Origin: Lentisphaeria bacterium
GTDB lineage: Bacteria; Verrucomicrobiota; Lentisphaeria; Victivallales; UBA1829
Assembly: GCA_017455665.1 (NCBI GenBank)
Contig: JAFSZN010000154.1
Span: forward strand, 1 to 61,627
Direction of reading: 5' to 3'
DNA: 61,627 bases
A program made the translations under genes and the position numbers. Of this stretch, positions 1 to 61,627 are shown in pieces (the first letter of the stretch is position 1; each line of letters begins with the position of its first letter). The notes below the pieces were generated by a model. That model was not told the DNA's origin. It worked only from the letters and a program-made list of their open reading frames with translations, and searched no databases.

Positions 1-71
1 CCGATGTGCGGCTTGTCGTTGACGTAGTAGATCGGGGTCGTTACATAAAATGTGCTGTTGCTCATGGGCAT
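1..71 (-). CDS. metG: Methionyl-tRNA synthetase, N-terminal fragment running off the window edge
   Basis: Reverse strand reads MPMSNSTFYVTTPIYYVNDKPHIG, the MetRS N-terminus leading into the HIGH motif; GAAAGGA RBS upstream. Not in the supplied ORF track. Confidence 0.93.
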   Translation of the reverse strand, partial: MPMSNSTFYVTTPIYYVNDKPHI

Positions 72-94
72 GTTCCTTTCTTACCTTTATCTAT

Positions 95-1834
95 TCACAG
101 GTAACGGTCAAGCTCGGCGCGGACGCGCTGCGCCAGGACTTCGGCGGCCTGCTCGACCGGGATCATTTCGGAGTCGCGGGACGCGCGGGTGCGGAATTCG
201 ACCATGCCGTTCGCAAGGGTCTTCGGGGAGACGATCACGCGGAACGGAACGCCGAGGAGGTCGGCGTCGCTGAACATGAATCCGGCCTTCTCGCCGCGGT
301 CGTCGTACAGGACTTCCACGCCCTTCGCCTGAAGGTCCTTGTAAAGGGCCTCGGCCTTCTCGCCGGACTCGGTGCCGTTGGGCTGGAGCGCGACGATGTG
401 GACCTGGTACGGCGCAATGGACATCGGCCAGATCGGGCCGTAGTCGTCGTGGTTGTCCTCGATCACAGACGCCATGGTGCGCCCGACGCCGATCCCGTAG
501 CAGCCCATGTACATCGGCTTGGATTTGCCGTCCTTGTCCAGATAGTTCACCTTCATCGACTTCGAATACTTCAGTCCGAGCTGGAAGATGTTGCCGATCT
601 CGATGCCATGCTTGAACACAAGCGGCTCGCCGGTCACAGGGCAGGGGTCGCCCTCGCGGACGCACGCCACATCGGCCACCAGGCCGCCCGTCATGTCGCG
701 GCCGTAGTTGAAATTCTTATAGTGGAATCCCTCCTCGTTCGCGCCGACCACCAGGTTCACGGTGCCGGCGGCGGACGGGTCGATCACGAGGCGGACTTTG
801 CCCGGGACTTCGGCAATGCCGACCGGGGAGGCGTATCCGGGCACGGCGCCGCAGGCGCGGATGAGCGCGTCGTCGGCGAACTTGATCGCATTGAGGCCGA
901 GCACGTTTTTCAGTTTGCATTCGTTGACCTCGAAATCGCCGCGGATGAGCACGAAGATCAGCTCCTTGCCGTCCTCGGTGCTGTAGAACACAGCTTTGCC
1001 GGTCTGCGCAGGCGTCATGTTCAGGAAGTTCGCGACTTATTCGATGGTCTTGGAGTGCGGTGTGGCGACCTTTTCGAGCGGGAGCTCCTCGCCAGTGCGC
1101 TCGAACTTCAGCCCAGACACAGCAACCTCGCGGTTGGCCTTGTAGCTCTTGCCGTCCGGCGACAGGAAGATGTTGTCCTCGCCGCAATCCGCCAGCAGCA
1201 TGAACTCGTGCGACACGCTGCCGCCCATCATGCCGGTGTTGGACAGGATGGACACCACGTGCTTCATGCCGACGCGGCGGAAGATGCGTTCGTAGGCGGC
1301 GTGGAGCTCCTGATAGTAGGCGTCCAGATCCTCCTGCGAGGTGTGGAAACTGTAGGCGTCCTTCATCGTGAACTCGCGGACGCGGAGCAGGCCGGCGCGC
1401 GGACGCGCCTCGTCGCGGTATTTGGTCTGGATCTGGTAGATCATCACGGGCAGCTGCTTGTAGCTGTTGATCTCCGTGCGGGCGATCTGGCAGCTGGCTT
1501 CCTCGTGCGTCATGCCCAACACCATCGCCTTGTTGTTGCGGTCCGTGAAGCGCAGCAGCTCGGCGCCGACGGACTGGTAGCGGCCGGATTCCACCCACAG
1601 ATCGGCGGGAAGCACGACCGGCATCAGGACTTCCTGGCCGCCCACGCGGTCCATTTCCTGACGGATGATGTTTTCGATCTTCGCGATGACGCGCTTGCCG
1701 ACGGGCAGCAGGGAGTAGATGCCGGCGGAAACGGGCCGGACATAGCCCCCGCGGACCAGAAATTTGTGGCTGAAGGTGGTAGCGTCCGCCGGATCCTCTT
1801 TCAGGCGGTTGCCGAACAACTGGGACATTTTCAT
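95..1834 (-). CDS. proS: Prolyl-tRNA synthetase (bacterial type with INS editing domain), interrupted by an in-frame TAA at 1037-1039
   Basis: ORFs 1037..1903 and 95..1018 are in the same frame and join as ...HSKTIE*VANFLNMTPAQTGK.... Motifs QTKYRDEARPRAGLLRVREFTMKDAYSFH, GIEIGNIFQLG, MGCYGIGVGR and the anticodon-binding domain are present. Probable start ATG 1834 (MKMSQLF). Confidence 0.93.
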
Positions 1835-1893
1835 GGAAAGTACCTCGCGGATGTGTGTATTATATTTTAAGAAAAGATTTTGCCGAAAAAAAT

Positions 1894-1922
1894 AATATAT
1901 CACGGTAGAGACTTTTTTTCAA
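1894..1922 (-). promoter_or_regulatory. Sigma70-type promoter for proS-metG
   Basis: TTGAAA-N17-TATATT with an extended -10 TG on the minus strand. Confidence 0.65.
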
Positions 1923-2037
1923 GCGGGAACATCCCCCGAAAAAAGAAAAATGCCCGTGGACCGAAGTCTGTCCGCAGTGTTATTTTCCGGAAATTCGCCC
2001 TTTTATATAAATAATGCAAAAGTTTTCTGTTTTTTGA

Positions 2038-2066
2038 TTGCATTTTTCCTGATATCATGGTATATT
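2038..2066 (+). promoter_or_regulatory. Sigma70-type promoter for lptD-lysA
   Basis: TTGCAT-N17-TATATT with TG at the extended -10; implies the lptD start lies downstream of 2057. Confidence 0.6.
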
Positions 2067-2110
2067 TCTACTTGAATTTTTATCGGCAACTCATTTTTCG
2101 GAGAAGATTG

Positions 2111-4792
2111 TTGAAAAACATCCGAACATACATCATCTGCGCTCTGACGGCTGTGTTTCTGCTGCTGAATGCGGCGGAAGCATTCGCCCAGCAGAAATAC
2201 TCTTCGAACCGGCTGGCCGGATTCGACGACCTTGTCGCCGTCAATGACCTCGATAAGCTGGCGAAACTGCCGGAAGGGTTTGACGCGGCCGCGGATTCCT
2301 ATGAATTCGTGGGCGACAATCTTGTGGCGCGCGGCAACGCCGTGATCCAGGCGCCCGGCACGGAAGTGTCCGCCGACAAGATCGTGATAAACCTTGATTC
2401 CGAGCTTTACGATTTCGAGGCCGCGGGAAACGTCAAGTTCTGCGTCCTGTCGACGGTCGTCCAGACCATGACCATGGAGGACTATCAGCTGCTTCTTCAG
2501 GACCCGCGTGCCCGCGTAACGCTGCTCCGCTACGTCATAGACGACCTCGGCGAACAGCGCGCCGAGGTGGAAATCGAGAGGGAATCGTCTGTGATCCGAG
2601 CTGAGCGCGTGGCGGGCAATCTTCTGACAGGCGTGATCCAGTTCTCGAATTTCGCGCTGAAATCCGGCCTGTTCTATTGCGTCGGCGAACGCGCGGACCG
2701 TTTCTTCGACGGCACGCTGAAGGTCCACAAGGCAAGGTTCACGACCTGCGAATATATTCAGGACGACCATGACCACTTTGCGATCGCCGCCTACGACGCC
2801 ACGATCGAGCCCAGGGAGACCGACAACAGTCTTTTCCACTATGACAATCAGCTGGGCGACCACAGCATCCTGATGAAGAATAACTTTCTGCAGATCTACG
2901 GCGTTCCCGTGTTCTGGCTGCCGGTCCTCTACAAGCCCTCCGACCTTTCGAGCTTCGGCGGCAAGATCGAATTCGGCAGCAACAGCGACTGGGGCTGGTA
3001 TATTCGGAGCGCGAAACACTTCAAGCTCACGGACGAACCGTACTGGAACATGAACCTGATGCTGGACTGGTACGAAGAGCGCGGCATCGGATACGGCCTG
3101 ACCTCCGACCTCCTGACGCCGGAATCCGCCACGGAATTCTCCTTCTACGGCATTTACGACCGGAACCGGTACGCATACTGGGACCGCGACCTGAGGGACG
3201 GAGCCCCTCATTACCTGCTGAACAATTCCCGCCTCAAGATCCCGTACTACCGCTATGAAGTCCGCACGAACAACACGACGCATATCACGAACCGTCTGGA
3301 CTTCCGGATGCAGATCGACCTCATCAGCGACTACGAGTATCTGCGGGACTTTTACGTCGACCGCTTCAACTCCGAATACGAGCCTCCGACCTATGCTTCG
3401 CTCGAGTACCAGGGCGACAGGTTCACCGCCAGCGCGTACATGACGCTCCGCATCAACGATTTCTATTCCACGGTCGACCGCCTGCCGGAACTGAGGCTGG
3501 ATTTCCAGCGGCAGGAACTCTTTGCGAACCTGTACTACCAGGGGGAAATGTCCCTCACGCCGCTCTTCATGCGCTGGCGCAGGTTCGACCGCGACATCCC
3601 GGGCGACGAGAACTGGCACATCAGGAACTACGGCACGCTCAGGTTCGACTCGCTCCACATGATTTACTATCCGATCAACCTCTGGGGCATCAACATCATC
3701 CCGAGAACGGGCATCCGCCTGACCGCGTATTCTTCCTCGTCCGAACGGGAGGTAGGGACCCGTGAACTCGGCTACATGTCGATCGCGGACGAAGCCGAGG
3801 GGATCCCGTGGGGCTACCGGGTCACGAACTACGATTCGAAAGGCGGCGCCAAATTCCGCGTGATCGGCGAGCTCGGCGTTGAGGTCAACACGAAATTCTA
3901 CCACGCCTGGCAGGACGTGAAGAGCGCATACTGGGGGCTTGACGGCCTGCGCCATGTGGTCACGCCGTACATCAACTACACCTATATCCCGCGGCCGACC
4001 GTGAACGCCGACAACCTCTACTATTTCGACGAGATCGACCGCATCACCGAGCAGCATTTCGTCCGGTTCGGCATCACAAACCGCCTGCAGACACGCCGGG
4101 ACGGGCAAATCTACGAGTGGGCTTCTCTTGAAAACTACTGGGACCTCTTCATCCATACCTCGAACGGTTTCAACCATATCGGCGACTTCGGAACGATTTT
4201 CAAGTTCAGGCCATTTGCAGGACTCACGCTTTCCGCGGAATTGCTTCTGGACGTCGGAAACAACGGCGATCACGATTACGAGGTGCGGCGCGGCGGCAGC
4301 ATAGTCGGACGGCCCGGCATCAGCGGAACGGCGATCAACCGCCTGGCGACTTCGATCGACTACAGGTTCGCGCCGGAATGGCGCATCTTCGCCAGCTACA
4401 CGTATTCCGATGCGTTCCTGCAGCGCTCCGTCTACTCCATGGGAACGCAGTTCTCCACGATCACGGCCGCCGCCATGATGGTTTCCCCGACGACACGCTC
4501 CCAGACGGTCAGCGCCGGATTGGAGTTCCCGCTGATATTCGACAAGGACCTGCACGGCTACACGCGGTGTTCCTATGACATCGACCAGAACCTGGTCACG
4601 AACGCCTGCGTCGGCCTCACGAAACGGTTCCACTGCTGGTATGTTGCCGCCGAAGCCGGCACGGGCCAGTCTTGGGATCTCCACAAAAACGGCGAGTATT
4701 CGCGGCGCTTGAAGAACTACCTTGCCCTTTCCATCGGACTTACGGCAATGCCCGGTTTCTCGTACGGACCGAAAGTCGGCATCGGAAATTAA
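2111..4792 (+). CDS. lptD: LPS-assembly outer-membrane protein LptD
   Basis: Signal peptide (…LLLNAAEAFA), N-terminal jellyroll with ARFTTC and GVPVFWLP motifs, long aromatic-rich beta-barrel, C-terminal HCW motif. Start is probably TTG 2108 or 2111. Confidence 0.85.
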   Translation: MKNIRTYIICALTAVFLLLNAAEAFAQQKYSSNRLAGFDDLVAVNDLDKLAKLPEGFDAAADSYEFVGDNLVARGNAVIQAPGTEVSADKIVINLDSELYDFEAAGNVKFCVLSTVVQTMTMEDYQLLLQDPRARVTLLRYVIDDLGEQRAEVEIERESSVIRAERVAGNLLTGVIQFSNFALKSGLFYCVGERADRFFDGTLKVHKARFTTCEYIQDDHDHFAIAAYDATIEPRETDNSLFHYDNQLGDHSILMKNNFLQIYGVPVFWLPVLYKPSDLSSFGGKIEFGSNSDWGWYIRSAKHFKLTDEPYWNMNLMLDWYEERGIGYGLTSDLLTPESATEFSFYGIYDRNRYAYWDRDLRDGAPHYLLNNSRLKIPYYRYEVRTNNTTHITNRLDFRMQIDLISDYEYLRDFYVDRFNSEYEPPTYASLEYQGDRFTASAYMTLRINDFYSTVDRLPELRLDFQRQELFANLYYQGEMSLTPLFMRWRRFDRDIPGDENWHIRNYGTLRFDSLHMIYYPINLWGINIIPRTGIRLTAYSSSSEREVGTRELGYMSIADEAEGIPWGYRVTNYDSKGGAKFRVIGELGVEVNTKFYHAWQDVKSAYWGLDGLRHVVTPYINYTYIPRPTVNADNLYYFDEIDRITEQHFVRFGITNRLQTRRDGQIYEWASLENYWDLFIHTSNGFNHIGDFGTIFKFRPFAGLTLSAELLLDVGNNGDHDYEVRRGGSIVGRPGISGTAINRLATSIDYRFAPEWRIFASYTYSDAFLQRSVYSMGTQFSTITAAAMMVSPTTRSQTVSAGLEFPLIFDKDLHGYTRCSYDIDQNLVTNACVGLTKRFHCWYVAAEAGTGQSWDLHKNGEYSRRLKNYLALSIGLTAMPGFSYGPKVGIGN

Positions 4793-4821
4793 GCACTCAT
4801 CTCCTGAAAGGTATCGGAATC

Positions 4822-6090
4822 ATGAAATTCGAACAGGACAGAATCAAAATCGGCGATATCCCGGTCGCGGAGCTCGCCGCAAAATACGGTACGCCGCTCT
4901 ACGTTTACGACGAACAGAAGATCCGCGACAATTACAGGCGCGCCGTGGCGACCTTCCGCAAATACTACCCGGATTTCCGCATGTTCTATGCGGTCAAATG
5001 CTGCAACAATCCCGCCATCGTGAACATCCTCCGGCAGGAAGGCGCGGGCGCCGACTGCGCCAGCGTGAACGAGATCCTGCTTGCAAAATCCGTGGGGCTT
5101 ACCGGCGAGAACATCATGTTCAGCGGGAACTTCCTCTCCGACGAGGACCTGCGCCAGGGCATCGAAACCGGCGCCGTGATCAACCTCGACGATGAAAGCC
5201 TGTTCCCGCGTCTCCTGAAGTTCGGCGTGCCCGAGGTCATTTCGTTCCGCGTGAACCCGGGCTACGGCAAGAGCAACGTCGGCGAATACGTGACGAACGC
5301 CGGTCCGAAGGCGAAGTTCGGCATCCACCCGGACAAGGTCACCGCCGCGTTCCGCATGGCGAAGGAGGCAGGCGTGAAGCGGTTCGGCGTGCACATGATG
5401 ACCGGCTCCTGCATCACGGACGCGGATTATTTCCCGTTCGTCACGAAGCTGCTGATGGAGATCGTGTGCAAGACCGGCAAGGAGCTCGGGATCGACTTCG
5501 AGTTCATCGACCTCGGCGGCGGGCTCGGCATCCCGTACGAACCCGGCGAAGCCTCCCTGGACCTGGAAGCCGCTGCGAAGAAGACGGCGGAGGTTTTCAA
5601 GTCGTTCGTGGAGCAGTACGGCATGAAGCCGCCGCGCCTCGAAATGGAGCCTGCGCGCTATTTCGTCGGCAACGCCGGATACGTGATCGGCCGCGTCCAC
5701 GCCGTGAAGAACTCCTACACGAAGATCGTCGGCACCGACGTCGGCATGAACGTCCTGGTCCGCCCCGCGTTCTACGGGTCCTACCACCACATCTATGTCG
5801 ATGGCAAGGAAAGCGAGCCGCGCGAGGAGATGGGGCTTTGCGGCCAGCTCTGCGAGAACACCGATTACTGGGTCAAGGAGCGCAGCTTCCCCGCGAGCCT
5901 CGGCGTGGGCGACCTCATCGTGGTGGAAAACGCCGGCGCTTACGGGTTCGGCATGAGCTACCAGTACAACGGACGCCTGCGGGCTGCCGAGGTGCTGGTG
6001 AACGGCTCGGAGGCGACAGTGATCCGCGACCGCGAAACGTTTGACGACATGGTCCGCCACACGCATGTGCCGGACCGCCTGAAAAAATAA
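4822..6090 (+). CDS. lysA: Diaminopimelate decarboxylase
   Basis: YGTPLYVYD, FYAVKC (PLP lysine), KFGI, IDLGGGLG, EPARYFV, GQLCENTD, AGAYG. Confidence 0.93.
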   Translation: MKFEQDRIKIGDIPVAELAAKYGTPLYVYDEQKIRDNYRRAVATFRKYYPDFRMFYAVKCCNNPAIVNILRQEGAGADCASVNEILLAKSVGLTGENIMFSGNFLSDEDLRQGIETGAVINLDDESLFPRLLKFGVPEVISFRVNPGYGKSNVGEYVTNAGPKAKFGIHPDKVTAAFRMAKEAGVKRFGVHMMTGSCITDADYFPFVTKLLMEIVCKTGKELGIDFEFIDLGGGLGIPYEPGEASLDLEAAAKKTAEVFKSFVEQYGMKPPRLEMEPARYFVGNAGYVIGRVHAVKNSYTKIVGTDVGMNVLVRPAFYGSYHHIYVDGKESEPREEMGLCGQLCENTDYWVKERSFPASLGVGDLIVVENAGAYGFGMSYQYNGRLRAAEVLVNGSEATVIRDRETFDDMVRHTHVPDRLKK

Positions 6091-6191
6091 CAAAAAAAAC
6101 ATGAAATCCGCTTTACTTCCTGAAAACGCGGGCTACATTATGGATAGAAAAAGACGCGGCCCGGGAACTTGAACCGTTGGAGATTGCAAAA

Positions 6192-7214
6192 ATGAAGTTC
6201 AGACTGTCAAAATTCTTTTCGAGTGATATCGGCATTGACCTGGGAACGGCGAACTGCCTTGTTTATGTGAAGGACCAGGGAGTCGTTCTGAATGAGCCGT
6301 CCGTGGTTTCCATCAGCGACGACGGAGACGTCAAGGTCGGGACCGAGGCGAAGCGCATGCTCGGGCGCTGCCCCGTGAACATCCGTGCCATCCGCCCGAT
6401 GAAAGCGGGCGTGATCGCCGACTTCGAAGTGACCGAGGAAATGCTCCGGTATTTCATCACGAAGGCAAAAGGGTTCATGAAGCCGTACCAGCGCTTCTTC
6501 CGCCCGAACGTCGTCATCGCCATTCCCTCCGGCATCACCGAGGTCGAAAGCCGCGCCGTTCAGGACAGCGCCATGCGCGCCGGAGCCGGCAAGGTCACCA
6601 CGATCCCGGAACCGATGGCGTCCGCGATCGGCGTCGGCCTTCCCGTGTCCGAGCCGACCGGGAGCATGATCGTCGACATCGGCGGCGGCACGACCGAAGT
6701 GGCAGTGCTCTCGCTCGCCGGCATCGTGGAAATGCGCAGCTGCCGTGTGGGCGGCGACGAGATGGACTCGTCCATCATCCAGCACATGAAGCGCGTCTAC
6801 AACCTTCTGATCGGCGAACGCATGGCGGAGGACATCAAGATCCGGATCGGAAGCGCCTACCAGGTGCCCGACCTTGAGGACTCCATGGAAGTGAAGGGCC
6901 GCGACCTCGTGTCCGGACTCCCGAAGAGCATCCGCGTGACCTCCCAGGAGATCCGCACCGCCCTCCAGGAGCCCATCGCCAGCATCGTCGACGCCGTGCG
7001 CTCCACGCTCGAACACTGCCCGCCCGAACTCGCCTCCGACCTCATGGACCGCGGCATCATGCTCGCGGGCGGCGGCGCCATGATCCGCGGCCTCGACCGG
7101 CTGATCTCCGAAGAGATCAACCTCCCCGTTCTCGTGGCGGACGATCCGCTGAACGCCGTTGTGAAGGGGACCGGCTGGATCCTCCAGAACCTGAACAGCA
7201 ACGTCCGGGTTTGA
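6192..7214 (+). CDS. mreB: Rod shape-determining protein MreB
   Basis: [43 protein letters not shown]. Confidence 0.97.
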
Positions 7215-7227
7215 GCTGCAATCGAAA

Positions 7228-8295
7228 ATGGCTGAGACCGAACGCTATATCACCTCTACGCTGAACCGCCGCGACGAGGCAGTCGAAAAGACGCTCCGTC
7301 CCCAGAAATTCGAGGACTTCCCCGGCCAGGACAGCGTCAAGGAACGCCTCAAAGTCTACGTCGAGGCCGCAAAGCAGCGCAACGAACCGCTCGGGCATCT
7401 TCTGCTTTACGGCCCGCCCGGACTCGGCAAGACCACGCTCGCCTACATCATCGCCAACGAGAAAGGCGCAAGCATCAAGTCCTCCAGCGGCCCGGTCATC
7501 GAAAAGCCCGGCGATCTCGCCGGCCTGCTCACGTCCATGGAGGACGGCGGCATCCTCTTCATCGACGAGATCCACCGCCTGAATACGGCTGTGGAGGAAT
7601 ACCTCTACAGCGCCATGGAGGACTATTTCATCGACATCATGCTGGACCAGGGGGCCGGCGCACGCTCCATCCGCCTGAACCTCCCGAAATTCACGCTCAT
7701 CGGCGCCACCACGCGCCAGGGCCTCCTTTCCGCGCCGCTCCGCGCCAGGTTCAAGCTCGCGCCGAGGCTCGACTACTACGATCCGGAAAACCTTCAGAGG
7801 ATCGTCCAGCGCTCCGCGGGCATCCTGAACGTCGGCATCACCCCGGAGGCCGCGCTGGAGATCGCCCGCAGAAGCCGCGGCACCCCGCGCATCGCCAACA
7901 ACCTGCTCTCCTGGGCACGCGATTTCGCGCAGGTCAAGGGCAACGGCACGATCGACGGCGAGACCGCCCGCAAGGCGCTTTCCATGATGGAGATCGACAG
8001 CAACGGCCTCGACGAGATGGACAAGCGCATCCTCGAGACCATTATCGCGAACTTCAACGGCGGTCCGGTCGGCCTGAACTCCCTTGCCGTCGCCATCGGC
8101 GAAGACCCCGGCACCATCGAGGAAGTCTACGAACCCTACCTCATCCAGGAAGGCTACCTCATGCGTTCGCCGCAGGGACGCATCGCCACCGACAAATCCT
8201 GGTCCCTCTTCGGCCTCGCCGCGAAAAACCGGCTCACCGGACGCGGCTCCTCCGGCAGAAAAGGCGATCCCGACCAGCCCGATTTCTTCCAGTAA
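7228..8295 (+). CDS. ruvB: Holliday junction branch-migration helicase RuvB
   Basis: [48 protein letters not shown]. Confidence 0.97.
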
Positions 8296-8336
8296 CCTCA
8301 ACTCTCTCCGATACGCGCCAACCCACGCGCACCATA

Positions 8337-9086
8337 ATGAAAACCGACCTGATCCTTCCGTTCTACAAGCCCCATGAAGGGTGGCTGGACCATCTGCTCG
8401 AATCCGTTGCCGCGCTCAAGCAGGAGCTGAACGGACGCGGGTCGGCGCTGCGCGTGATCCTGGCGAACGACGGCTCGCCGGAGTCCTGCTATCCGGACGA
8501 GGCGCTGGATGCCATCCGCGCGGGCGCCGACGAGTTCATCTTTTCCACATACGGCGTCAATCGCGGGAAGGGATATTGCCTGCGCCACGCGGTACGTCAG
8601 GCGGACGGCGACATCCAGCTCTACACCGACGGCGATTTCCCGTTCGGCTGGCAATGCGCCGTCGAGGCGTTCGAACGCCTGAATTCCGGCGCGGACGTCG
8701 TGATGGGCGTGCGCGGCGCCGACTACGGCAACGCACTTCATTCGCTCCGCAAGATCATATCCAATGGCGTGCGCCGCCTGAACAGGTTCCTGCTCGGGAT
8801 GCCGGAATGCTACCTCGATACGCAGGCGGGGATGAAAGGCTTCCGCGGCGCGGGGAAACAGGCGTTCCTGGATACCACGGTCGACTCGTTCCTGTTCGAC
8901 ACCGAGTTCATCCTGCTCGCCTGGGACCGCGGACTCCGCATCGACACCATCCCGCTCACGCTGCGCCCCGGACTCTCCTTCTCGAAAATGGGCTGGCGCG
9001 TCCTTTTCCGCGAGCTCGGGCATTTCCTCCGCATCATGCCCGCGCACTGGTTCCGCAAGAAACAGCACCGCCCGGCGCAGGACTGA
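8337..9086 (+). CDS. Glycosyltransferase family 2 (polyprenyl-phosphate sugar synthase-like)
   Basis: NDGS, NRGKG, YTDGD (DxD), DTQAGMKGF, FLFDTE. Confidence 0.85.
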   Translation: MKTDLILPFYKPHEGWLDHLLESVAALKQELNGRGSALRVILANDGSPESCYPDEALDAIRAGADEFIFSTYGVNRGKGYCLRHAVRQADGDIQLYTDGDFPFGWQCAVEAFERLNSGADVVMGVRGADYGNALHSLRKIISNGVRRLNRFLLGMPECYLDTQAGMKGFRGAGKQAFLDTTVDSFLFDTEFILLAWDRGLRIDTIPLTLRPGLSFSKMGWRVLFRELGHFLRIMPAHWFRKKQHRPAQD

Positions 9087-9089
9087 CCG

Positions 9090-9881
9090 ATGAAAAGCAT
9101 TCTGCTTTCGTTCGACATAGAAGAGTTCGACCTGCCGTCCGAGTTCGGCGTCGGAATCTCCCGCGACGACATGTTCGCCATCGCAGGCGAGGGCACGCGC
9201 CGGATTCTCAAGATCGTAAACGAAGCGGGCGCGCACGTCACGTTTTTCGTGACCGCCGCCTTCGCCCTGGAGTTCCCGGACCTCGTGCGCGAGATGAAGG
9301 ATTCCGGCAATGAGATCGCTTCCCACGGCTACTCCCACACCACGTTCGAGCCCGCCGACCTGAAGCGTTCCCGCGAGGCGCTGGAGGAGATCATCGGCGC
9401 GCCCGTCCGCGGATTCCGCATGGCGCGCCTCGCCAAGGTCGGCAAGCAGGACATCCTGGACGCCGGTTACGAATACGAATCCTCCCTGAATCCCGTCTGG
9501 CTGCCGGGCCGCTACAGCAATTTCACCGCCCCCCTGAAGCCCTTCCGGGAGGCGTGCGGCCTGTGGCAGCTGCCCGTGTCCGCCCTGCCCGTGGTCCGCT
9601 TCCCGCTCTTCTGGCTTTCGTTCAAGAACCTCCCTCTGCCGATTTACCTTCCGCTGGCAAAGACCGCCATGTCCGCCACCGGGTTCTTCAACATGTATTC
9701 GCATCCGTGGGAATATCACGAGCGCGCCGCGGAACCCCAATGGAAGATCCCGGGCTACATCGTGCGTCACGCGGGCGCATCCCAGTGCGACCGTCTGAGC
9801 TGCCTGATCGCGACCCTCGGACGTGCCGGGACGTTCGAGACGTTCGGCGCGTATCTCGGCCGCATTCGGCAGGACAGATGA
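9090..9881 (+). CDS. Polysaccharide deacetylase family protein (CE4, DUF3473-like C-terminus)
   Basis: SFDIEE, TFFV, EIASHGYSH, GFR, YSHPWE. Confidence 0.85.
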   Translation: MKSILLSFDIEEFDLPSEFGVGISRDDMFAIAGEGTRRILKIVNEAGAHVTFFVTAAFALEFPDLVREMKDSGNEIASHGYSHTTFEPADLKRSREALEEIIGAPVRGFRMARLAKVGKQDILDAGYEYESSLNPVWLPGRYSNFTAPLKPFREACGLWQLPVSALPVVRFPLFWLSFKNLPLPIYLPLAKTAMSATGFFNMYSHPWEYHERAAEPQWKIPGYIVRHAGASQCDRLSCLIATLGRAGTFETFGAYLGRIRQDR

Positions 9882-9901
9882 CCGATGATCCGAAACCGCG
9901 C

Positions 9902-9929
9902 TTGAAAACGCGCGTGATGATGATATATT
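9902..9929 (+). promoter_or_regulatory. Sigma70-type promoter for the MscS gene
   Basis: TTGAAA-N16-TATATT with TG at the extended -10. Confidence 0.6.
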
Positions 9930-10032
9930 AGAACCAGTATACGTCGGAGCCGTTGCGACGTCTTTCGCGCCGCACGGCGCATCCGCTTCCGTTGAACCGA
10001 ACATCCGGGGGCCTCCTCTTTTCTGAGCATGG

Positions 10033-11391
10033 ATGCCCTCCTCGCAGAAGGATTCCGAGCTCATGTTATCCGAACTGACTGCATTCATCAAAGACTCAAT
10101 GGTGGTCCATCCCGTTCTGACGAACCTGTGCCTTGCGGGGGCGCTGCTCGGCATCATTCTGGTCAATCTTGCCATACGGCAGGTCTTCCTGTACGGGCTG
10201 CAGCTCATATTCAGGAAGCTTCCGACTCAAAACGGCGAGTACAAAAAACAGATGTATGTGACCGCCTCGCGCCTGGCGTTCATCGTGCCGATCGTGGTGG
10301 TGTACCTGATCCTGGAAACGGTGAACATCAATCCGGAAAACCTGGTGATCACGCGAAAGATCTGCATGGCGCTCACGCTCATTTGCGCGGTGTCCGCATC
10401 GATCAGCCTTCTGAATATCCTGGACATCTGGTACCGCAGCCATTCATACACGCACGACCATTCCATCAAAGGCGGCATCCAGCTGATCCAGCTGTTCGCC
10501 GTGATCGTGACGATCATCATGATCGCGTCCATCCTGATGAACAAAAGCCCGGTGATGCTGCTGTCCGGTCTTGGCGCGGTGCTCGCGGTGCTGATCCTGA
10601 TCTTCCAGGACACGATCCTGGCGCTGGTCTCCGGGATCCAGCTCAGCACGAACCACATGATCCGGCTCGGCGACTGGATCGAACTGCCGTCGGAGAACGT
10701 GGACGGCGTGATCATCGACATCGCCCTGCACACGGTAAAGGTGCAGAACTGGGACATGACCATCGTGACTGTGCCGACGCGCAAACTGACTGTAGAGACG
10801 TTCATCAACTGGCGCGGCATCACCGAGGCGGGCGGCCGCCGCATCAAACGGTCCCTGCGCATCGACATGCGGAGCATCCGGTTCCTCAATAACGACGAGA
10901 TCGCACGCCTGGACGAATTCGTGCTGCTTGACGACTACCTGAACGAGAAACGGCAGGAGATCGAGGAGTGGAACCGCGCGATGGCGGAGAAAGGCGCGAA
11001 GCCGATCAACAGCCGCCGCATCACCAACATCGGGACGTTCCGCATCTACATCGACAAGTACCTGCGTTCCCTGAAGTCGATTAACCCCGATCTGACCATG
11101 CTTGTGCGGCAGCTTCAGCCGGACTCCACCGGACTGCCGATTGAGATCTACTGCTTTACGAAAACGACCGACTGGATCGAATACGAGCGCATCCAGTCGG
11201 ACATCTTCGACCACCTGCTGGCAATCCTGCCTGTCTTCGGACTGAGGGTGTTCCAGGAATGCAGCGACATTTACCAGCTGACGGGCGACGGAAGAAAGGC
11301 CGGCGGCGTGATCCCTCAGGAGACTTATACCTCGCCGGATGATTTCGCCCCGAGCAAACGGCGCAAGGGCGCGGACGACGAAAAAAACTGA
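10033..11391 (+). CDS. Mechanosensitive channel, MscS family (YbdG/MscM-like)
   Basis: Several N-terminal TM helices; FQDTILALVSGIQL, GDWIELP, VKVQNWD, GGRRIKRS, TNIGTFR, LVRQLQP, QSDIFDH. Confidence 0.92.
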   Translation: MPSSQKDSELMLSELTAFIKDSMVVHPVLTNLCLAGALLGIILVNLAIRQVFLYGLQLIFRKLPTQNGEYKKQMYVTASRLAFIVPIVVVYLILETVNINPENLVITRKICMALTLICAVSASISLLNILDIWYRSHSYTHDHSIKGGIQLIQLFAVIVTIIMIASILMNKSPVMLLSGLGAVLAVLILIFQDTILALVSGIQLSTNHMIRLGDWIELPSENVDGVIIDIALHTVKVQNWDMTIVTVPTRKLTVETFINWRGITEAGGRRIKRSLRIDMRSIRFLNNDEIARLDEFVLLDDYLNEKRQEIEEWNRAMAEKGAKPINSRRITNIGTFRIYIDKYLRSLKSINPDLTMLVRQLQPDSTGLPIEIYCFTKTTDWIEYERIQSDIFDHLLAILPVFGLRVFQECSDIYQLTGDGRKAGGVIPQETYTSPDDFAPSKRRKGADDEKN

Positions 11392-11409
11392 ACTTCATCC
11401 TGAAAAATC

Positions 11410-11438
11410 TTGAAAAAAGGGGGAACGCATGGTAGATT
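11410..11438 (+). promoter_or_regulatory. Sigma70-type promoter for the wzm-wzt polysaccharide operon
   Basis: TTGAAA-N17-TAGATT with TG at the extended -10. Confidence 0.55.
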
Positions 11439-11517
11439 ATTAGAACGGCATATTCTTCCCTTTTAGTTTAAGAATGTGCCGTCCCCTCACCTCACGAACT
11501 GGCACGATGGAGAAACG

Positions 11518-12348
11518 ATGCTGAACACCCTGCGTTATGTCCTGGATTTCCGGCGGCTGCCGATGATCGCGGCTGCCCACCGGTCTCTGCTGTGGCAGTT
11601 CGTGAAACGCAGCGTGTCCGCCCGTTACCGGGGGTCGGCCCTGGGGCTGTTCTGGAGTTTCATCCATCCTCTGATGATGTTGTGCGTCTACACGTTTGTG
11701 TTCAGTGTGGTGTTTCAGGCGCGCTGGGGCGTCGACACGGACGGCGGACGCGGTGCGTTTGCGATCATCATGTTCTGCGGACTCGCCCTGTTCAACATCT
11801 TCTCCGAGGCAGTGAACCTGAACTGCGGGATCGTGGTGGCGAACACGAATCTGGTGAAGAAGGTGATCTTCCCGCTCGAGATCCTGCCGCTGTCGCAGAC
11901 GCTCGCGACGTTCGCCGTGGGCATGGTCTGGTTCGTCCTGCTGTTTCTCGGCGCGGTGTTCGTTTTCGGCAGGGTCAGCTTCACGATGCTGCTGCTGCCG
12001 CTGATCCTGCTCCCTCTGTTCCTGTTCACGCTCGGCGTTTCGTTTTTCGTCTCCTCGCTCAGCGTGTATGTCCGCGACACGCCGTATGTGGTGGGGGTGG
12101 CGCTTCAGATCCTATTTTTCCTGACGCCGATCTTCTATCCGGTTTCGGCGATCCCGGAACGCTTCCGCCTGCCGATCCAGCTGAACCCGCTGGCGCTCCT
12201 GATCGAGGAGGCGCGGAAAGTCTTTCTGTACGGGGAGCTGCCGGACTGGCGGTTCCTCGGCGCGGCGTTCCTGGTCTCGCTGCTGGTGCTCCACCTCGGT
12301 TTTTTGTGGTTCCACAAGACGAAGAAAGGATTTGCCGATGTCCTCTGA
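11518..12348 (+). CDS. wzm: ABC-2 type polysaccharide export permease
   Basis: RYRGSALGLFWSFIHPL, NLVKKVIFPLE, TPIFYP, LNPL, KKGFADVL. Confidence 0.92.
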   Translation: MLNTLRYVLDFRRLPMIAAAHRSLLWQFVKRSVSARYRGSALGLFWSFIHPLMMLCVYTFVFSVVFQARWGVDTDGGRGAFAIIMFCGLALFNIFSEAVNLNCGIVVANTNLVKKVIFPLEILPLSQTLATFAVGMVWFVLLFLGAVFVFGRVSFTMLLLPLILLPLFLFTLGVSFFVSSLSVYVRDTPYVVGVALQILFFLTPIFYPVSAIPERFRLPIQLNPLALLIEEARKVFLYGELPDWRFLGAAFLVSLLVLHLGFLWFHKTKKGFADVL

Positions 12349-13678
12349 CGACGTGGCCCTTCGCATCCGGCACATCTCGAAGCGGTTCGAGATCTACGAC
12401 AAGCCGCGGCACCGCCTGCAGCAGATGCTGTTCGGGCGCTGGAAGACGTATTACCGTGAATTCTGGGCTCTGCGCGACATTGATCTTGAGGTGAAGAAGG
12501 GGGAATGCGTCGGGATCATCGGACGCAACGGCGCCGGAAAATCGACGCTGCTGCAGATCGTGACGGGCACGCTCCAGCCGACGGAGGGGACCGTGGAGCG
12601 GCACGGCAGAATCGCAGCCCTGCTTGAGCTGGGAAGCGGGTTCAATCCGGAATTCACCGGGCGCGAAAACGTGTACATGAACGCCGCGATCCTGGGCCTG
12701 ACGAAGGCTGAGACCGACGCGAAATACGACGACATCGTCGCGTTCGCGGACATAGGCGAGTTCATCGACCAGCCGGTCAAAACATATTCCTCCGGCATGA
12801 TGGTGCGACTGGCGTTCGCCGTGAACGCGTTTGTTGACCCGGACATCCTGATCGTGGATGAAGCGCTGGCGGTCGGCGACGCGGTCTTCCAGCAGAAGTG
12901 CATGCGTTTCATCCGCAAGTTCAAGGAGGAGCACACGATCCTGTTTGTGAGCCATGACACCGCCGCGGTCGTCAACCTTTGCGACCGGGCGGTCCTGCTG
13001 GACGGGGGAAGAATATTCCGCATAGGCCCGGCGAAAGATGTTACGGAATACTATTTGTCCCGGCAGTTTCAGGCATTGCAGAAAGGCGGCACGATCGAGG
13101 AGAAAGGCGCGCAGGGAATACCGAAGGCGACGCCGGAGGAGGATGTCTGTTTCAAGGATATGCGCCATGATTTCATCGTCACGACGAACCTGCGCAACGA
13201 CATAGAGCTTTTGCGGTTCAACGACGCTTCCGGCGCCTTCGGGACCGGGGCGGCGAAGATCACGGATGTCGTTCTGACCGATGAGTCCGGGGATAAGCTT
13301 TCCTGGTGCGTCGGCGGCGAGATGGTGAAACTGCGAATATCCGCCGAGGCGTACCGGGATTTGTACCGTCCCATCATCGGTTTTATCGTCAAGGACCATC
13401 TGGGGCAGGGATTGTTTGCCGCCAACACCTGTGTCGCCTATCTTCAGAATCCGCTCAGCGTTTCGGCGGGCCAGGCTCTTGTCGCCGAGTTCGAGTTCAG
13501 AATGCCAATCCTGTATCGCGGGGATTACAGCATCATGGTCTCCATCGCGGAGGGGACGCAACAGGAAAATGTTCAGCACCACTGGATCCATGATGCGTTC
13601 ATTTTCCGTTCGCACGCACCCGAGCCGCTTGCCCTGCTCGGGATTCCCATGAAGAATATAAAAATGAAGGTGTGCTGA
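12338..13678 (+). CDS. wzt: Polysaccharide export ABC ATPase with C-terminal carbohydrate-binding (Wzt_C) domain
   Basis: GRNGAGKST, YSSGM, ILIVDEALAVGD; ~150-aa beta-rich C-terminal domain; overlaps wzm. Confidence 0.92.
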   Translation: MSSDDVALRIRHISKRFEIYDKPRHRLQQMLFGRWKTYYREFWALRDIDLEVKKGECVGIIGRNGAGKSTLLQIVTGTLQPTEGTVERHGRIAALLELGSGFNPEFTGRENVYMNAAILGLTKAETDAKYDDIVAFADIGEFIDQPVKTYSSGMMVRLAFAVNAFVDPDILIVDEALAVGDAVFQQKCMRFIRKFKEEHTILFVSHDTAAVVNLCDRAVLLDGGRIFRIGPAKDVTEYYLSRQFQALQKGGTIEEKGAQGIPKATPEEDVCFKDMRHDFIVTTNLRNDIELLRFNDASGAFGTGAAKITDVVLTDESGDKLSWCVGGEMVKLRISAEAYRDLYRPIIGFIVKDHLGQGLFAANTCVAYLQNPLSVSAGQALVAEFEFRMPILYRGDYSIMVSIAEGTQQENVQHHWIHDAFIFRSHAPEPLALLGIPMKNIKMKVC

Positions 13679-13680
13679 TT

Positions 13681-14568
13681 ATGGGATATGAGAATGACTA
13701 CGGTGCGGACTACTACGAGTCCCATCTCGGGCTGAATGACTATATTCACAATGAAGGCATTATTTGTTTCAACCGCCGTATGGCGGAGGGGCTTGTGAAT
13801 CTGCTGCATCCGGCAACGGTCCTGGATGTGGGCTGTGCCTGCGGGCACCTGGTGTCAGCGTTCAGAGACAACGGCGTCGAGGCATACGGCATAGATTCTT
13901 CCTCCTATGCGCTGGACCATGTAAGGGCGGAGCATCGGGGGTTTGTCTGCCGCGCTGCGCTTCCCGACATCTCGTTGCCGGACTCGTTCCCGAAGAAATA
14001 CGACCTCGTGACTTTCATCGAAGTGATCGAGCACATCCGGGAGATCCATAATCACGAAGCCATTACGGCGTTGTCCCGATTCAGCGACACCGTTCTTTTT
14101 TCATCGACTCCGGACGATTTCGACGAACCGACCCACATCAATGTGCATCCCATATCGTTCTGGTGCGCCGAGTTCGCGAAAGCCGGGTTTTATCCTGACA
14201 TGACGGCGGATCTGTCGTTCGGGGCTCCGCAGTTTGTCCTCTTCCGGAAAAGGCCGTGCTGCCCCGGCATGGAAGAGCTGTTCCGTCCTCTGGATGTCCT
14301 GTATCAGGAGAAAACGACCTTGACGAAGCTGGCGCTTGAGCGCCTGAGGATGTATCGGGAAGCCTCGGATCTGGCACAGGAACGCCTGCGCCTGTATCAG
14401 GAGGCACGGGCAAAACTCGATGAAATGGAACGCGTATTAGACACTTTCGGGATCCGTTGCCTGTATGGGGCCGCCAAATCCGCGAAACGTTTATTTGTGC
14501 GTCTTTCGGGGAAAGGGACCGACAGTCAGGGAACCGAAGGCGATGACAGGAACCCCCCGCGGGATTGA
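13681..14568 (+). CDS. Class I SAM-dependent methyltransferase with C-terminal coiled coil (glycan chain-capping type)
   Basis: VLDVGCACG, YGIDSS, FIEVIEH, PTHIN; helical C-terminal repeat. Confidence 0.8.
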   Translation: MGYENDYGADYYESHLGLNDYIHNEGIICFNRRMAEGLVNLLHPATVLDVGCACGHLVSAFRDNGVEAYGIDSSSYALDHVRAEHRGFVCRAALPDISLPDSFPKKYDLVTFIEVIEHIREIHNHEAITALSRFSDTVLFSSTPDDFDEPTHINVHPISFWCAEFAKAGFYPDMTADLSFGAPQFVLFRKRPCCPGMEELFRPLDVLYQEKTTLTKLALERLRMYREASDLAQERLRLYQEARAKLDEMERVLDTFGIRCLYGAAKSAKRLFVRLSGKGTDSQGTEGDDRNPPRD

Positions 14569-14577
14569 GGAGAACGT

Positions 14578-15924
14578 ATGAGCATAGCATCCAAATTGCA
14601 TCGGCTCGGAGATCTGATGGAGAAATCCGGGAAAGTGATCCGGGAAAAAGGTTTCCGGTTTTTTATCGGGAAATCCTGTCTTTTTGTGAAAAAATACATT
14701 TCCCGCCATTTCATTCAACCGTTTGAAGCCCCTGCTCGGTCGTTCAGCGAGCAGCCCCATTCCGTTTCCGAGGTGATATGCCACGCGCATGGGACACTTC
14801 AGCCCCTTTCCGTCTTCCGTTCGCCGGATCGCGGGCGGACCGCATGCCTGAACTTCGTCACGGATGCGCTGGGAACCTCTTTGTTGGGCGGCGTCGGAAC
14901 GGCATTGATCCTGGTGTCGCAGTATGCCGTAAGGAAAAACATGATGTTGCGGATCATCACCCGGCAGGAAAAAGCAAATCCACGGGATTATTATGATTTC
15001 ATGGCGCTGATGCACGAGGCGCATCCGAAGAAAGTGGTGTTCTGGAGCGACTGCGGCCGGGATGACACGGGCAGGCACGCGCATCCGCTGGAGATCTCGG
15101 ATTCGGATGAATTCCTCACGACCAGCTGGTGGACGACCGCGGCGGTCTCTGCCGCCGACACCGGCTGCAAAACGTTTTATATCATTCAGGAAACGGAAGA
15201 CTTTTTCTATCCATACGGAGACATGAGACTGTGGTGTTCGTGGCAGATGAACAGTCCGGATGTCCGCTATATCGTCAATTCCCACTGGCTTTGGGATTAT
15301 TTCAAAGTCAAATATCCGGCGATCTGTGCGCACGGGACATATTTCGAACCGGCTTTCCCGCGGTTCCTGTACCGGCCGCAGACACCGGATGCCGGCGGCA
15401 AACACAAACTGTTCTTCTATGCGCGCCCGAACCATCCCCGGAACCTGTATTATACCGGGCTGAAGGTGCTGGACGAAGCCATCCTGCGCGGGATCATCGA
15501 CCCCGATCAATGGGACATCTGCATCGGCGGCGACGCGTGCGACAATATCGTGTTTGCCGGGGGCGTGAAACCGGAGCATCCGGGACGGATGACATGGAGC
15601 GAATATGCCAGGTTCCTTGGAAAAGTGGATCTGACGTTTTCCCTTATGTACACGCCGCATCCCAGCTATCCCCCGCTGGATTCGCTGGCGTCCGGATGTG
15701 TCTGCGTGACCAATTCCTTCGAAAACAAGACGGACTGCGCGTTCGGAAATAATATCATCTTCCGCGAATTGAGTCTGGATGCCCTGTGCGACGGTTTGCG
15801 TGAAGGAGTGAAGCTTGCCCTCGACACTCCGGCACGCCGTAGGAATTTCGAGGAATTGTCGCTTCCTTCGGACTGGTCGGAGACGCTGAAGGATACGCTT
15901 GACTTCATGGAGAAATACGGCTGA
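14578..15924 (+). CDS. Glycosyltransferase, WsaF-like rhamnosyltransferase
   Basis: LLGGVGTA, TTSWWT, YIIQETEDFFYP, FFYARPNHPRN, TPHPSYPPLD. Confidence 0.75.
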   Translation: MSIASKLHRLGDLMEKSGKVIREKGFRFFIGKSCLFVKKYISRHFIQPFEAPARSFSEQPHSVSEVICHAHGTLQPLSVFRSPDRGRTACLNFVTDALGTSLLGGVGTALILVSQYAVRKNMMLRIITRQEKANPRDYYDFMALMHEAHPKKVVFWSDCGRDDTGRHAHPLEISDSDEFLTTSWWTTAAVSAADTGCKTFYIIQETEDFFYPYGDMRLWCSWQMNSPDVRYIVNSHWLWDYFKVKYPAICAHGTYFEPAFPRFLYRPQTPDAGGKHKLFFYARPNHPRNLYYTGLKVLDEAILRGIIDPDQWDICIGGDACDNIVFAGGVKPEHPGRMTWSEYARFLGKVDLTFSLMYTPHPSYPPLDSLASGCVCVTNSFENKTDCAFGNNIIFRELSLDALCDGLREGVKLALDTPARRRNFEELSLPSDWSETLKDTLDFMEKYG

Positions 15925-17120
15925 TGTATCGTCTGCGCCTGACAATTCCGGATTGCCGGGATCCGTGGCTTTTGCCGCAGGAACGCCGGATGCGAGTTTT
16001 TTACGAAGCATGCGCATCCGGCCTCAAGTGCATTGTGGCGATATACAACCGCCCGGACAATTCGACGTTCCGCTACAGGGTCTACAATGTCTTCCGGGCG
16101 CTGGAGAACAGCTCTTCCTTCCGCCTGTGCTATTTCTACGAAAATGAGCTCCAGAATGTGATTCCCCGGCTCGGTTCCGCCGCCGCGCTGCTCCTCTGCC
16201 GGACAGCCTGGACTCCGGCGATCCAGCGGGCGATCGACACGGCGCGCACGAAGGGGATCCCGGTGCTGTTCGATGTCGACGACCGGGTATTTGACCTGGA
16301 TTGTCTGCAACTGGTCGCGAGCACGCTGGATGCTTCACTGGAGGATGAAGGGCAGCGGACCTACTGGGTGAACTATGTCGCATCGATCTGCATGACGGCA
16401 AAACAGGCGGACGGGTTCACGACGACCAACGCATTCCTTGGCGGCCGCCTTCAGGACAAATTCGGAAAGCCGTTCGTCTGCATTGAGAATTCCCTGAACG
16501 AGGAACAGCTTGTTGTTTCGGCGGAACTGCGGAAACTCAAGGCGGAGGCCGACCCGGACGGCGATTTCGTCATGGGATACTTCAGCGGCAGCCCGAGCCA
16601 CGTCAACGACCTGAAGACAGCTTTGCCGGAGCTCGTGGCGCTTCTGCGTCGATATGAAAACATGAAGCTGATGGTCGTGGGGTATATGGATCTGCCGGAC
16701 GGCATGGACGACCTGGTCGCGGCAAAGAAAATATTCACCATGCCGTTCGTTGATTTTCGAACATTGCAGCTCCTGATCGCCCGGATCGACCTGAATGTCG
16801 TGCCCATGGTCGAGAACAGTTTCACCGACTGCAAGTCGGAGCTGAAGTTCTTCGAAAGCGCGGTGGTCGATGTCCCGACGTGCGCCGCGCCCGTTTATGC
16901 GTACCGGAATTCCATTCAGAACGGAAAAACCGGGTTCCTGTGCAAACAGGGCGAATGGTATTCGACGATCTCCGATATCTACTCGGGAAAGCATGACCTG
17001 AAAGCGATCGATGCCGATGCCAGGAACTATGTCCTGAACCGTTATTGCGGTGCGAACTTCTTGAATTCGGTCGAGGTTGCCTACCGTTCGATCCTGCGGC
17101 AGGTCGGCGGCGAGGCATGA
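15924..17120 (+). CDS. GT-B fold glycosyltransferase (GT4-like)
   Basis: STFRYRVYN, FDVDD, GYFSGSPSH, CKSELKFFE. Confidence 0.8.
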   Translation: MYRLRLTIPDCRDPWLLPQERRMRVFYEACASGLKCIVAIYNRPDNSTFRYRVYNVFRALENSSSFRLCYFYENELQNVIPRLGSAAALLLCRTAWTPAIQRAIDTARTKGIPVLFDVDDRVFDLDCLQLVASTLDASLEDEGQRTYWVNYVASICMTAKQADGFTTTNAFLGGRLQDKFGKPFVCIENSLNEEQLVVSAELRKLKAEADPDGDFVMGYFSGSPSHVNDLKTALPELVALLRRYENMKLMVVGYMDLPDGMDDLVAAKKIFTMPFVDFRTLQLLIARIDLNVVPMVENSFTDCKSELKFFESAVVDVPTCAAPVYAYRNSIQNGKTGFLCKQGEWYSTISDIYSGKHDLKAIDADARNYVLNRYCGANFLNSVEVAYRSILRQVGGEA

Positions 17121-17154
17121 GAACGGCAATACAGCGCAAAGGCAGGCACAGACA

Positions 17155-18078
17155 ATGGTCAATCCGTTCCTAAGAGATATCCTGAGAAAAACGATGCCGT
17201 TTCCGGCCAGAGAGTTCCTGCGCCGGGTCTATTGGCACACGGTCGGACGGGATCATCTGTCTTTTTTCCGGGAGACGGGACGGCACGCGCTTCAGCTCCT
17301 GCCGGTTTGCGGCGGACCGCGGGTCAGCATCCTCTGCAGCGTCTGGAACACGCGTCCCTGTCTGCTGCGGCAGATGGTCCGCTCGGTTCTGAAACAGTCC
17401 TATCAGGACTGGGAGCTGGTCATCAACAACTGCAGCGATCCATCCCATCCCGAGGTCGATTCGATCCTCGCCCGTTTTGCCTCGGCCGATGCCAGGATAA
17501 AGGTCCAAAAAAAAGCAAATCAGGGGATCGCCCTCAATACCAACGCCGCCGCGGACTGCGCCGCAGGGGAATTCATCTTGCTCATGGACCATGACGACAT
17601 GCTTCTGCCCGATGCGCTGGATCACCTGATGAACGCGCAGAAACAGGCGGATGCGGATTTTGTGTATGCCGACGAATACTACCTGGTGACGCAGTATCGT
17701 GTCGTATGGCACCGGCGAAAAAAGCCTTTTTCCATGAAGGCGCTGGAAGAGAATAATTTCATCAATCACCCCGCTTTGATACGGAAAACGCTTTTTTCAC
17801 AGGCTGGCGGGCTTCGTCCCGGGTTTGATGGTTCGCAGGACCATGACCTTTATCTGCGCCTTCTGGAAAAGACCGCGAAAACGGCATACGTCCCTGAACC
17901 TCTCTATGTGTGGAGGATCCATCCTGATTCCTTTTCGCAGAGTTCCGTTCAGAAATGCATTGAATCCGGGAAGAAGGCGCTGGCGGAGCATTTCAGTCGG
18001 CTTGGCGTGGCGGCTGTTGTGGATAACTACAAAAACGAGACGAGATACAAGGTGCGCATTCCGGACCAGAAAAGCTGA
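17155..18078 (+). CDS. Glycosyltransferase family 2
   Basis: SVLKQSYQDWEL, NQGIALNTN, MDHDD, GFDGSQDHDL, LYVWR. Confidence 0.85.
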   Translation: MVNPFLRDILRKTMPFPAREFLRRVYWHTVGRDHLSFFRETGRHALQLLPVCGGPRVSILCSVWNTRPCLLRQMVRSVLKQSYQDWELVINNCSDPSHPEVDSILARFASADARIKVQKKANQGIALNTNAAADCAAGEFILLMDHDDMLLPDALDHLMNAQKQADADFVYADEYYLVTQYRVVWHRRKKPFSMKALEENNFINHPALIRKTLFSQAGGLRPGFDGSQDHDLYLRLLEKTAKTAYVPEPLYVWRIHPDSFSQSSVQKCIESGKKALAEHFSRLGVAAVVDNYKNETRYKVRIPDQKS

Positions 18079-18103
18079 ACGCTATCAACCTGCTGCAACT
18101 GTT

Positions 18104-19036
18104 ATGAGATCATTTCCGATTCAGATTCTTTTGGCGACCTACAATTCCTCCCGCTTCCTGCGCGAGCAGATGGATTCCATCCTGGCGCAGGACTGCCGCG
18201 TTTTCGAGGTCCTGGTCCGGGACGGCGGTTCCACCGACGATACCCTCGACATCATCGGGGAGTATCAGCGGAAGCATCCTGAGACGATCCGGTTCCTGGG
18301 GCAGGGACCCGCCACGGCTCTGGAGAATTTCTCCTCCCTGCTGGCGGCCTCAGACGCTCCGCTGGTCATGTTCAGCGACCATGACGATGTCTGGAAGCCG
18401 GGCAAGGTCAAAGCCTCCCTGGAAAAGTACCGCGAAATGGAAGCCGAATACGGATCCGATACCCCGATCATGGTCTTCACCGACTCCGAAGTCGTCGATT
18501 CCGAACTGAATCCGATCTCGCGCTCCATGATCCGGTTCCAGAACCTCAATCCCCATCTCCTGACCCTGAACCGCCTGATCGTCCAGAACGTCCCGTCCGG
18601 CAACACCATGCTCGTGAACCGGGCACTTGTCGAACTCGCATCCCCGGTCCCGTCCGCAGCCGTCATGCACGACCACTGGCTGACGCTCGTTGCCGCGACC
18701 ATGGGAAAGATCGGGTTCCTCCCGAAGCCGACCATCTACTACCGCCAGCACTCGAACAACGTCTATGGCGCATCCTACTATTCCTTTTCCACCTTCTGGC
18801 GCAAACTGCGCCTGGGAAGGGAAAGGATCCGGACGCGGTTCCAGCAGAACATCAACCAGGCGGTCGCGTTCGGCGCGCGCTACTCCGGATCCCTGAGCGA
18901 ACGGGACCTGAACATGCTTGAGGATCTGAAGGTGTTTCAGACCCTCGGTCCTTGGACCCGCAGGCGGGTCCTTTGGAAGTACGGCATCTGGAAGTCGGGG
19001 GTCTGGCGCAATATCGGGACCTTCCTGTTCATTTGA
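18104..19036 (+). CDS. Glycosyltransferase family 2 (RgpB/RfbC-like rhamnosyltransferase)
   Basis: LLATYN, RDGGSTD, FSDHDDVW, MHDHW, YYRQHSNN; start ATG 18104. Confidence 0.85.
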   Translation: MRSFPIQILLATYNSSRFLREQMDSILAQDCRVFEVLVRDGGSTDDTLDIIGEYQRKHPETIRFLGQGPATALENFSSLLAASDAPLVMFSDHDDVWKPGKVKASLEKYREMEAEYGSDTPIMVFTDSEVVDSELNPISRSMIRFQNLNPHLLTLNRLIVQNVPSGNTMLVNRALVELASPVPSAAVMHDHWLTLVAATMGKIGFLPKPTIYYRQHSNNVYGASYYSFSTFWRKLRLGRERIRTRFQQNINQAVAFGARYSGSLSERDLNMLEDLKVFQTLGPWTRRRVLWKYGIWKSGVWRNIGTFLFI

Positions 19037-19189
19037 CTTTTTTTTGTCGGAAACGGGAGCGGGAGAGGGATCCGGCAGGACGGCGTGTCTGACGGCAGTC
19101 CTGCGATTGGCGAACGGCGCCGGGCGGGACATCCGGCATGCGCCCGGACCGGCATCCCGTTTTTCCCGGACAAATTGTATTTTTACGAC

Positions 19190-19217
19190 TTGAAATCGCG
19201 GGAAGCGGTGCTATGTT
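19190..19217 (+). promoter_or_regulatory. Sigma70-type promoter for the AIDA/FG-GAP protein gene
   Basis: TTGAAA-N16-TATGTT with TG at the extended -10. Confidence 0.55.
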
Positions 19218-19357
19218 ATTGTGACGAAATGTAATCCTTATTTTTGAAAGGATCGTCGTGCGGGCGGATCCCGGGGCTCGGGACCCATGCCGGACGAGCT
19301 TCAAAAAACAGGTGTTTTCCGGGACAAACAACAAGCTCAACATAAGGACCTTTGACC

Positions 19358-21415
19358 ATGCCTGACATCATCACGAATGACGTGCTAATCATCGAAAACG
19401 GAGAGACCAGCTCCGGACTTACCGTCGGAACCAGCGGAGAAATCGATGTTATGGCGGGCGGGACGCTTGCCGACTCCTTCGCCACGACCGGCGGCATGAT
19501 CTACGTCGACACGGACGGGATCGTTCAGCGGATTTCCGCGAGCGGGGAAAGCGACATTTATGTCATGGGCGACGCCTCGGATCTCACGGTGGAAAGCAAG
19601 GGCCAGTTCGACATCGACGGCACTCTGGACTCCGGCCTGATCAAAGACGGCGGCATCGGCACCGTCTACGACCTCGGGACCGCTTCCGGCGTCACGGTCC
19701 TCTCCGGCGGCAGGTTCCTTAATTCCGGCGGCATCGTCCGGAATACGGCCGTTATGAGCGGCGGATCGTTCACGGTCCAGTTCAACACCGCGCAGACTTC
19801 CGGGACCAGCGTTTACGGCGGCACCATGCGCGTGAACAGCGCAGGCAACGCGTTCGATACGCTGATGGACGGCGGCCTGCTGGACGTCCTTTCCGGGTCC
19901 GTCAGCAATACCGTCGTCTCCGGCGGCACGATGCTGCTCACCGAGGCCGCGGCGGACACGACGGTCCTTTCCGGCGGCGTCATGCGCGTGGTCTCCGGCA
20001 ACACGATCGGGAACACCACGGTCAACGGCGGCCAGCTCGAGGCGAACTCCGTCGTGGCGACCGATACGAATGTGCAGGCGGGAACGGCTGTTTTCTCGTC
20101 CTCGACGATTTCCGGCCTTGAGGTCGGCTCGGGCGCCTCTGTGACGTTGGACAATGCGTCCACGCTCGTCGGCACGCTGGTTTTTGCGCCCGGCGCGACC
20201 GTTACGGTCGGCGGAATCCTGGCGTTCGACACAGCGTACACGACCATGGTGAACGCACAGGTCACCGGTCTCTCCGCCGTTACGGGCGACGCCTCATACA
20301 CGCTGAATCCGGATGCCGCGGTCGGCACGTACAAGCTCGCCACGGATGCGGCGGGTTTCACCTCCGCCGTCACCTTCGGGGACCAGACCCTGACCACCTC
20401 CGACGACGTCGCCAAATACGGCGACCTCTACTACAAACTCCTTATCGCCAACACCAATGACCTCATCCTCAAAGTCATGGACGACAACGAGGGCGATGTC
20501 TTCTTCACCGGGCATTTCGCCGGCGGGAGCAAGTCGATGCTCGCCAGAAGCGTTTTCGGCTATGTGGAGATCTATTCCTCCGATACGGGCGAAGTCTGGG
20601 GGACCCTGAACTTCGGCTACAGCGGAAACTTTGTCAGCGTCGGCGATTTCAACGGTGACGGCTTCGACGACATTCTCCGCACAAACTATGCAGGGCAGTT
20701 CTTCTACGACCTTTCCAACGGCGACGGCACGTTCACCGCGCAGGACCTCGGATTCGACGCCGGCACCTGGGACGAAATGGGGACCGGCGATTTCAGCGGG
20801 AACGGCATCGACGACATCCTGCTTGCCGACCCGAACGCATATTCGGATTCGGACCCGAATGCCGGCCAGCTCGCCTACAAGGAATACAATGCGGGCGTGT
20901 CCCTAATCAACGTCTATCGCGACGGATGGGATATGCTTGCGACCGGCAACTTCGGAACCGCCTCGTCCACCTCGCCGGACGCGCCTCCGGACGCGAAAGC
21001 CGACATGCTGTGGCAAAACACGTTCACCGGGATCGATGACAAACAGTACTACGGTTTCTGCACGTGGATCACGGACAGCTCCGAAGACTCCTACTGGCGC
21101 ATGATCGGCGCGGTCAGGATTGAAGAATGGGATTTCCTGGGCGTGGGCGATTTCAACGGCGACGGCACCAGCGATTTCGCCGTGATCAACAGCGATGGCA
21201 TAGTCGCCATCGGCGGCGTGAAAAACGGCACGCTCTCTTACTGGGGCGTTCTCAACGCCGTCGACACCTCGGAGTGGAGATTTGCCGGAACCGGCGATTT
21301 CAACGGCGACGGCACGGACGATATCGCCTGGTGCAACTCCGGCAACCTCGCCGGATACTGGCAGATCAACGATATGCAGACGACCGACTGGGGGACCATC
21401 GGCTGGCTCGGTTAA
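19358..21415 (+). CDS. Surface/secreted protein with AIDA-like beta-helix repeats and C-terminal FG-GAP/VCBS-like repeats
   Basis: Repeated TTVxSGG-type units in the N-terminal half; several GDFNGDGxDD motifs in the C-terminal half; no signal peptide. Confidence 0.8.
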   Translation: MPDIITNDVLIIENGETSSGLTVGTSGEIDVMAGGTLADSFATTGGMIYVDTDGIVQRISASGESDIYVMGDASDLTVESKGQFDIDGTLDSGLIKDGGIGTVYDLGTASGVTVLSGGRFLNSGGIVRNTAVMSGGSFTVQFNTAQTSGTSVYGGTMRVNSAGNAFDTLMDGGLLDVLSGSVSNTVVSGGTMLLTEAAADTTVLSGGVMRVVSGNTIGNTTVNGGQLEANSVVATDTNVQAGTAVFSSSTISGLEVGSGASVTLDNASTLVGTLVFAPGATVTVGGILAFDTAYTTMVNAQVTGLSAVTGDASYTLNPDAAVGTYKLATDAAGFTSAVTFGDQTLTTSDDVAKYGDLYYKLLIANTNDLILKVMDDNEGDVFFTGHFAGGSKSMLARSVFGYVEIYSSDTGEVWGTLNFGYSGNFVSVGDFNGDGFDDILRTNYAGQFFYDLSNGDGTFTAQDLGFDAGTWDEMGTGDFSGNGIDDILLADPNAYSDSDPNAGQLAYKEYNAGVSLINVYRDGWDMLATGNFGTASSTSPDAPPDAKADMLWQNTFTGIDDKQYYGFCTWITDSSEDSYWRMIGAVRIEEWDFLGVGDFNGDGTSDFAVINSDGIVAIGGVKNGTLSYWGVLNAVDTSEWRFAGTGDFNGDGTDDIAWCNSGNLAGYWQINDMQTTDWGTIGWLG

Positions 21416-21448
21416 GCTTCCGTCCGCCGCAGCGCGCTCCCCTTGCTG

Positions 21449-21502
21449 TCCGCCGACGTTTCCAGCCCGGCATTGCCGCGGGAAACGAACGGCGGATTTT
21501 TT
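21449..21502 (+). terminator. Rho-independent terminator after the AIDA/FG-GAP gene
   Basis: TCCGCCG..CGTTTCC pairs with GGAAACG..CGGCGGA, followed by a T6 run. Confidence 0.65.
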
Positions 21503-21770
21503 GTCCTGTGTGCGCGTGGGAAATGCTGTCGCTTGTGCCAGCCCTGCACCTTTCTCCCGGAACTGGAAATGAGTTGAATAATCTGTTCCGTCCTTCCGGG
21601 TCCGCGGCTTTGCGGGAAATGGCGGATTCCCTATCCTCAAAAGATGTTCGGTTTCCGCACGTTTTTTTTAAGGAAAAAAACTGAAAAACCGTGATTCGCT
21701 ATTGAAAAACGTGAAATCGGCGTTAAGTTATATAGAATATAAACACCTTGACCCGCTCTAGGAACCGACC

Positions 21771-22595
21771 GTGGATTTCAATACCGACAATCTGCTTCAG
21801 AAAATCATCACTCCGCCTCTTGTGACGGAAAACGACGCCTATTTGCTCAAGTTCGCGGAGAATGAGGACGAGATCTTCGCCGCGCAGAAACTCCGCTACC
21901 GGGTGTTCAACTGCGAACAGAACCGCGGACTCGACTCCGCGAAGGACGCCGAGTTCGACCGCGATGAGTTCGACGAAGGCGCGGCACACCTGATCGTCTT
22001 CGACAAGTCGAACGGGATGCCGATCGGTACGTACCGCGCGATCGGGCAGCTGGGCAACGACCCGGAAAAGATGTATTCCGCCCGCGAATACGAGGTCAAC
22101 GGCATCGAACGTTATGTGCCGCAAATCATCGAAGTGGGGCGTTCCTGCGTGGACAAGGACTACCGCAACGGCGCCGTGGTGGCGTTCCTGTGGAGTGGAA
22201 TGGCGGCGATCACGCTGCGCTCGGGCTGCCGCTATCTGTGCGGCTGCGTGAGCCTGGAAGACGCGCAGCCGGCTATCGCGTGGGCGGTCTACGAATCCCT
22301 GCGCGCCCAAGGGCTGTATTTCCCGGACGTCGACTTCAAGCCGCGTCCGCAGTTCAGTTTCACCCGTCCGGACCGGGCGGAGGTCGAAAGCATCCTGAAT
22401 GACCGTGCGCGTCTCCGTGCCGCCATGCCGCCGCTCCTGAAGGGCTACATCACGATCGGCGCGAAGCTCCTCGGCGAACCGGCGTTCGACTACGAATTCG
22501 GCTCAATCGACCTGCCCGTCATGGTCGACATGTGGCGTCTGCCGGACCGTTACCACAAGCATTTCTTCCCGAACATCACGTTCCCGGGAGACTGA
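21771..22595 (+). CDS. olsB: GNAT-fold N-acyltransferase, OlsB-like (ornithine/amino-lipid synthesis)
   Basis: AQKLRYRVF, DRDEFD, IGTYR, YSAREY, EVGRSCV, LCGCVS, PPLLKGY, PAFDYEF. Confidence 0.8.
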   Translation: MDFNTDNLLQKIITPPLVTENDAYLLKFAENEDEIFAAQKLRYRVFNCEQNRGLDSAKDAEFDRDEFDEGAAHLIVFDKSNGMPIGTYRAIGQLGNDPEKMYSAREYEVNGIERYVPQIIEVGRSCVDKDYRNGAVVAFLWSGMAAITLRSGCRYLCGCVSLEDAQPAIAWAVYESLRAQGLYFPDVDFKPRPQFSFTRPDRAEVESILNDRARLRAAMPPLLKGYITIGAKLLGEPAFDYEFGSIDLPVMVDMWRLPDRYHKHFFPNITFPGD

Positions 22596-22598
22596 CCG

Positions 22599-23438
22599 AT
22601 GCGGATTCTGCGCAGGCTTTATCGCGTCGTCGCGCTTTTCCTGTGGGGAAACTTTCACTGGATATACTGCCTCCCGATCCGCTATCTCTACGAGGAAGAG
22701 CACAGCATCCGCCGCATGGCGCTCCAGACGAAATGCTGGGGCGGCGGCATCGCCAAAATCCTCGGCATCCGCACGATCATACACGGCGATCCGGAGGCAT
22801 ACAGGAAAACCGGCGGGCTGGTCGTGGCGAACCATCAGAGCTACGTCGACATCTTTCTGCACGCGTCCATTTTCGGGCTGCGGTTCACGCCGAAAAAAGA
22901 GATCAAGTCCTGGCCGATTCTCGGCTGGTACACCGACATGATCCGCCCGATCTGGGTCGACCGCGACTCCAAGCAGTCCGCCGCGAGCCTCATGGAACAG
23001 TTCCGCGACACCCTTCGGAAGAAGATCCCGCTGATCGTCTATCCCGAGGGCACCACGTCCGACGGGCAGCACGGCCTGAAGGAGTTCAAGACCACGCCGT
23101 TCGAGACCGTCTGCGGCACGGACATCCCGATCCAGCCCATGATCTCCATCTACCGCGTCCAGGACGGCGACATGCATCCGGCATGGTACGGCGACGCCAC
23201 GTTCATGCCGCACCTCTGGGCGATCCTCGGCAACCGCAGGTCCACCGCCGACGTCTACATCCTCCCGCTCATCTACCCGGAGGGCCGCAACCGCAAACAG
23301 CTTGCGAAAGCCGTCCGCGACGCCATGCTGAAAGCCTATTGCGAGCATACCGGCTGGACGCCCCCCGCTCCGCCGGAATCGTCCGTCGTGCCGGAAACAA
23401 AAGAAAAGGAGGCCGAACGTGAACAACAGCACGCTTGA
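22599..23438 (+). CDS. olsA: Lysophospholipid/lyso-ornithine lipid O-acyltransferase, OlsA-like
   Basis: NHQSYVD (HX4D) and YPEGTT; starts 3 nt after olsB. Confidence 0.72.
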   Translation: MRILRRLYRVVALFLWGNFHWIYCLPIRYLYEEEHSIRRMALQTKCWGGGIAKILGIRTIIHGDPEAYRKTGGLVVANHQSYVDIFLHASIFGLRFTPKKEIKSWPILGWYTDMIRPIWVDRDSKQSAASLMEQFRDTLRKKIPLIVYPEGTTSDGQHGLKEFKTTPFETVCGTDIPIQPMISIYRVQDGDMHPAWYGDATFMPHLWAILGNRRSTADVYILPLIYPEGRNRKQLAKAVRDAMLKAYCEHTGWTPPAPPESSVVPETKEKEAEREQQHA

Positions 23439-24162
23439 GAAGCTTTCCGCCGTTTGGACGCTTGCGACCGGGCGGCCCCTGCCGTTTCTGCCGGAGCCGA
23501 AGGAGATCCCGGAGGATTTCCCGGTCTGGTTCCCGCTGGTCGGGCTTGTCGTCGGGCTGGTCTGCGCCCTGGTCGCCTGGATCGTCGTCTGGCTTTTCGG
23601 CGGGTTCGCGGGTTCCCTGTTCTCCGGCATCCTGGTCGCGCTTCTGCTTGAATTCATCACCGGATGGCGCGGGTTCAACGGTGCGGCGCTCTTCGCCATG
23701 CGTTTCTTCCCGAAAGCCGCCGACGCCGCGCCGGACAAGTTCACCGCCCAGCCGATGTTTTTCGGCGCGGTCTTCTTCGCCGTCCGCGCCATCATGCTCG
23801 CGGCGGTCGCGAACGCGGGCGGGACATGCTGGCTGATCGCCGTCCTTCTGTGCGCTTATTTCGCGCGCGAGGAACTCAGCGCCGCAACGACGCCGTCCGG
23901 TTCGGAACTGATCCGCTCGAGCGTCGCGGAACGCCGGAAAGGCGCTGTGGCAGGCTGCGTCCTGATCCTGCTGTTCATCCTCGTCAGCCGCCGTATCTGG
24001 GGCGCCGCCGGGATGTTTCTGCTGACGTGGCTGGCATCCTGGTATCTGATCAAACGTTCCGAGAACGGCTCGCTGAACTTCGACCGCAGGGCATTCGATA
24101 CGGCGGCCTATCTGATCGAGACCGCGCTGCTGGTCCTGACCGTGATCTGCGTGCACCGCTGA
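23419..24162 (+). CDS. Integral membrane protein, divergent CobS-like
   Basis: WFPLVGLVVG and LLLEFITG match the CobS framework; the HxDGxxD motif is absent; overlaps olsA. Confidence 0.5.
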   Translation: MNNSTLEKLSAVWTLATGRPLPFLPEPKEIPEDFPVWFPLVGLVVGLVCALVAWIVVWLFGGFAGSLFSGILVALLLEFITGWRGFNGAALFAMRFFPKAADAAPDKFTAQPMFFGAVFFAVRAIMLAAVANAGGTCWLIAVLLCAYFAREELSAATTPSGSELIRSSVAERRKGAVAGCVLILLFILVSRRIWGAAGMFLLTWLASWYLIKRSENGSLNFDRRAFDTAAYLIETALLVLTVICVHR

Positions 24163-24173
24163 AAGGCTCCGGC

Positions 24174-25913
24174 ATGTCCAGCACCATTCTGAACCAGCCG
24201 CCCGGAACCCCCGCCGGAACATCCCGCGCGCCATGGCTGTTTTTTTCCGCGGCGCTCCTGCTGGCATTGTCGCTGGCATATTTCGCGGACATCCCGGAAC
24301 GCGACATCGCGACCCGTTTTGCGCCGATGGCGGAGGCGTTCGCGGCGGGGAAATGGCACTATGCGTTCCATCCGCGCATCCCGATGCTGTATCCGGCGCT
24401 CTGCGGCGTGCTCGTTTGGCTCGGCGGCATCACCGGGTTCACGGCGGCAAAGATCCTCAGCGCGGCATGTTTTGCGGCGGCGGTCTTTCCTCTGTTCCGC
24501 GTCATGCAACGCGTCTTCGGCGAACGCACCGCGACCGGCGCGCTTCTGGTCTACATCGTCAATCCCTTCATGCTCCGGCTCGCCGGGACCGGGCTCCGTG
24601 AAAACATGAAATGTCTGCTGCTGATCCTGATCGTGCATGCGGTCTTCCTGATTCTGGAAGATCCGGACTCGTTCGCGCGGCATCTTTATCTGGGAGCCGC
24701 CGCGGGCATCCTCATGATCACGCGCTCGGAGATGATCCTCTTCTGCGGGCTTGTCCTGTTCGGCGTGATGATTCGGGAGGCGCGCTGGAGCCTGGATGCG
24801 ACCCGAGGAAACCTTGAAGCGGATCCCGCGAAAAAGAAGTTCGTTCCGGTACCGTACCGGAGCCTCGCGGGCACGCTCCTTGCCGCCGGGTTTGTCTTCC
24901 TGCCCGCCGCCGTCAACCACGCGGTGTTCGGACTGCCTACGCCGGAGGTCCGGTATCTTCAGATTTTCGAAAGAGTGTTCGGACGCGCGCCGTCTCTGGT
25001 CGATGCGGCAATGATCGCCGGGCTGATGCCGTTCGCGATGGCGGCGGCGGCAAAGCTCCTCGCCCGCGCTTTCTACGGCAAATCCCTGAAAACGGCATTG
25101 ATCGTGTGCGGCGTCGTGTTTGTCGCCGGATTCGCTTTTCTGTTCGTCCGGCAGATGCTCCGGGCGGATTCCGGGACCATGAAGGAATTCTTCATCACGT
25201 TCGAACGCGCATTCGATCCGCTGTGGACGGTTCCCGCGCTTGTCGGGCTGGCGTTCCGCCTTCGCGGCCATGTCTTTTCCTCCGGCGAAAAGCTCCTGCT
25301 CGCGTTCATCGCCGTCCATGCCGGCGTCATCGCCGCCCAGCTCCTGATGTATGAGGGCTCGCTCACATTTTCCGTGCGCTACCTGCTCCCTGCGTCCCCG
25401 CTCGGATTCGGCTGGACGTTCTGCGGCATCGCGGTCATCGCCGGATTCCTTGCGCGTTATCTGCCGCGCGTCTCCTCGCGAACCGCGCTGGCGGTCCTGC
25501 TCGCCGCGTACGTCCTGGGAGCGCTGTTCCATTGCCTCGGCCCGATCCTGAAGGATTATTTCGAGCCGCGCCACAAGGCGGTCCGCAACGCCACGCACCA
25601 GCTTGCCGCGCTCTTCCGCGCCAATCTTCCCGCGCGTTCCTGTGCCGCTCCGCCGGGATTCGACCTGCTTGATTACGAAAGCTGCGCCGCGCCCGGCATG
25701 TACTTCGAGCGTGACAGCAAGTACATCGTCTCCGCCTATCTCGCTGGCGGACGCCGCGTCCGCGACCTGAAAAACGCCGATTTCTACATTTCCGAACCGG
25801 GCGGCTCGCCGGCCGCTCCGCCGGACGATTCCTGGGCGCCCGCGGGCGAGCCGGTCCCGATGGGACGCGGGACGTTCTGCACGGTGTTCCGGAGGAAGGA
25901 GGCGGCGTTATGA
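24174..25913 (+). CDS. Polytopic membrane glycosyltransferase (GT-C, ArnT/PMT-like)
   Basis: About 12 hydrophobic segments; first loop DIPERDIATRF…HPRIPMLYP; ITRSE; late RYLLP motif; soluble C-terminal tail. Confidence 0.65.
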   Translation: MSSTILNQPPGTPAGTSRAPWLFFSAALLLALSLAYFADIPERDIATRFAPMAEAFAAGKWHYAFHPRIPMLYPALCGVLVWLGGITGFTAAKILSAACFAAAVFPLFRVMQRVFGERTATGALLVYIVNPFMLRLAGTGLRENMKCLLLILIVHAVFLILEDPDSFARHLYLGAAAGILMITRSEMILFCGLVLFGVMIREARWSLDATRGNLEADPAKKKFVPVPYRSLAGTLLAAGFVFLPAAVNHAVFGLPTPEVRYLQIFERVFGRAPSLVDAAMIAGLMPFAMAAAAKLLARAFYGKSLKTALIVCGVVFVAGFAFLFVRQMLRADSGTMKEFFITFERAFDPLWTVPALVGLAFRLRGHVFSSGEKLLLAFIAVHAGVIAAQLLMYEGSLTFSVRYLLPASPLGFGWTFCGIAVIAGFLARYLPRVSSRTALAVLLAAYVLGALFHCLGPILKDYFEPRHKAVRNATHQLAALFRANLPARSCAAPPGFDLLDYESCAAPGMYFERDSKYIVSAYLAGGRRVRDLKNADFYISEPGGSPAAPPDDSWAPAGEPVPMGRGTFCTVFRRKEAAL

Positions 25914-27295
25914 CCGCCGGACGGATCCGTATTCTGTTTCTGATGCTGGCGGACGTGCTGGCGCTGTCCGGCTGCTGGCTCGGCACCGCCGCGGTCTATC
26001 ACGCCATGGGCGGCGACTACCAGATGTCCACCTACGTCGCCGTGTGGCCTTTCCTGTTTGTCTTCATCCTGCTGGCTGCGGTCATGCGCCTTTACCACGG
26101 CAACCCGTTCTGCCCCGGCATGGCGCTGGATCCAGTGGAGGAGATGCGCCGCCGTGTCTACGCGGTCCTGGTCACGTACCTGCTGCTCTTCTGCTACCTC
26201 ACGTTCTCGCGCAGGACGGAGGCGTATTCGCGCGTGGTCATCGCTGCCAGCGCCTGCCTGAACCTCTTTCTTGTCGGATTCGTGCGCAACCTGGTCCGGC
26301 GCGTTCTCAAATGGGCGGATGTCGGACAGATCCCCGCCCTGATCGCCGGCGCGGGGAAATGCGGACGCAAACTTGAGGCGGAGCTGCGCGACAACGCGCA
26401 TTTCGGGCTCAGGATCGTCGGTTTCGTCGATGACGATCCAGCCATTCAGGACCGCCTCGGCGCGCTCTCCGATGCCCCGGCGGCCGCCGCCCGCACCGGC
26501 GCCGAGTTTCTCATCTGCTGTCTCCCGCCTCAGGCGATCACAAAGTGCATGCGCGAATACATGAAGCATTTCCGGCAGATCCTGCTCATGACCGACGACA
26601 TCGGCATCCCGGTCGCCTGGGGCACGCCGGTCTGCCTGCGCGAACTCGCCGGACTGGAGATCCGCAACCAGCTGCTGCGTCCGCTCCCGCGCCTTACGAA
26701 ATCCGTTCTGGAGTTCATCCTCGCGTGCGTCACCATCGTGCTGCTGATCCCCGTGTTTCTGGTCCTGGCGCTCGTCGTGAAGTTGTCCGGCAGGGGGCCG
26801 GTCCTGTACCGCGCGGACCGCCTCGGCAAAAACGGACGACCCATCCACGTCTGGAAGTTCCGCACGATGTACACGGACGCCGACGACCAGCTGGAACAGA
26901 TCCTCGCCAACGATCCGAAGCTCGCCGCCGAATGGCGCGCCAATTTCAAGCTCGAGCACGACCCGCGCATCACGCCCATCGGGCGCATCCTCCGCAAGAC
27001 CAGCCTCGACGAGCTGCCGCAGTTCTTCAATGTGATCACCGGAGAACTTGCCATGATCGGCCCGCGCCCCATCGTGAAGGCGGAGATCGGCTATTACGGC
27101 GACAATTACGAGGCTTTCTCCCGCGTCAAGCCCGGCATCACCGGGCTCTGGCAGGTCTCCGGGCGCAACGACACCGGCTACGACAAACGCATCCTGCTTG
27201 ACATGTGGTATATCCGAAACTGGTCCGTCTGGCTGGACATCCACATCTTCTTCGCCACCATCGTCGAGGTCATCCGATGCCGGGGCGCGCGATGA
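25910..27295 (+). CDS. wbaP: Undecaprenyl-phosphate sugar phosphotransferase (WbaP-type priming transferase)
   Basis: N-terminal TMs, Rossmann-like IAGAGKCG, KFRTM, DPRIT, SLDELPQ, GPRP, KPGITGLWQVSGRN. Confidence 0.88.
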   Translation: MTAGRIRILFLMLADVLALSGCWLGTAAVYHAMGGDYQMSTYVAVWPFLFVFILLAAVMRLYHGNPFCPGMALDPVEEMRRRVYAVLVTYLLLFCYLTFSRRTEAYSRVVIAASACLNLFLVGFVRNLVRRVLKWADVGQIPALIAGAGKCGRKLEAELRDNAHFGLRIVGFVDDDPAIQDRLGALSDAPAAAARTGAEFLICCLPPQAITKCMREYMKHFRQILLMTDDIGIPVAWGTPVCLRELAGLEIRNQLLRPLPRLTKSVLEFILACVTIVLLIPVFLVLALVVKLSGRGPVLYRADRLGKNGRPIHVWKFRTMYTDADDQLEQILANDPKLAAEWRANFKLEHDPRITPIGRILRKTSLDELPQFFNVITGELAMIGPRPIVKAEIGYYGDNYEAFSRVKPGITGLWQVSGRNDTGYDKRILLDMWYIRNWSVWLDIHIFFATIVEVIRCRGAR

Positions 27296-28431
27296 GCCGG
27301 GACGCGGAATCGGGCGGGGGCTCCGCGCTGAAGACCGCGCTGGTCCATTACTGGATGACCTCCATGCGCGGCGGGGAGAACGTGCTTGCCGAACTCTGCC
27401 GCCTCTACCCGGACGCCGACATCTTCACGCACGCCTGGAACCGGGAAAAAGTCGGGGAGCCGTTTGCCGCGCACAAAGTGACCGAGACCTTCATCTCCCG
27501 TCTGCCCGGCGCGCGCAACGGCTGCCAGAAATATCTGGTCTTCATGCCGGAAGCCCTGCGCCGCCTCGACCTCTCCTCCTACCGCCTTATCATCTCCAGC
27601 GAGTCTGGCCCCGCAAAAGGCATCCGCAAGCCCTCCGGCGCGGTCCATGTCTGCTACTGCCACACGCCCATGCGTTATCTTTGGGACATGAGCGACCTGT
27701 ATTATCAGGCGGCCGGACCCGGCGGCAAGCTTGCCATGAAGCTCTTTCTCCGCCGCCTGCGCGACTACGACAGGCGTTCCGCCGACGCCGTGGACCATTT
27801 CATCGCGAACAGCGCGTTCGTCGCCGACCGCATCCGCCGCGTCTACGGCAGGGACTCCGCCGTGATCCATCCGCCGGTCAACACCGCCTTCTTCAGCGAT
27901 CCGGGACGCCCCGGCGCGAACGCCCCGAAACGCGATTTCTATCTCTGCGCCGGCCAGATCACACCGTACAAACGCGTCGACCTTGCCGTTCTCGCGTGCA
28001 TCCGGCTCGGACGCCGCCTGGTCGTCGCCGGCGACGGTCCCGAACTGAAGCGCGTTCGGCAGACCGCCGGGAACTCCCCGCTGGTCACGTTCGAGGGGCG
28101 CTGCACCAACGAACGCCTCCGTGAGCTTTTCACGCATGCGCGCGCCCTGATCTTCCCCGGCATTGAGGATTTCGGGATTGTCCCGCTGGAGGCGCAGGCC
28201 GCCGGGACTCCGGTGATCGCGTTCGGGCGGGGCGGCGCGCTGGAGACAGTCCTGCCCGGACGGACGGGGCTCTTCTTCCCGGAACAGACCCCGGAAGCGC
28301 TTGCAAACACGATTGAGGAATTCGAGGCGGCTCCGGCATGGGATCCCGCCGTCTGCGCTGCCCATGCCGCTCAATTCAACCCCGAACGTTTTCGCGCGGA
28401 GATATCCGCCTTCATCCGCTCCGTGACCTGA
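27292..28431 (+). CDS. Glycosyltransferase family 4 (WbaZ-like mannosyltransferase)
   Basis: RGGENVL, YCHTPMRY, FIANS, YKRVD, EDFGIVPLEAQAAG. Confidence 0.88.
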   Translation: MSRDAESGGGSALKTALVHYWMTSMRGGENVLAELCRLYPDADIFTHAWNREKVGEPFAAHKVTETFISRLPGARNGCQKYLVFMPEALRRLDLSSYRLIISSESGPAKGIRKPSGAVHVCYCHTPMRYLWDMSDLYYQAAGPGGKLAMKLFLRRLRDYDRRSADAVDHFIANSAFVADRIRRVYGRDSAVIHPPVNTAFFSDPGRPGANAPKRDFYLCAGQITPYKRVDLAVLACIRLGRRLVVAGDGPELKRVRQTAGNSPLVTFEGRCTNERLRELFTHARALIFPGIEDFGIVPLEAQAAGTPVIAFGRGGALETVLPGRTGLFFPEQTPEALANTIEEFEAAPAWDPAVCAAHAAQFNPERFRAEISAFIRSVT

Positions 28432-28466
28432 GTTTCACGGACGGTCATGCCAAAACAAAAAAGAAG

Positions 28467-28504
28467 CGTCCGCTTCCGAACGGTGTGTGCCGTGGAAGCG
28501 GACG
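28467..28504. terminator. Probable bidirectional terminator between the convergent GT4 and GH97 genes
   Basis: CGTCCGCTTCC…GGAAGCGGACG stem with an A-run upstream and a T-run downstream. Confidence 0.65.
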
Positions 28505-28555
28505 AACTGTTTTTGTAGAGGTCAGCAGGTTGAAAAACAGCCTGTCGTTCGGCTC

Positions 28556-30580
28556 TTACTTCTTGATGAAGCGGAAGGAGAAGCCGCCGCGGCCGATCAT
28601 GCGGACGGTGATGACGTCGCCGGCTTTCGCGGTGCCTTCGGCGATGTCCCATGCGCGCGGATCGTCGGGCTTCACGTCGCCGTTGATGAAGTAATTGGAA
28701 TCGACGTCCTTGCCGTCCGCGATCTTGCGGAAGGAGTAGGTGTCGCCCGCCTTGCCGGGGACGGTGAACTTGACTTCGCGCGTCTCGTTCTTGCCGTTGA
28801 TGCCGCCGACGTACCAGGTGTCGCCTTTGCGGCGGCCGAGGATCGCGTAGTCGGCGGGTTCGCCGCCGAGGTACTTCGTGTCGTCCCAGGTGGTCGGGAG
28901 GCCGGCGATGAAGTCCTTCACCTTTTCGGGCAGCGCGCGGAACGCGGACGGGCGGTCCGCCATGTGCTGGCAGGCGGATTCGAAGACGACCGGGAGCGCG
29001 AGTTCATGCGCGTGGGAGGTGAGATGCTTGTGCTGGGAGTTGGTGAACGCTGTGGGTGTGTAGTCCATCGGGCCGACGACGTTGCGCGTGAAAGGCAGCG
29101 TGGTGTTGTGTTCGGCGGCCGGCTCGGTCATCATCGGGTGGTTGTTGTACTGTTCCGCGCCCCAGACGCACTCCATGGACATGAGGTTGGGGTAGGTGCG
29201 CGACCAGCCGCGCGGGAGCGTGGCGCCGTGGAAGTTGACCATGATCTTGTGCGGCGCGGCGTCCTTCAGGATGTCGACGTAGTACTGCATCATGCTCTGC
29301 TTGTCGCTCTCGAAGAAGTCGATCTTCACGCCCTTGACGGTCTTTTCGGTGAGCCAGGCGAATTCCTTTTCGCGGGATTCGTGGGTGTTGAAACGGTCGC
29401 GCGGGCCGCCGCCGACGTAGTTGTGCTTGCCGCCGGAGTTGTACCACAGCCACACGCCGACGCCTTTTTCCTTGGCGAGCGCGAGCGCGTCGTCGATGTT
29501 GCCGCCGTTGCCCATCACGTCCCATTCCCAGTCGATCAGGACGTTCGGCCACTTCATTTCGGAGGCGAGCAGGATGTAGTCCTTCACGATCTGGAAGTCC
29601 TTGCTGCCGTGGTTGTACGCCCAGTAGACCCAGGACGCCACGCCGGGGGTGATCCAGGAGACGTCGTCCACCGCGCATTCGGGCGCGAGGTCGTCGATGA
29701 GCGTGGATTCCACGATGTCGGCGAGCGTGCCGATCACGGCGCAGCGCCACGGGGATTTCCACGGGAGCGTGGTCGTCGGGTTGACCGCGCCCTGGTTCGC
29801 GCCTTCGCCGGGATCCGGATAATGCGTGGTGAAGCTCACGCCCTTGTCGTCGACGGAGGACACCAGGTAGGTGCCGCAGTAGGTGCCGTCGAACCACGTC
29901 TCGGAGAGGAGGCCCCACGTGGACTTGTCGGCGGAGTTGAAGAGCAGGGGATAGTTCCAGTTCCGGTTGGCGCCGCCTCTGCGGCCGCCGCCGAACCCGC
30001 CCTGGCCGCCCTGCGGACCGCCGCGGAGCTGGTCTGCCGTGTAGGCGATGTAACGGTCTTCGTAGCTGGTCACGCGGCGCTGCATGCGGAATCCGTCGGT
30101 CAACGGGAACGTGAACGACGTGGATTCGCCCTGGAATTCGACGTCGCCGGATCCGCCGACGCTGTAGCGGAACGCGAAGGAATCGCTGCCGGCGCGCACG
30201 ATCACGCCGATCTGGTTCGCGCCTTCGCCGAAGACGAGCGTCTTTTCGTTCATGCGGACGGTGCGTTCGGAGCGCTTGCCGTTCACCGCCGTATATTTCT
30301 CGGTCACGAGCGCGACGCTGCTGCCGGACGGGATCTGCCCTTTGAGTTTCAGCTGCGAGAAATCGTACTCCGCTTTGTTCGACTTCAGGCCGAGGCGGAC
30401 CTGGAAGACTTCCGACGCGTTGCGTTCCACGCGGAGCACATTGCCTTCGTCGAGGTACACGCGAATCGTCTTGTCCGCGTCCGGCGAGGTCAGAAAAGGA
30501 TCGGCGGCGGAGCAAAGTCCGGCGGCGATGAAGACCGCGGCGCAGGAGAGGGCCGCTTTCATGGAGAGAGAGAACTTCAT
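28556..30580 (-). CDS. Glycoside hydrolase family 97 (alpha-glucosidase/galactosidase-like), secreted
   Basis: Signal peptide; PWKSPWR, SWITPG, LIDWEW, GVKIDFF, VNFHG, RTYPN, FTRNVVGPMDYTP, LPTTWDDT. Confidence 0.88.
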   Translation of the reverse strand: MKFSLSMKAALSCAAVFIAAGLCSAADPFLTSPDADKTIRVYLDEGNVLRVERNASEVFQVRLGLKSNKAEYDFSQLKLKGQIPSGSSVALVTEKYTAVNGKRSERTVRMNEKTLVFGEGANQIGVIVRAGSDSFAFRYSVGGSGDVEFQGESTSFTFPLTDGFRMQRRVTSYEDRYIAYTADQLRGGPQGGQGGFGGGRRGGANRNWNYPLLFNSADKSTWGLLSETWFDGTYCGTYLVSSVDDKGVSFTTHYPDPGEGANQGAVNPTTTLPWKSPWRCAVIGTLADIVESTLIDDLAPECAVDDVSWITPGVASWVYWAYNHGSKDFQIVKDYILLASEMKWPNVLIDWEWDVMGNGGNIDDALALAKEKGVGVWLWYNSGGKHNYVGGGPRDRFNTHESREKEFAWLTEKTVKGVKIDFFESDKQSMMQYYVDILKDAAPHKIMVNFHGATLPRGWSRTYPNLMSMECVWGAEQYNNHPMMTEPAAEHNTTLPFTRNVVGPMDYTPTAFTNSQHKHLTSHAHELALPVVFESACQHMADRPSAFRALPEKVKDFIAGLPTTWDDTKYLGGEPADYAILGRRKGDTWYVGGINGKNETREVKFTVPGKAGDTYSFRKIADGKDVDSNYFINGDVKPDDPRAWDIAEGTAKAGDVITVRMIGRGGFSFRFIKK

Positions 30581-30638
30581 GGTCTGGTTTCCTATGGATG
30601 AAGGTTAAAAGTCAGGTCGAAGATTCCGATTCACTGTA

Positions 30639-30666
30639 AACATAGCACAAAATGACGGTTTTTCAA
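30639..30666 (-). promoter_or_regulatory. Sigma70-type promoter for the GH97 gene
   Basis: TTGAAA-N16-TATGTT with TG at the extended -10 on the minus strand. Confidence 0.55.
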
Positions 30667-30821
30667 CAGGATAAAACGTTTTTTCAACGTTAATTTCACG
30701 TTAAAACCGCGTGACGTGACGCCCCAAGCCGCGACCCGTCGCGGCGGCGGCATGGGCGGTATGGGCGGCCGCAACGGCTTGCCCTGTTCGGGGGTGCGGC
30801 GGTGAAAAAACGGGCGGGAGA

Positions 30822-31721
30822 TCAGATGCCGTCGAGCATGTCCCCGAAGTCTGTCACGGGCTTTGCGCCCTGCTGCCGGATCAGTTCGTTGCTTCCCATT
30901 GCCAGGGGGTCGTCCTCCGCGCCCGGCACGGCGAAGACACGGCATCCCCGTGCCCGTGCGTATTTTGCCGTCCTCAGCGCGCCGCTCTTCTTTCCGGCTT
31001 CGACCACCAGCGTGCAGCGGGAAAGCGCCGCGATGACGCGGTTCCGCCTCGGCAGCGTGCTGCGGGAGGCTCCGGTGTCCATGGGGTATTCGGAAACGAC
31101 CGCGCCGCCAGCGTCGGTGATGGCGCGTGCAAGCTCGCGGTTCTCGGGCGGATAAACGTTTGCGAGGCCGCTTCCGGGTATGGCGACCGTTCTGCCGCCG
31201 GCGTCGAGCGTGGCTTGATGGGCGGCGGTGTCGATCCCGCGCGCCAGCCCGCTGACCGTGGTCCAGCCGCCGCGTGCCGCTTCCTCCGCGAAACGCCGTG
31301 CCATGCGGACGCCCCGGTCCGTCGGGGTGCGCGTGCCGACGATGGCGACGGAGTTCCCCGTTCCGATGCCGGCGGGCAGGGTCCCCTGCACATAGATGCA
31401 CAGCGGCGGGTCGGCGAGTTCGCGCAGGGATGCCGGATAATCCCCGTCGGTGCGGCACACGATGGCAGCCTTTTCCCGTGCCGCGAGTTCCATTTCGCGG
31501 CCGAGGTCGGCGAACTCGCGCCAGCGCGGGATGAGTTCGGCGATCCCGGGGGCGATGCCGCCTAGGCGGACAATGTCCGCAACGTCCATGCCGAAGATGC
31601 CGGAAAGCCCCCCTGCCGCTTCAAGCAGGGCGCCGGACGGCGAAACATAACGGTTCCACGCGGAAAGCCCGCCGATCCCGTTCAGCATGTTGAGGATGAT
31701 GCACGCGTCATGGTCGTTCAT
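30822..31721 (-). CDS. dprA: DNA-processing protein DprA (Smf)
   Basis: YPASL…DPP, AIVGTR, VSGLARGIDTAAH, RRNRVIAALS, VVEAGKKSGAL, FAVPG, GSNELI. Confidence 0.92.
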   Translation of the reverse strand: MNDHDACIILNMLNGIGGLSAWNRYVSPSGALLEAAGGLSGIFGMDVADIVRLGGIAPGIAELIPRWREFADLGREMELAAREKAAIVCRTDGDYPASLRELADPPLCIYVQGTLPAGIGTGNSVAIVGTRTPTDRGVRMARRFAEEAARGGWTTVSGLARGIDTAAHQATLDAGGRTVAIPGSGLANVYPPENRELARAITDAGGAVVSEYPMDTGASRSTLPRRNRVIAALSRCTLVVEAGKKSGALRTAKYARARGCRVFAVPGAEDDPLAMGSNELIRQQGAKPVTDFGDMLDGI

Positions 31722-31798
31722 CGTCTTTTTTCCTCCGAATTCATCCGTCTTGTTAGAGAATATGCCGCCGCGCTTCCGTCTTTTGCAGGGCACATAAA

Positions 31799-31837
31799 GA
31801 TACCCCCGCCGCGTTCTTTTGCAGGCGGGGCGTATCC
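31799..31837. terminator. Hairpin between the giant surface protein gene and dprA (possible terminator or attenuator)
   Basis: GATACCCCCGCC…GGCGGGGCGTATC inverted repeat. Confidence 0.45.
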
Positions 31838-31868
31838 GAAATGCTGTTGAAGTTTTTGGACTTGCCGG

Positions 31869-34800
31869 TCACGCGAGGGCGGAGACGGTCTGCCAGCCTG
31901 CCATCTGTTTGTTGTTGATCTGCCAGTAGCCCGCGAGCCCGGATTCGGCGCTGCGCCACGCGATGTCGTCCGTGCCGTCGCCGTTGAGGTCCGCGACGCC
32001 GACGAGGCTCCATTCGGACGCGTCGACCTTGCTGAGGATGGACCACGAGGCAAGCCAGCCGTCCGACATGCCCCAGATGCCCACGACGCCTTCGCCGTTG
32101 ACCATGGCGATGTCCTTCGTGCCGTCGCCGTCGAAGTCGCCCGCGCAGAGGAAGTTCCACTCCTCCGGGTTCGCCACGCTGACCATGCGCCAGTCGACCG
32201 GGTTCCCGACGATCCACGAGCAATACGCGTTGTACGTTTTGCCGTCCGCGCCGAGGAAGCTGTTCTTCCAGAGCATGTCGCACTTGCCGTCGCCGTCGAA
32301 ATCGCCCGTCGCGATCATCTCCCACGAGGCGGAGTAGCCGTTGATGAGCGTCCATTCCGTGCCCGCCTTCCAGTAGCCGATCAGGCCGACTGTCTCGGAC
32401 GCGCCGGTGGGGTTCGCCACCAGCACATCGTCCTTGCCGTCGCCGTCGAAATCGCCGATGCCGAGGATGTCCCATGCGGCGTCCTTGAAGTTCAGGACCT
32501 GCGCCGTGAACGTGCCGTCGCCGTTCGACATTTCGCCGACCACGTAGCCCGCGGCGTTGATGCGGAGCACGTCGTCCCTGCCGTCGCCGTCGAAGTCGCC
32601 GATGCCGACGGGCTCCCAGCCGTCGCCGAGCGCGACCGCGCCCCACAGCGCGCCGTTCTCCGCGTAGACCGACACGATGCCGCCCGCGTACTTCGCGAAC
32701 ATCGGCGTGCCGTCCCCCGCGAAATCGCCGAGGAAGAACCGCTTGTCCGCCTCGGGGATCGCCTCGCCGGTCACGGTGAACGCGTCGCCCTCCGCGATCT
32801 CGGAGGCGTTCCACGCCTTGTCGAACGCGTGGACGGTCCAGTGCCAGGTACCCGCGCCCAGGTCCTCGATCACGAGGGTGGTCCGGTTCGTCGAAACGGT
32901 GAATTCGTGTTCGCCGTTCCAGTATCTCACGATGTATTCGTCGATGCCGGAGCCGGCGTCTTCCGACGGGTTCCACGCGAGCACGACCATGTGTTCGGAG
33001 ACGCTCGCCCGGAGGCTGCCCGGCTTCTTCGGCGCGATATTGTCGATGTTGTTCACTGTGTAGGAGACGATCTCGGAGACGTTTCCGGCGTCGTCGACCG
33101 CCTTGAAGTAGACGGTCGCGTTTTTCGTGACGGTCACGCCGTTTTCGAAGTCGTAGGCGAGCCATTCGCCGTTCGCGCCGATCCGGTAGTACGCGGTCAG
33201 CATCTCCTGGTCGTCCGAGAATTCCGCCGTGACGACGACGTCGCGGTTTGTCAGCTCGACGGTGTCGGCATTCACGTTGAACACCTTCGGCGGCGCATTG
33301 TCCGGCGCGGAGACCGTCAGCGTCAGGATGTCGTCGATGATCCGCAGTTTATAGACCGCGTCCCCTATATTCAGGCTGCCGTCGAGCGCGATCGTGCCGA
33401 TCGAGCTCCCGTCCCGGTTCACGACCGTGAACACGGCGTCGTCCGTGGCATTCGTCCTGCCCGCCTCCGCGTTTCCGGCGAGCTTGTAGCTGCGGGAACC
33501 GGACGCCGGGACCGTGTCCGCGTCCACCGTGATCGTGTAGCTGCGGGTCGGGAGGGTGGATGCTTGCGGCGGTCGCGAGAACGTCAATATCCGCAGATCG
33601 TTCAGCAGGGGCCGGGAGTCGTCCGCCACCGAGAGGTCGAAGTCGACGACCGTGAAAAAGAGCGTGTTGAATGTCCCTTCGATCGTCATGCGCCCGGAAA
33701 GCTTCGCGATCCCGGAACCGGCTTCGAGAGTCCCGTCCCGGATGGTGAAATTCCGCAGGGTGGCGCCGTTTTCCAGCCTGACTCTGCCGACGGAGCCTTC
33801 GATTACAAGGTTCTCCGCATAGGAGCCGACGTCCACGAGAACCGAGATATTCACATGCGCGCCGTTGCCGTTCAGCACAGCGCCGTTCTTGACGGTTATC
33901 ACAGAAACCTCGGCGTCCTCCGGCAGCGTGACCGTCCCGCCGACGATGGACAGTTTCTTGCCCGGGACATATTCGGCGAAGGCGTCGTAGCCGATGGTCG
34001 CCGTGGAACCGTCCGCCATTTCGACCGTCGTGCCGTCCTCGAGTCCGGCCCAAAGGGAGTTGACATAGACCAGGTCGACCGTATCCGCGATCTTTTCGAC
34101 CATGAAGCGATACACATGGAGGATCCCTGAGGCTACGATCTCCCGTCCCACGAACGTATAAAGATTCCCGTTGTATTCCAGGTCGTGTCCGATGGAGAGC
34201 GTCCCGACCGTTTCGCCGTCCGTGTTCACGACCGTGAAAACGAGGTCCTCGTAGAACCAGATCTGGCTGTCGCCTATATAGAGATATTCTCCGGGCATCT
34301 GGTACCCGCTGCTTACGGTCAGCGTGAACTCCGCATTGCCCCGGACGTGGTGGAATCCGCTTCTGTTGTTTAAACTTCCCGGGCGCAGGCCGACCGAGAT
34401 ATCGAGGTCCATGACACCGTTGTTCACGATGGATGCGCCGTCCTGGAAATCGAAGAAGGAGACGGAGAACGTGCCGCCCTCCTCGACCGTGATCGCGCAG
34501 CCCTCCCTGACCGCGGAGACGGCGCCGGAGAGGCTGGCGCCGGTCCCGACCGTGATCGTGGTCCCGTTGTCGACTTCGGTGTTGAGGACGGCTTCGCCGA
34601 GGACGATGATGTTGAGATTCGACTTCCAGAGCCTCTTCGGGATGCGTCCCTTCTCCACGACGACCGTGCCGCCGTCGGAAACCGCGGCGAACGCGGCGTC
34701 GTTGTAGAAGGCGTTGACTCCGATGACCGCCAGGTAGCCGGACTGCAGCACCACGAACGCGCCGTCTTCCAGCCCCTCCCAGTCCGAATTCAGGTAGATG

Positions 34801-37800
34801 CGGGAGGTCTCCACGAGCCTGGTGACGCCGAGCTCCAGTTTGCCCATGTTGTCGCTCGAGAGGTGGTAGGCGTTTCCGTCGGTCGCGTACAGCGTCTTGC
34901 CGACTTCCAGCTTGCCCAGCTCCTCGCCGTCGCTGTTCAGCACCGTGATGATGCCGTCGAACAGACCGGCGTCCTCGGACAGCGTATAGACGCCTTCGCC
35001 CTGCGAAAGCCCGCCGACCGTCAGCGCGAAGTTCGGCGCGCCCTGCACGCGGGCGAACCCGCGGAAAAGCGGTCCGCCGTCCGCGGCCGCGCCGGTCATG
35101 TCGAGGTTCAGTATGCCGTTCACGAAGAGGGATGCGCCGTCGTCGAGCACGGTCCGGCCGACGGTCAGCGTGCCGCCCGCCTCGACCGTGATCGCGCCGC
35201 CCGCCGCGATGGTGATGTCGCCGGAGAGCGTGCCGCCCGCCGTGACCGTGATCGTCCGGGCGGACTCGACCGCGCCGTTCAGCTTGAGCTCGCCGCCGCG
35301 GATGACGACGCTGTTCGCGTTCCCCAGCGCCCCGGTGGAGACCGTGCCGTCCCAGAGCACTGCCATGCCGCCCTTGCCGACTTCATAGAACGCGCCCTCG
35401 TCGGCGAACGCGTCGACGCCGACCGAAACGCGGGATCCGTCCGCCAGCGTCACGGTCTTGCCGTACGCGACGCCTTCCCACTCCGTGCTGATGTGGACGC
35501 AGGGGACGCCGTCGGGGCGGGACACCGTGAGGCAGAGGTTGCCGAGGGTGTCCAGGATCAGCTTGAATTCTTTCCTTTCGTACAGGAACGACTGCCCGGC
35601 GGTCAGCGTGGCGAGCGCCGTTCCTGCGTCGTTCCGGACCGTGATGACGCCGTCGAACCCGGCGGCGTCCGAGGACAGGACATACCTGCCGGCGGCCTGG
35701 GTCTCGCTGACGGTCAGCACATAGGAAGGCGTGCCCTCGACGCGGGAGAGCCCGCGGAAGAGCGCCGCGCCGCCCTGGCCGATCCCGGAAATATCGAAGC
35801 ACAGCGTGCCATCGATCCTGATGGTCGCGTCGTCCTCGACCATGATCTGTCCGGAGACCGTGACGATCGCATCGTTGTCAATGAAGAAATGCGCGGCGCC
35901 CCGCTGGAGCGCCTCATCGGGCATGGCGGAGCATTCGACGGACAGCACGGCGCCCGCTTCGACCGTGAGCGTGCCGCCGGACTCGATTTCGAAGACGCCG
36001 GAGGCCATGCCGCCGCCTTGCACAGTGATGGTGCCGCTGTATCCGGTGCGGATCCTGCCCGTGGCAATGCCGCCGTCGTTCACCGCGAGCGAGCCGCCGG
36101 ACATGAACGTGTACGCGCCGGAGATCGTGCCGCCGTCCTCGACCGTGACCGTTTTGCCGAAACCGGTCGACCAGGACCAGGCGGGATCCATATTCAATTC
36201 CCCGCCGCGGACCGTGATGCGGACGGCGTCGCCGAAATCCACAGGCGTGGCCTGATACGTCCCGCCCAGGATCACGATCGTGCCGCGCTCGGCGACTTCG
36301 GAGGCCGCATCCTCCAGTTTGGAGAACGCATCGTATCCGACCCACGCGGTCCCGCCTTTCGGCAGCAGGACGATCGCATCGTCGTCCAGTCCCGCCCACT
36401 CCGCGTTGAGATACACGGTCGGGGCCAGGTCGGGATCGACCACGTTCAGGCAGAGGTCGCCGGTCTCGTCCAGCTCCAGGGTGCAGGTCTTCCTGCCGAG
36501 CATGTACGAATCACCGACGGAAAGCGTCGCGAGTGTTTTGTTTACGTTGAAATCTAAGACTGTGATGACGCCGTCGAATCCGGCGGCGCCCGATGCCAGC
36601 ACATACTTGCCCGCGGACTGTTTTGCAATGTCACTGATCCTCAGCTCAAAAGAGGACGGCGCGCCCTGAATCCGGGAGAGGTCGGAAATGCGCGCGTCGC
36701 AGCCGCCGGTCAGCCGCGCGATGCTCAACCGGATTGTGCCGTTCACCGTGACGTTCGCGCCATCGCGGATCACGATTTTCCCGTCATAGAGAGCAAGTTT
36801 TCCGCCCACCTCCACCGTAAACGTTGCGCCGGACTCCACGGTGAAGGCCACGTCGAAGGATTGATGGAACCCGATACCGCCGATCGCGGCGACCGAAATG
36901 ACGCAGCCGGGGGCGAGGGAGAAGTTCTCGCTCATGTATAAGCTGCCTTTGCGTATGATGACGTTGACGCCGCGCTGGGGCACGGGGTCATACGGCATCG
37001 ACCCGTATCCCCCCCCTTCGATGATCACGGTGGAGCCCGGGCTGAATGTATTTATAACATTTCTCCAGAACGCGTTGTATCCGATGATGGCGGTCCCGCC
37101 GTCGATCGTTTCGACGACGTCGCCGTCCTTCTTGTCGTACCATTTGGTGTTGAGGTAGTAGACCGAGGTGACATCCGGTTTCGAGACGTCCAGCGTGAGG
37201 TCGCCTGCCGACGTCAGCGCCGCTTCGTAGCGGATGCCGTTGACAATGAGGAAACCGCCTGCCGTGCTGAGCGCATATTTGTTGCTGCCGAGCCTGAGCT
37301 CGACCCGCCCGACGCCGGACGCCCCGGTCGCGACCAGGTAGGTCCCCGTGGCAAGGGCTCCGGCGGCGCGGATGGCGTAGGTCGGCGCGCCCTGGATCCG
37401 GGAGAGGTTTTCGAAGACGGCTTTGCCGCCCGCGCGGGAAATGTCGAATTCGATCGTTCCGTCGACCGTGATGGACCCGGCGTTCGAGGGGCCGGACATC
37501 AGCAGCGTGGAGGTGCCGTCGACCGTGATGGACGCGGATGCCGCCGCTTCGCCCGCGATCGCCAGGATGCCGTTCTGGATCACGGAGACGGATCCGGTGA
37601 GCACGTCGGTTCCCGTGAGCGACAGCGTGGCGCCGTCCACGACGACCGGGTTGGAGTGCGAGCCCTCGGAGAGCTGGAAATTGCCGCCCGTGATGTTCAC
37701 CGTGGCGCCCACCCCGACCGCGAACGCGTCGTTCAGGTTCGCGAACGCGTCGTACAGGTAGATCGCCGTGCCGCCGCGGATGTTCACGATCTCGCCCGCC

Positions 37801-40800
37801 TGTTTGCCCGACCAGGAGGAATTGACCGTGACCGATTCCAGCGGGGGGCGTTCGTTGCTCACGACGAGCGAGAGGAAGTATTTGCCGTCGGACGGCAGTC
37901 CGCGCAGCGTGTAGTACACGCCGAGGATATTGACGGACTTTCCGATCTCGATCGTCCCGAGGGTCGTGCCGGAGACGTTGCGGAGCGCGATGGAGCCGCT
38001 GAAGTTGTCCACGGCGTCCGCCAGCAGATACACGCCCTTTTCCTGCGCGATGTCGATCGTGATGGAGTAGGAAGCCGGTGCGCCCTTGAGACAGGAGAGC
38101 CCGCGGAAGAGCATCGGCGCGCCCGCGGTCGTGCCGGAAATGTCGAAGTCGATGGTGCCGTTGACCGTGATGTCCATGTCCTCCGTGAAGGCAGCCGTGC
38201 CGATCAGCGTGCCGCTTGCCGAAATGACGACCGTGCCGCCCAGCGCCGTGACGTCCCGCAGGACCGTCTTCCCTTCGGCGGAGAGCGTGCCGCCCAGGAC
38301 CGCGCCGTCATGGAGTTCGATGGTGAAGCCCGAGCCGGTCTTCGTGTCTCCGGCGAGCGTCGCGCCCGACTTCACCGTGAGCGTGCCGTTATAGACCGTA
38401 AGGCTGTCGGCGGTCGCGCCGCTTTCCAGCGTCAGGTCGTATGCGTAGCGCGTGCTCCCGGTCCCGCCGCGCACGACGGATCCGGCGCGCGCCACGGTCT
38501 TCCGCGTCTTCTCGTTGTCCAGGTCGTTCAGCACGGCGATCCCGCCGTCGATGTACGCGGCCGCGCCTTCGGCGGATGCCGCGTGGGCTGCGGCGGCCGA
38601 GCCGAACGCGTCGACGCCATACGTGGCGGACGCGCCGCTTTGCAGCGTCACAGTCTCGCCGAACGCGAGGCCGTCCCAGGTCGAGTTGATGTAGACGGTC
38701 TCCGGCATCTCGTATGTGCCGACCGTGAGCGTGAGCACGCCGTCCGTTTCCGCGATCGTGTAGGACTTGCCGTTCACGCGGTACGTCCCGCCGATCGTGA
38801 TCACGTTCGGTTTCCGGGGCGTGGCGCCCGAGGCGTCGGGAATGTAATAGATGATGTTGCTGTTTGAGGTCTTTTCCTGAATGGTGAAGTACGGCGCGAA
38901 CCCGGCGGCGTTCGTGCCGAGCACATAGACGCCCTGTGCTTGGTCCGCCGAGATCAGGATCGCGCAGTTCGGCGTGCCGGCCACGTACGCCAGACCGTCG
39001 TACAGCGCGGGCCCGCCCGCGGCCGCGCCGGAAATGTCGAACGCCATCATGCCGCCGGACACCGTGATCTCGGACCCCGCCTCGAACGTGCAGTATCCGG
39101 TCAGCACCCCGCTCGTCACCGTGAGCGCGGCGCCCGCGGCGACCGTCAGGCTCTTCGCCGTGCCGCCGGACACCGTGACCGAGCCGCCCGCGGCGACCGT
39201 CAGGTCCTGTACCAGAGATACGGATTTCGCGGTGACCGAACGGTACACGGTCGTGTTTTCGAGGATGATGGCGGCGGAGACGACAACATAAATAATGCCG
39301 GACGTGTTGTAGGTCAGGACGAGGTTGCGCGTGACGCCCGCCGCCGGCGAGAACGTGCCGCCGGACACCGTGATCACGCAGTTTTCGTCCCCGAACTCCT
39401 CGGCCGCCGCCAGGTCGTAGAACGCGTCGACGCCGTACGTGGCGGTGTACGAGAGATTCGTGTCCGGGTTCGTGACGCCGACCGTGCTCCCGACCGCCAG
39501 CGTGTTCCAGTCGAAGTTGACGTACAGGTAGTACGGCTTCTCCGTTTCGGGCGTGACCGACAGCGTGAAGCCGGCGTCGCTTGTGAGAATGAAACCGCCG
39601 CTGGCTCTTTTGCACACGAGCGAGTAGCGCATGCCGTTGATGACGGCGTCCGTTTTGATCTCCTGGTAGCTCCCGTCCGCCTGCTGGACGTACCGGATCC
39701 CGACCGTGCCCAGCGCATTCCCGGAGGCGTCGACCACGGTGAGTGTGAAATCTTCGTAGCCGTTTGGCGTCGCGACGAGCTTGTACCCGCCCGCGGCCTG
39801 GCTTTCCCCGACCGTGAGCCGGTAGGTCGCCGCGCCCTGGATGTCCGCGATCCTGTTGATGAGCGCGTCCGTGCTCCCCGCGGAGCCGGAGATGTCCAGG
39901 TTCACGATGCCGTCGACCGTGATCGTGCCGGACGCGTTGAATTTTTGCGTGACGGTAAGGACCGCGCCCGCTTCGACCGTGAGCGTGCCGCCCGAAACGG
40001 CGATGTCCCGCGCGGACGCCCCGTTCTTCAAGGTCAGCGTGCCGCGTTCGCCCACGGTGGCGCCCGTGACCGACGCGCCCGCCGCCACGTCGACGGTCCC
40101 GGTCAGGACGCCGGGGAGCGCCGCCTCGCAGCCGGTGACGAGCACGAGGCCGTTTTCCGCGACCGCCTCGGACGCCGCGGCGAGGTCCGCGAACGCGTCG
40201 TAGCCGAACGTGGCGGTGCCGCCGTCCGCCAGCGCGACGGACGTGCCCGCCTCAAGGCCGGTCCAGGTCGTGTTCAGGTAGACCGGGTTCGGATCGGGAA
40301 GGATCTCCGGACGCTCCGTCCAGATCGACAGGTATAGGGTATCGTATTTCGTTTTCGCGAGGTAGTAGCGCCCGCCGATCTCGGTGAGCTCGCCGACCGT
40401 GAGCGTGCCGAGCGCCGCCCATGCGGTGTTGCGGACCGTGAGCGTGCCGCTGAACCCGTTCACGCCGTCCGCCAGGACATACCGACCCGTTGCCTGTACG
40501 TCCGACACCGTGACCGTGAACGTCGGCGCGCCGGTAATGGCGTTCAGTCCGTTCAGGATCACCTCGTTGCCCGGAGCCAGATTCGTCAGGTCGAAATCCA
40601 CGATGCCGCCCGCCGCAGCCGTGACCGTGGTCCCGTTCACGAACGACATCCGTCCCGTGAGCGTGCCGCCCGAGGCGAGCGTGATCAGCGTGTAGTTCGT
40701 TGCGGACAGGTTCCGCGCGACGCCGTCGCCGGACACCGTGATCCGCATCCAGGACGCTTCCGCGTCCTCCAGCAGGCCGCCCGCCTCGACCGTGAGGTAC

Positions 40801-42389
40801 CCCAGCGCCGGAACCGTGGAGCCAGTGATAAAGATGGGATACTGGGGGCCGTCAACGTCGACGAGCGAGAGCGTGTCGCCCGACAGGACCGGCACGCTGC
40901 CCCCGTACCCCGCGAATGCCGTATCCGCGAAGCCTCCGCCGGTCCCGGAAACGAGAATCCAACTCGGATCCGTAAAGACAATCCATCCGCGGGAATACTC
41001 GGCGATGCCCTGCAGGGCCGCGCCGCGCACCGCGCCGCCCGCGCCGATCGTGATCTCGCCCTTGCTCATCGTCAGCCCGGAGACCAGGCCGCCCGACACG
41101 CCGAGCGTGCCGCCGTACACCTGCACGTCCGCGGCGTATCCGCCGGACACCTGCATCCTGCCCCCGTCCGAACTCAAGGCATACACGGTCGAACTGCCGG
41201 AACTGGTCGTGAAGCTCGACCCGTTGAGCACGACCGAATGCGCCGTGCCGCCCAGCACGAACTGCCCGCCGAGGTTCACCGTGGTCCCCTCGACCGAGGC
41301 GGATTCGCGCACGGCGAGGATGCCGCTGTCGGAGACCGTGGTCCCTTCGACCGTCGCACCCGCCTGAACGGACATGGTTCCGGCGGTGATCCGCGTCTTG
41401 CGGAACGTCACCCCGGACGACACGTCCAGATTCGTGCCCGTGTGCCGCAGAAAGCTCTTCGAGACCAGCGCCCCCGCCTCCGCGTTCAGCGCCGCGCCGT
41501 TCAGGTTCGCGTTCAGCAGGATCGCGCCGGACCCGAGGTCCAGCGTGCCGCCGTTCAAATCGCCTTCCGTGATGACCGTGCCGCTCAGCGCCTGCGCCGT
41601 GCCGCCGTTCAGGTTGAACCGGAACGCCGCCGCGTCCTGCAGGAGCGCCGAGCCCGCCCGTTGAATGTTCGCGTCGTACACCGTGCCGGACTGCACGTTC
41701 AGGTATCCGCCGTTCACGATCGCCGTGTGCGCTTCGCCCGCCGCCGCCACGTACAGCGTGCCGCCGGCGTTGACGTCCGTGTTGTACGCCTGGCCGGAAA
41801 TGATCTCCATTTCGCCGCCGGAGATGGTCGTGTCGTACATGTAACCGTACAGCATTTCGAGCCTGCCGCCGTTCACAGCCGTCTTCGACCCCTGCGCCCC
41901 GGACACCACGCGCGCGTGGGCGCCCCAGTTCACCGTCGTGTTCGCCGCGATGCCGCCCGACATCTGGATCGTGAACGAGCCGCCGCTTTCGACGACCGTG
42001 TCGCCCACATATCCGCCGTACACCAGGTAGCGGCCGCCGTTCGACACCGTCACGTTCAGGCCGGACCCGCCGTCGTACACCATGCCGTAGCCCTTGTCGA
42101 GGATCGTGCCCGACTTCCAGACGCCCTCGAACACGTCCATCTGGCCGCCGTTCGTCATCGTCACATTTTCCGCCGAGCCGCCGGACAGCATCGCGCCGCC
42201 GCTGTCGTGCAGCGAGATATTCTGAATGAGTCCGCCGTCCTCGACCCAGAGATAGCCGTAGTTGACCGCTTCCGTGTCCGTGACGGTCGCGCCCGAAAGC
42301 ACGCTCACGACGCCGCCCGTCTCCACGGTCAGCCCGGATGAAATGACGTTCCCCGACAGTTCGATTTCGCTCGTGATGATCTCTGCCAT
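31869..42389 (-). CDS. Giant (3506 aa) modular surface protein: AIDA-like beta-helix, nine repeated modules, Ig/FN3-like domains and C-terminal FG-GAP repeats
   Basis: Single ORF with AAGGAGG RBS; TTVxxGG repeats; nine copies of VYxNxxWxGLxxG…GxDAF; several GDFDGDGxDD motifs; no signal peptide or autotransporter barrel seen. Confidence 0.85.
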   Translation of the reverse strand: MAEIITSEIELSGNVISSGLTVETGGVVSVLSGATVTDTEAVNYGYLWVEDGGLIQNISLHDSGGAMLSGGSAENVTMTNGGQMDVFEGVWKSGTILDKGYGMVYDGGSGLNVTVSNGGRYLVYGGYVGDTVVESGGSFTIQMSGGIAANTTVNWGAHARVVSGAQGSKTAVNGGRLEMLYGYMYDTTISGGEMEIISGQAYNTDVNAGGTLYVAAAGEAHTAIVNGGYLNVQSGTVYDANIQRAGSALLQDAAAFRFNLNGGTAQALSGTVITEGDLNGGTLDLGSGAILLNANLNGAALNAEAGALVSKSFLRHTGTNLDVSSGVTFRKTRITAGTMSVQAGATVEGTTVSDSGILAVRESASVEGTTVNLGGQFVLGGTAHSVVLNGSSFTTSSGSSTVYALSSDGGRMQVSGGYAADVQVYGGTLGVSGGLVSGLTMSKGEITIGAGGAVRGAALQGIAEYSRGWIVFTDPSWILVSGTGGGFADTAFAGYGGSVPVLSGDTLSLVDVDGPQYPIFITGSTVPALGYLTVEAGGLLEDAEASWMRITVSGDGVARNLSATNYTLITLASGGTLTGRMSFVNGTTVTAAAGGIVDFDLTNLAPGNEVILNGLNAITGAPTFTVTVSDVQATGRYVLADGVNGFSGTLTVRNTAWAALGTLTVGELTEIGGRYYLAKTKYDTLYLSIWTERPEILPDPNPVYLNTTWTGLEAGTSVALADGGTATFGYDAFADLAAASEAVAENGLVLVTGCEAALPGVLTGTVDVAAGASVTGATVGERGTLTLKNGASARDIAVSGGTLTVEAGAVLTVTQKFNASGTITVDGIVNLDISGSAGSTDALINRIADIQGAATYRLTVGESQAAGGYKLVATPNGYEDFTLTVVDASGNALGTVGIRYVQQADGSYQEIKTDAVINGMRYSLVCKRASGGFILTSDAGFTLSVTPETEKPYYLYVNFDWNTLAVGSTVGVTNPDTNLSYTATYGVDAFYDLAAAEEFGDENCVITVSGGTFSPAAGVTRNLVLTYNTSGIIYVVVSAAIILENTTVYRSVTAKSVSLVQDLTVAAGGSVTVSGGTAKSLTVAAGAALTVTSGVLTGYCTFEAGSEITVSGGMMAFDISGAAAGGPALYDGLAYVAGTPNCAILISADQAQGVYVLGTNAAGFAPYFTIQEKTSNSNIIYYIPDASGATPRKPNVITIGGTYRVNGKSYTIAETDGVLTLTVGTYEMPETVYINSTWDGLAFGETVTLQSGASATYGVDAFGSAAAAHAASAEGAAAYIDGGIAVLNDLDNEKTRKTVARAGSVVRGGTGSTRYAYDLTLESGATADSLTVYNGTLTVKSGATLAGDTKTGSGFTIELHDGAVLGGTLSAEGKTVLRDVTALGGTVVISASGTLIGTAAFTEDMDITVNGTIDFDISGTTAGAPMLFRGLSCLKGAPASYSITIDIAQEKGVYLLADAVDNFSGSIALRNVSGTTLGTIEIGKSVNILGVYYTLRGLPSDGKYFLSLVVSNERPPLESVTVNSSWSGKQAGEIVNIRGGTAIYLYDAFANLNDAFAVGVGATVNITGGNFQLSEGSHSNPVVVDGATLSLTGTDVLTGSVSVIQNGILAIAGEAAASASITVDGTSTLLMSGPSNAGSITVDGTIEFDISRAGGKAVFENLSRIQGAPTYAIRAAGALATGTYLVATGASGVGRVELRLGSNKYALSTAGGFLIVNGIRYEAALTSAGDLTLDVSKPDVTSVYYLNTKWYDKKDGDVVETIDGGTAIIGYNAFWRNVINTFSPGSTVIIEGGGYGSMPYDPVPQRGVNVIIRKGSLYMSENFSLAPGCVISVAAIGGIGFHQSFDVAFTVESGATFTVEVGGKLALYDGKIVIRDGANVTVNGTIRLSIARLTGGCDARISDLSRIQGAPSSFELRISDIAKQSAGKYVLASGAAGFDGVITVLDFNVNKTLATLSVGDSYMLGRKTCTLELDETGDLCLNVVDPDLAPTVYLNAEWAGLDDDAIVLLPKGGTAWVGYDAFSKLEDAASEVAERGTIVILGGTYQATPVDFGDAVRITVRGGELNMDPAWSWSTGFGKTVTVEDGGTISGAYTFMSGGSLAVNDGGIATGRIRTGYSGTITVQGGGMASGVFEIESGGTLTVEAGAVLSVECSAMPDEALQRGAAHFFIDNDAIVTVSGQIMVEDDATIRIDGTLCFDISGIGQGGAALFRGLSRVEGTPSYVLTVSETQAAGRYVLSSDAAGFDGVITVRNDAGTALATLTAGQSFLYERKEFKLILDTLGNLCLTVSRPDGVPCVHISTEWEGVAYGKTVTLADGSRVSVGVDAFADEGAFYEVGKGGMAVLWDGTVSTGALGNANSVVIRGGELKLNGAVESARTITVTAGGTLSGDITIAAGGAITVEAGGTLTVGRTVLDDGASLFVNGILNLDMTGAAADGGPLFRGFARVQGAPNFALTVGGLSQGEGVYTLSEDAGLFDGIITVLNSDGEELGKLEVGKTLYATDGNAYHLSSDNMGKLELGVTRLVETSRIYLNSDWEGLEDGAFVVLQSGYLAVIGVNAFYNDAAFAAVSDGGTVVVEKGRIPKRLWKSNLNIIVLGEAVLNTEVDNGTTITVGTGASLSGAVSAVREGCAITVEEGGTFSVSFFDFQDGASIVNNGVMDLDISVGLRPGSLNNRSGFHHVRGNAEFTLTVSSGYQMPGEYLYIGDSQIWFYEDLVFTVVNTDGETVGTLSIGHDLEYNGNLYTFVGREIVASGILHVYRFMVEKIADTVDLVYVNSLWAGLEDGTTVEMADGSTATIGYDAFAEYVPGKKLSIVGGTVTLPEDAEVSVITVKNGAVLNGNGAHVNISVLVDVGSYAENLVIEGSVGRVRLENGATLRNFTIRDGTLEAGSGIAKLSGRMTIEGTFNTLFFTVVDFDLSVADDSRPLLNDLRILTFSRPPQASTLPTRSYTITVDADTVPASGSRSYKLAGNAEAGRTNATDDAVFTVVNRDGSSIGTIALDGSLNIGDAVYKLRIIDDILTLTVSAPDNAPPKVFNVNADTVELTNRDVVVTAEFSDDQEMLTAYYRIGANGEWLAYDFENGVTVTKNATVYFKAVDDAGNVSEIVSYTVNNIDNIAPKKPGSLRASVSEHMVVLAWNPSEDAGSGIDEYIVRYWNGEHEFTVSTNRTTLVIEDLGAGTWHWTVHAFDKAWNASEIAEGDAFTVTGEAIPEADKRFFLGDFAGDGTPMFAKYAGGIVSVYAENGALWGAVALGDGWEPVGIGDFDGDGRDDVLRINAAGYVVGEMSNGDGTFTAQVLNFKDAAWDILGIGDFDGDGKDDVLVANPTGASETVGLIGYWKAGTEWTLINGYSASWEMIATGDFDGDGKCDMLWKNSFLGADGKTYNAYCSWIVGNPVDWRMVSVANPEEWNFLCAGDFDGDGTKDIAMVNGEGVVGIWGMSDGWLASWSILSKVDASEWSLVGVADLNGDGTDDIAWRSAESGLAGYWQINNKQMAGWQTVSALA

Positions 42390-42667
42390 GTTCTGCCTCC
42401 TTGTGTCCCGGTCCCGGACGCCTGTTCGTGCTCTCGATCCCCCGGACCGCTTGTTTCGAAGTCTGGTTTTCCGTGTCGTAACGGCATGAAAAAACGGTTT
42501 TTTTCATTATTTAGACACGCAAACATCGGAAAATCTTAGCGAAAATCCGCTTTTTTCTAAGAAAAATACAGCAAAAATAGATTGTTTTCTAAAACGACCG
42601 CATCTTTCTCTAAGAAAAAACGGTTTTTCCACGGCTTTTCGCAATGATTCATCTGTGTTTTTACTAA

Positions 42668-42695
42668 AATATATCACACGAAAGCAAGATGTCAA
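42668..42695 (-). promoter_or_regulatory. Sigma70-type promoter for the giant surface protein gene
   Basis: TTGACA-N16-TATATT with TG at the extended -10, about 270 nt upstream of the ATG. Confidence 0.65.
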
Positions 42696-42892
42696 GCAAA
42701 AAGTTTTTTTGCAAATATGCTTTGTCACGCATCGCGTTTCCTTCGACTGGGAAACGACTGAAAAAGGCAAAAAGACGGGATCCGGAATGATTTCCGCGAA
42801 AGCGGCGGATATTTCCGCCATGAGGATAGGATCCACCCGGAGACGATCGGAACTGTTTCTGTTCAGATGCGAAATGCTCCGGCGGTCGGGAA

Positions 42893-43339
42893 TTATAGTC
42901 TATGTCCGTCAATCTTGAAGAGCGCCGAACGGAAAAATTCCTTCAGACGCCGCAATTCCGTTGCCATGGCGTCCGGCGGGGGAAGCTCATCCAGTTTTTC
43001 CGCAAGGGATTTCTTTTCCATAATGTTCCAGACCAGCGGGCTCTCCGTTTCGTCATAACTCCCGAATGAGAACAGGATGCCGCACTTGCCTTTATTGAGA
43101 CGGTTCTCCAAGGCGGGGATCCCTTCCGCGCGGACCCGGGAGCCGTATTGGCGGAACAGGCTGAAAACGACAATATCGGCTTCCATGTAGATTGGAGCCG
43201 GCAGTTCAGTGAATTCAAATGCGCCAAGGCATTCATACCGTTCGATCATGGCGGGCACGGCAGATGCGTATTGGAAAAGAGCCGACATGACGATCTTTCC
43301 ATCTCCCAGAAACATTATTTTTTTCTTATTCTGCGCCAT
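42893..43339 (-). CDS. Small degenerate receiver-like (pseudo-REC) protein
   Basis: KKIMFLGD…EADIVVFSL…EGIPAL…GILFSFG follows the receiver beta/alpha order, with Ser at the phospho-Asp position; directly follows livF. Confidence 0.5.
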   Translation of the reverse strand: MAQNKKKIMFLGDGKIVMSALFQYASAVPAMIERYECLGAFEFTELPAPIYMEADIVVFSLFRQYGSRVRAEGIPALENRLNKGKCGILFSFGSYDETESPLVWNIMEKKSLAEKLDELPPPDAMATELRRLKEFFRSALFKIDGHRL

Positions 43340-43346
43340 GATCAGA

Positions 43347-44054
43347 TCAGAAATAGTGTTTTTCGAGCCATTGCGGATCAAGCATCTGCCTCATATCGGA
43401 TGTTTGGGCGCGTATTTCGCCCCGGATCAGGATGACGGCACGGTTGATCCACTGAAGCAGTTCCAGACGATGTTCGACCATGAGCACCGACTGGTCCGGA
43501 TTGTTCTGAATGAAGCCGTGGATCCGCTCCATGATGTCAACGGCGGCTTTCGGCGAAAGCCCGGCGGTCGGTTCGTCCAGCAGATACAGCGTCTTTTTCC
43601 GCAGGAGCACCATTGCAATGGCAAGCGCCTGCCTTTGTCCGCCCGAGAGTGCTCCGGACCGTTTGTTCATGTGGGGACGAAGCAGGTCGAAGACTTCAAG
43701 CACGCGGCAAAGGGAGTCCTTGAATTCATTCCTGCGCATTGTGAGGCCCGCGATCTTGAGATTCTCATGCACCGTAAGCCCCGGGAAGATATTGCCGGTC
43801 TGCCGCAGGTATCCGATTCCGGCGTTGACGCGCATTGCCGTTGAAAGCTGCGCGATGTCTTTTCCCTGAAACCGTATTGTTCCCGACGTCAGCGGCAGAA
43901 GCCCGATGACAGCCTTGAGGAGAGTGGATTTCCCGCAGCCGTTCGGGCCCGCAAGCAATACGGATTCGCCGGAGTTCACGGCAAGCGACACTCCGGTCAG
44001 CACAGGGCGAGTCCCGTAACCGCAATGGGTCCGGTCAAGTTCGAGCAGGGTCAT
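43347..44054 (-). CDS. ABC transporter ATP-binding protein, LivF-like
   Basis: GPNGCGKST, LSGGQRQ, LLDEPTAGLSP, MVEH. Confidence 0.88.
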   Translation of the reverse strand: MTLLELDRTHCGYGTRPVLTGVSLAVNSGESVLLAGPNGCGKSTLLKAVIGLLPLTSGTIRFQGKDIAQLSTAMRVNAGIGYLRQTGNIFPGLTVHENLKIAGLTMRRNEFKDSLCRVLEVFDLLRPHMNKRSGALSGGQRQALAIAMVLLRKKTLYLLDEPTAGLSPKAAVDIMERIHGFIQNNPDQSVLMVEHRLELLQWINRAVILIRGEIRAQTSDMRQMLDPQWLEKHYF

Positions 44055-44848
44055 ATTGTTTCTCCCGACAATCCCATATACAATTCCCGTACTTCCGGGT
44101 TTTCAAGCACACATTTCTGTGTTCCATGGCAGAAAACGGTTCCTTCATGCATGAAATAGATATAGAACGCAAGCGCCCTGACCGCGCGCATGTTGTGTTC
44201 GATCAGCGCGATGGAGACCTTGCGGTCCTCTATCATCCGCTTGATGAGCGCAATCATCTTTCCCGTCATTACGGGCGACAGGGCGGCGGTCGGTTCATCA
44301 AGCAGCAGCAGGCGCGATTTGTGGGCAAGCAATCTGGCGATCGCGAGGAGTTTCTGCTGTCCAAAGGAAAGCTCGCCGCCTTTTTTTTCCGCGGAATCCG
44401 CCAGCCCGACATATTCCAGCCAGGACATCGCTTCATCATGGAACCGCCTTGCCTGTACGCTGTGTTTCCAAAAACGGCAGGCGGAGAACAGGGAATAGTC
44501 CTCCGGGGAGAGCAGCGCCGCGCGGACATTGTCAAAGACCGTAAGGTTTTCAAAAATGCGGACATCCTGGTACAGCTTGCCGACTCCCATCCTGGCGATC
44601 TGCCACGGCTGGAGCTGCGTGATGATTTGTCCGTCGAGGAGCACTTGGCCCCGGTCCGCCCGGAGATTGCCGGTCAGGATATGGAACATCGTCGTCTTGC
44701 CCGCGCCGTTCGGTCCGACAAAGGCAGTGACGCGTCCCGGGAAGATTGTGATGTCGACATCATGGAGAGCCTGAAAAGAACCGAAACTCTTTGTGATGTT
44801 TTTTGCCACCAGTTCCGGCGGCTGCGTGGTTTCGGGGGGACGTTTCAT
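44051..44848 (-). CDS. ABC transporter ATP-binding protein, LivG-like
   Basis: GPNGAGKTT, LSFGQQK, LLLDEPTA, LIEHNM; start ATG 44848 overlaps the livM stop. Confidence 0.88.
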   Translation of the reverse strand: MKRPPETTQPPELVAKNITKSFGSFQALHDVDITIFPGRVTAFVGPNGAGKTTMFHILTGNLRADRGQVLLDGQIITQLQPWQIARMGVGKLYQDVRIFENLTVFDNVRAALLSPEDYSLFSACRFWKHSVQARRFHDEAMSWLEYVGLADSAEKKGGELSFGQQKLLAIARLLAHKSRLLLLDEPTAALSPVMTGKMIALIKRMIEDRKVSIALIEHNMRAVRALAFYIYFMHEGTVFCHGTQKCVLENPEVRELYMGLSGETI

Positions 44849-45714
44849 TTTACCGCGTACTCCCCGGCAAGTCCGCGCGGCCTGAAGTACATTAGGACCA
44901 CGAGCAGAATGCCGTAAATGATCTCGCGCATGTTGGCGGCAATGGTGTCCGGCATCCCGACAAAACGCAGAATCTCCGGCAGGGTCAGCATGAACAGTAC
45001 GCCGCAAAGCGGTCCCCGGATGTTGCCGGACCCGCCGACCAGGAGGATCGAGGCGATGAAGATACTTTCCGTCAGGGTAAACGATGTCGGGTCGATATAG
45101 GTCACGTATCCGGCGAAGCACACGCCCGGAATCGCCGCAAGGGCGCTGCTGACCACCATTGCGCGGGTGTATTGCCTCCGGGGAGAGATCCCCAGTGTCT
45201 GGGCCGCCGCCTCGTTGTCGCGCAGCGATTTCAGCGACAGGGCAAACGTGCTTCGGCATATCAGCGTCACCAGGAGAAGCACGATCAGAAATATCACGGC
45301 GCAGAAGAAAAAGTATTGCCATGAGCCGTCAACCGTGAACCCGAAAATGCCCGGGCGCGGGATGCCCGAAATGCCATACGGCCCGCGGGTCAGAGAGATC
45401 CAGTTGTACAGGATCACATACACGATCATCTGAAATCCGATCGTTGCCAGTACGAAAGTCTCATTGCGGAAGCGCAGCGCGGCAATGCCGAACAGCCAGC
45501 CGACCAGTGCGCAGAATGCGATCGCGCATGGCAGCGTTACCAGGAACGGCAAGCCGAAGTGCAGGGAAAGGAGCGCATAGACATAAGCCCCGAGCCCGTA
45601 AAAAGCCGCTTGCGACATTGTCAGCAAACCGCTGAACCCGATCAGCAGATTCGCGGAACATGCCAGCATCCCGTAGATCGCAAGCATTGCGCCGATGTGC
45701 AGAATATAATTCAT
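44845..45714 (-). CDS. ABC transporter permease, LivM-like
   Basis: SQAAFYGLGAY, LTRGPYGISGIPRP, LRDNEAAA, LLVGGSG, RPRGL. Confidence 0.88.
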   Translation of the reverse strand: MNYILHIGAMLAIYGMLACSANLLIGFSGLLTMSQAAFYGLGAYVYALLSLHFGLPFLVTLPCAIAFCALVGWLFGIAALRFRNETFVLATIGFQMIVYVILYNWISLTRGPYGISGIPRPGIFGFTVDGSWQYFFFCAVIFLIVLLLVTLICRSTFALSLKSLRDNEAAAQTLGISPRRQYTRAMVVSSALAAIPGVCFAGYVTYIDPTSFTLTESIFIASILLVGGSGNIRGPLCGVLFMLTLPEILRFVGMPDTIAANMREIIYGILLVVLMYFRPRGLAGEYAVK

Positions 45715-46598
45715 GAACCCTGTTCCTCCAGGCGTTTGCGAGTCCCGAAGATCCCCTGCGGCTTCAGAAGCAAAACGCAGATCAGGACCCCGAATGTCAC
45801 AAGATCCGTCCAGCGTGCCGAGAATCTCCAGACCGCAAGGCTCTGCAGCACTGTGATCGCCATGGCTCCGGCACCCCATGCCCAGTAACGGTCCGTCCCC
45901 CCGAAAAACACCGCGACCGAGGCAAGCAGCAGATAGTGCATCCCGACATGGGGATCCATCCCGATGTCGTAGGAAAGCAGAAGCGCGGACATGGCTACCA
46001 TCAGGCCGCAAAGCGACATGACGATCAGGCGCAGCAGATTCAGCGGCAGCCCCAGCACGGGGATGAGCTCCGGCTGATCCCCCATCGCCCAGATCGCCTT
46101 GAACCAGTCGCTCCGCTGCACCAGGACGCCGGTTAATCCGAAGGCTGCCGCCGAACAGAAGAACTGAAGCAGCTGGATCCGGGTAAAACGGAGCCCGCAG
46201 AACGCCACCGACGGTTCAAGCTGTGTTGAAATGGTCTTGACCTCATTTCCAAATGCCAGAGCCAGTGCGTTCTCCACAACGATCATGATCCCGAGAGACG
46301 CGATCATCGTGGCGCCGGAGCTAACGCCTTTCCGCAAGAACGGCCGGTAGACCACAAGTTCGATTCCCCACGCGAAAAGGACCGACAGCGCCAGCGAAAC
46401 CGCGGCGGCTGCAAGCATCGGCAGATGCAAAACGGCTCCGAACAGATAGAACATGTAACAGGAAAAGATAAACTGCCCCCCGAGCGCAATATGGAAAACG
46501 CGGAATGACCGGTATACAAAGCCGAATCCGGCTGCAAGGCATGCCGCGACTGCCCCCTGTACGATCCCATTTCCCAGAAGCTGCAAAAAAAGGCTCAT
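45711..46598 (-). CDS. ABC transporter permease, LivH-like
   Basis: QLLGNGIVQG…GFGFVY…FHIA, MIASLG, FFGG, LLKPQGIFG. Confidence 0.88.
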   Translation of the reverse strand: MSLFLQLLGNGIVQGAVAACLAAGFGFVYRSFRVFHIALGGQFIFSCYMFYLFGAVLHLPMLAAAAVSLALSVLFAWGIELVVYRPFLRKGVSSGATMIASLGIMIVVENALALAFGNEVKTISTQLEPSVAFCGLRFTRIQLLQFFCSAAAFGLTGVLVQRSDWFKAIWAMGDQPELIPVLGLPLNLLRLIVMSLCGLMVAMSALLLSYDIGMDPHVGMHYLLLASVAVFFGGTDRYWAWGAGAMAITVLQSLAVWRFSARWTDLVTFGVLICVLLLKPQGIFGTRKRLEEQGS

Positions 46599-46984
46599 GG
46601 CTTCAGCACCTGCGACAAAGCTTTCTTGATCTCATCGGGCTGGAGCGGTTTCCTCAGGAACCGGATCGCGCCGCGCTCGATCGCCTCCAATTCATATTCG
46701 ATCGTCTGGTAGGCGCTTGTCATGATGACCCGAGTCTCCGGAGACCGTTCCCTGATCCAGGAAAGGAGATCCATCCCGCTGACATCGTCCGCCCGGGTCT
46801 TGTCCAGACGCACGTCGATGATTGCGAGATCGACCGGAGAATGAGCGGCAAAGAGAGAACGTGCCTGTTCGGCGGACTCGGCGATCAGTGTTTCCGCATC
46901 GTCCGGCAGGTACATTTTGAAGGCAAGCGAATACTCGCCGACATCATCAACGATCAGGATTCTGTTTCGTTTCGGATTATTCAA
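46595..46984 (-). CDS. Single-domain response regulator (CheY-like receiver)
   Basis: RILIVDD, DLAIIDVRL (phospho-Asp), SGMDLL, IMTSA, FLRKP; TTG start with AAGGA RBS; overlaps the livH start. Confidence 0.9.
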   Translation of the reverse strand: MNNPKRNRILIVDDVGEYSLAFKMYLPDDAETLIAESAEQARSLFAAHSPVDLAIIDVRLDKTRADDVSGMDLLSWIRERSPETRVIMTSAYQTIEYELEAIERGAIRFLRKPLQPDEIKKALSQVLKP

Positions 46985-47027
46985 AATCAGTCCTTGTTCA
47001 TATGGTTTGCAACTGTCTGCTCGAAAA

Positions 47028-47043
47028 AGCATTTTTCATGCCA
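47028..47043 (-). promoter_or_regulatory. Sigma54 (-24/-12) promoter for the receiver-livHMGF operon
   Basis: TGGCATGAAAAATGCT has exact GG-N10-GC spacing, about 45 nt upstream of the start codon. Confidence 0.7.
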
Positions 47044-47149
47044 ATGTGTTACGAAATCTGTTCGTTTCCCAGCTTCGGCAGCCAGCCTCAAATCGTCCGG
47101 CATGTCGAAAGCACAAGAAAGAACATGTCTGAAAGATGTGATCTTTTTG

Positions 47150-48565
47150 TCACGCAAAGAAATGGACAACATCTGGAAACTCCTCGTTCGCTTCCGGAAA
47201 CAGGGCGAGAGCTTTTCTGAGACGACGTTGAAACACGAAACGGTCATTATAGCCAAGCTGTCCGGCAAGTTCGCTTTTCGTGATCCGGTCATGTTGCGCG
47301 AGCGCCCGGCTGCAGAATTCCACCTCGGCACGGGCAAGACAACGGTGGAAATCCGTGATCTCCGCTCCGCTTGAAGTGTTTGTGCCGATCATCGACGCCG
47401 GAAGATGTTCCAGCCGGATGGTCTCATCCTGTCTGGCGCGCGCCTGGATCGCGGAATACTCCACGACATTCCGGAGCTCTCGTACATTGCCGGGCCATTT
47501 GCTGCGCATGAACAGCGCCAGCACCGGATGGTCGAAACCCGTCGCGGTCGTGCGGTTTGCTTTCAGCATCTCCGCGAGAAAATGTTCCGCAAGCGGGGAA
47601 ATGTCCTTGGGGTGGTTGCGAAGCGGCGGCACACGGATCTCGAATGCCTGAAGCCGGTAGTACAGGTCCTCGCGGAATTCCCCTCGTTCGATCATGGCGT
47701 CCAGATTGCGGTTCGTGGCGGTCACAAGCTGGAAATCCGCATCGATTTCCTTCGTGCCCCCGAGCCGCTGGAATGTACGGCTTTCCAGCACGCGCAAAAG
47801 CTTGACCTGGGTTTCAGGATCGAGGTCCCCGATCTCATCAAGGAACAGCGTCCCCCCGTGCGCTTCCTCGATGAATCCCTTGTGCTGCGTGGCGGCCCCG
47901 GTAAACGCCCCCCTCTCGTGTCCGAAGATCTCGCTGTGGATCGTGGTCCGGTTCATTCCGGCGATCGAGACCGCGACGAACGGACCGTCTTTGCGGCGCG
48001 GGCTCAGCTGGTGGATGTTGCGGGCGACCAGCTCTTTCCCCGTACCGCTTTCCCCCCGGATCAGCACGGACACCTTGCCGTCCGCCGCCACCAGGTTGAT
48101 CCTCTGCTGGATCTCGCGCATCTCGGGACTGCCGATTACCATGTCGGGCGAATCCACCTCGGCAAGGCGTTTTTCCAGCGAGGCGACGCGGCGGCGGAGA
48201 TGCCCCTGCTGCAGCACCACGCCGATCATTTGCTTGATGAACGGGATGGAGAACTCATCCTTGTTCAGATAAAGCTGCGCGCCGGATTCGATCGCCGCGA
48301 TGTGCGTCTCCGTGTCCACATATTTCGTGACGACGATCACAAGCTGGTACGGGTCGACTTCCATGATTTCATTGAGGATGTCAAGTCCGTCGCGGTCGTG
48401 TTCCAGGCGCATGTCCAGCACGATCAGGTCGAATGCGTATGGCCGGAACGCTTTGCGAAACATCTCCGCGGATTCGGCATGCTCGATCCGGTAACGCCCG
48501 TTGCACTGCTGTGTCAATGCGTCGCGAAATGCTTTGTCGTCGTCTACGATGAGCAGTTTATCCAT
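47150..48565 (-). CDS. Sigma54-dependent response regulator (NtrC family: REC-AAA+-HTH)
   Basis: LLIVDDD, DLIVLDMRL, GESGTGKE, intact GAFTGA, LFLDEIG, FREDLYYRL, WPGNVREL, C-terminal HTH; GGAGG RBS. Confidence 0.93.
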   Translation of the reverse strand: MDKLLIVDDDKAFRDALTQQCNGRYRIEHAESAEMFRKAFRPYAFDLIVLDMRLEHDRDGLDILNEIMEVDPYQLVIVVTKYVDTETHIAAIESGAQLYLNKDEFSIPFIKQMIGVVLQQGHLRRRVASLEKRLAEVDSPDMVIGSPEMREIQQRINLVAADGKVSVLIRGESGTGKELVARNIHQLSPRRKDGPFVAVSIAGMNRTTIHSEIFGHERGAFTGAATQHKGFIEEAHGGTLFLDEIGDLDPETQVKLLRVLESRTFQRLGGTKEIDADFQLVTATNRNLDAMIERGEFREDLYYRLQAFEIRVPPLRNHPKDISPLAEHFLAEMLKANRTTATGFDHPVLALFMRSKWPGNVRELRNVVEYSAIQARARQDETIRLEHLPASMIGTNTSSGAEITDFHRCLARAEVEFCSRALAQHDRITKSELAGQLGYNDRFVFQRRLRKALALFPEANEEFPDVVHFFA

Positions 48566-49054
48566 TTGAAATCCTCCTTCCGATATAAATATATCACGCT
48601 TTCGATGAAATGCAACAAAAACATCACAAAATACCTCGTTTTTTTGAAGCGTGAAGCCGGATGACATAAAAAGGATTCAAAAAAAGCAATCGTGGACCAA
48701 TGATTGTCATCCTCTTCTTCCCCTCCCGGACGATTGCATGGATGTGTTTTGGGGCGTTGCCGGGCGAAAAACAAGAGTGTTTTTTATGCCGGCAGGAATG
48801 GACAGAGGAATCCCGGCAGGAGGACGGTTGTACGAACATCAGCTCGGAATTGGCGGAGGATTGCTCGCGGCGTGCACGTCGGATCCGTTTATCTGAGCGT
48901 GTCATTGAATCGACGAATCGCGGTTGTAATAGAAATGTCTTTCCGGGCGAGGATCGATGAGGCCGTACCGGAGGGTTTGTATGATCCAATTGAGCGGTCT
49001 ATGTGCTGCCGCCGGCAGAGGATATGCGAAAAAATGTGAGTTTTTTTGGGTTTT

Positions 49055-49070
49055 TGGCACGCAAACTGCT
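49055..49070 (+). promoter_or_regulatory. Sigma54 (-24/-12) promoter for the binding protein-kinase operon
   Basis: TGGCACGCAAACTGCT is near consensus, with GG-N10-GC spacing. Confidence 0.72.
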
Positions 49071-49097
49071 TGACTTTTATGCAAACCGTGTTATATT
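49070..49097 (+). promoter_or_regulatory. Sigma70-type promoter overlapping the sigma54 promoter
   Basis: TTGACT-N16-TATATT with TG at the extended -10. Confidence 0.6.
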
Positions 49098-49141
49098 TCG
49101 CTTACAAACGGTTAAATAAATCTAATTAAGGGTTGAAAAAA

Positions 49142-50257
49142 ATGAACCGTAACACAAAAATCCTCACCATTGTCATCGTAGTCGTTGCCGTCTGCGCAAT
49201 TGCTTTCTTTGGTATCCGAAACCAGATGAAACAGCATTCCAGCGATGATAAAAACGTCATCAAGATCGGAGCGATTCTTGCAATGACTGGTCCAGGGGCT
49301 GAATACGGACAAGAGGCTTTGGATGCATTAAAAACAGCAATTCTTTATAATCAGGATTTATGCAAAAAAAACAATGTAAGATTTGAACTTGTTGTTGAAG
49401 ATTCGAAAACCGTTGCAAAAGATGGATTAAATGCCTATAACGCAATCAAGTTAAAACATCCTGATATCAGTGTTGTTTTTTCACATGCAAGCGCTGTAAC
49501 AAATCTTCTTTCTTCCTACTCAAAAAAGGATAAAATGATTTTAGTGGCAGAGGCAACAAATTCTACTCCGGCAGAAAACAATCCGTTCTATTACATCAAT
49601 CAAATTGATGATTATGTAACTTCAAAACTTTTGCTTGATCATGCAACAGACGTAGATAAAATCCTTTTGTTCTACCTGAACGATGATTTTGGAAGCAACA
49701 TTTATAAAAAAATGAAAGACGCAGGCAGTGTAAAAGTTGATGGAGTTTCTTTTGAACATACATCGAATTTGAAGGATATTGTTGCAAAGGCTTCTATCAA
49801 CAATTATAAAAAGATAGCAGTTGCCGGCTACGGAATGAGTTCGGTTAATATTATCCGTGAGATAAAGAGTGCGGGTTATTCCGGTATTGTTCTCGTCTCG
49901 CCCGGTCTTTTGACTGTCGAGAACAAAAAGATTTTAAAAGATTATGCTTCAAATGTGTTTTTTGTTGTCAGCGAAATTCCGGGTGAAGATATTGCAAGAA
50001 TATACAAAGAAAACTTTGGACGCACATTTTTCTCTTCGACAAGTATTGACTTTTTCAGCGCAGGAGATGCTGTAATAAAAAGTTACAACATGGTTTTAGA
50101 GGACAATATTCCATTTAACAAAATCACTTCAACAGATATAAAAAATAAACTTGATACCCAGTTTTTAAATGTAAAGGCATTCCCGTTTGAATCTATCACG
50201 AATCAGCGTTTTAATTATAAGGGTAGTTTTAAGACCATAGATGGAGAAAGATTATGA
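49142..50257 (+). CDS. ABC substrate-binding protein, LivK/type I periplasmic-binding family, N-terminally membrane-anchored
   Basis: Hydrophobic N-terminal helix; IKIGAILAMTGPGAEYG, LVVEDSK, YLNDDFG; very AT-rich. Confidence 0.85.
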   Translation: MNRNTKILTIVIVVVAVCAIAFFGIRNQMKQHSSDDKNVIKIGAILAMTGPGAEYGQEALDALKTAILYNQDLCKKNNVRFELVVEDSKTVAKDGLNAYNAIKLKHPDISVVFSHASAVTNLLSSYSKKDKMILVAEATNSTPAENNPFYYINQIDDYVTSKLLLDHATDVDKILLFYLNDDFGSNIYKKMKDAGSVKVDGVSFEHTSNLKDIVAKASINNYKKIAVAGYGMSSVNIIREIKSAGYSGIVLVSPGLLTVENKKILKDYASNVFFVVSEIPGEDIARIYKENFGRTFFSSTSIDFFSAGDAVIKSYNMVLEDNIPFNKITSTDIKNKLDTQFLNVKAFPFESITNQRFNYKGSFKTIDGERL

Positions 50258-53200
50258 TTGGTCCTGTTTTGAAGAATAATTCATCCTTTCACATTGTCCT
50301 TTCAAAAAAGGTTTTACGCAACAGCACGGAAAAAGAATTAATAACTGATATCGGCTCGGTAATTGACAGAAGCGCTTCCCAAAAGATTGCTTGGTCTTTG
50401 GGAGACAAAACATTCTTTACAGAGAGATATGATGCCGTATTTGTATTTCAGGGAGATGGTATAGTTGATACCAATGAAAAGCTTCATAGCTTGATTCACA
50501 TTTGTTCGTTTAACAGTTGTATCCTTTTTTATTTTTGGAAATATGATTATGATGAGAACACCCTGCTTCCGGACACACTGAAGAGAAATGTTTTTATTAA
50601 GAATGATTCAACCGTATTTCATACAAAGGAATTGAGCGGCTACTCCAACTATAAAGTTTTTATTCCCAAAACAATATTCATAGACAGGACACTTACCTAT
50701 TCTTATTCTTTGGGTACGCCATTAAAAAGACGTTATTTTTATCCGTCCTTGTCATCGCCTATTGATATGTCAACGCTTGTAAAGCAATGGTTCGAATCTG
50801 ATGGAAAAAGGTATCTACTGGCAAATGAGTTGCATAAAGCTATAAGAGAAAACATCAAAGAATCTAATATTCCTATTTCTTTTTTGGATTCAATTTCTTT
50901 TTCATGTTTTTTTTATGTTACCGACAATAGCGCTGATTTCTTTTCATTGAAACCGTCTGAACTTACAGAGCTGACAAAACTGCTTAGGAAAAGTTTCTAT
51001 TCCGGTTGTATTTTGCCTTTTTATAAGTATAAATGCGAAAACGATTTCTTTCTCATCAGACCGGAAAAAAAATCCTGGAATGAACGATTCCATCCTGATA
51101 GAATAGATGATTATATCGGATGGATTATTAAGCACAACGGATATAATTTTTTAAATGATTCCTTGATAAAAGATGCTTTGGATTCATCAAAATATGTTTT
51201 CTGCGGAATGGTGATCGGAAAATACATCCCTCTTCATGAAGGCATTTGCGTTTCTTCCAGTTACTGTTTAATCAACGTTGAAGACAACACGGGCAAAAAT
51301 GACTATGCCAAATTCTTTGATGCGGTTTTGTGCTCTACTGCAAAGGAAATGGATTTCCTGCTGGACAAGTTTGTATTGGAAGATACACGCAGCCGTTTCA
51401 TGCGAAAATCCATTTCATCCGCAATTGGCTCCATCATGTCGCGGAACGGTTCGCACAATATCGGAAGCCATGTGCTTTCGACTTTGACGCATCATGTCGG
51501 CACCATGCCGGACGACCGGGTGCTTTATCAGTACATTCAGCAGCGCATGGATTATATCGCTACGATTACGACCGACATCCCGAACTGGGGGGCATCCACG
51601 ATGTTCGTCGGCGACATGATGAAGACATTCTTCTCGCAGCATCATCTTCTTGAATTCATTTCCGGCAGTGAAGGACTTCACGCCTATTCGTTCCAGGATC
51701 CGAATCTCAGTTTGGAACTTCGCAGAAAGCAGGAAAACACGATCAAGCTGCATATCCGCCGTATTGGAAAGGGGGCGGGGAAGCTCGCGTTTAACAAGGA
51801 CTTCAAAAAGACAGAGGAAAAAACAGATTGGGACGATGTTGCAAACGCAAAAGCAAACGCATTGCATTTTATTTGTTATCCGGATCGGGAAAAGATTCAT
51901 TTTATTGATTACGTGGAAGACCGGCCGATCCCGCTTCAGGAGGATACCACGTTGTCCATTCCCGGCGGAGTCGTAGGGGAGCACGCGTTCTTTACGATTC
52001 TGGAAAATATTATTCGGAACGCCGCCAAGCACGGTTGGGCGACTTCCTCCAAAAAGGAAAAGAACCTTGAGATTTATATTGACTTCATTGACAACCCCGA
52101 CAGTGACTTTGTTGAATTTACCATTTGGGACAATATGTCCGATGTCCTGAAGCCGATTAAGAAATCCGAGGGAGGATCAGCGGAAAAATATATCAAACTT
52201 TTTAAAGTGTTAGCCTCCGTCAAGGATATACTGTCTGCCGAGATTGATATTTCGGAATCGAACGGGGATTCTTCCAATGCCCTTGCCCCAAAAAAGCCGA
52301 CCAGATCGGAATGGATCAAAAAGAAATTTAAAGGTTTGGCTGGAAAAATAGGAGATATTTCTGAAGAGAATACAGAGCCTGATTCCGATCTGCTGTCGGA
52401 TTTCGAAAAGAATCTTGATGATATCTTGAAAAACAACAGGCGGGAGTTCGAGCAGATTTTGTGCAAACCGCTGACACGAGAAGAGATTAGGATGATAACC
52501 AGGGCGAAAAAAGAGGCGCGGGATTTTGATAAGTGCCTGCCGCTTCACATGTGTCAGCAGCAGCTTTTGGAACAGCCATTGATTACGGAACAGGGCGAAC
52601 TCCGGCGTGAAAACTGGGGGCTGGCGGAAATGAGGATTTCCGCGGGATATCTTCAGCAGCGCAGCATTACGGAAATCGGCGGACTTGAAGAGTTGAAAGA
52701 TGATGATTTTATTGTCCATGTCGTTGCCATGCCCGGTGTCTGCACGTGTGAATCCAATCAAAACGGCGGCATTCGCTGTGACGCGAAGAAATGCGACAAC
52801 AAAACCAACTGCCCCATCGAATCGAAGCTTTATCATCTCGGCTATCGTTTCAAGGTGTGGAAACCGCGTGAGATGCTGATCGTATTTGACGAAACTGACG
52901 ACAATTATTCATTCGGGGGGCAGAAAATTGCGAAAAATGACCTCATAAAAATGTTGCCTGAATTCAAAAAGAATGGCGTGTATTTCGCGGTAATGTCTGG
53001 AAACGAGTGTATCCTTATAAATTCTACAGAAAGCCTAAATGCCACAGATCAATCGAACAACGACATTGTTATCACCGAGTTCAATTTCGGATATGTCGTT
53101 TTCAGTAATAAGGAAACGGCTGAAAAATGCGGCACGGCTTTGCTTGAAAAAAACTCTGGCAATATCGACTCTGCCTCAAGGAAAGCCCAGGAGAAGACTG

Positions 53201-54831
53201 GAGACGAGAAAAACGAGGAATGGAAATCGCAATTCCCGTTCCGTCTCCTGTATGAGAATCTCAAAATAGAACTGAATAATTCCTCTGCTCAGAAGAATAT
53301 CCAATCCGTAAAGAATGCGGTTTATGCTGCCTGGCTTGAAAAACTGCAGAAGTTTAGAGCTCTGCCGGGCAACAAGAATTGTCTTACGATGCAGATCCAG
53401 ACGGAGGAGCGCGGCAATGCCTCCGCCGGGCAGGGGCTGATCACAAACCGCAATCTGCTGGAATATGTGTTTCGGAAGAACTATCTTCCGGTGCTTTCGC
53501 GTCAGTCGTTCAGTCATATTGAAAACGATCCCTATACATTGATCCTTGATCTGCTGAAGCTCTATCCTCAACCGTACAAGAAGATTCCGGACCAGAAAAA
53601 CTGGGAGGATGATATCTCGAGGATGATTCGCATCACGCTTCAAAGGATCTGCGAAGACTTCGAGCGTTCATATTATGATATACGAGCCCTGATCCGTCAT
53701 TCTGAATTCGTGGACGGCGCGAAATCCGAAGATGATAAAAAGGAATTCTGCGGCGTCATCTATGAGCAGATCAATGGTCAGAGAGACGGGGCGCGGTTGA
53801 AAAATGCCATCTTGAACATTCCTGAATCTGTTTTCTGTGAAAGGATCCGTGCGTTTTCAATTGCCAGCAAGGGATGCGGCAATGATGAGATCAGAAAGCT
53901 GCTTCGTGGAGAAACGTCGATGAAGCATGCATCGCCGTTCGCGGTCCTGGTGGATTCTCCCGTTGAAATCATCACAAAAGAGCTCAAGAACGCCTATGAC
54001 ATCTCCGACTCGCTTCTCCGCAAATACGAGGAACGCATAACCACTCTGCCGCATGGGTATTCCATCAATCAGACCGATGGAAGAGAATCGAAGAAATCGG
54101 TTATGAAAGAGCTGAACAAGAATCTGTCTCAGGTCCATATAAAACTTGTGGGCGACGGCGACAACCCAAGGATCAAGTATTGCCGGCATGACAAGGATTG
54201 TCCGGAGGGTTGTCTGTATGCCGAGGCGTTAAGCGGATCGCAGTCGTATCTCAATACTCTCCATCGGATTATGCATCCGTCGGATTCGTCGCAGTCGCAG
54301 GATCCGGAGCAAAAAGACAGCATCGGGATGTTTGTGCGCCTGGCGGAAAACGCTTTGATGCGGGTCCTGATCATTGATGAACGTGTCAGCAATTTCTTAA
54401 AAGACCATACCGCAAACAAATCCGTTTTTGAGGCGATGAAGATTGATGTCGTTGACATACAGGAGGATTTTTTCCTCAAGGAGGATGATTTGAAATGTCC
54501 TTCAAGCCTTCCGTTGCTTACGAATACGGAAAAAACGCCTGCGGCTAGTGAGCGGAGATGGGATATTCTGATCATTCATCAGGGAATCATAGACAAAGTC
54601 CTTGAGGATCACCACGACGAGAATCATGTCGAAGAGCTGATAAATGAGATTAAATATGTGGACTATAAGGTTGTCACCACCGGACGCGGACGTCCCGACA
54701 ACATTCCAAATTCCGTCAAGGTACTGCCTTTTTCGATGATCGAGGGTACACTTTTCCGCAATTACCCGGAAAAAATGCTGTTGGTCAATGCCGTGATGAA
54801 CGCTTTGCCTTACAGCAGGAATAAGCATTGA
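50254..54831 (+). CDS. 1525-aa atypical soluble histidine-kinase-like protein with C-terminal His-substituted receiver domain
   Basis: H-box-like IMSRNGSHNIGSH; N-box LENIIRNAAKHG; G1-like TIWDN; G2-like ENWGLAEM; C-terminal RVLIIDER…ILIIHQG…VVTTGRG; no TM segment; ATGA overlap with the binding-protein gene. Confidence 0.7.
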   Translation: MIGPVLKNNSSFHIVLSKKVLRNSTEKELITDIGSVIDRSASQKIAWSLGDKTFFTERYDAVFVFQGDGIVDTNEKLHSLIHICSFNSCILFYFWKYDYDENTLLPDTLKRNVFIKNDSTVFHTKELSGYSNYKVFIPKTIFIDRTLTYSYSLGTPLKRRYFYPSLSSPIDMSTLVKQWFESDGKRYLLANELHKAIRENIKESNIPISFLDSISFSCFFYVTDNSADFFSLKPSELTELTKLLRKSFYSGCILPFYKYKCENDFFLIRPEKKSWNERFHPDRIDDYIGWIIKHNGYNFLNDSLIKDALDSSKYVFCGMVIGKYIPLHEGICVSSSYCLINVEDNTGKNDYAKFFDAVLCSTAKEMDFLLDKFVLEDTRSRFMRKSISSAIGSIMSRNGSHNIGSHVLSTLTHHVGTMPDDRVLYQYIQQRMDYIATITTDIPNWGASTMFVGDMMKTFFSQHHLLEFISGSEGLHAYSFQDPNLSLELRRKQENTIKLHIRRIGKGAGKLAFNKDFKKTEEKTDWDDVANAKANALHFICYPDREKIHFIDYVEDRPIPLQEDTTLSIPGGVVGEHAFFTILENIIRNAAKHGWATSSKKEKNLEIYIDFIDNPDSDFVEFTIWDNMSDVLKPIKKSEGGSAEKYIKLFKVLASVKDILSAEIDISESNGDSSNALAPKKPTRSEWIKKKFKGLAGKIGDISEENTEPDSDLLSDFEKNLDDILKNNRREFEQILCKPLTREEIRMITRAKKEARDFDKCLPLHMCQQQLLEQPLITEQGELRRENWGLAEMRISAGYLQQRSITEIGGLEELKDDDFIVHVVAMPGVCTCESNQNGGIRCDAKKCDNKTNCPIESKLYHLGYRFKVWKPREMLIVFDETDDNYSFGGQKIAKNDLIKMLPEFKKNGVYFAVMSGNECILINSTESLNATDQSNNDIVITEFNFGYVVFSNKETAEKCGTALLEKNSGNIDSASRKAQEKTGDEKNEEWKSQFPFRLLYENLKIELNNSSAQKNIQSVKNAVYAAWLEKLQKFRALPGNKNCLTMQIQTEERGNASAGQGLITNRNLLEYVFRKNYLPVLSRQSFSHIENDPYTLILDLLKLYPQPYKKIPDQKNWEDDISRMIRITLQRICEDFERSYYDIRALIRHSEFVDGAKSEDDKKEFCGVIYEQINGQRDGARLKNAILNIPESVFCERIRAFSIASKGCGNDEIRKLLRGETSMKHASPFAVLVDSPVEIITKELKNAYDISDSLLRKYEERITTLPHGYSINQTDGRESKKSVMKELNKNLSQVHIKLVGDGDNPRIKYCRHDKDCPEGCLYAEALSGSQSYLNTLHRIMHPSDSSQSQDPEQKDSIGMFVRLAENALMRVLIIDERVSNFLKDHTANKSVFEAMKIDVVDIQEDFFLKEDDLKCPSSLPLLTNTEKTPAASERRWDILIIHQGIIDKVLEDHHDENHVEELINEIKYVDYKVVTTGRGRPDNIPNSVKVLPFSMIEGTLFRNYPEKMLLVNAVMNALPYSRNKH

Positions 54832-54838
54832 AAGGAGA

Positions 54839-55675
54839 ATGCGCGGGATGTTCCATTATGTCTACATATCCAAGGACAGCAATGATTTCTCCTCATTTGC
54901 ATCGTCAGCCGCCCAGCCGATGAATCTTAACGGGCATGAGGCGTTCCTGCTTTCCGATTCAAGTCGTCCATGTTTTGTGCTTCACGAACAGCAGCCCGCG
55001 TGCGATGAACTGGCAAAAACGCTGAAAAACGGTCAGGATGATGCTGTCAGGAATGCGGTCCGGACTTTTTTTGATGTCTGCGATCAATGCGGCGTTGTTC
55101 AGGACAGCAACGTCATTTTCCTGATTCATTTCGGCGGACATGGGGAAGGGGACTGCCGCCGCGATTCCCGGAGAATGTGGAAAGCAACGGCGGATGATCC
55201 AGTTCTGGCGCGGCATCTTTTCATTTCCGTGAGCAAATACAACAGCTGTCCGTCCATTTGTTTCAAGGATAGCGCATTGCGACTGCCGGAAGATAAAAAT
55301 GAGAATTCCGTGCGCAAACGCTTTGAGCAATGGGCAAATGCCGACAGCACGGTTCCCGATTACGATCACCTTCGGGGAATATCCATTCTTTGTCAGGCGC
55401 TTCTGGAAATGAACCTGGAAGAAAGAGAGGAAAAGCTTTCCTGGCCGGGAATGAAATGGTGGCGCCAGTGTCTTTGGAGCGGGAAAAGGTTTTCTCAAAT
55501 AAATAAAGATGCTTTCACGCAAGCGGAACTGGCGATCCTGGAATCGGGAAACGGAAAAAAACTGAAGCATTTCTGCTCCTGCATCATCAACTATATGGAT
55601 ATGAAAGAGTATTCCGCGGATGATTGTTTGCGGGAGCTCATTTCTGTTATCACAAAAGAAATAAACAAGATTTGA
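54839..55675 (+). CDS. Hypothetical protein, possible His-type pseudo-receiver
   Basis: AAGGAG RBS (start may be ATG 54848); alpha/beta pattern with VIFLIHFGG and LFISVS. Confidence 0.6.
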   Translation: MRGMFHYVYISKDSNDFSSFASSAAQPMNLNGHEAFLLSDSSRPCFVLHEQQPACDELAKTLKNGQDDAVRNAVRTFFDVCDQCGVVQDSNVIFLIHFGGHGEGDCRRDSRRMWKATADDPVLARHLFISVSKYNSCPSICFKDSALRLPEDKNENSVRKRFEQWANADSTVPDYDHLRGISILCQALLEMNLEEREEKLSWPGMKWWRQCLWSGKRFSQINKDAFTQAELAILESGNGKKLKHFCSCIINYMDMKEYSADDCLRELISVITKEINKI

Positions 55676-55684
55676 GGTGGTAAT

Positions 55685-56401
55685 ATGGACAATAGCGACA
55701 TTCGTCAGTTGATTGATGATAACAAAGAGATAAAAGAATCTCTTCGTGACATTTATCGGTTGATTGATGATAACAGAAGTGACATTTATCGGTTGGTTGA
55801 TGATAACAGAGAGATAAAAAATTCTTTTCAAGCTCTCAATACGGTAGCTCGTCCGCCGTGGTGTTTTCCCTGGCTTTTTATCCTTTTTGCGGTTTTGTTG
55901 ATCGCCTTGATTCTTGCTCCCTTCTTTTTCAAATGTGACTCCGACAGTTCATTTGTCTTTTCCAATCCATGCCAGACGGAAGCCGTTACGAATTCCGGAG
56001 AGGGTACTGATTCCAATGTATTGGGAACGGCTTCAGGAAAAACCGCAGATGAGACAACCAAAGAGACGAAAAGTATAAAAGCGAATCTTGGGGGGAACAC
56101 GAACGAAAAAAGAAAGGGACTCGGAAGCTCTTTCAAGATGACCTGGTACAAGGAGGGAAGTCAATCCTCTTCCTTCATGTATTTGCAAATGGCACTCTGT
56201 TTTTTCTCCTATTTCTTTGCAGTTTTTGTTACCAGTCTGATCTGTTACAAGCTCTTCAAGTGCAGCCAAAGAAGCTGGATGCTTGGGAAAAATGGTGTTA
56301 TATTCTCGAATCTGCTCAATTCGTCTCCGAAACGGGAGGAATATCAGGAGCAGTTCCTTCAGGAAATGATGCGGATTTATTTTAATAAAAAGGATGAATG
56401 A
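55685..56401 (+). CDS. Hypothetical 2-TM membrane protein with N-terminal tandem repeats
   Basis: GAGGTG RBS; DIxxLIDDN three times; two hydrophobic helices flanking a Ser/Thr-rich loop; ATGA overlap with the next gene. Confidence 0.7.
   Translation: MDNSDIRQLIDDNKEIKESLRDIYRLIDDNRSDIYRLVDDNREIKNSFQALNTVARPPWCFPWLFILFAVLLIALILAPFFFKCDSDSSFVFSNPCQTEAVTNSGEGTDSNVLGTASGKTADETTKETKSIKANLGGNTNEKRKGLGSSFKMTWYKEGSQSSSFMYLQMALCFFSYFFAVFVTSLICYKLFKCSQRSWMLGKNGVIFSNLLNSSPKREEYQEQFLQEMMRIYFNKKDE
55697..55828 (+). repeat. Three imperfect in-frame direct repeats (GACATTtaTCgGTTGaTTGATGATAACA)
   Basis: Copies start at 55697, 55748 and 55781 (spacing 51 and 33 nt). Confidence 0.9.
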
Positions 56402-58632
56402 TGCTGAAATTTCTGTCAGTTTCGTCATCACAAATCTTTCTGAACAGCATAGGGCAGTTGCTGGAAGTCATTTCGACAAGAATGGGAATGCCTGAAAGCA
56501 GATCTCTTTCTTTATCTTTTAATCCCCGCGCAGATGAAAACGATACGGACAGGCTTGCAGAATTCGAGCGTCTATTTTGTGCGGTAGATTCAAGTCTTCA
56601 GGAGCATGACCCGGTACACGACCGGTTTGTCGGAATCATTGATTGCGGGAAAGCAAAAAATGCCTGGGGAATCCACGCTTTGACAAGCATTCCCGGGATG
56701 ATGATCCTGACATTTCCTGAAATACAATGGATCCCTGTTTACAATGACGGGACTATCGGATCCAGTACCTTGGGCCTTAGGCGGGCGATTGAACTATGTC
56801 TGGGCGGTTATTCGCCGTTGTTCGACGGCGACGGGCTTCGTGGGATCCTGTTGAATCGAATTCGCAACGGCTATGGGAAGAGCGATTTGCGGCGGGATGT
56901 CGCCTTTGCGATTGACGAGGAGCCTTATTTCGCTTTCATCAACATCTACACTGCTTTTCGATTCGGATATCGTGGATTCCCCGTAACGACGGCCCGGTGC
57001 GCGGAGGAATTGCTCACCGCGCCCGCGAGTGATTCCGGAGTGAATCCGATTCGCGAAAAGATACCCTGTGCGGCCGAGTTCGATGAAACGAAGGAAGGAA
57101 CCGGGCATCAGGTGAACTCGGTTGTCGTATTTGAGGATATCTGCCTGCGCTTTCCCGATAGAAATGAGGAATATTCGAAAGAGATTGCCTTCGGAGACAA
57201 GCGGGATAGGTATTTCCGTCTGATTTCCGACGCTGACCTTCGCATCGTGACCACCGCCGCCCAGCCGGGAGAAAAAAATGCGGTCTGGCATGAAAAAAAG
57301 ATAACTCTTGAGTCGTATTTCAGAAAAGCCGGGATCGGCTCGATGCCGTATAGAAATGTCATCGCTTCCTATGGTGGAGAAATGAAGCAGATCGTACGGA
57401 TCCTGAAACGCAGACTATTCAATTATACCGGAGGAAAATGGATCGGGTACTGGCTGAAGAATCTGATAGAACTTATGGTTTATCTTTCCTTGGGGATTGT
57501 TTTTTTCGTGTACAAACCGTCCTGTATTTTTATTCTGCTGCTCTTTCTCTTTCTCCGTTTCTCTATCGTCAACTGGCTGAACGACAATCTTAAACTGGAT
57601 CGGTTCCCCTATGTCGTCAAATACCGCCAATGGGCATTTATGCCGAAATGCTATGTCAATCACGATCCGGTTTGGAATAATTCAGAAAAGGGAAGGGATC
57701 GGAACTGCCGTTTCTGGGATGTTGCGCGCAAGCCGCTTGCAGGCATATTCGGGCTTCGCAATAAATGCGGACTGCCCAATGGCAAAAACTGCCCGGCTGT
57801 TTACAGCACAGATTTTGTCGTCAATTTTTACCGGCAGGTCATTCGGACCGGACAGTTTGCCGACAATCCGAAGAACAAGCGCGAGGGAAGCGGTCATGCC
57901 GCACCGGGGGTGGCGCTAGAGATCGCCACGCGCCTGATTCGGCGGGCGGAAAACATGAAGGAGAAAGTCCTGGATGTGGAAAGCGCAATCTATGCCGCCG
58001 TGCTCGCGGATGTCGCGCTTGAGCTTCTGGACAACAAAACGCCTGCCGTTTCCATGGAGGCGGTTTACTGGAAACACCATTATGAAATCGTGGCTGAGTG
58101 CGAATTCGTAGGTGTGCGCGCCCACCTGGACATGAAAGACCGGTATATTGATATTCACAACGCGATCGGAAGGATATGCCGCGCCGACAACAACCGTGTC
58201 CGGAATACCATTTTTCTCTCCGGCATGGCGGAAATCGCTGAGAAGATTTCAAATCTTCTTTACGACAAGGGAAAACTTGAAGAGGCGGCGTACTTTACCA
58301 CACATTCCCGCCGCCTGCACCGCAAACTCCTCTCTCCCGCGATGAGGACTTTGATGGCGTATCCCGAATGGGCTTTGCGCAGCACTTGGAATTTCATGTT
58401 CAGCTTCGGCGGTTTCTTCCTGCTTTTCTTCCTGTACTGGAAGTATACTTTTGACCAGCCCTTCCTGACTGCGCTTACTTCGACCTTCAAGGTGATGGTC
58501 GCCCGGAATATGGAGACTCCGCCCATAGAAACGGACCAGACGAGATTCATCATCATGATGGCATGCCAGATCGCCGGTCTGCATCTGTGTTTTGTCGCCG
58601 CTCACTTCCTCATGTTCATGAACAGAAAGTGA
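56398..58632 (+). CDS. 744-aa membrane protein with split receiver-like domain, helical region and C-terminal channel-like 2-TM module
   Basis: VAFAIDEE, VVVFEDICL, RIVTTA, a TM pair, then RKPLAG; C-terminal TM-short helix-TM. Confidence 0.6.
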   Translation: MMLKFLSVSSSQIFLNSIGQLLEVISTRMGMPESRSLSLSFNPRADENDTDRLAEFERLFCAVDSSLQEHDPVHDRFVGIIDCGKAKNAWGIHALTSIPGMMILTFPEIQWIPVYNDGTIGSSTLGLRRAIELCLGGYSPLFDGDGLRGILLNRIRNGYGKSDLRRDVAFAIDEEPYFAFINIYTAFRFGYRGFPVTTARCAEELLTAPASDSGVNPIREKIPCAAEFDETKEGTGHQVNSVVVFEDICLRFPDRNEEYSKEIAFGDKRDRYFRLISDADLRIVTTAAQPGEKNAVWHEKKITLESYFRKAGIGSMPYRNVIASYGGEMKQIVRILKRRLFNYTGGKWIGYWLKNLIELMVYLSLGIVFFVYKPSCIFILLLFLFLRFSIVNWLNDNLKLDRFPYVVKYRQWAFMPKCYVNHDPVWNNSEKGRDRNCRFWDVARKPLAGIFGLRNKCGLPNGKNCPAVYSTDFVVNFYRQVIRTGQFADNPKNKREGSGHAAPGVALEIATRLIRRAENMKEKVLDVESAIYAAVLADVALELLDNKTPAVSMEAVYWKHHYEIVAECEFVGVRAHLDMKDRYIDIHNAIGRICRADNNRVRNTIFLSGMAEIAEKISNLLYDKGKLEEAAYFTTHSRRLHRKLLSPAMRTLMAYPEWALRSTWNFMFSFGGFFLLFFLYWKYTFDQPFLTALTSTFKVMVARNMETPPIETDQTRFIIMMACQIAGLHLCFVAAHFLMFMNRK

Positions 58633-58730
58633 AGCGGACGATATTGACGCGGCGGGGATGATCGGGAGGCGTCTTCGCGAGGCGCCGGTATTTTCCTTCC
58701 GTCGGATGAAGGATGCGGAATGGCGGGAGA

Positions 58731-59279
58731 TCAGAGTTTTTCCGCGGCGGCCTTGAGTTCGGCAAGGCGGGCGGCGTCCTTCGCCAGGTCATCGGCAGCG
58801 GCGGCGCAGATGGATTCGTCGAGGACGACTTCCCATCCGAGGAACTCCGCGATGCAGCGGAACTGGTCGGAGATGAGCTTGTATTCGGGATTGGAGAGGG
58901 AATCCGCGCCGCATGCCACGATGCCGATCTTCTTCTTCGTGCGGAGCGTGGGCGTCGCGGCGGCGTCATCCCTGGAATAGAACTTGTCGACGACGTCCTT
59001 CAGCTGGGCGGAGATGCCCCACCAGTAGACGGGCGACCCGAAGACCACGAGGTCGGCGCCGGCGACCTTGTTGATGATCTTGACCGTGTCGTCGGACTGG
59101 ATGCAGTTGCCGCCGTTGCGCTTGCAGGCGTCGCAGTTGCGGCAGGGACGGAACGTGAAGTCGTAGACGTTCAGGGATTCGACTGTGTGGCGGGCTTTCA
59201 GACCGTCTTCGATGGCGCGCAACGCGTGGGAGGTGTTGCCGTTTTTGCGGGGGCTTCCGTTCAGGATCAGGACGTTCAT
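58731..59279 (-). CDS. Flavodoxin family protein / NADPH-dependent FMN reductase (iron-sulfur flavoprotein-like)
   Basis: LNGSPRKNGNT, CRNCDAC…C, FGSPVYWW. Confidence 0.88.
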   Translation of the reverse strand: MNVLILNGSPRKNGNTSHALRAIEDGLKARHTVESLNVYDFTFRPCRNCDACKRNGGNCIQSDDTVKIINKVAGADLVVFGSPVYWWGISAQLKDVVDKFYSRDDAAATPTLRTKKKIGIVACGADSLSNPEYKLISDQFRCIAEFLGWEVVLDESICAAAADDLAKDAARLAELKAAAEKL

Positions 59280-59354
59280 GGTGGTTCTCCCGGGAATGTA
59301 GGTTCAGTGAAAAATGTGTAGGGTTGAGCTGGAAACTGGAAACGGGGCGTTCTG

Positions 59355-60380
59355 TCAGCGTTTTTTGCCGTCGCCCTGGGCGTCGTCGTCGGCATCGGTC
59401 CTCGGCTTTTTCTTGCCCTGGATCAGCGCGGCCGGATCGCTGTCGATGTACAGGATCAGCTCGATCAGGGCGTCGACGCCGTTGTTGACGTTGAACAGCG
59501 TCTCGTCGAGGGTCTTGCTGGTGCGGATGGCTGTCGCGAGGAAGGACCGGAGGTTTTCGTTGATCTGTGCGAAATCAATGACCTTGATCTCCGTCTCAAC
59601 GGTCTTGGCGAGGGATTCGACCGCGTTTGCGGCGACGCTGACGTTCTGCGAGATGTTGTCGATCTTGTCCTTGACGTCGGATCCGGTGAGCTTTTCGAGG
59701 TTGTCAATGCTCTTGCGTGCGGAAGTGACCATGGCGTTCACGTTGTCGATCGTCTCGTCGAATTTCGGCGAGTTGACGCGCTCGTTGATGGAGTCCAGCA
59801 CGGCGTTCGTGCGGTCGCTGATGCCCTTGTAGTCGATGCTTTCGAGCTTGGCGAGGATGGCCGTGACGCTGCCGCGGAGGTCGCTGATGAGGGAAGGCTG
59901 GCTCGGGACATAGGTGTATTCGATCCCGAACTCCTCCGTGTCGTATTTCCGCGGCGAGGCATCCTTTTCGATCTGGAGTTCGATGTACTTGCCGCCGGTG
60001 ATGCCTTCGAGTTCCATGCGGCAGCACAGGCCCTTCTTCACCGCTTCGACGACATGTTCGTTGAAATCCTCGACCGGGATGGTGACCGGGGCGTGGCCGG
60101 CCTGCTGGACCTTGAACTTGGAAATGTTGATCTCCATGTCGATGCGGATGACATTGTCGATGGGATAGATCATGATCTCGCTCACGTTGCCGATGGGCAC
60201 GCCCTGGTATTTCACGGAGGACCCGACGGAAAGTCCCTGGACCGATTCCGAAACGAGCGTGGAGATGTGCGCCTTCTCCTTGAAGCGGTCCATGGTGCCG
60301 AGGATGAAGAGCCCGGCGAAAAAGACAGCTGTCGCCAGGATGATGAACAGTCCGAGTTTGAATTTGCTGTTGTCGTTCAT
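59355..60380 (-). CDS. mlaD: MCE/MlaD family lipid-transport protein
   Basis: N-terminal TM, SVQGLSVGSSVKYQGVPIG, GITGGKYIEL, helical C-terminus ending DPAALIQG. Confidence 0.82.
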   Translation of the reverse strand: MNDNSKFKLGLFIILATAVFFAGLFILGTMDRFKEKAHISTLVSESVQGLSVGSSVKYQGVPIGNVSEIMIYPIDNVIRIDMEINISKFKVQQAGHAPVTIPVEDFNEHVVEAVKKGLCCRMELEGITGGKYIELQIEKDASPRKYDTEEFGIEYTYVPSQPSLISDLRGSVTAILAKLESIDYKGISDRTNAVLDSINERVNSPKFDETIDNVNAMVTSARKSIDNLEKLTGSDVKDKIDNISQNVSVAANAVESLAKTVETEIKVIDFAQINENLRSFLATAIRTSKTLDETLFNVNNGVDALIELILYIDSDPAALIQGKKKPRTDADDDAQGDGKKR

Positions 60381-60425
60381 GATGCGGGATTCCTTCCTGA
60401 AAATGACATGGAAACGGCCGGGATG

Positions 60426-61253
60426 TCAGGCATGGTCCGGCTCCGTGCTGTTGCTTTGATAGGTGCCGCCGCGCGAAAGGAACGTGCGGACGTATTCGTC
60501 GGCGCTGTGGTCGCGGAGATACGCGGGCGGGCCGTCGTCCACGATGCCCTTCTTTTCCGCGGAGAGCATGATCACGCGGTCGGAGACGCGGAAGATGCTC
60601 GGGAGCTCGTGCGTGACCATCATGATCGTGGCATGGGTCTTCTCGCGGATCTCCAGGATCACCTTGTCGAGCATGTCGGAGGTCAGCGGGTCAAGCCCCG
60701 CGGACGGTTCGTCGAAGAAGAGGAGTTTCGGGTCGAGGGCGAGGGCGCGCGCAAACGCGACGCGCTTGATCATGCCGCCGGAGAGGTCCGACGGCATGTA
60801 GTGTTCGAAGCCGTCCAGGTGGACGAGCGCGAGCTTTTCGGAGACGCGTTTCCTGATCTCGTCGCGTTTCCAGTTCGTCAGCTCCTCCATGGGGAGCGCG
60901 ATGTTTTCGGCGAGGTTCAGCGACCGGAACAGCGCGCCGCCCTGGTACGCCACGCCGAACTCCGACATGATGGAGCGCTTCTCCTGTTCGTCCGCGGTCA
61001 CGATGCTGCGCCCGTTGATGAGGATGTCGCCCCGGAGCGGCTTGTAGAGGCCGATGATGTGTTTGAGCAGGGTGCTCTTGCCGCAGCCGGACCCGCCGAG
61101 GATCGTCACGATCTGGCCCGGCTCAATGCGGAAATCCAGGTCCTGAAGCACGACGCGCGAACCGTAGCCGATGGAGAGGCCGCGGACCTCGATGGCGGGC
61201 GTCGCGGTGTTCACGGCGGGGGCGGGCGTTGCGGTGTCGGCGATGTCAGTCAT
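60426..61253 (-). CDS. mlaF: ABC ATPase of an Mla/Mce-type transporter
   Basis: GGSGCGKST, QGGALF, LSGGMIKRVAFARA, FDEPSAGLDP, VTHEL. Confidence 0.88.
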   Translation of the reverse strand: MTDIADTATPAPAVNTATPAIEVRGLSIGYGSRVVLQDLDFRIEPGQIVTILGGSGCGKSTLLKHIIGLYKPLRGDILINGRSIVTADEQEKRSIMSEFGVAYQGGALFRSLNLAENIALPMEELTNWKRDEIRKRVSEKLALVHLDGFEHYMPSDLSGGMIKRVAFARALALDPKLLFFDEPSAGLDPLTSDMLDKVILEIREKTHATIMMVTHELPSIFRVSDRVIMLSAEKKGIVDDGPPAYLRDHSADEYVRTFLSRGGTYQSNSTEPDHA

Positions 61254-61256
61254 GGC

Positions 61257-61627
61257 TCACATCCCCCATTCGTAGAACACGGTGAAGAGTTTCGCGAGGA
61301 ATGCGTCCGCCAGCACGATGAAGAGGATGCTCGTCACGACCGCCGAGGTCGTGGAGCGTCCGACCGCGATGGCGTCGCTGCCGGTGCGGAATCCGCGCCA
61401 GCAGCCGGTCATGGTGATGATGTAGGCGAAGACGACGCTCTTCAGGATGCCTTCGATGAAATACTTTACCGCGACGCCCTGCCGGGTCAGCCGCAGAAAC
61501 ACGTCCACCGGCATGCCGAGCTCGCTCCGCATCACCATGTAGCCGCCCGCGCATCCGACGAAATCGCCGATGACGGTCAGGAGCGGCAGCATGACCAGCA
61601 TCGCCCACATTTTCGGGACCACCAGGA
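61257..61627 (-). CDS. mlaE: MlaE-family permease, C-terminal part (5' end outside the window)
   Basis: LVPK…, GCWRG, AVGRSTTSAVV. Confidence 0.85.
   Translation of the reverse strand, partial: LVVPKMWAMLVMLPLLTVIGDFVGCAGGYMVMRSELGMPVDVFLRLTRQGVAVKYFIEGILKSVVFAYIITMTGCWRGFRTGSDAIAVGRSTTSAVVTSILFIVLADAFLAKLFTVFYEWGM

Follow-up and report, generated by a model that had tools for sequence, protein, structure and literature searches.

Gene content and conserved linkage of a candidate import-coupled signalling locus centred on a soluble kinase-like protein

The window analysed here is a contig of 61,627 nucleotides from an uncultured gut bacterium of the Lentisphaeria. At 42893-58632 it holds twelve open reading frames in two divergent arms, the arrangement given in the original prediction, which had also proposed that the locus forms an undescribed signalling or defence circuit. 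Two of the products carry receiver domains and none of the twelve carries a canonical kinase or catabolic enzyme domain (Pfam), again as predicted. What, then, would signal to these receivers, and does the importer encoded with them serve uptake, signalling or defence? Elsewhere the same genome encodes 10 HisKA kinases, one of which adjoins another bEBP (contig C93). At the locus itself the only kinase candidate is an atypical protein of 1525 aa.

Gene content and layout

The left arm comprises:
42893..43339, minus strand: last gene of the arm, an ORF of 162 aa from a TTG at 43381 (148 aa from the likelier ATG at 43339)
43347..44054, minus strand: LivF-like ABC ATPase, 235 aa (ABC_tran, E 9.4e-34)
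44051..44848, minus strand: LivG-like ABC ATPase, 265 aa from the ATG at 44848 (ABC_tran, E 1.9e-32)
44845..45714, minus strand: LivM-like permease, 289 aa (BPD_transp_2, E 3.5e-39)
45711..46598, minus strand: LivH-like permease, 295 aa (BPD_transp_2, E 5.3e-17)
46595..46984, minus strand: single-domain receiver, 129 aa (Response_reg, E 8.4e-18)
47150..48565, minus strand: NtrC-type bEBP, 471 aa from the ATG at 48565 (the ORF extends to 48667)

The right arm keeps the predicted order of binding protein, 1525-aa, 278-aa, two-TM (238 aa) and 744-aa proteins:
49133..50257, plus strand: LivK-type solute-binding protein, 374 aa, or 371 from the ATG at 49142 (Peripla_BP_6, E 9.8e-19)
50254..54831, plus strand: soluble kinase-like protein, 1525 aa, with a variable N-terminal domain and a conserved core
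54839..55675, plus strand: 278-aa protein, invariably just downstream of the kinase gene within its subfamily
55685..56401, plus strand: 238-aa protein with two hydrophobic segments (64-82 and 164-182), its N-terminus bearing a repeated motif
56398..58632, plus strand: 744-aa membrane protein with three hydrophobic segments, within 353-385 and 717-735

The many ATGA junctions that had been anticipated number six (receiver/livH, livH/livM, livM/livG, livG/livF, binding protein/kinase and 238-aa/744-aa), the LivG-like gene overlapping both neighbours in this way. The right arm has a G+C of 0.35-0.50, the left arm one of 0.52-0.59 and the flanking DNA one of 0.60-0.66, which bears out the claim that the locus (0.35-0.59) is AT-richer than its surroundings. 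Because the left arm, taken at 0.56-0.59, is unlike the right arm in G+C, the two may have separate histories. Left-arm genes are 58-76% identical to their best relatives and right-arm genes 20-51%; both arms are spanned by one independent contig of 14.5 kb.

LivM-like and LivH-like homologs occur in 25 and 26 of 78 related loci, with identities of up to 75% and 76%, respectively, and LivF-like copies, 55-58% identical, lie upstream of kinase homologs in five (L005, L007, L008, L010 and L011). The last left-arm ORF, separated from livF by a 7-nt gap, has no match in Pfam, PADLOC or NCBIfam and no homolog across the 78 loci; it may be a putative member of the signalling system.

Both receivers at the locus are canonical: DD, D, S/T and K are all kept in place. 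In the single receiver, D13, D14, D57 and K112 do not vary among 10 sequences, and S90 hardly varies. The bEBP matches Response_reg (E 1.3e-16), Sigma54_activat (E 6e-63) and AAA_lid_14 (E 3e-19), and a copy 70% identical occupies the same divergent position in L004. With its receiver-AAA+ architecture, a GAFTGA motif in the translation, -24/-12 promoters and an rpoN gene in the genome, it resembles the activator of NtrBC. Unlike NtrBC, no NtrB-like HisKA kinase adjoins the activator, the candidate being the 1525-aa protein, and no HTH family was found at the activator's C-terminus (E<=0.01).

Further receivers had been predicted, as pseudo-receivers in the 162-aa ORF, the 278-aa protein and the kinase C-terminus, and as a receiver in the 744-aa protein. 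None matches Pfam, and in hhalign comparisons with a receiver profile of 26 sequences the probabilities did not exceed 5.5%. These assignments are unsupported: for the 744-aa protein the membrane segments are confirmed and the receiver is not, and for the left arm the NtrC-type bEBP, receiver, two permeases and two ATPases are confirmed and the pseudo-receiver is not.

A soluble family with kinase-like motifs

The 1525-aa protein consists of a variable domain (residues 1 to ~375) and a conserved core (~380-1525) that ends in an invariant-rich C-terminal domain of alpha/beta type (~1290-1525). No TM segment was found, and its gene overlaps that of the binding protein through ATGA, so the predicted coupling of a TM-less kinase-like gene to the binding protein is upheld. 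The family has 3408 representatives at E<=1e-3 (215 homologs in another search), soluble proteins of 1000-1900 aa that no Pfam or NCBIfam model covers.

Among 22 members searched against Pfam, HATPase_c is the only recurrent family, found at sub-threshold level in 10 with a best E of 0.0015. Fourteen other families appear in one member each, and no HisKA-type family was matched. In the 1525-aa protein itself HATPase_c reaches E 0.076 over the whole protein and 0.019 with the region alone, at 13.9-15.8 bits against a cut-off of 26.4. An hhalign comparison with 10 canonical kinases gave 86.6% from the N box to the G1 box. In the Atlas, every feature neighbour is a HATPase_c or kinase cluster (0.83-0.86), which we treat as a lead only. 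Family profiles matched no solved kinase and no canonical kinase of the same genome.

Two motifs mark the conserved core:
51439..51477, plus strand: H-box-like motif SRNGSHNIGSHVL, residues 396-408, with H401 and H406 invariant
51985..52038, plus strand: N-box-like motif FFTILENIIRNAAKHGWA, residues 578-595, at the start of the HATPase_c match (578-628)

Both histidines are present in 36 of 36 and in 22 of 22 sequences, making the H-box-like motif a candidate phosphoacceptor. The N-box-like motif aligns with the N box of the 10 canonical kinases and has E584, N585, R588, N589, A591, K592 and H593 invariant; in the aligned sequences, invariant residues occupy the H-, N-, G1- and G2-like positions. 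Judged from these sequence features, a GHKL fold is probable. The predicted GHKL kinase thus draws support from the hhalign result and from HATPase_c in 10 of 22 members, although HATPase_c stays below its cut-off and no curated kinase model matches.

Conserved linkage, promoters and an exchangeable segment

Linkage among homologs had been set beforehand as a test on which the prediction could fail. Where the kinase gene has 6 kb or more of sequence in front of it (49 loci, examined over a 9-kb range), an ABC ATPase lies upstream in 36, a permease in 35 and a binding protein in 36; at least two importer parts are present in 37, and 10 have none by cluster labels. As an internal control, an ABC ATPase lies downstream of the kinase gene in only 1 of 52 loci. 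All related-locus counts are lower bounds because gene calls were crude (longest ORFs, greedy choice). The linked transporters fall into four classes (BPD_transp_2 with Peripla_BP_6, SBP_bac_5, SBP_bac_3 and NMT1), and a receiver-family protein lies within 9 kb in 45 of the 52 loci. Importer, binding protein and kinase homolog thus stay linked, and this linkage is conserved across many phyla, so that the test does not refute the prediction. The bEBP, whose linkage had been part of the same claim, is found in 19 of 78 loci. Loci L002 (partial), L004, L017, L024 and L025 show the divergent layout as well, and about 20 further loci of other phyla a co-directional one. Some relatives fuse a receiver to a TCAD9 kinase-like domain. 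Related loci also hold small-molecule enzymes, including radical SAM, SDR and PLP decarboxylase, with radical SAM, methyltransferase and SDR genes between binding protein and kinase.

The promoter predicted on each arm was located in both:
49055-49070, plus strand: sigma-54-type promoter TGGCACGCAAACTGCT of the right arm, 63 nt upstream of the binding-protein ORF
47043-47028, minus strand: sigma-54-type promoter TGGCATGAAAAATGCT of the receiver-livHMGF operon, upstream of the receiver gene

The right-arm site has one mismatch to TGGCAC-N5-TTGCW. Its counterparts lie before the first right-arm gene in L002, L004, L017, L024 and L044, and in L004 and L029 the receiver gene has a site like that of the left arm in front of it. 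In 28 loci, eight of nine promoter-like sites with at least 9 of 11 consensus letters lie at an arm's first gene, and the loci without a bEBP have no such site there. Across the whole window, matches with at most two mismatches are at chance level (21 observed, 24 expected); support for the promoters therefore rests on position and on conservation in related loci. The receiver probably starts at the TTG at 46984, the listed ATG at 47032 falling within the -12 element.

One segment of the right arm is exchanged between strains:
49279..51416, plus strand: exchangeable segment, a candidate specificity cassette, covering the binding protein from about residue 49 and kinase residues 1-388

In contigs of X6, X8 and X9, from three studies, position 49278 is joined to 51417 through 2508 other letters, which replace 2138 nt of the window (G+C 0.348) between sides at least 99% identical. 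The homolog P0002 differs from the 1525-aa protein by 10 mismatches past residue 400 and has an unrelated N-terminus; P0002 and P0208 are consistent with cassette exchange. The boundary lies about 8 residues upstream of the H-box-like motif, and two alleles have been seen. This exchange suggests a single specificity cassette, made up of the mature binding protein and of a kinase N-terminal domain that may bind a ligand. Over 435 pairs of loci, the two similarities, of binding protein and of N-terminus, show an overall rank correlation near zero (0.08); N-termini are similar in only two pairs (L024/L025 and L015/L046), which are the two most similar binding-protein pairs. The co-inheritance of both parts could reflect mere adjacency. 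No ligand-binding fold can be recognised in the N-terminal domain, nor does it resemble the binding protein. The latter has only two relatives at E<=1e-3 in a search of 5.8 billion proteins, and its single N-terminal hydrophobic segment (residues 10-28) suggests that it is membrane-anchored or secreted.

The agr and comCD pherotypes offer a parallel: there, too, strains that are otherwise almost identical exchange a hypervariable segment with sharp limits, one that includes the kinase sensor domain. The agr and com cassettes also include the signal precursor. Here, by contrast, the cassette joins an extracellular binding protein to a cytoplasmic N-terminal domain in two alleles, and no signal-synthesis or precursor gene was recognised in the locus or in the exchanged cassette.

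On balance, we favour import-coupled signalling of two-component type, built on a soluble kinase-like GHKL family with a swappable specificity cassette. An extracellular small molecule would be captured by the anchored LivK-type protein and imported through LivHMGF, and the molecule or its product would be sensed in the cytoplasm by the variable N-terminal domain. The conserved core would then autophosphorylate on the H-box-like SHNIGSH motif and hand the phosphate on to two receivers, the stand-alone one and the one in the activator; the activator, with sigma-54, would switch on both arms in a positive feedback. Under the same activator, the co-transcribed 278-aa, 238-aa and 744-aa proteins may act as a membrane-associated output module. 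For import followed by cytoplasmic sensing, as originally predicted, the evidence is indirect: binding protein and kinase N-terminus are replaced together in strains at least 99% identical. In Lsr/AI-2 and Opp-RRNPP, too, a binding-protein-dependent ABC importer admits a signal that a cytoplasmic protein senses, and in Lsr the imported signal is then modified by an enzyme, a step that recalls radical SAM, methyltransferase and SDR genes in related loci. In those systems a one-component repressor or activator does the sensing, whereas the sensor here is kinase-like and would signal to receivers, and no signal-synthesis gene was recognised.

Alternatively, the kinase might dock on the cytoplasmic face of the importer and read its activity, binding no ligand itself. 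One conserved core accompanies four importer classes whose sole common element is the ABC ATPase fold, and the kinase lacks both a membrane segment and a recognisable ligand-binding domain. There is also a precedent: the account of Bce modules in PMC4513084, in the part drawn on here, describes an ABC transporter and a histidine kinase that are co-encoded and form one sensory unit, BceS reading BceAB, with the response regulator feeding back on the transporter genes. However, the kinase N-terminus is what varies and is swapped together with the binding protein, while permeases and ATPases remain 55-76% identical between relatives, which fits ligand specificity better than docking on a conserved ATPase. 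Moreover, the exporter-like Bce transporter, which is not a binding-protein importer, and the membrane-embedded BceS have no counterpart here, where the importers depend on binding proteins, the kinase is soluble and the regulator is a sigma-54 activator. We regard such flux sensing as unlikely.

Candidate output proteins, distribution and the question of defence

Homologs of the 278-aa protein lie immediately 3' of the kinase gene in L004, L005, L006, L007 and L009, and no family matches it (Pfam, PADLOC, NCBIfam). Two domains of the 744-aa protein are conserved, one N-terminal and cytoplasmic (~1-330) and one in the middle (~440-640). None of the protein's 65 homologs has a Pfam family, and PDB and Atlas gave no match of weight. 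The family occurs in 11 of 78 loci and in 5 of the 7 that lack a receiver-family protein; we consider it a candidate output or effector.

No described system matching the locus was found in PADLOC, NCBIfam, Pfam, PDB sequences or the searched literature, in agreement with the original prediction and suggesting a signalling system not yet described. Its distribution is patchy, with 1 of 15 further genomes in the genus and 2 of 300 others from a phylum sample carrying it, and it lies in a variable region missing from a sister genome. Together with the low G+C, the hypervariable N-termini and the cassette exchange, this would also suit a conflict or defence system in which the kinase senses an invader or a molecule from a competitor, the receiver buffers the signal and effectors, the 744-aa protein among them, stop or kill the cell. 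Six of the 120 homologs listed carry methyltransferase families (PF01555 in three), and the receiver-TCAD9 fusions point the same way. The layout resembles Detocs, for which the portion of the preprint used here (bioRxiv 10.1101/2023.01.24.525353) describes an operon encoding effectors along with a stand-alone receiver and a soluble sensor kinase, the effector modules being swappable and some of them transmembrane. Against this, no PADLOC model matches the right-arm proteins or 10 partner-family representatives, save for weak receiver-type matches, and no toxic effector domain, PNP effector or TPR sensor was recognised. Phage and plasmid collections gave no match and IMG/VR viral contigs one weak relative. 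The locus additionally has a binding-protein importer and a sigma-54 autoregulatory loop which, like the small-molecule enzymes of related loci, are unusual as defence parts. We consider the defence role raised in the original prediction improbable.

Less probable still is ordinary substrate-induced uptake by a sigma-54 amino-acid importer beside an unrelated, recently acquired right-arm island, or a GHKL protein that is an ATPase or chaperone: the differing G+C and identities of the arms and the sub-threshold kinase call would allow it, but the importer's only binding protein is the right-arm gene that overlaps the kinase gene, in this locus and five related ones a sigma-54-type promoter stands before the right arm, the divergent and co-directional layouts recur, the independent contig covers both arms, and the two canonical receivers have no other kinase at the locus.

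Two minor observations concern the 238-aa protein. Its single homolog is in L003, and within its gene an 18-nt insertion polymorphism is present past position 55778 in three runs.

Two divergent arms and their recurrent linkage

The locus contains twelve ORFs in two divergent arms.

Genes of the locus at 42893-58632, with Pfam families
Left arm, minus strand: NtrC-type activator (Response_reg, Sigma54_activat at E 6e-63, AAA_lid_14; GAFTGA in the translation)
Left arm, minus strand: single-domain receiver (by Pfam)
Left arm, minus strand: two permeases (BPD_transp_2)
Left arm, minus strand: two ATPases (ABC_tran)
Left arm, minus strand: 162-aa ORF, without a Pfam family
49133-50257, right arm, plus strand: binding protein (Peripla_BP_6) with one hydrophobic N-terminal anchor
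50254-54831, right arm, plus strand: 1525-aa protein, without TM segments
Right arm, plus strand: 278-aa protein
Right arm, plus strand: 238-aa protein with two hydrophobic segments
Right arm, plus strand: 744-aa membrane protein

ORF calls together with overlap and G+C counts bear out the original prediction of twelve genes in divergent arms, joined by ATGA overlaps (at six gene junctions) and lower in G+C than their flanks. The flanks have a G+C of 0.60-0.66, against 0.52-0.59 for the left arm and 0.41-0.50 for most of the right arm; the stretch 49279-51416 falls to 0.348. The contig (C105) comes from a metagenome-assembled genome of 2.58 Mb and 70% completeness, and the nearest relatives are labelled Victivallales, Lentisphaeria and Kiritimatiellia, among others.

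All five parts of a HAAT (Liv-type) ABC importer are present, namely two BPD_transp_2 permeases, two ABC_tran ATPases and one Peripla_BP_6 protein. Their genes are split, with the binding protein on one arm and the other four parts on the opposite arm. The binding protein is a near-orphan: a word-indexed search of 5.8 billion proteins returned two relatives at E<=1e-3 (38% and 31% identity), an isolation that is unusual for a Peripla_BP_6 protein. Identity to the best relatives in related loci is 20-29% for the binding protein and up to 76% for the permeases. An NCBIfam scan of six window proteins gave no matches.

Within the genus, one of 15 other genomes has the gene for the 1525-aa protein (44% identical), as do two of 300 other genomes in a phylum sample. 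A sister genome (G014) has a homolog of window 28.5-30.6 kb (tblastx identity 85-93%) directly next to the homolog of MlaD (window 59.4-60.4 kb), which defines window 30.6-59.3 kb (~28.7 kb) as a variable region. Two further genomes (G003 and G004) keep the FMN-reductase gene alone beside MlaD. Most of the remaining variable region is filled by a 3506-aa ORF (31869-42389, minus strand) with FG-GAP repeats towards the C-terminal end (E 6e-15); it probably encodes a giant surface protein. Searches of plasmid and phage collections gave no match, and IMG/VR contigs gave one weak relative.

We then compared loci encoding homologs of the 1525-aa protein, using a one-genome-per-species scan that returned 102 relatives, of which 78 loci from many phyla were kept. 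ORFs in these loci were called crudely and clustered, and cluster representatives were named by Pfam. Upstream sequence of at least 6 kb is available for 49 loci. Within 9 kb upstream of the kinase-candidate gene, an ABC ATPase is encoded in 36 of them, a permease in 35 and a binding protein in 36. At least two importer parts lie upstream in 37 of the 49, and none by cluster labels in 10; an ABC ATPase lies downstream in a single locus of 52. Four importer classes are represented (Liv, SBP_bac_5, SBP_bac_3 and NMT1 types). Of the 52 loci, 45 encode a receiver-family protein within 9 kb. The 744-aa family is present in five of the seven loci that have none, the only hint that its N-terminal domain may replace a receiver. 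The divergent layout, with activator, receiver and livHMGF facing binding protein and kinase candidate, recurs in four loci (L004, L017, L024 and L025) and partly in L002.

A FastTree phylogeny was built from the 49 of 79 rows that match at least 150 profile positions; it is poorly resolved, with 9 of its 46 branches starred. The window falls within a clade (99*) of 11 rows in which all ten labelled rows have a Liv-type importer. Importer class changes 9 times on this weakly resolved tree against a shuffled mean of 14.6, and is thus clustered yet changes several times. Three loci (L016, L017 and L031) come from bins labelled as archaeal (Methanobacteriota, Heimdallarchaeota and Aenigmatarchaeota). 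L017 has a sigma-54 activator and a sigma-54-type promoter, and L016 and L017 group with deltaproteobacterial loci in a starred clade; mis-binned bacterial contigs seem likelier than archaeal systems.

Enzymes are often encoded near or between the binding protein and the kinase candidate, including three kinds of radical SAM protein, a methyltransferase, an SDR, an NAD-synthase-like protein, DUF1152, a histidine phosphatase and a PLP decarboxylase fused to a receiver. Among the partners at L068:13443-15848 and L010:13348-16935 are a PLP-dependent decarboxylase-receiver fusion and a 1000-1300-aa receiver/TCAD9 kinase-like protein. The outputs of the family are thus very diverse, and in most of them (clusters c4, c9, c15, c27 and c32) a receiver is the sole known domain.

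The 1525-aa protein as a candidate GHKL kinase

The 1525-aa protein has no TM segment and no PADLOC or NCBIfam match. A word-indexed search returned 215 relatives, and a profile search of 1.84 billion representatives returned 3408 at E<=1e-3, of which 1671 reach E<=1e-30. Among 120 relatives listed, 114 have no precomputed Pfam family, and the other six have methyltransferase families in their N-terminal part (PF01555 in three). Residues 1 to ~350 are common to at most 7 of 119 relatives, whereas residues 401-625 and 776-875 are common to 118-119. Conserved positions include an invariant SRNGSHNIGSHVL at 396-408, an invariant ILENIIRNAAKH at 582-593, a DN.S motif at 626-629 with D626 conserved in at least 90% (a Bergerat G1 box would be D.G.G), an invariant NWGLAEM at 787-793 and a dense set of invariant residues in the last 240. 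The sole match at the C-terminus is CobA_CobO_BtuR, below threshold (E 0.0016). The possibility that the N-terminus is a cytoplasmic duplicate of the binding protein was rejected, as BLASTP gave E 1.7 or worse.

We searched this protein for the Bergerat motifs of GHKL ATPases: an N box (E..N..NA.K), a G1 box (D.G.G) and a G2 box (G.GL). HATPase_c was the one Pfam family that matched the whole protein, at 13.9 bits (E 0.076); the region alone gave 15.8 bits (E 0.019), and both scores lie below the cut-off of 26.4 bits. When 22 members were scanned singly, HATPase_c appeared in 10 (best E 0.0015) and was the only recurring Pfam family, with 14 other families found in one member each. Comparison with ten HisKA kinases of the same genome by hhalign gave 86.6% probability from the N box to the G1 box. 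In the Atlas, every feature neighbour (0.83-0.86) was a HATPase_c or kinase cluster; by the tool's own rating such neighbours are no more than leads. One of them (0.85) was PF22561 (HisKin-conflict), a family that appeared solely there; it is not among the protein's families at E<=0.1 and has no match in the protein's own genome at E<=10. Contigs from three sequencing runs (X6, X8 and X9) have a 12-nt in-frame insertion after 52188, where a long insert separates the G1- and G2-like boxes.

HisKA, HisKA_2, HisKA_3 and His_kinase gave no match at E<=0.1 or at E<=1. The invariant SHNIGSH lies in a predicted helical stretch and is, by eye, a candidate H box. A profile HMM of the kinase region run against 6686 ORFs of the same genome did not find the canonical kinases, and PDB sequence searches with profiles of the whole family, the kinase region and the 744-aa family gave chance-level matches only and no solved kinase. 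Receivers with a phosphoacceptor Asp lie nearby: two in the locus are canonical, and D57 does not vary across the lone-receiver family. A complex prediction of the kinase region with the lone receiver, run without controls, gave a score of 0.00 against a mark of 0.32 and speaks neither for nor against binding. From these matches, all below curated cut-offs, we infer that a GHKL fold is probable and, with less confidence, that kinase function is likely.

Promoter-like sites and an exchanged cassette

A site at 49055-49070, 63 nt 5' of the binding-protein ORF, has one mismatch to TGGCAC-N5-TTGCW, and a second site, TGGCATGAAAAATGCT at 47043-47028, lies immediately ahead of the receiver gene with 8 of 11 consensus letters. 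A scan of the whole window allowing up to two mismatches gave 21 matches against 24 expected by chance; the sigma-54 pattern alone therefore proves nothing, and support for the predicted promoters comes from position and from conservation among related loci. We scanned the region 5' of every called gene in 28 related loci for sites with at least 9 of 11 consensus letters. Eight of the nine sites found precede the first gene of an arm of the system. Such a site precedes the right-arm first gene or binding protein in the window and in L002, L004, L017, L024 and L044, and the receiver gene in L004 and L029; among the 28 loci, none without an activator has one. The original prediction of a sigma-54-type promoter on each arm is thus upheld by position and conservation in related loci, and not by the window-wide count.

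The locus has the further parts of an NtrC-type sigma-54 system, a receiver joined to an AAA+ domain with GAFTGA and promoter-like sites on both arms, and the genome encodes sigma-54 (rpoN on contig C85) and three true activators. No HTH family was found in the window's activator at E<=0.01 (Pfam). One of these directly follows a HisKA kinase and forms a canonical pair with it (C93:20188-21842 in the same genome), whereas the window's activator has no kinase neighbour of this type. In the receiver ORF, the first ATG (47032) falls within the promoter-like site, in its -12 element, and a start at TTG 46984, preceded by AAGGA and giving 129 aa, is likelier; the receivers of L004, L017, L024 and L025 are 121-132 aa, matching this size.

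Beyond residue 400, a 1644-aa relative of the kinase candidate (P0002) has only 10 differences from the window protein, but its N-terminus is unrelated, and a relative of the 744-aa protein (P0208) is identical to it; the longest contig for each is 14473 bases. We compared contigs of four runs with window 46500-56500; three other runs (X7, X10 and X11) contain 0.41-0.49 of the sampled words. In the X6, X8 and X9 contigs, which stem from three studies, the match is at least 99% on both sides, and 49278 is joined to 51417 through 2508 other letters; one X6 contig, for example, differs at 6 letters in 2779 bases on one side and 21 in 5084 on the other. The exchanged 2138 bases, the block of lowest G+C in the locus, encode the binding protein from about residue 49, past the anchor, and residues 1-388 of the kinase candidate. 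The right edge lies about 8 residues ahead of the invariant H-box-like motif, and 2508 letters is a fitting size for these two gene parts in the other allele.

We read this cassette as a specificity module, the alternative being simple adjacency of its parts. With hardly any N-termini related to one another, covariation of binding protein and N-terminus across the family is uninformative. Similar N-termini occur in just two locus pairs, which are also the two with the most similar binding proteins.

Signalling readings and proposed output proteins

The locus is best read as two-component signalling coupled to a transporter, built on protein families unnamed in the libraries. Conserved linkage, promoter conservation and cassette exchange together support the original prediction of an undescribed importer-coupled signalling locus. 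We found no description of such a system in the literature outside subscription journals, and a term search of PMC7159879 likewise gave none. No RNA run was among the sequencing runs listed with the locus.

Our best reading, slightly more likely than not, is a route in which the importer would bring a ligand in, the N-terminal domain of the 1525-aa protein would sense it in the cytoplasm, a phosphorelay would reach the receiver and the activator, sigma-54 feedback would follow, and right-arm proteins would give a membrane output. Alternatively, flux through the importer could be what is sensed. The comparison here is with Bce-type modules, in which a transporter is paired with an intramembrane-sensing kinase; the locus instead has BPD_transp_2 importer subunits with a binding protein, and a TM-less kinase candidate.

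A conflict role, which the original prediction raised as a possibility, would be of the Detocs type and would fit a lone receiver beside a kinase candidate. Detocs consists of a TPR-sensor kinase (DtcA), a lone receiver (DtcB) and a receiver-PNP or other effector (DtcC) (bioRxiv 10.1101/2023.01.24.525353). Against such a role, PADLOC found no defence-model match for the kinase candidate, the lone receiver, the right-arm proteins or representatives of the partner families. PADLOC 2.0.0 includes Detocs models. Chance adjacency of importer and kinase-candidate genes is a further, less likely alternative.

If import followed by cytoplasmic sensing is correct, a new class of soluble sensor kinase, without a Pfam or NCBIfam model, would comprise at least 1671 sequence clusters at E<=1e-30, or 3408 at E<=1e-3, and its input would be whatever a dedicated ABC importer delivers. 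It would widen the known range of transporter and two-component cooperation, and give roles to the unannotated 744-aa and 278-aa families and to the partner clusters c4, c9, c15, c27 and c32. Because two cassette alleles sit in near-identical backgrounds, the locus would also be a natural experiment for ligand finding and specificity coding. Signalling is almost unstudied in the hosts, uncultured anaerobes of gut and sediment.

A more speculative and rather improbable extension, by analogy with pherotypes, is that strains carry alternative matched pairs of binding protein and kinase sensor, each strain importing and responding to its own variant of a diffusible molecule. Kin, competitors or the host gut might be the source of this molecule, and the sigma-54 loop could give switch-like deployment of a membrane effector of the undescribed 744-aa family. 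The wider family, with its four importer classes and its radical SAM, methyltransferase and decarboxylase genes, would then be a general, unrecognised branch of signalling in which a molecule is imported, processed and then signalled.

The proposed outputs are themselves unannotated. The 744-aa family has 65 members, none with a Pfam family, with conserved N-terminal and middle domains and hydrophobic C-terminal helices. In its earlier description as a receiver/membrane protein, the receiver half found no support, nor did the pseudo-receiver labels of the 278-aa protein and the kinase C-terminus, with no Pfam match and hhalign probabilities of at most 5.5% against a 26-sequence receiver profile and below 40% against the lone-receiver family. 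The same label on the 162-aa ORF found no receiver match in a Pfam scan. A receiver-like strand pattern seen by eye was not counted as evidence. An Atlas search of the 744-aa protein was set aside as evidence for a channel or a receiver: the best feature neighbour scored 0.79 (Ion_trans_2 in 14% of the cluster), and structural TM was at most 0.30 on a model of pLDDT 0.43.

The 278-aa family follows the kinase-candidate gene in five related loci, and the 238-aa protein has one relative. The small proteins encoded directly after the kinase candidate were rejected as a single family, since only c25, c30, c40, c52 and c57 are interrelated and the 278-aa family stands apart. The X6, X8 and X9 contigs carry an 18-nt in-frame insertion after 55778, in a repeated N-terminal motif of the 238-aa protein.
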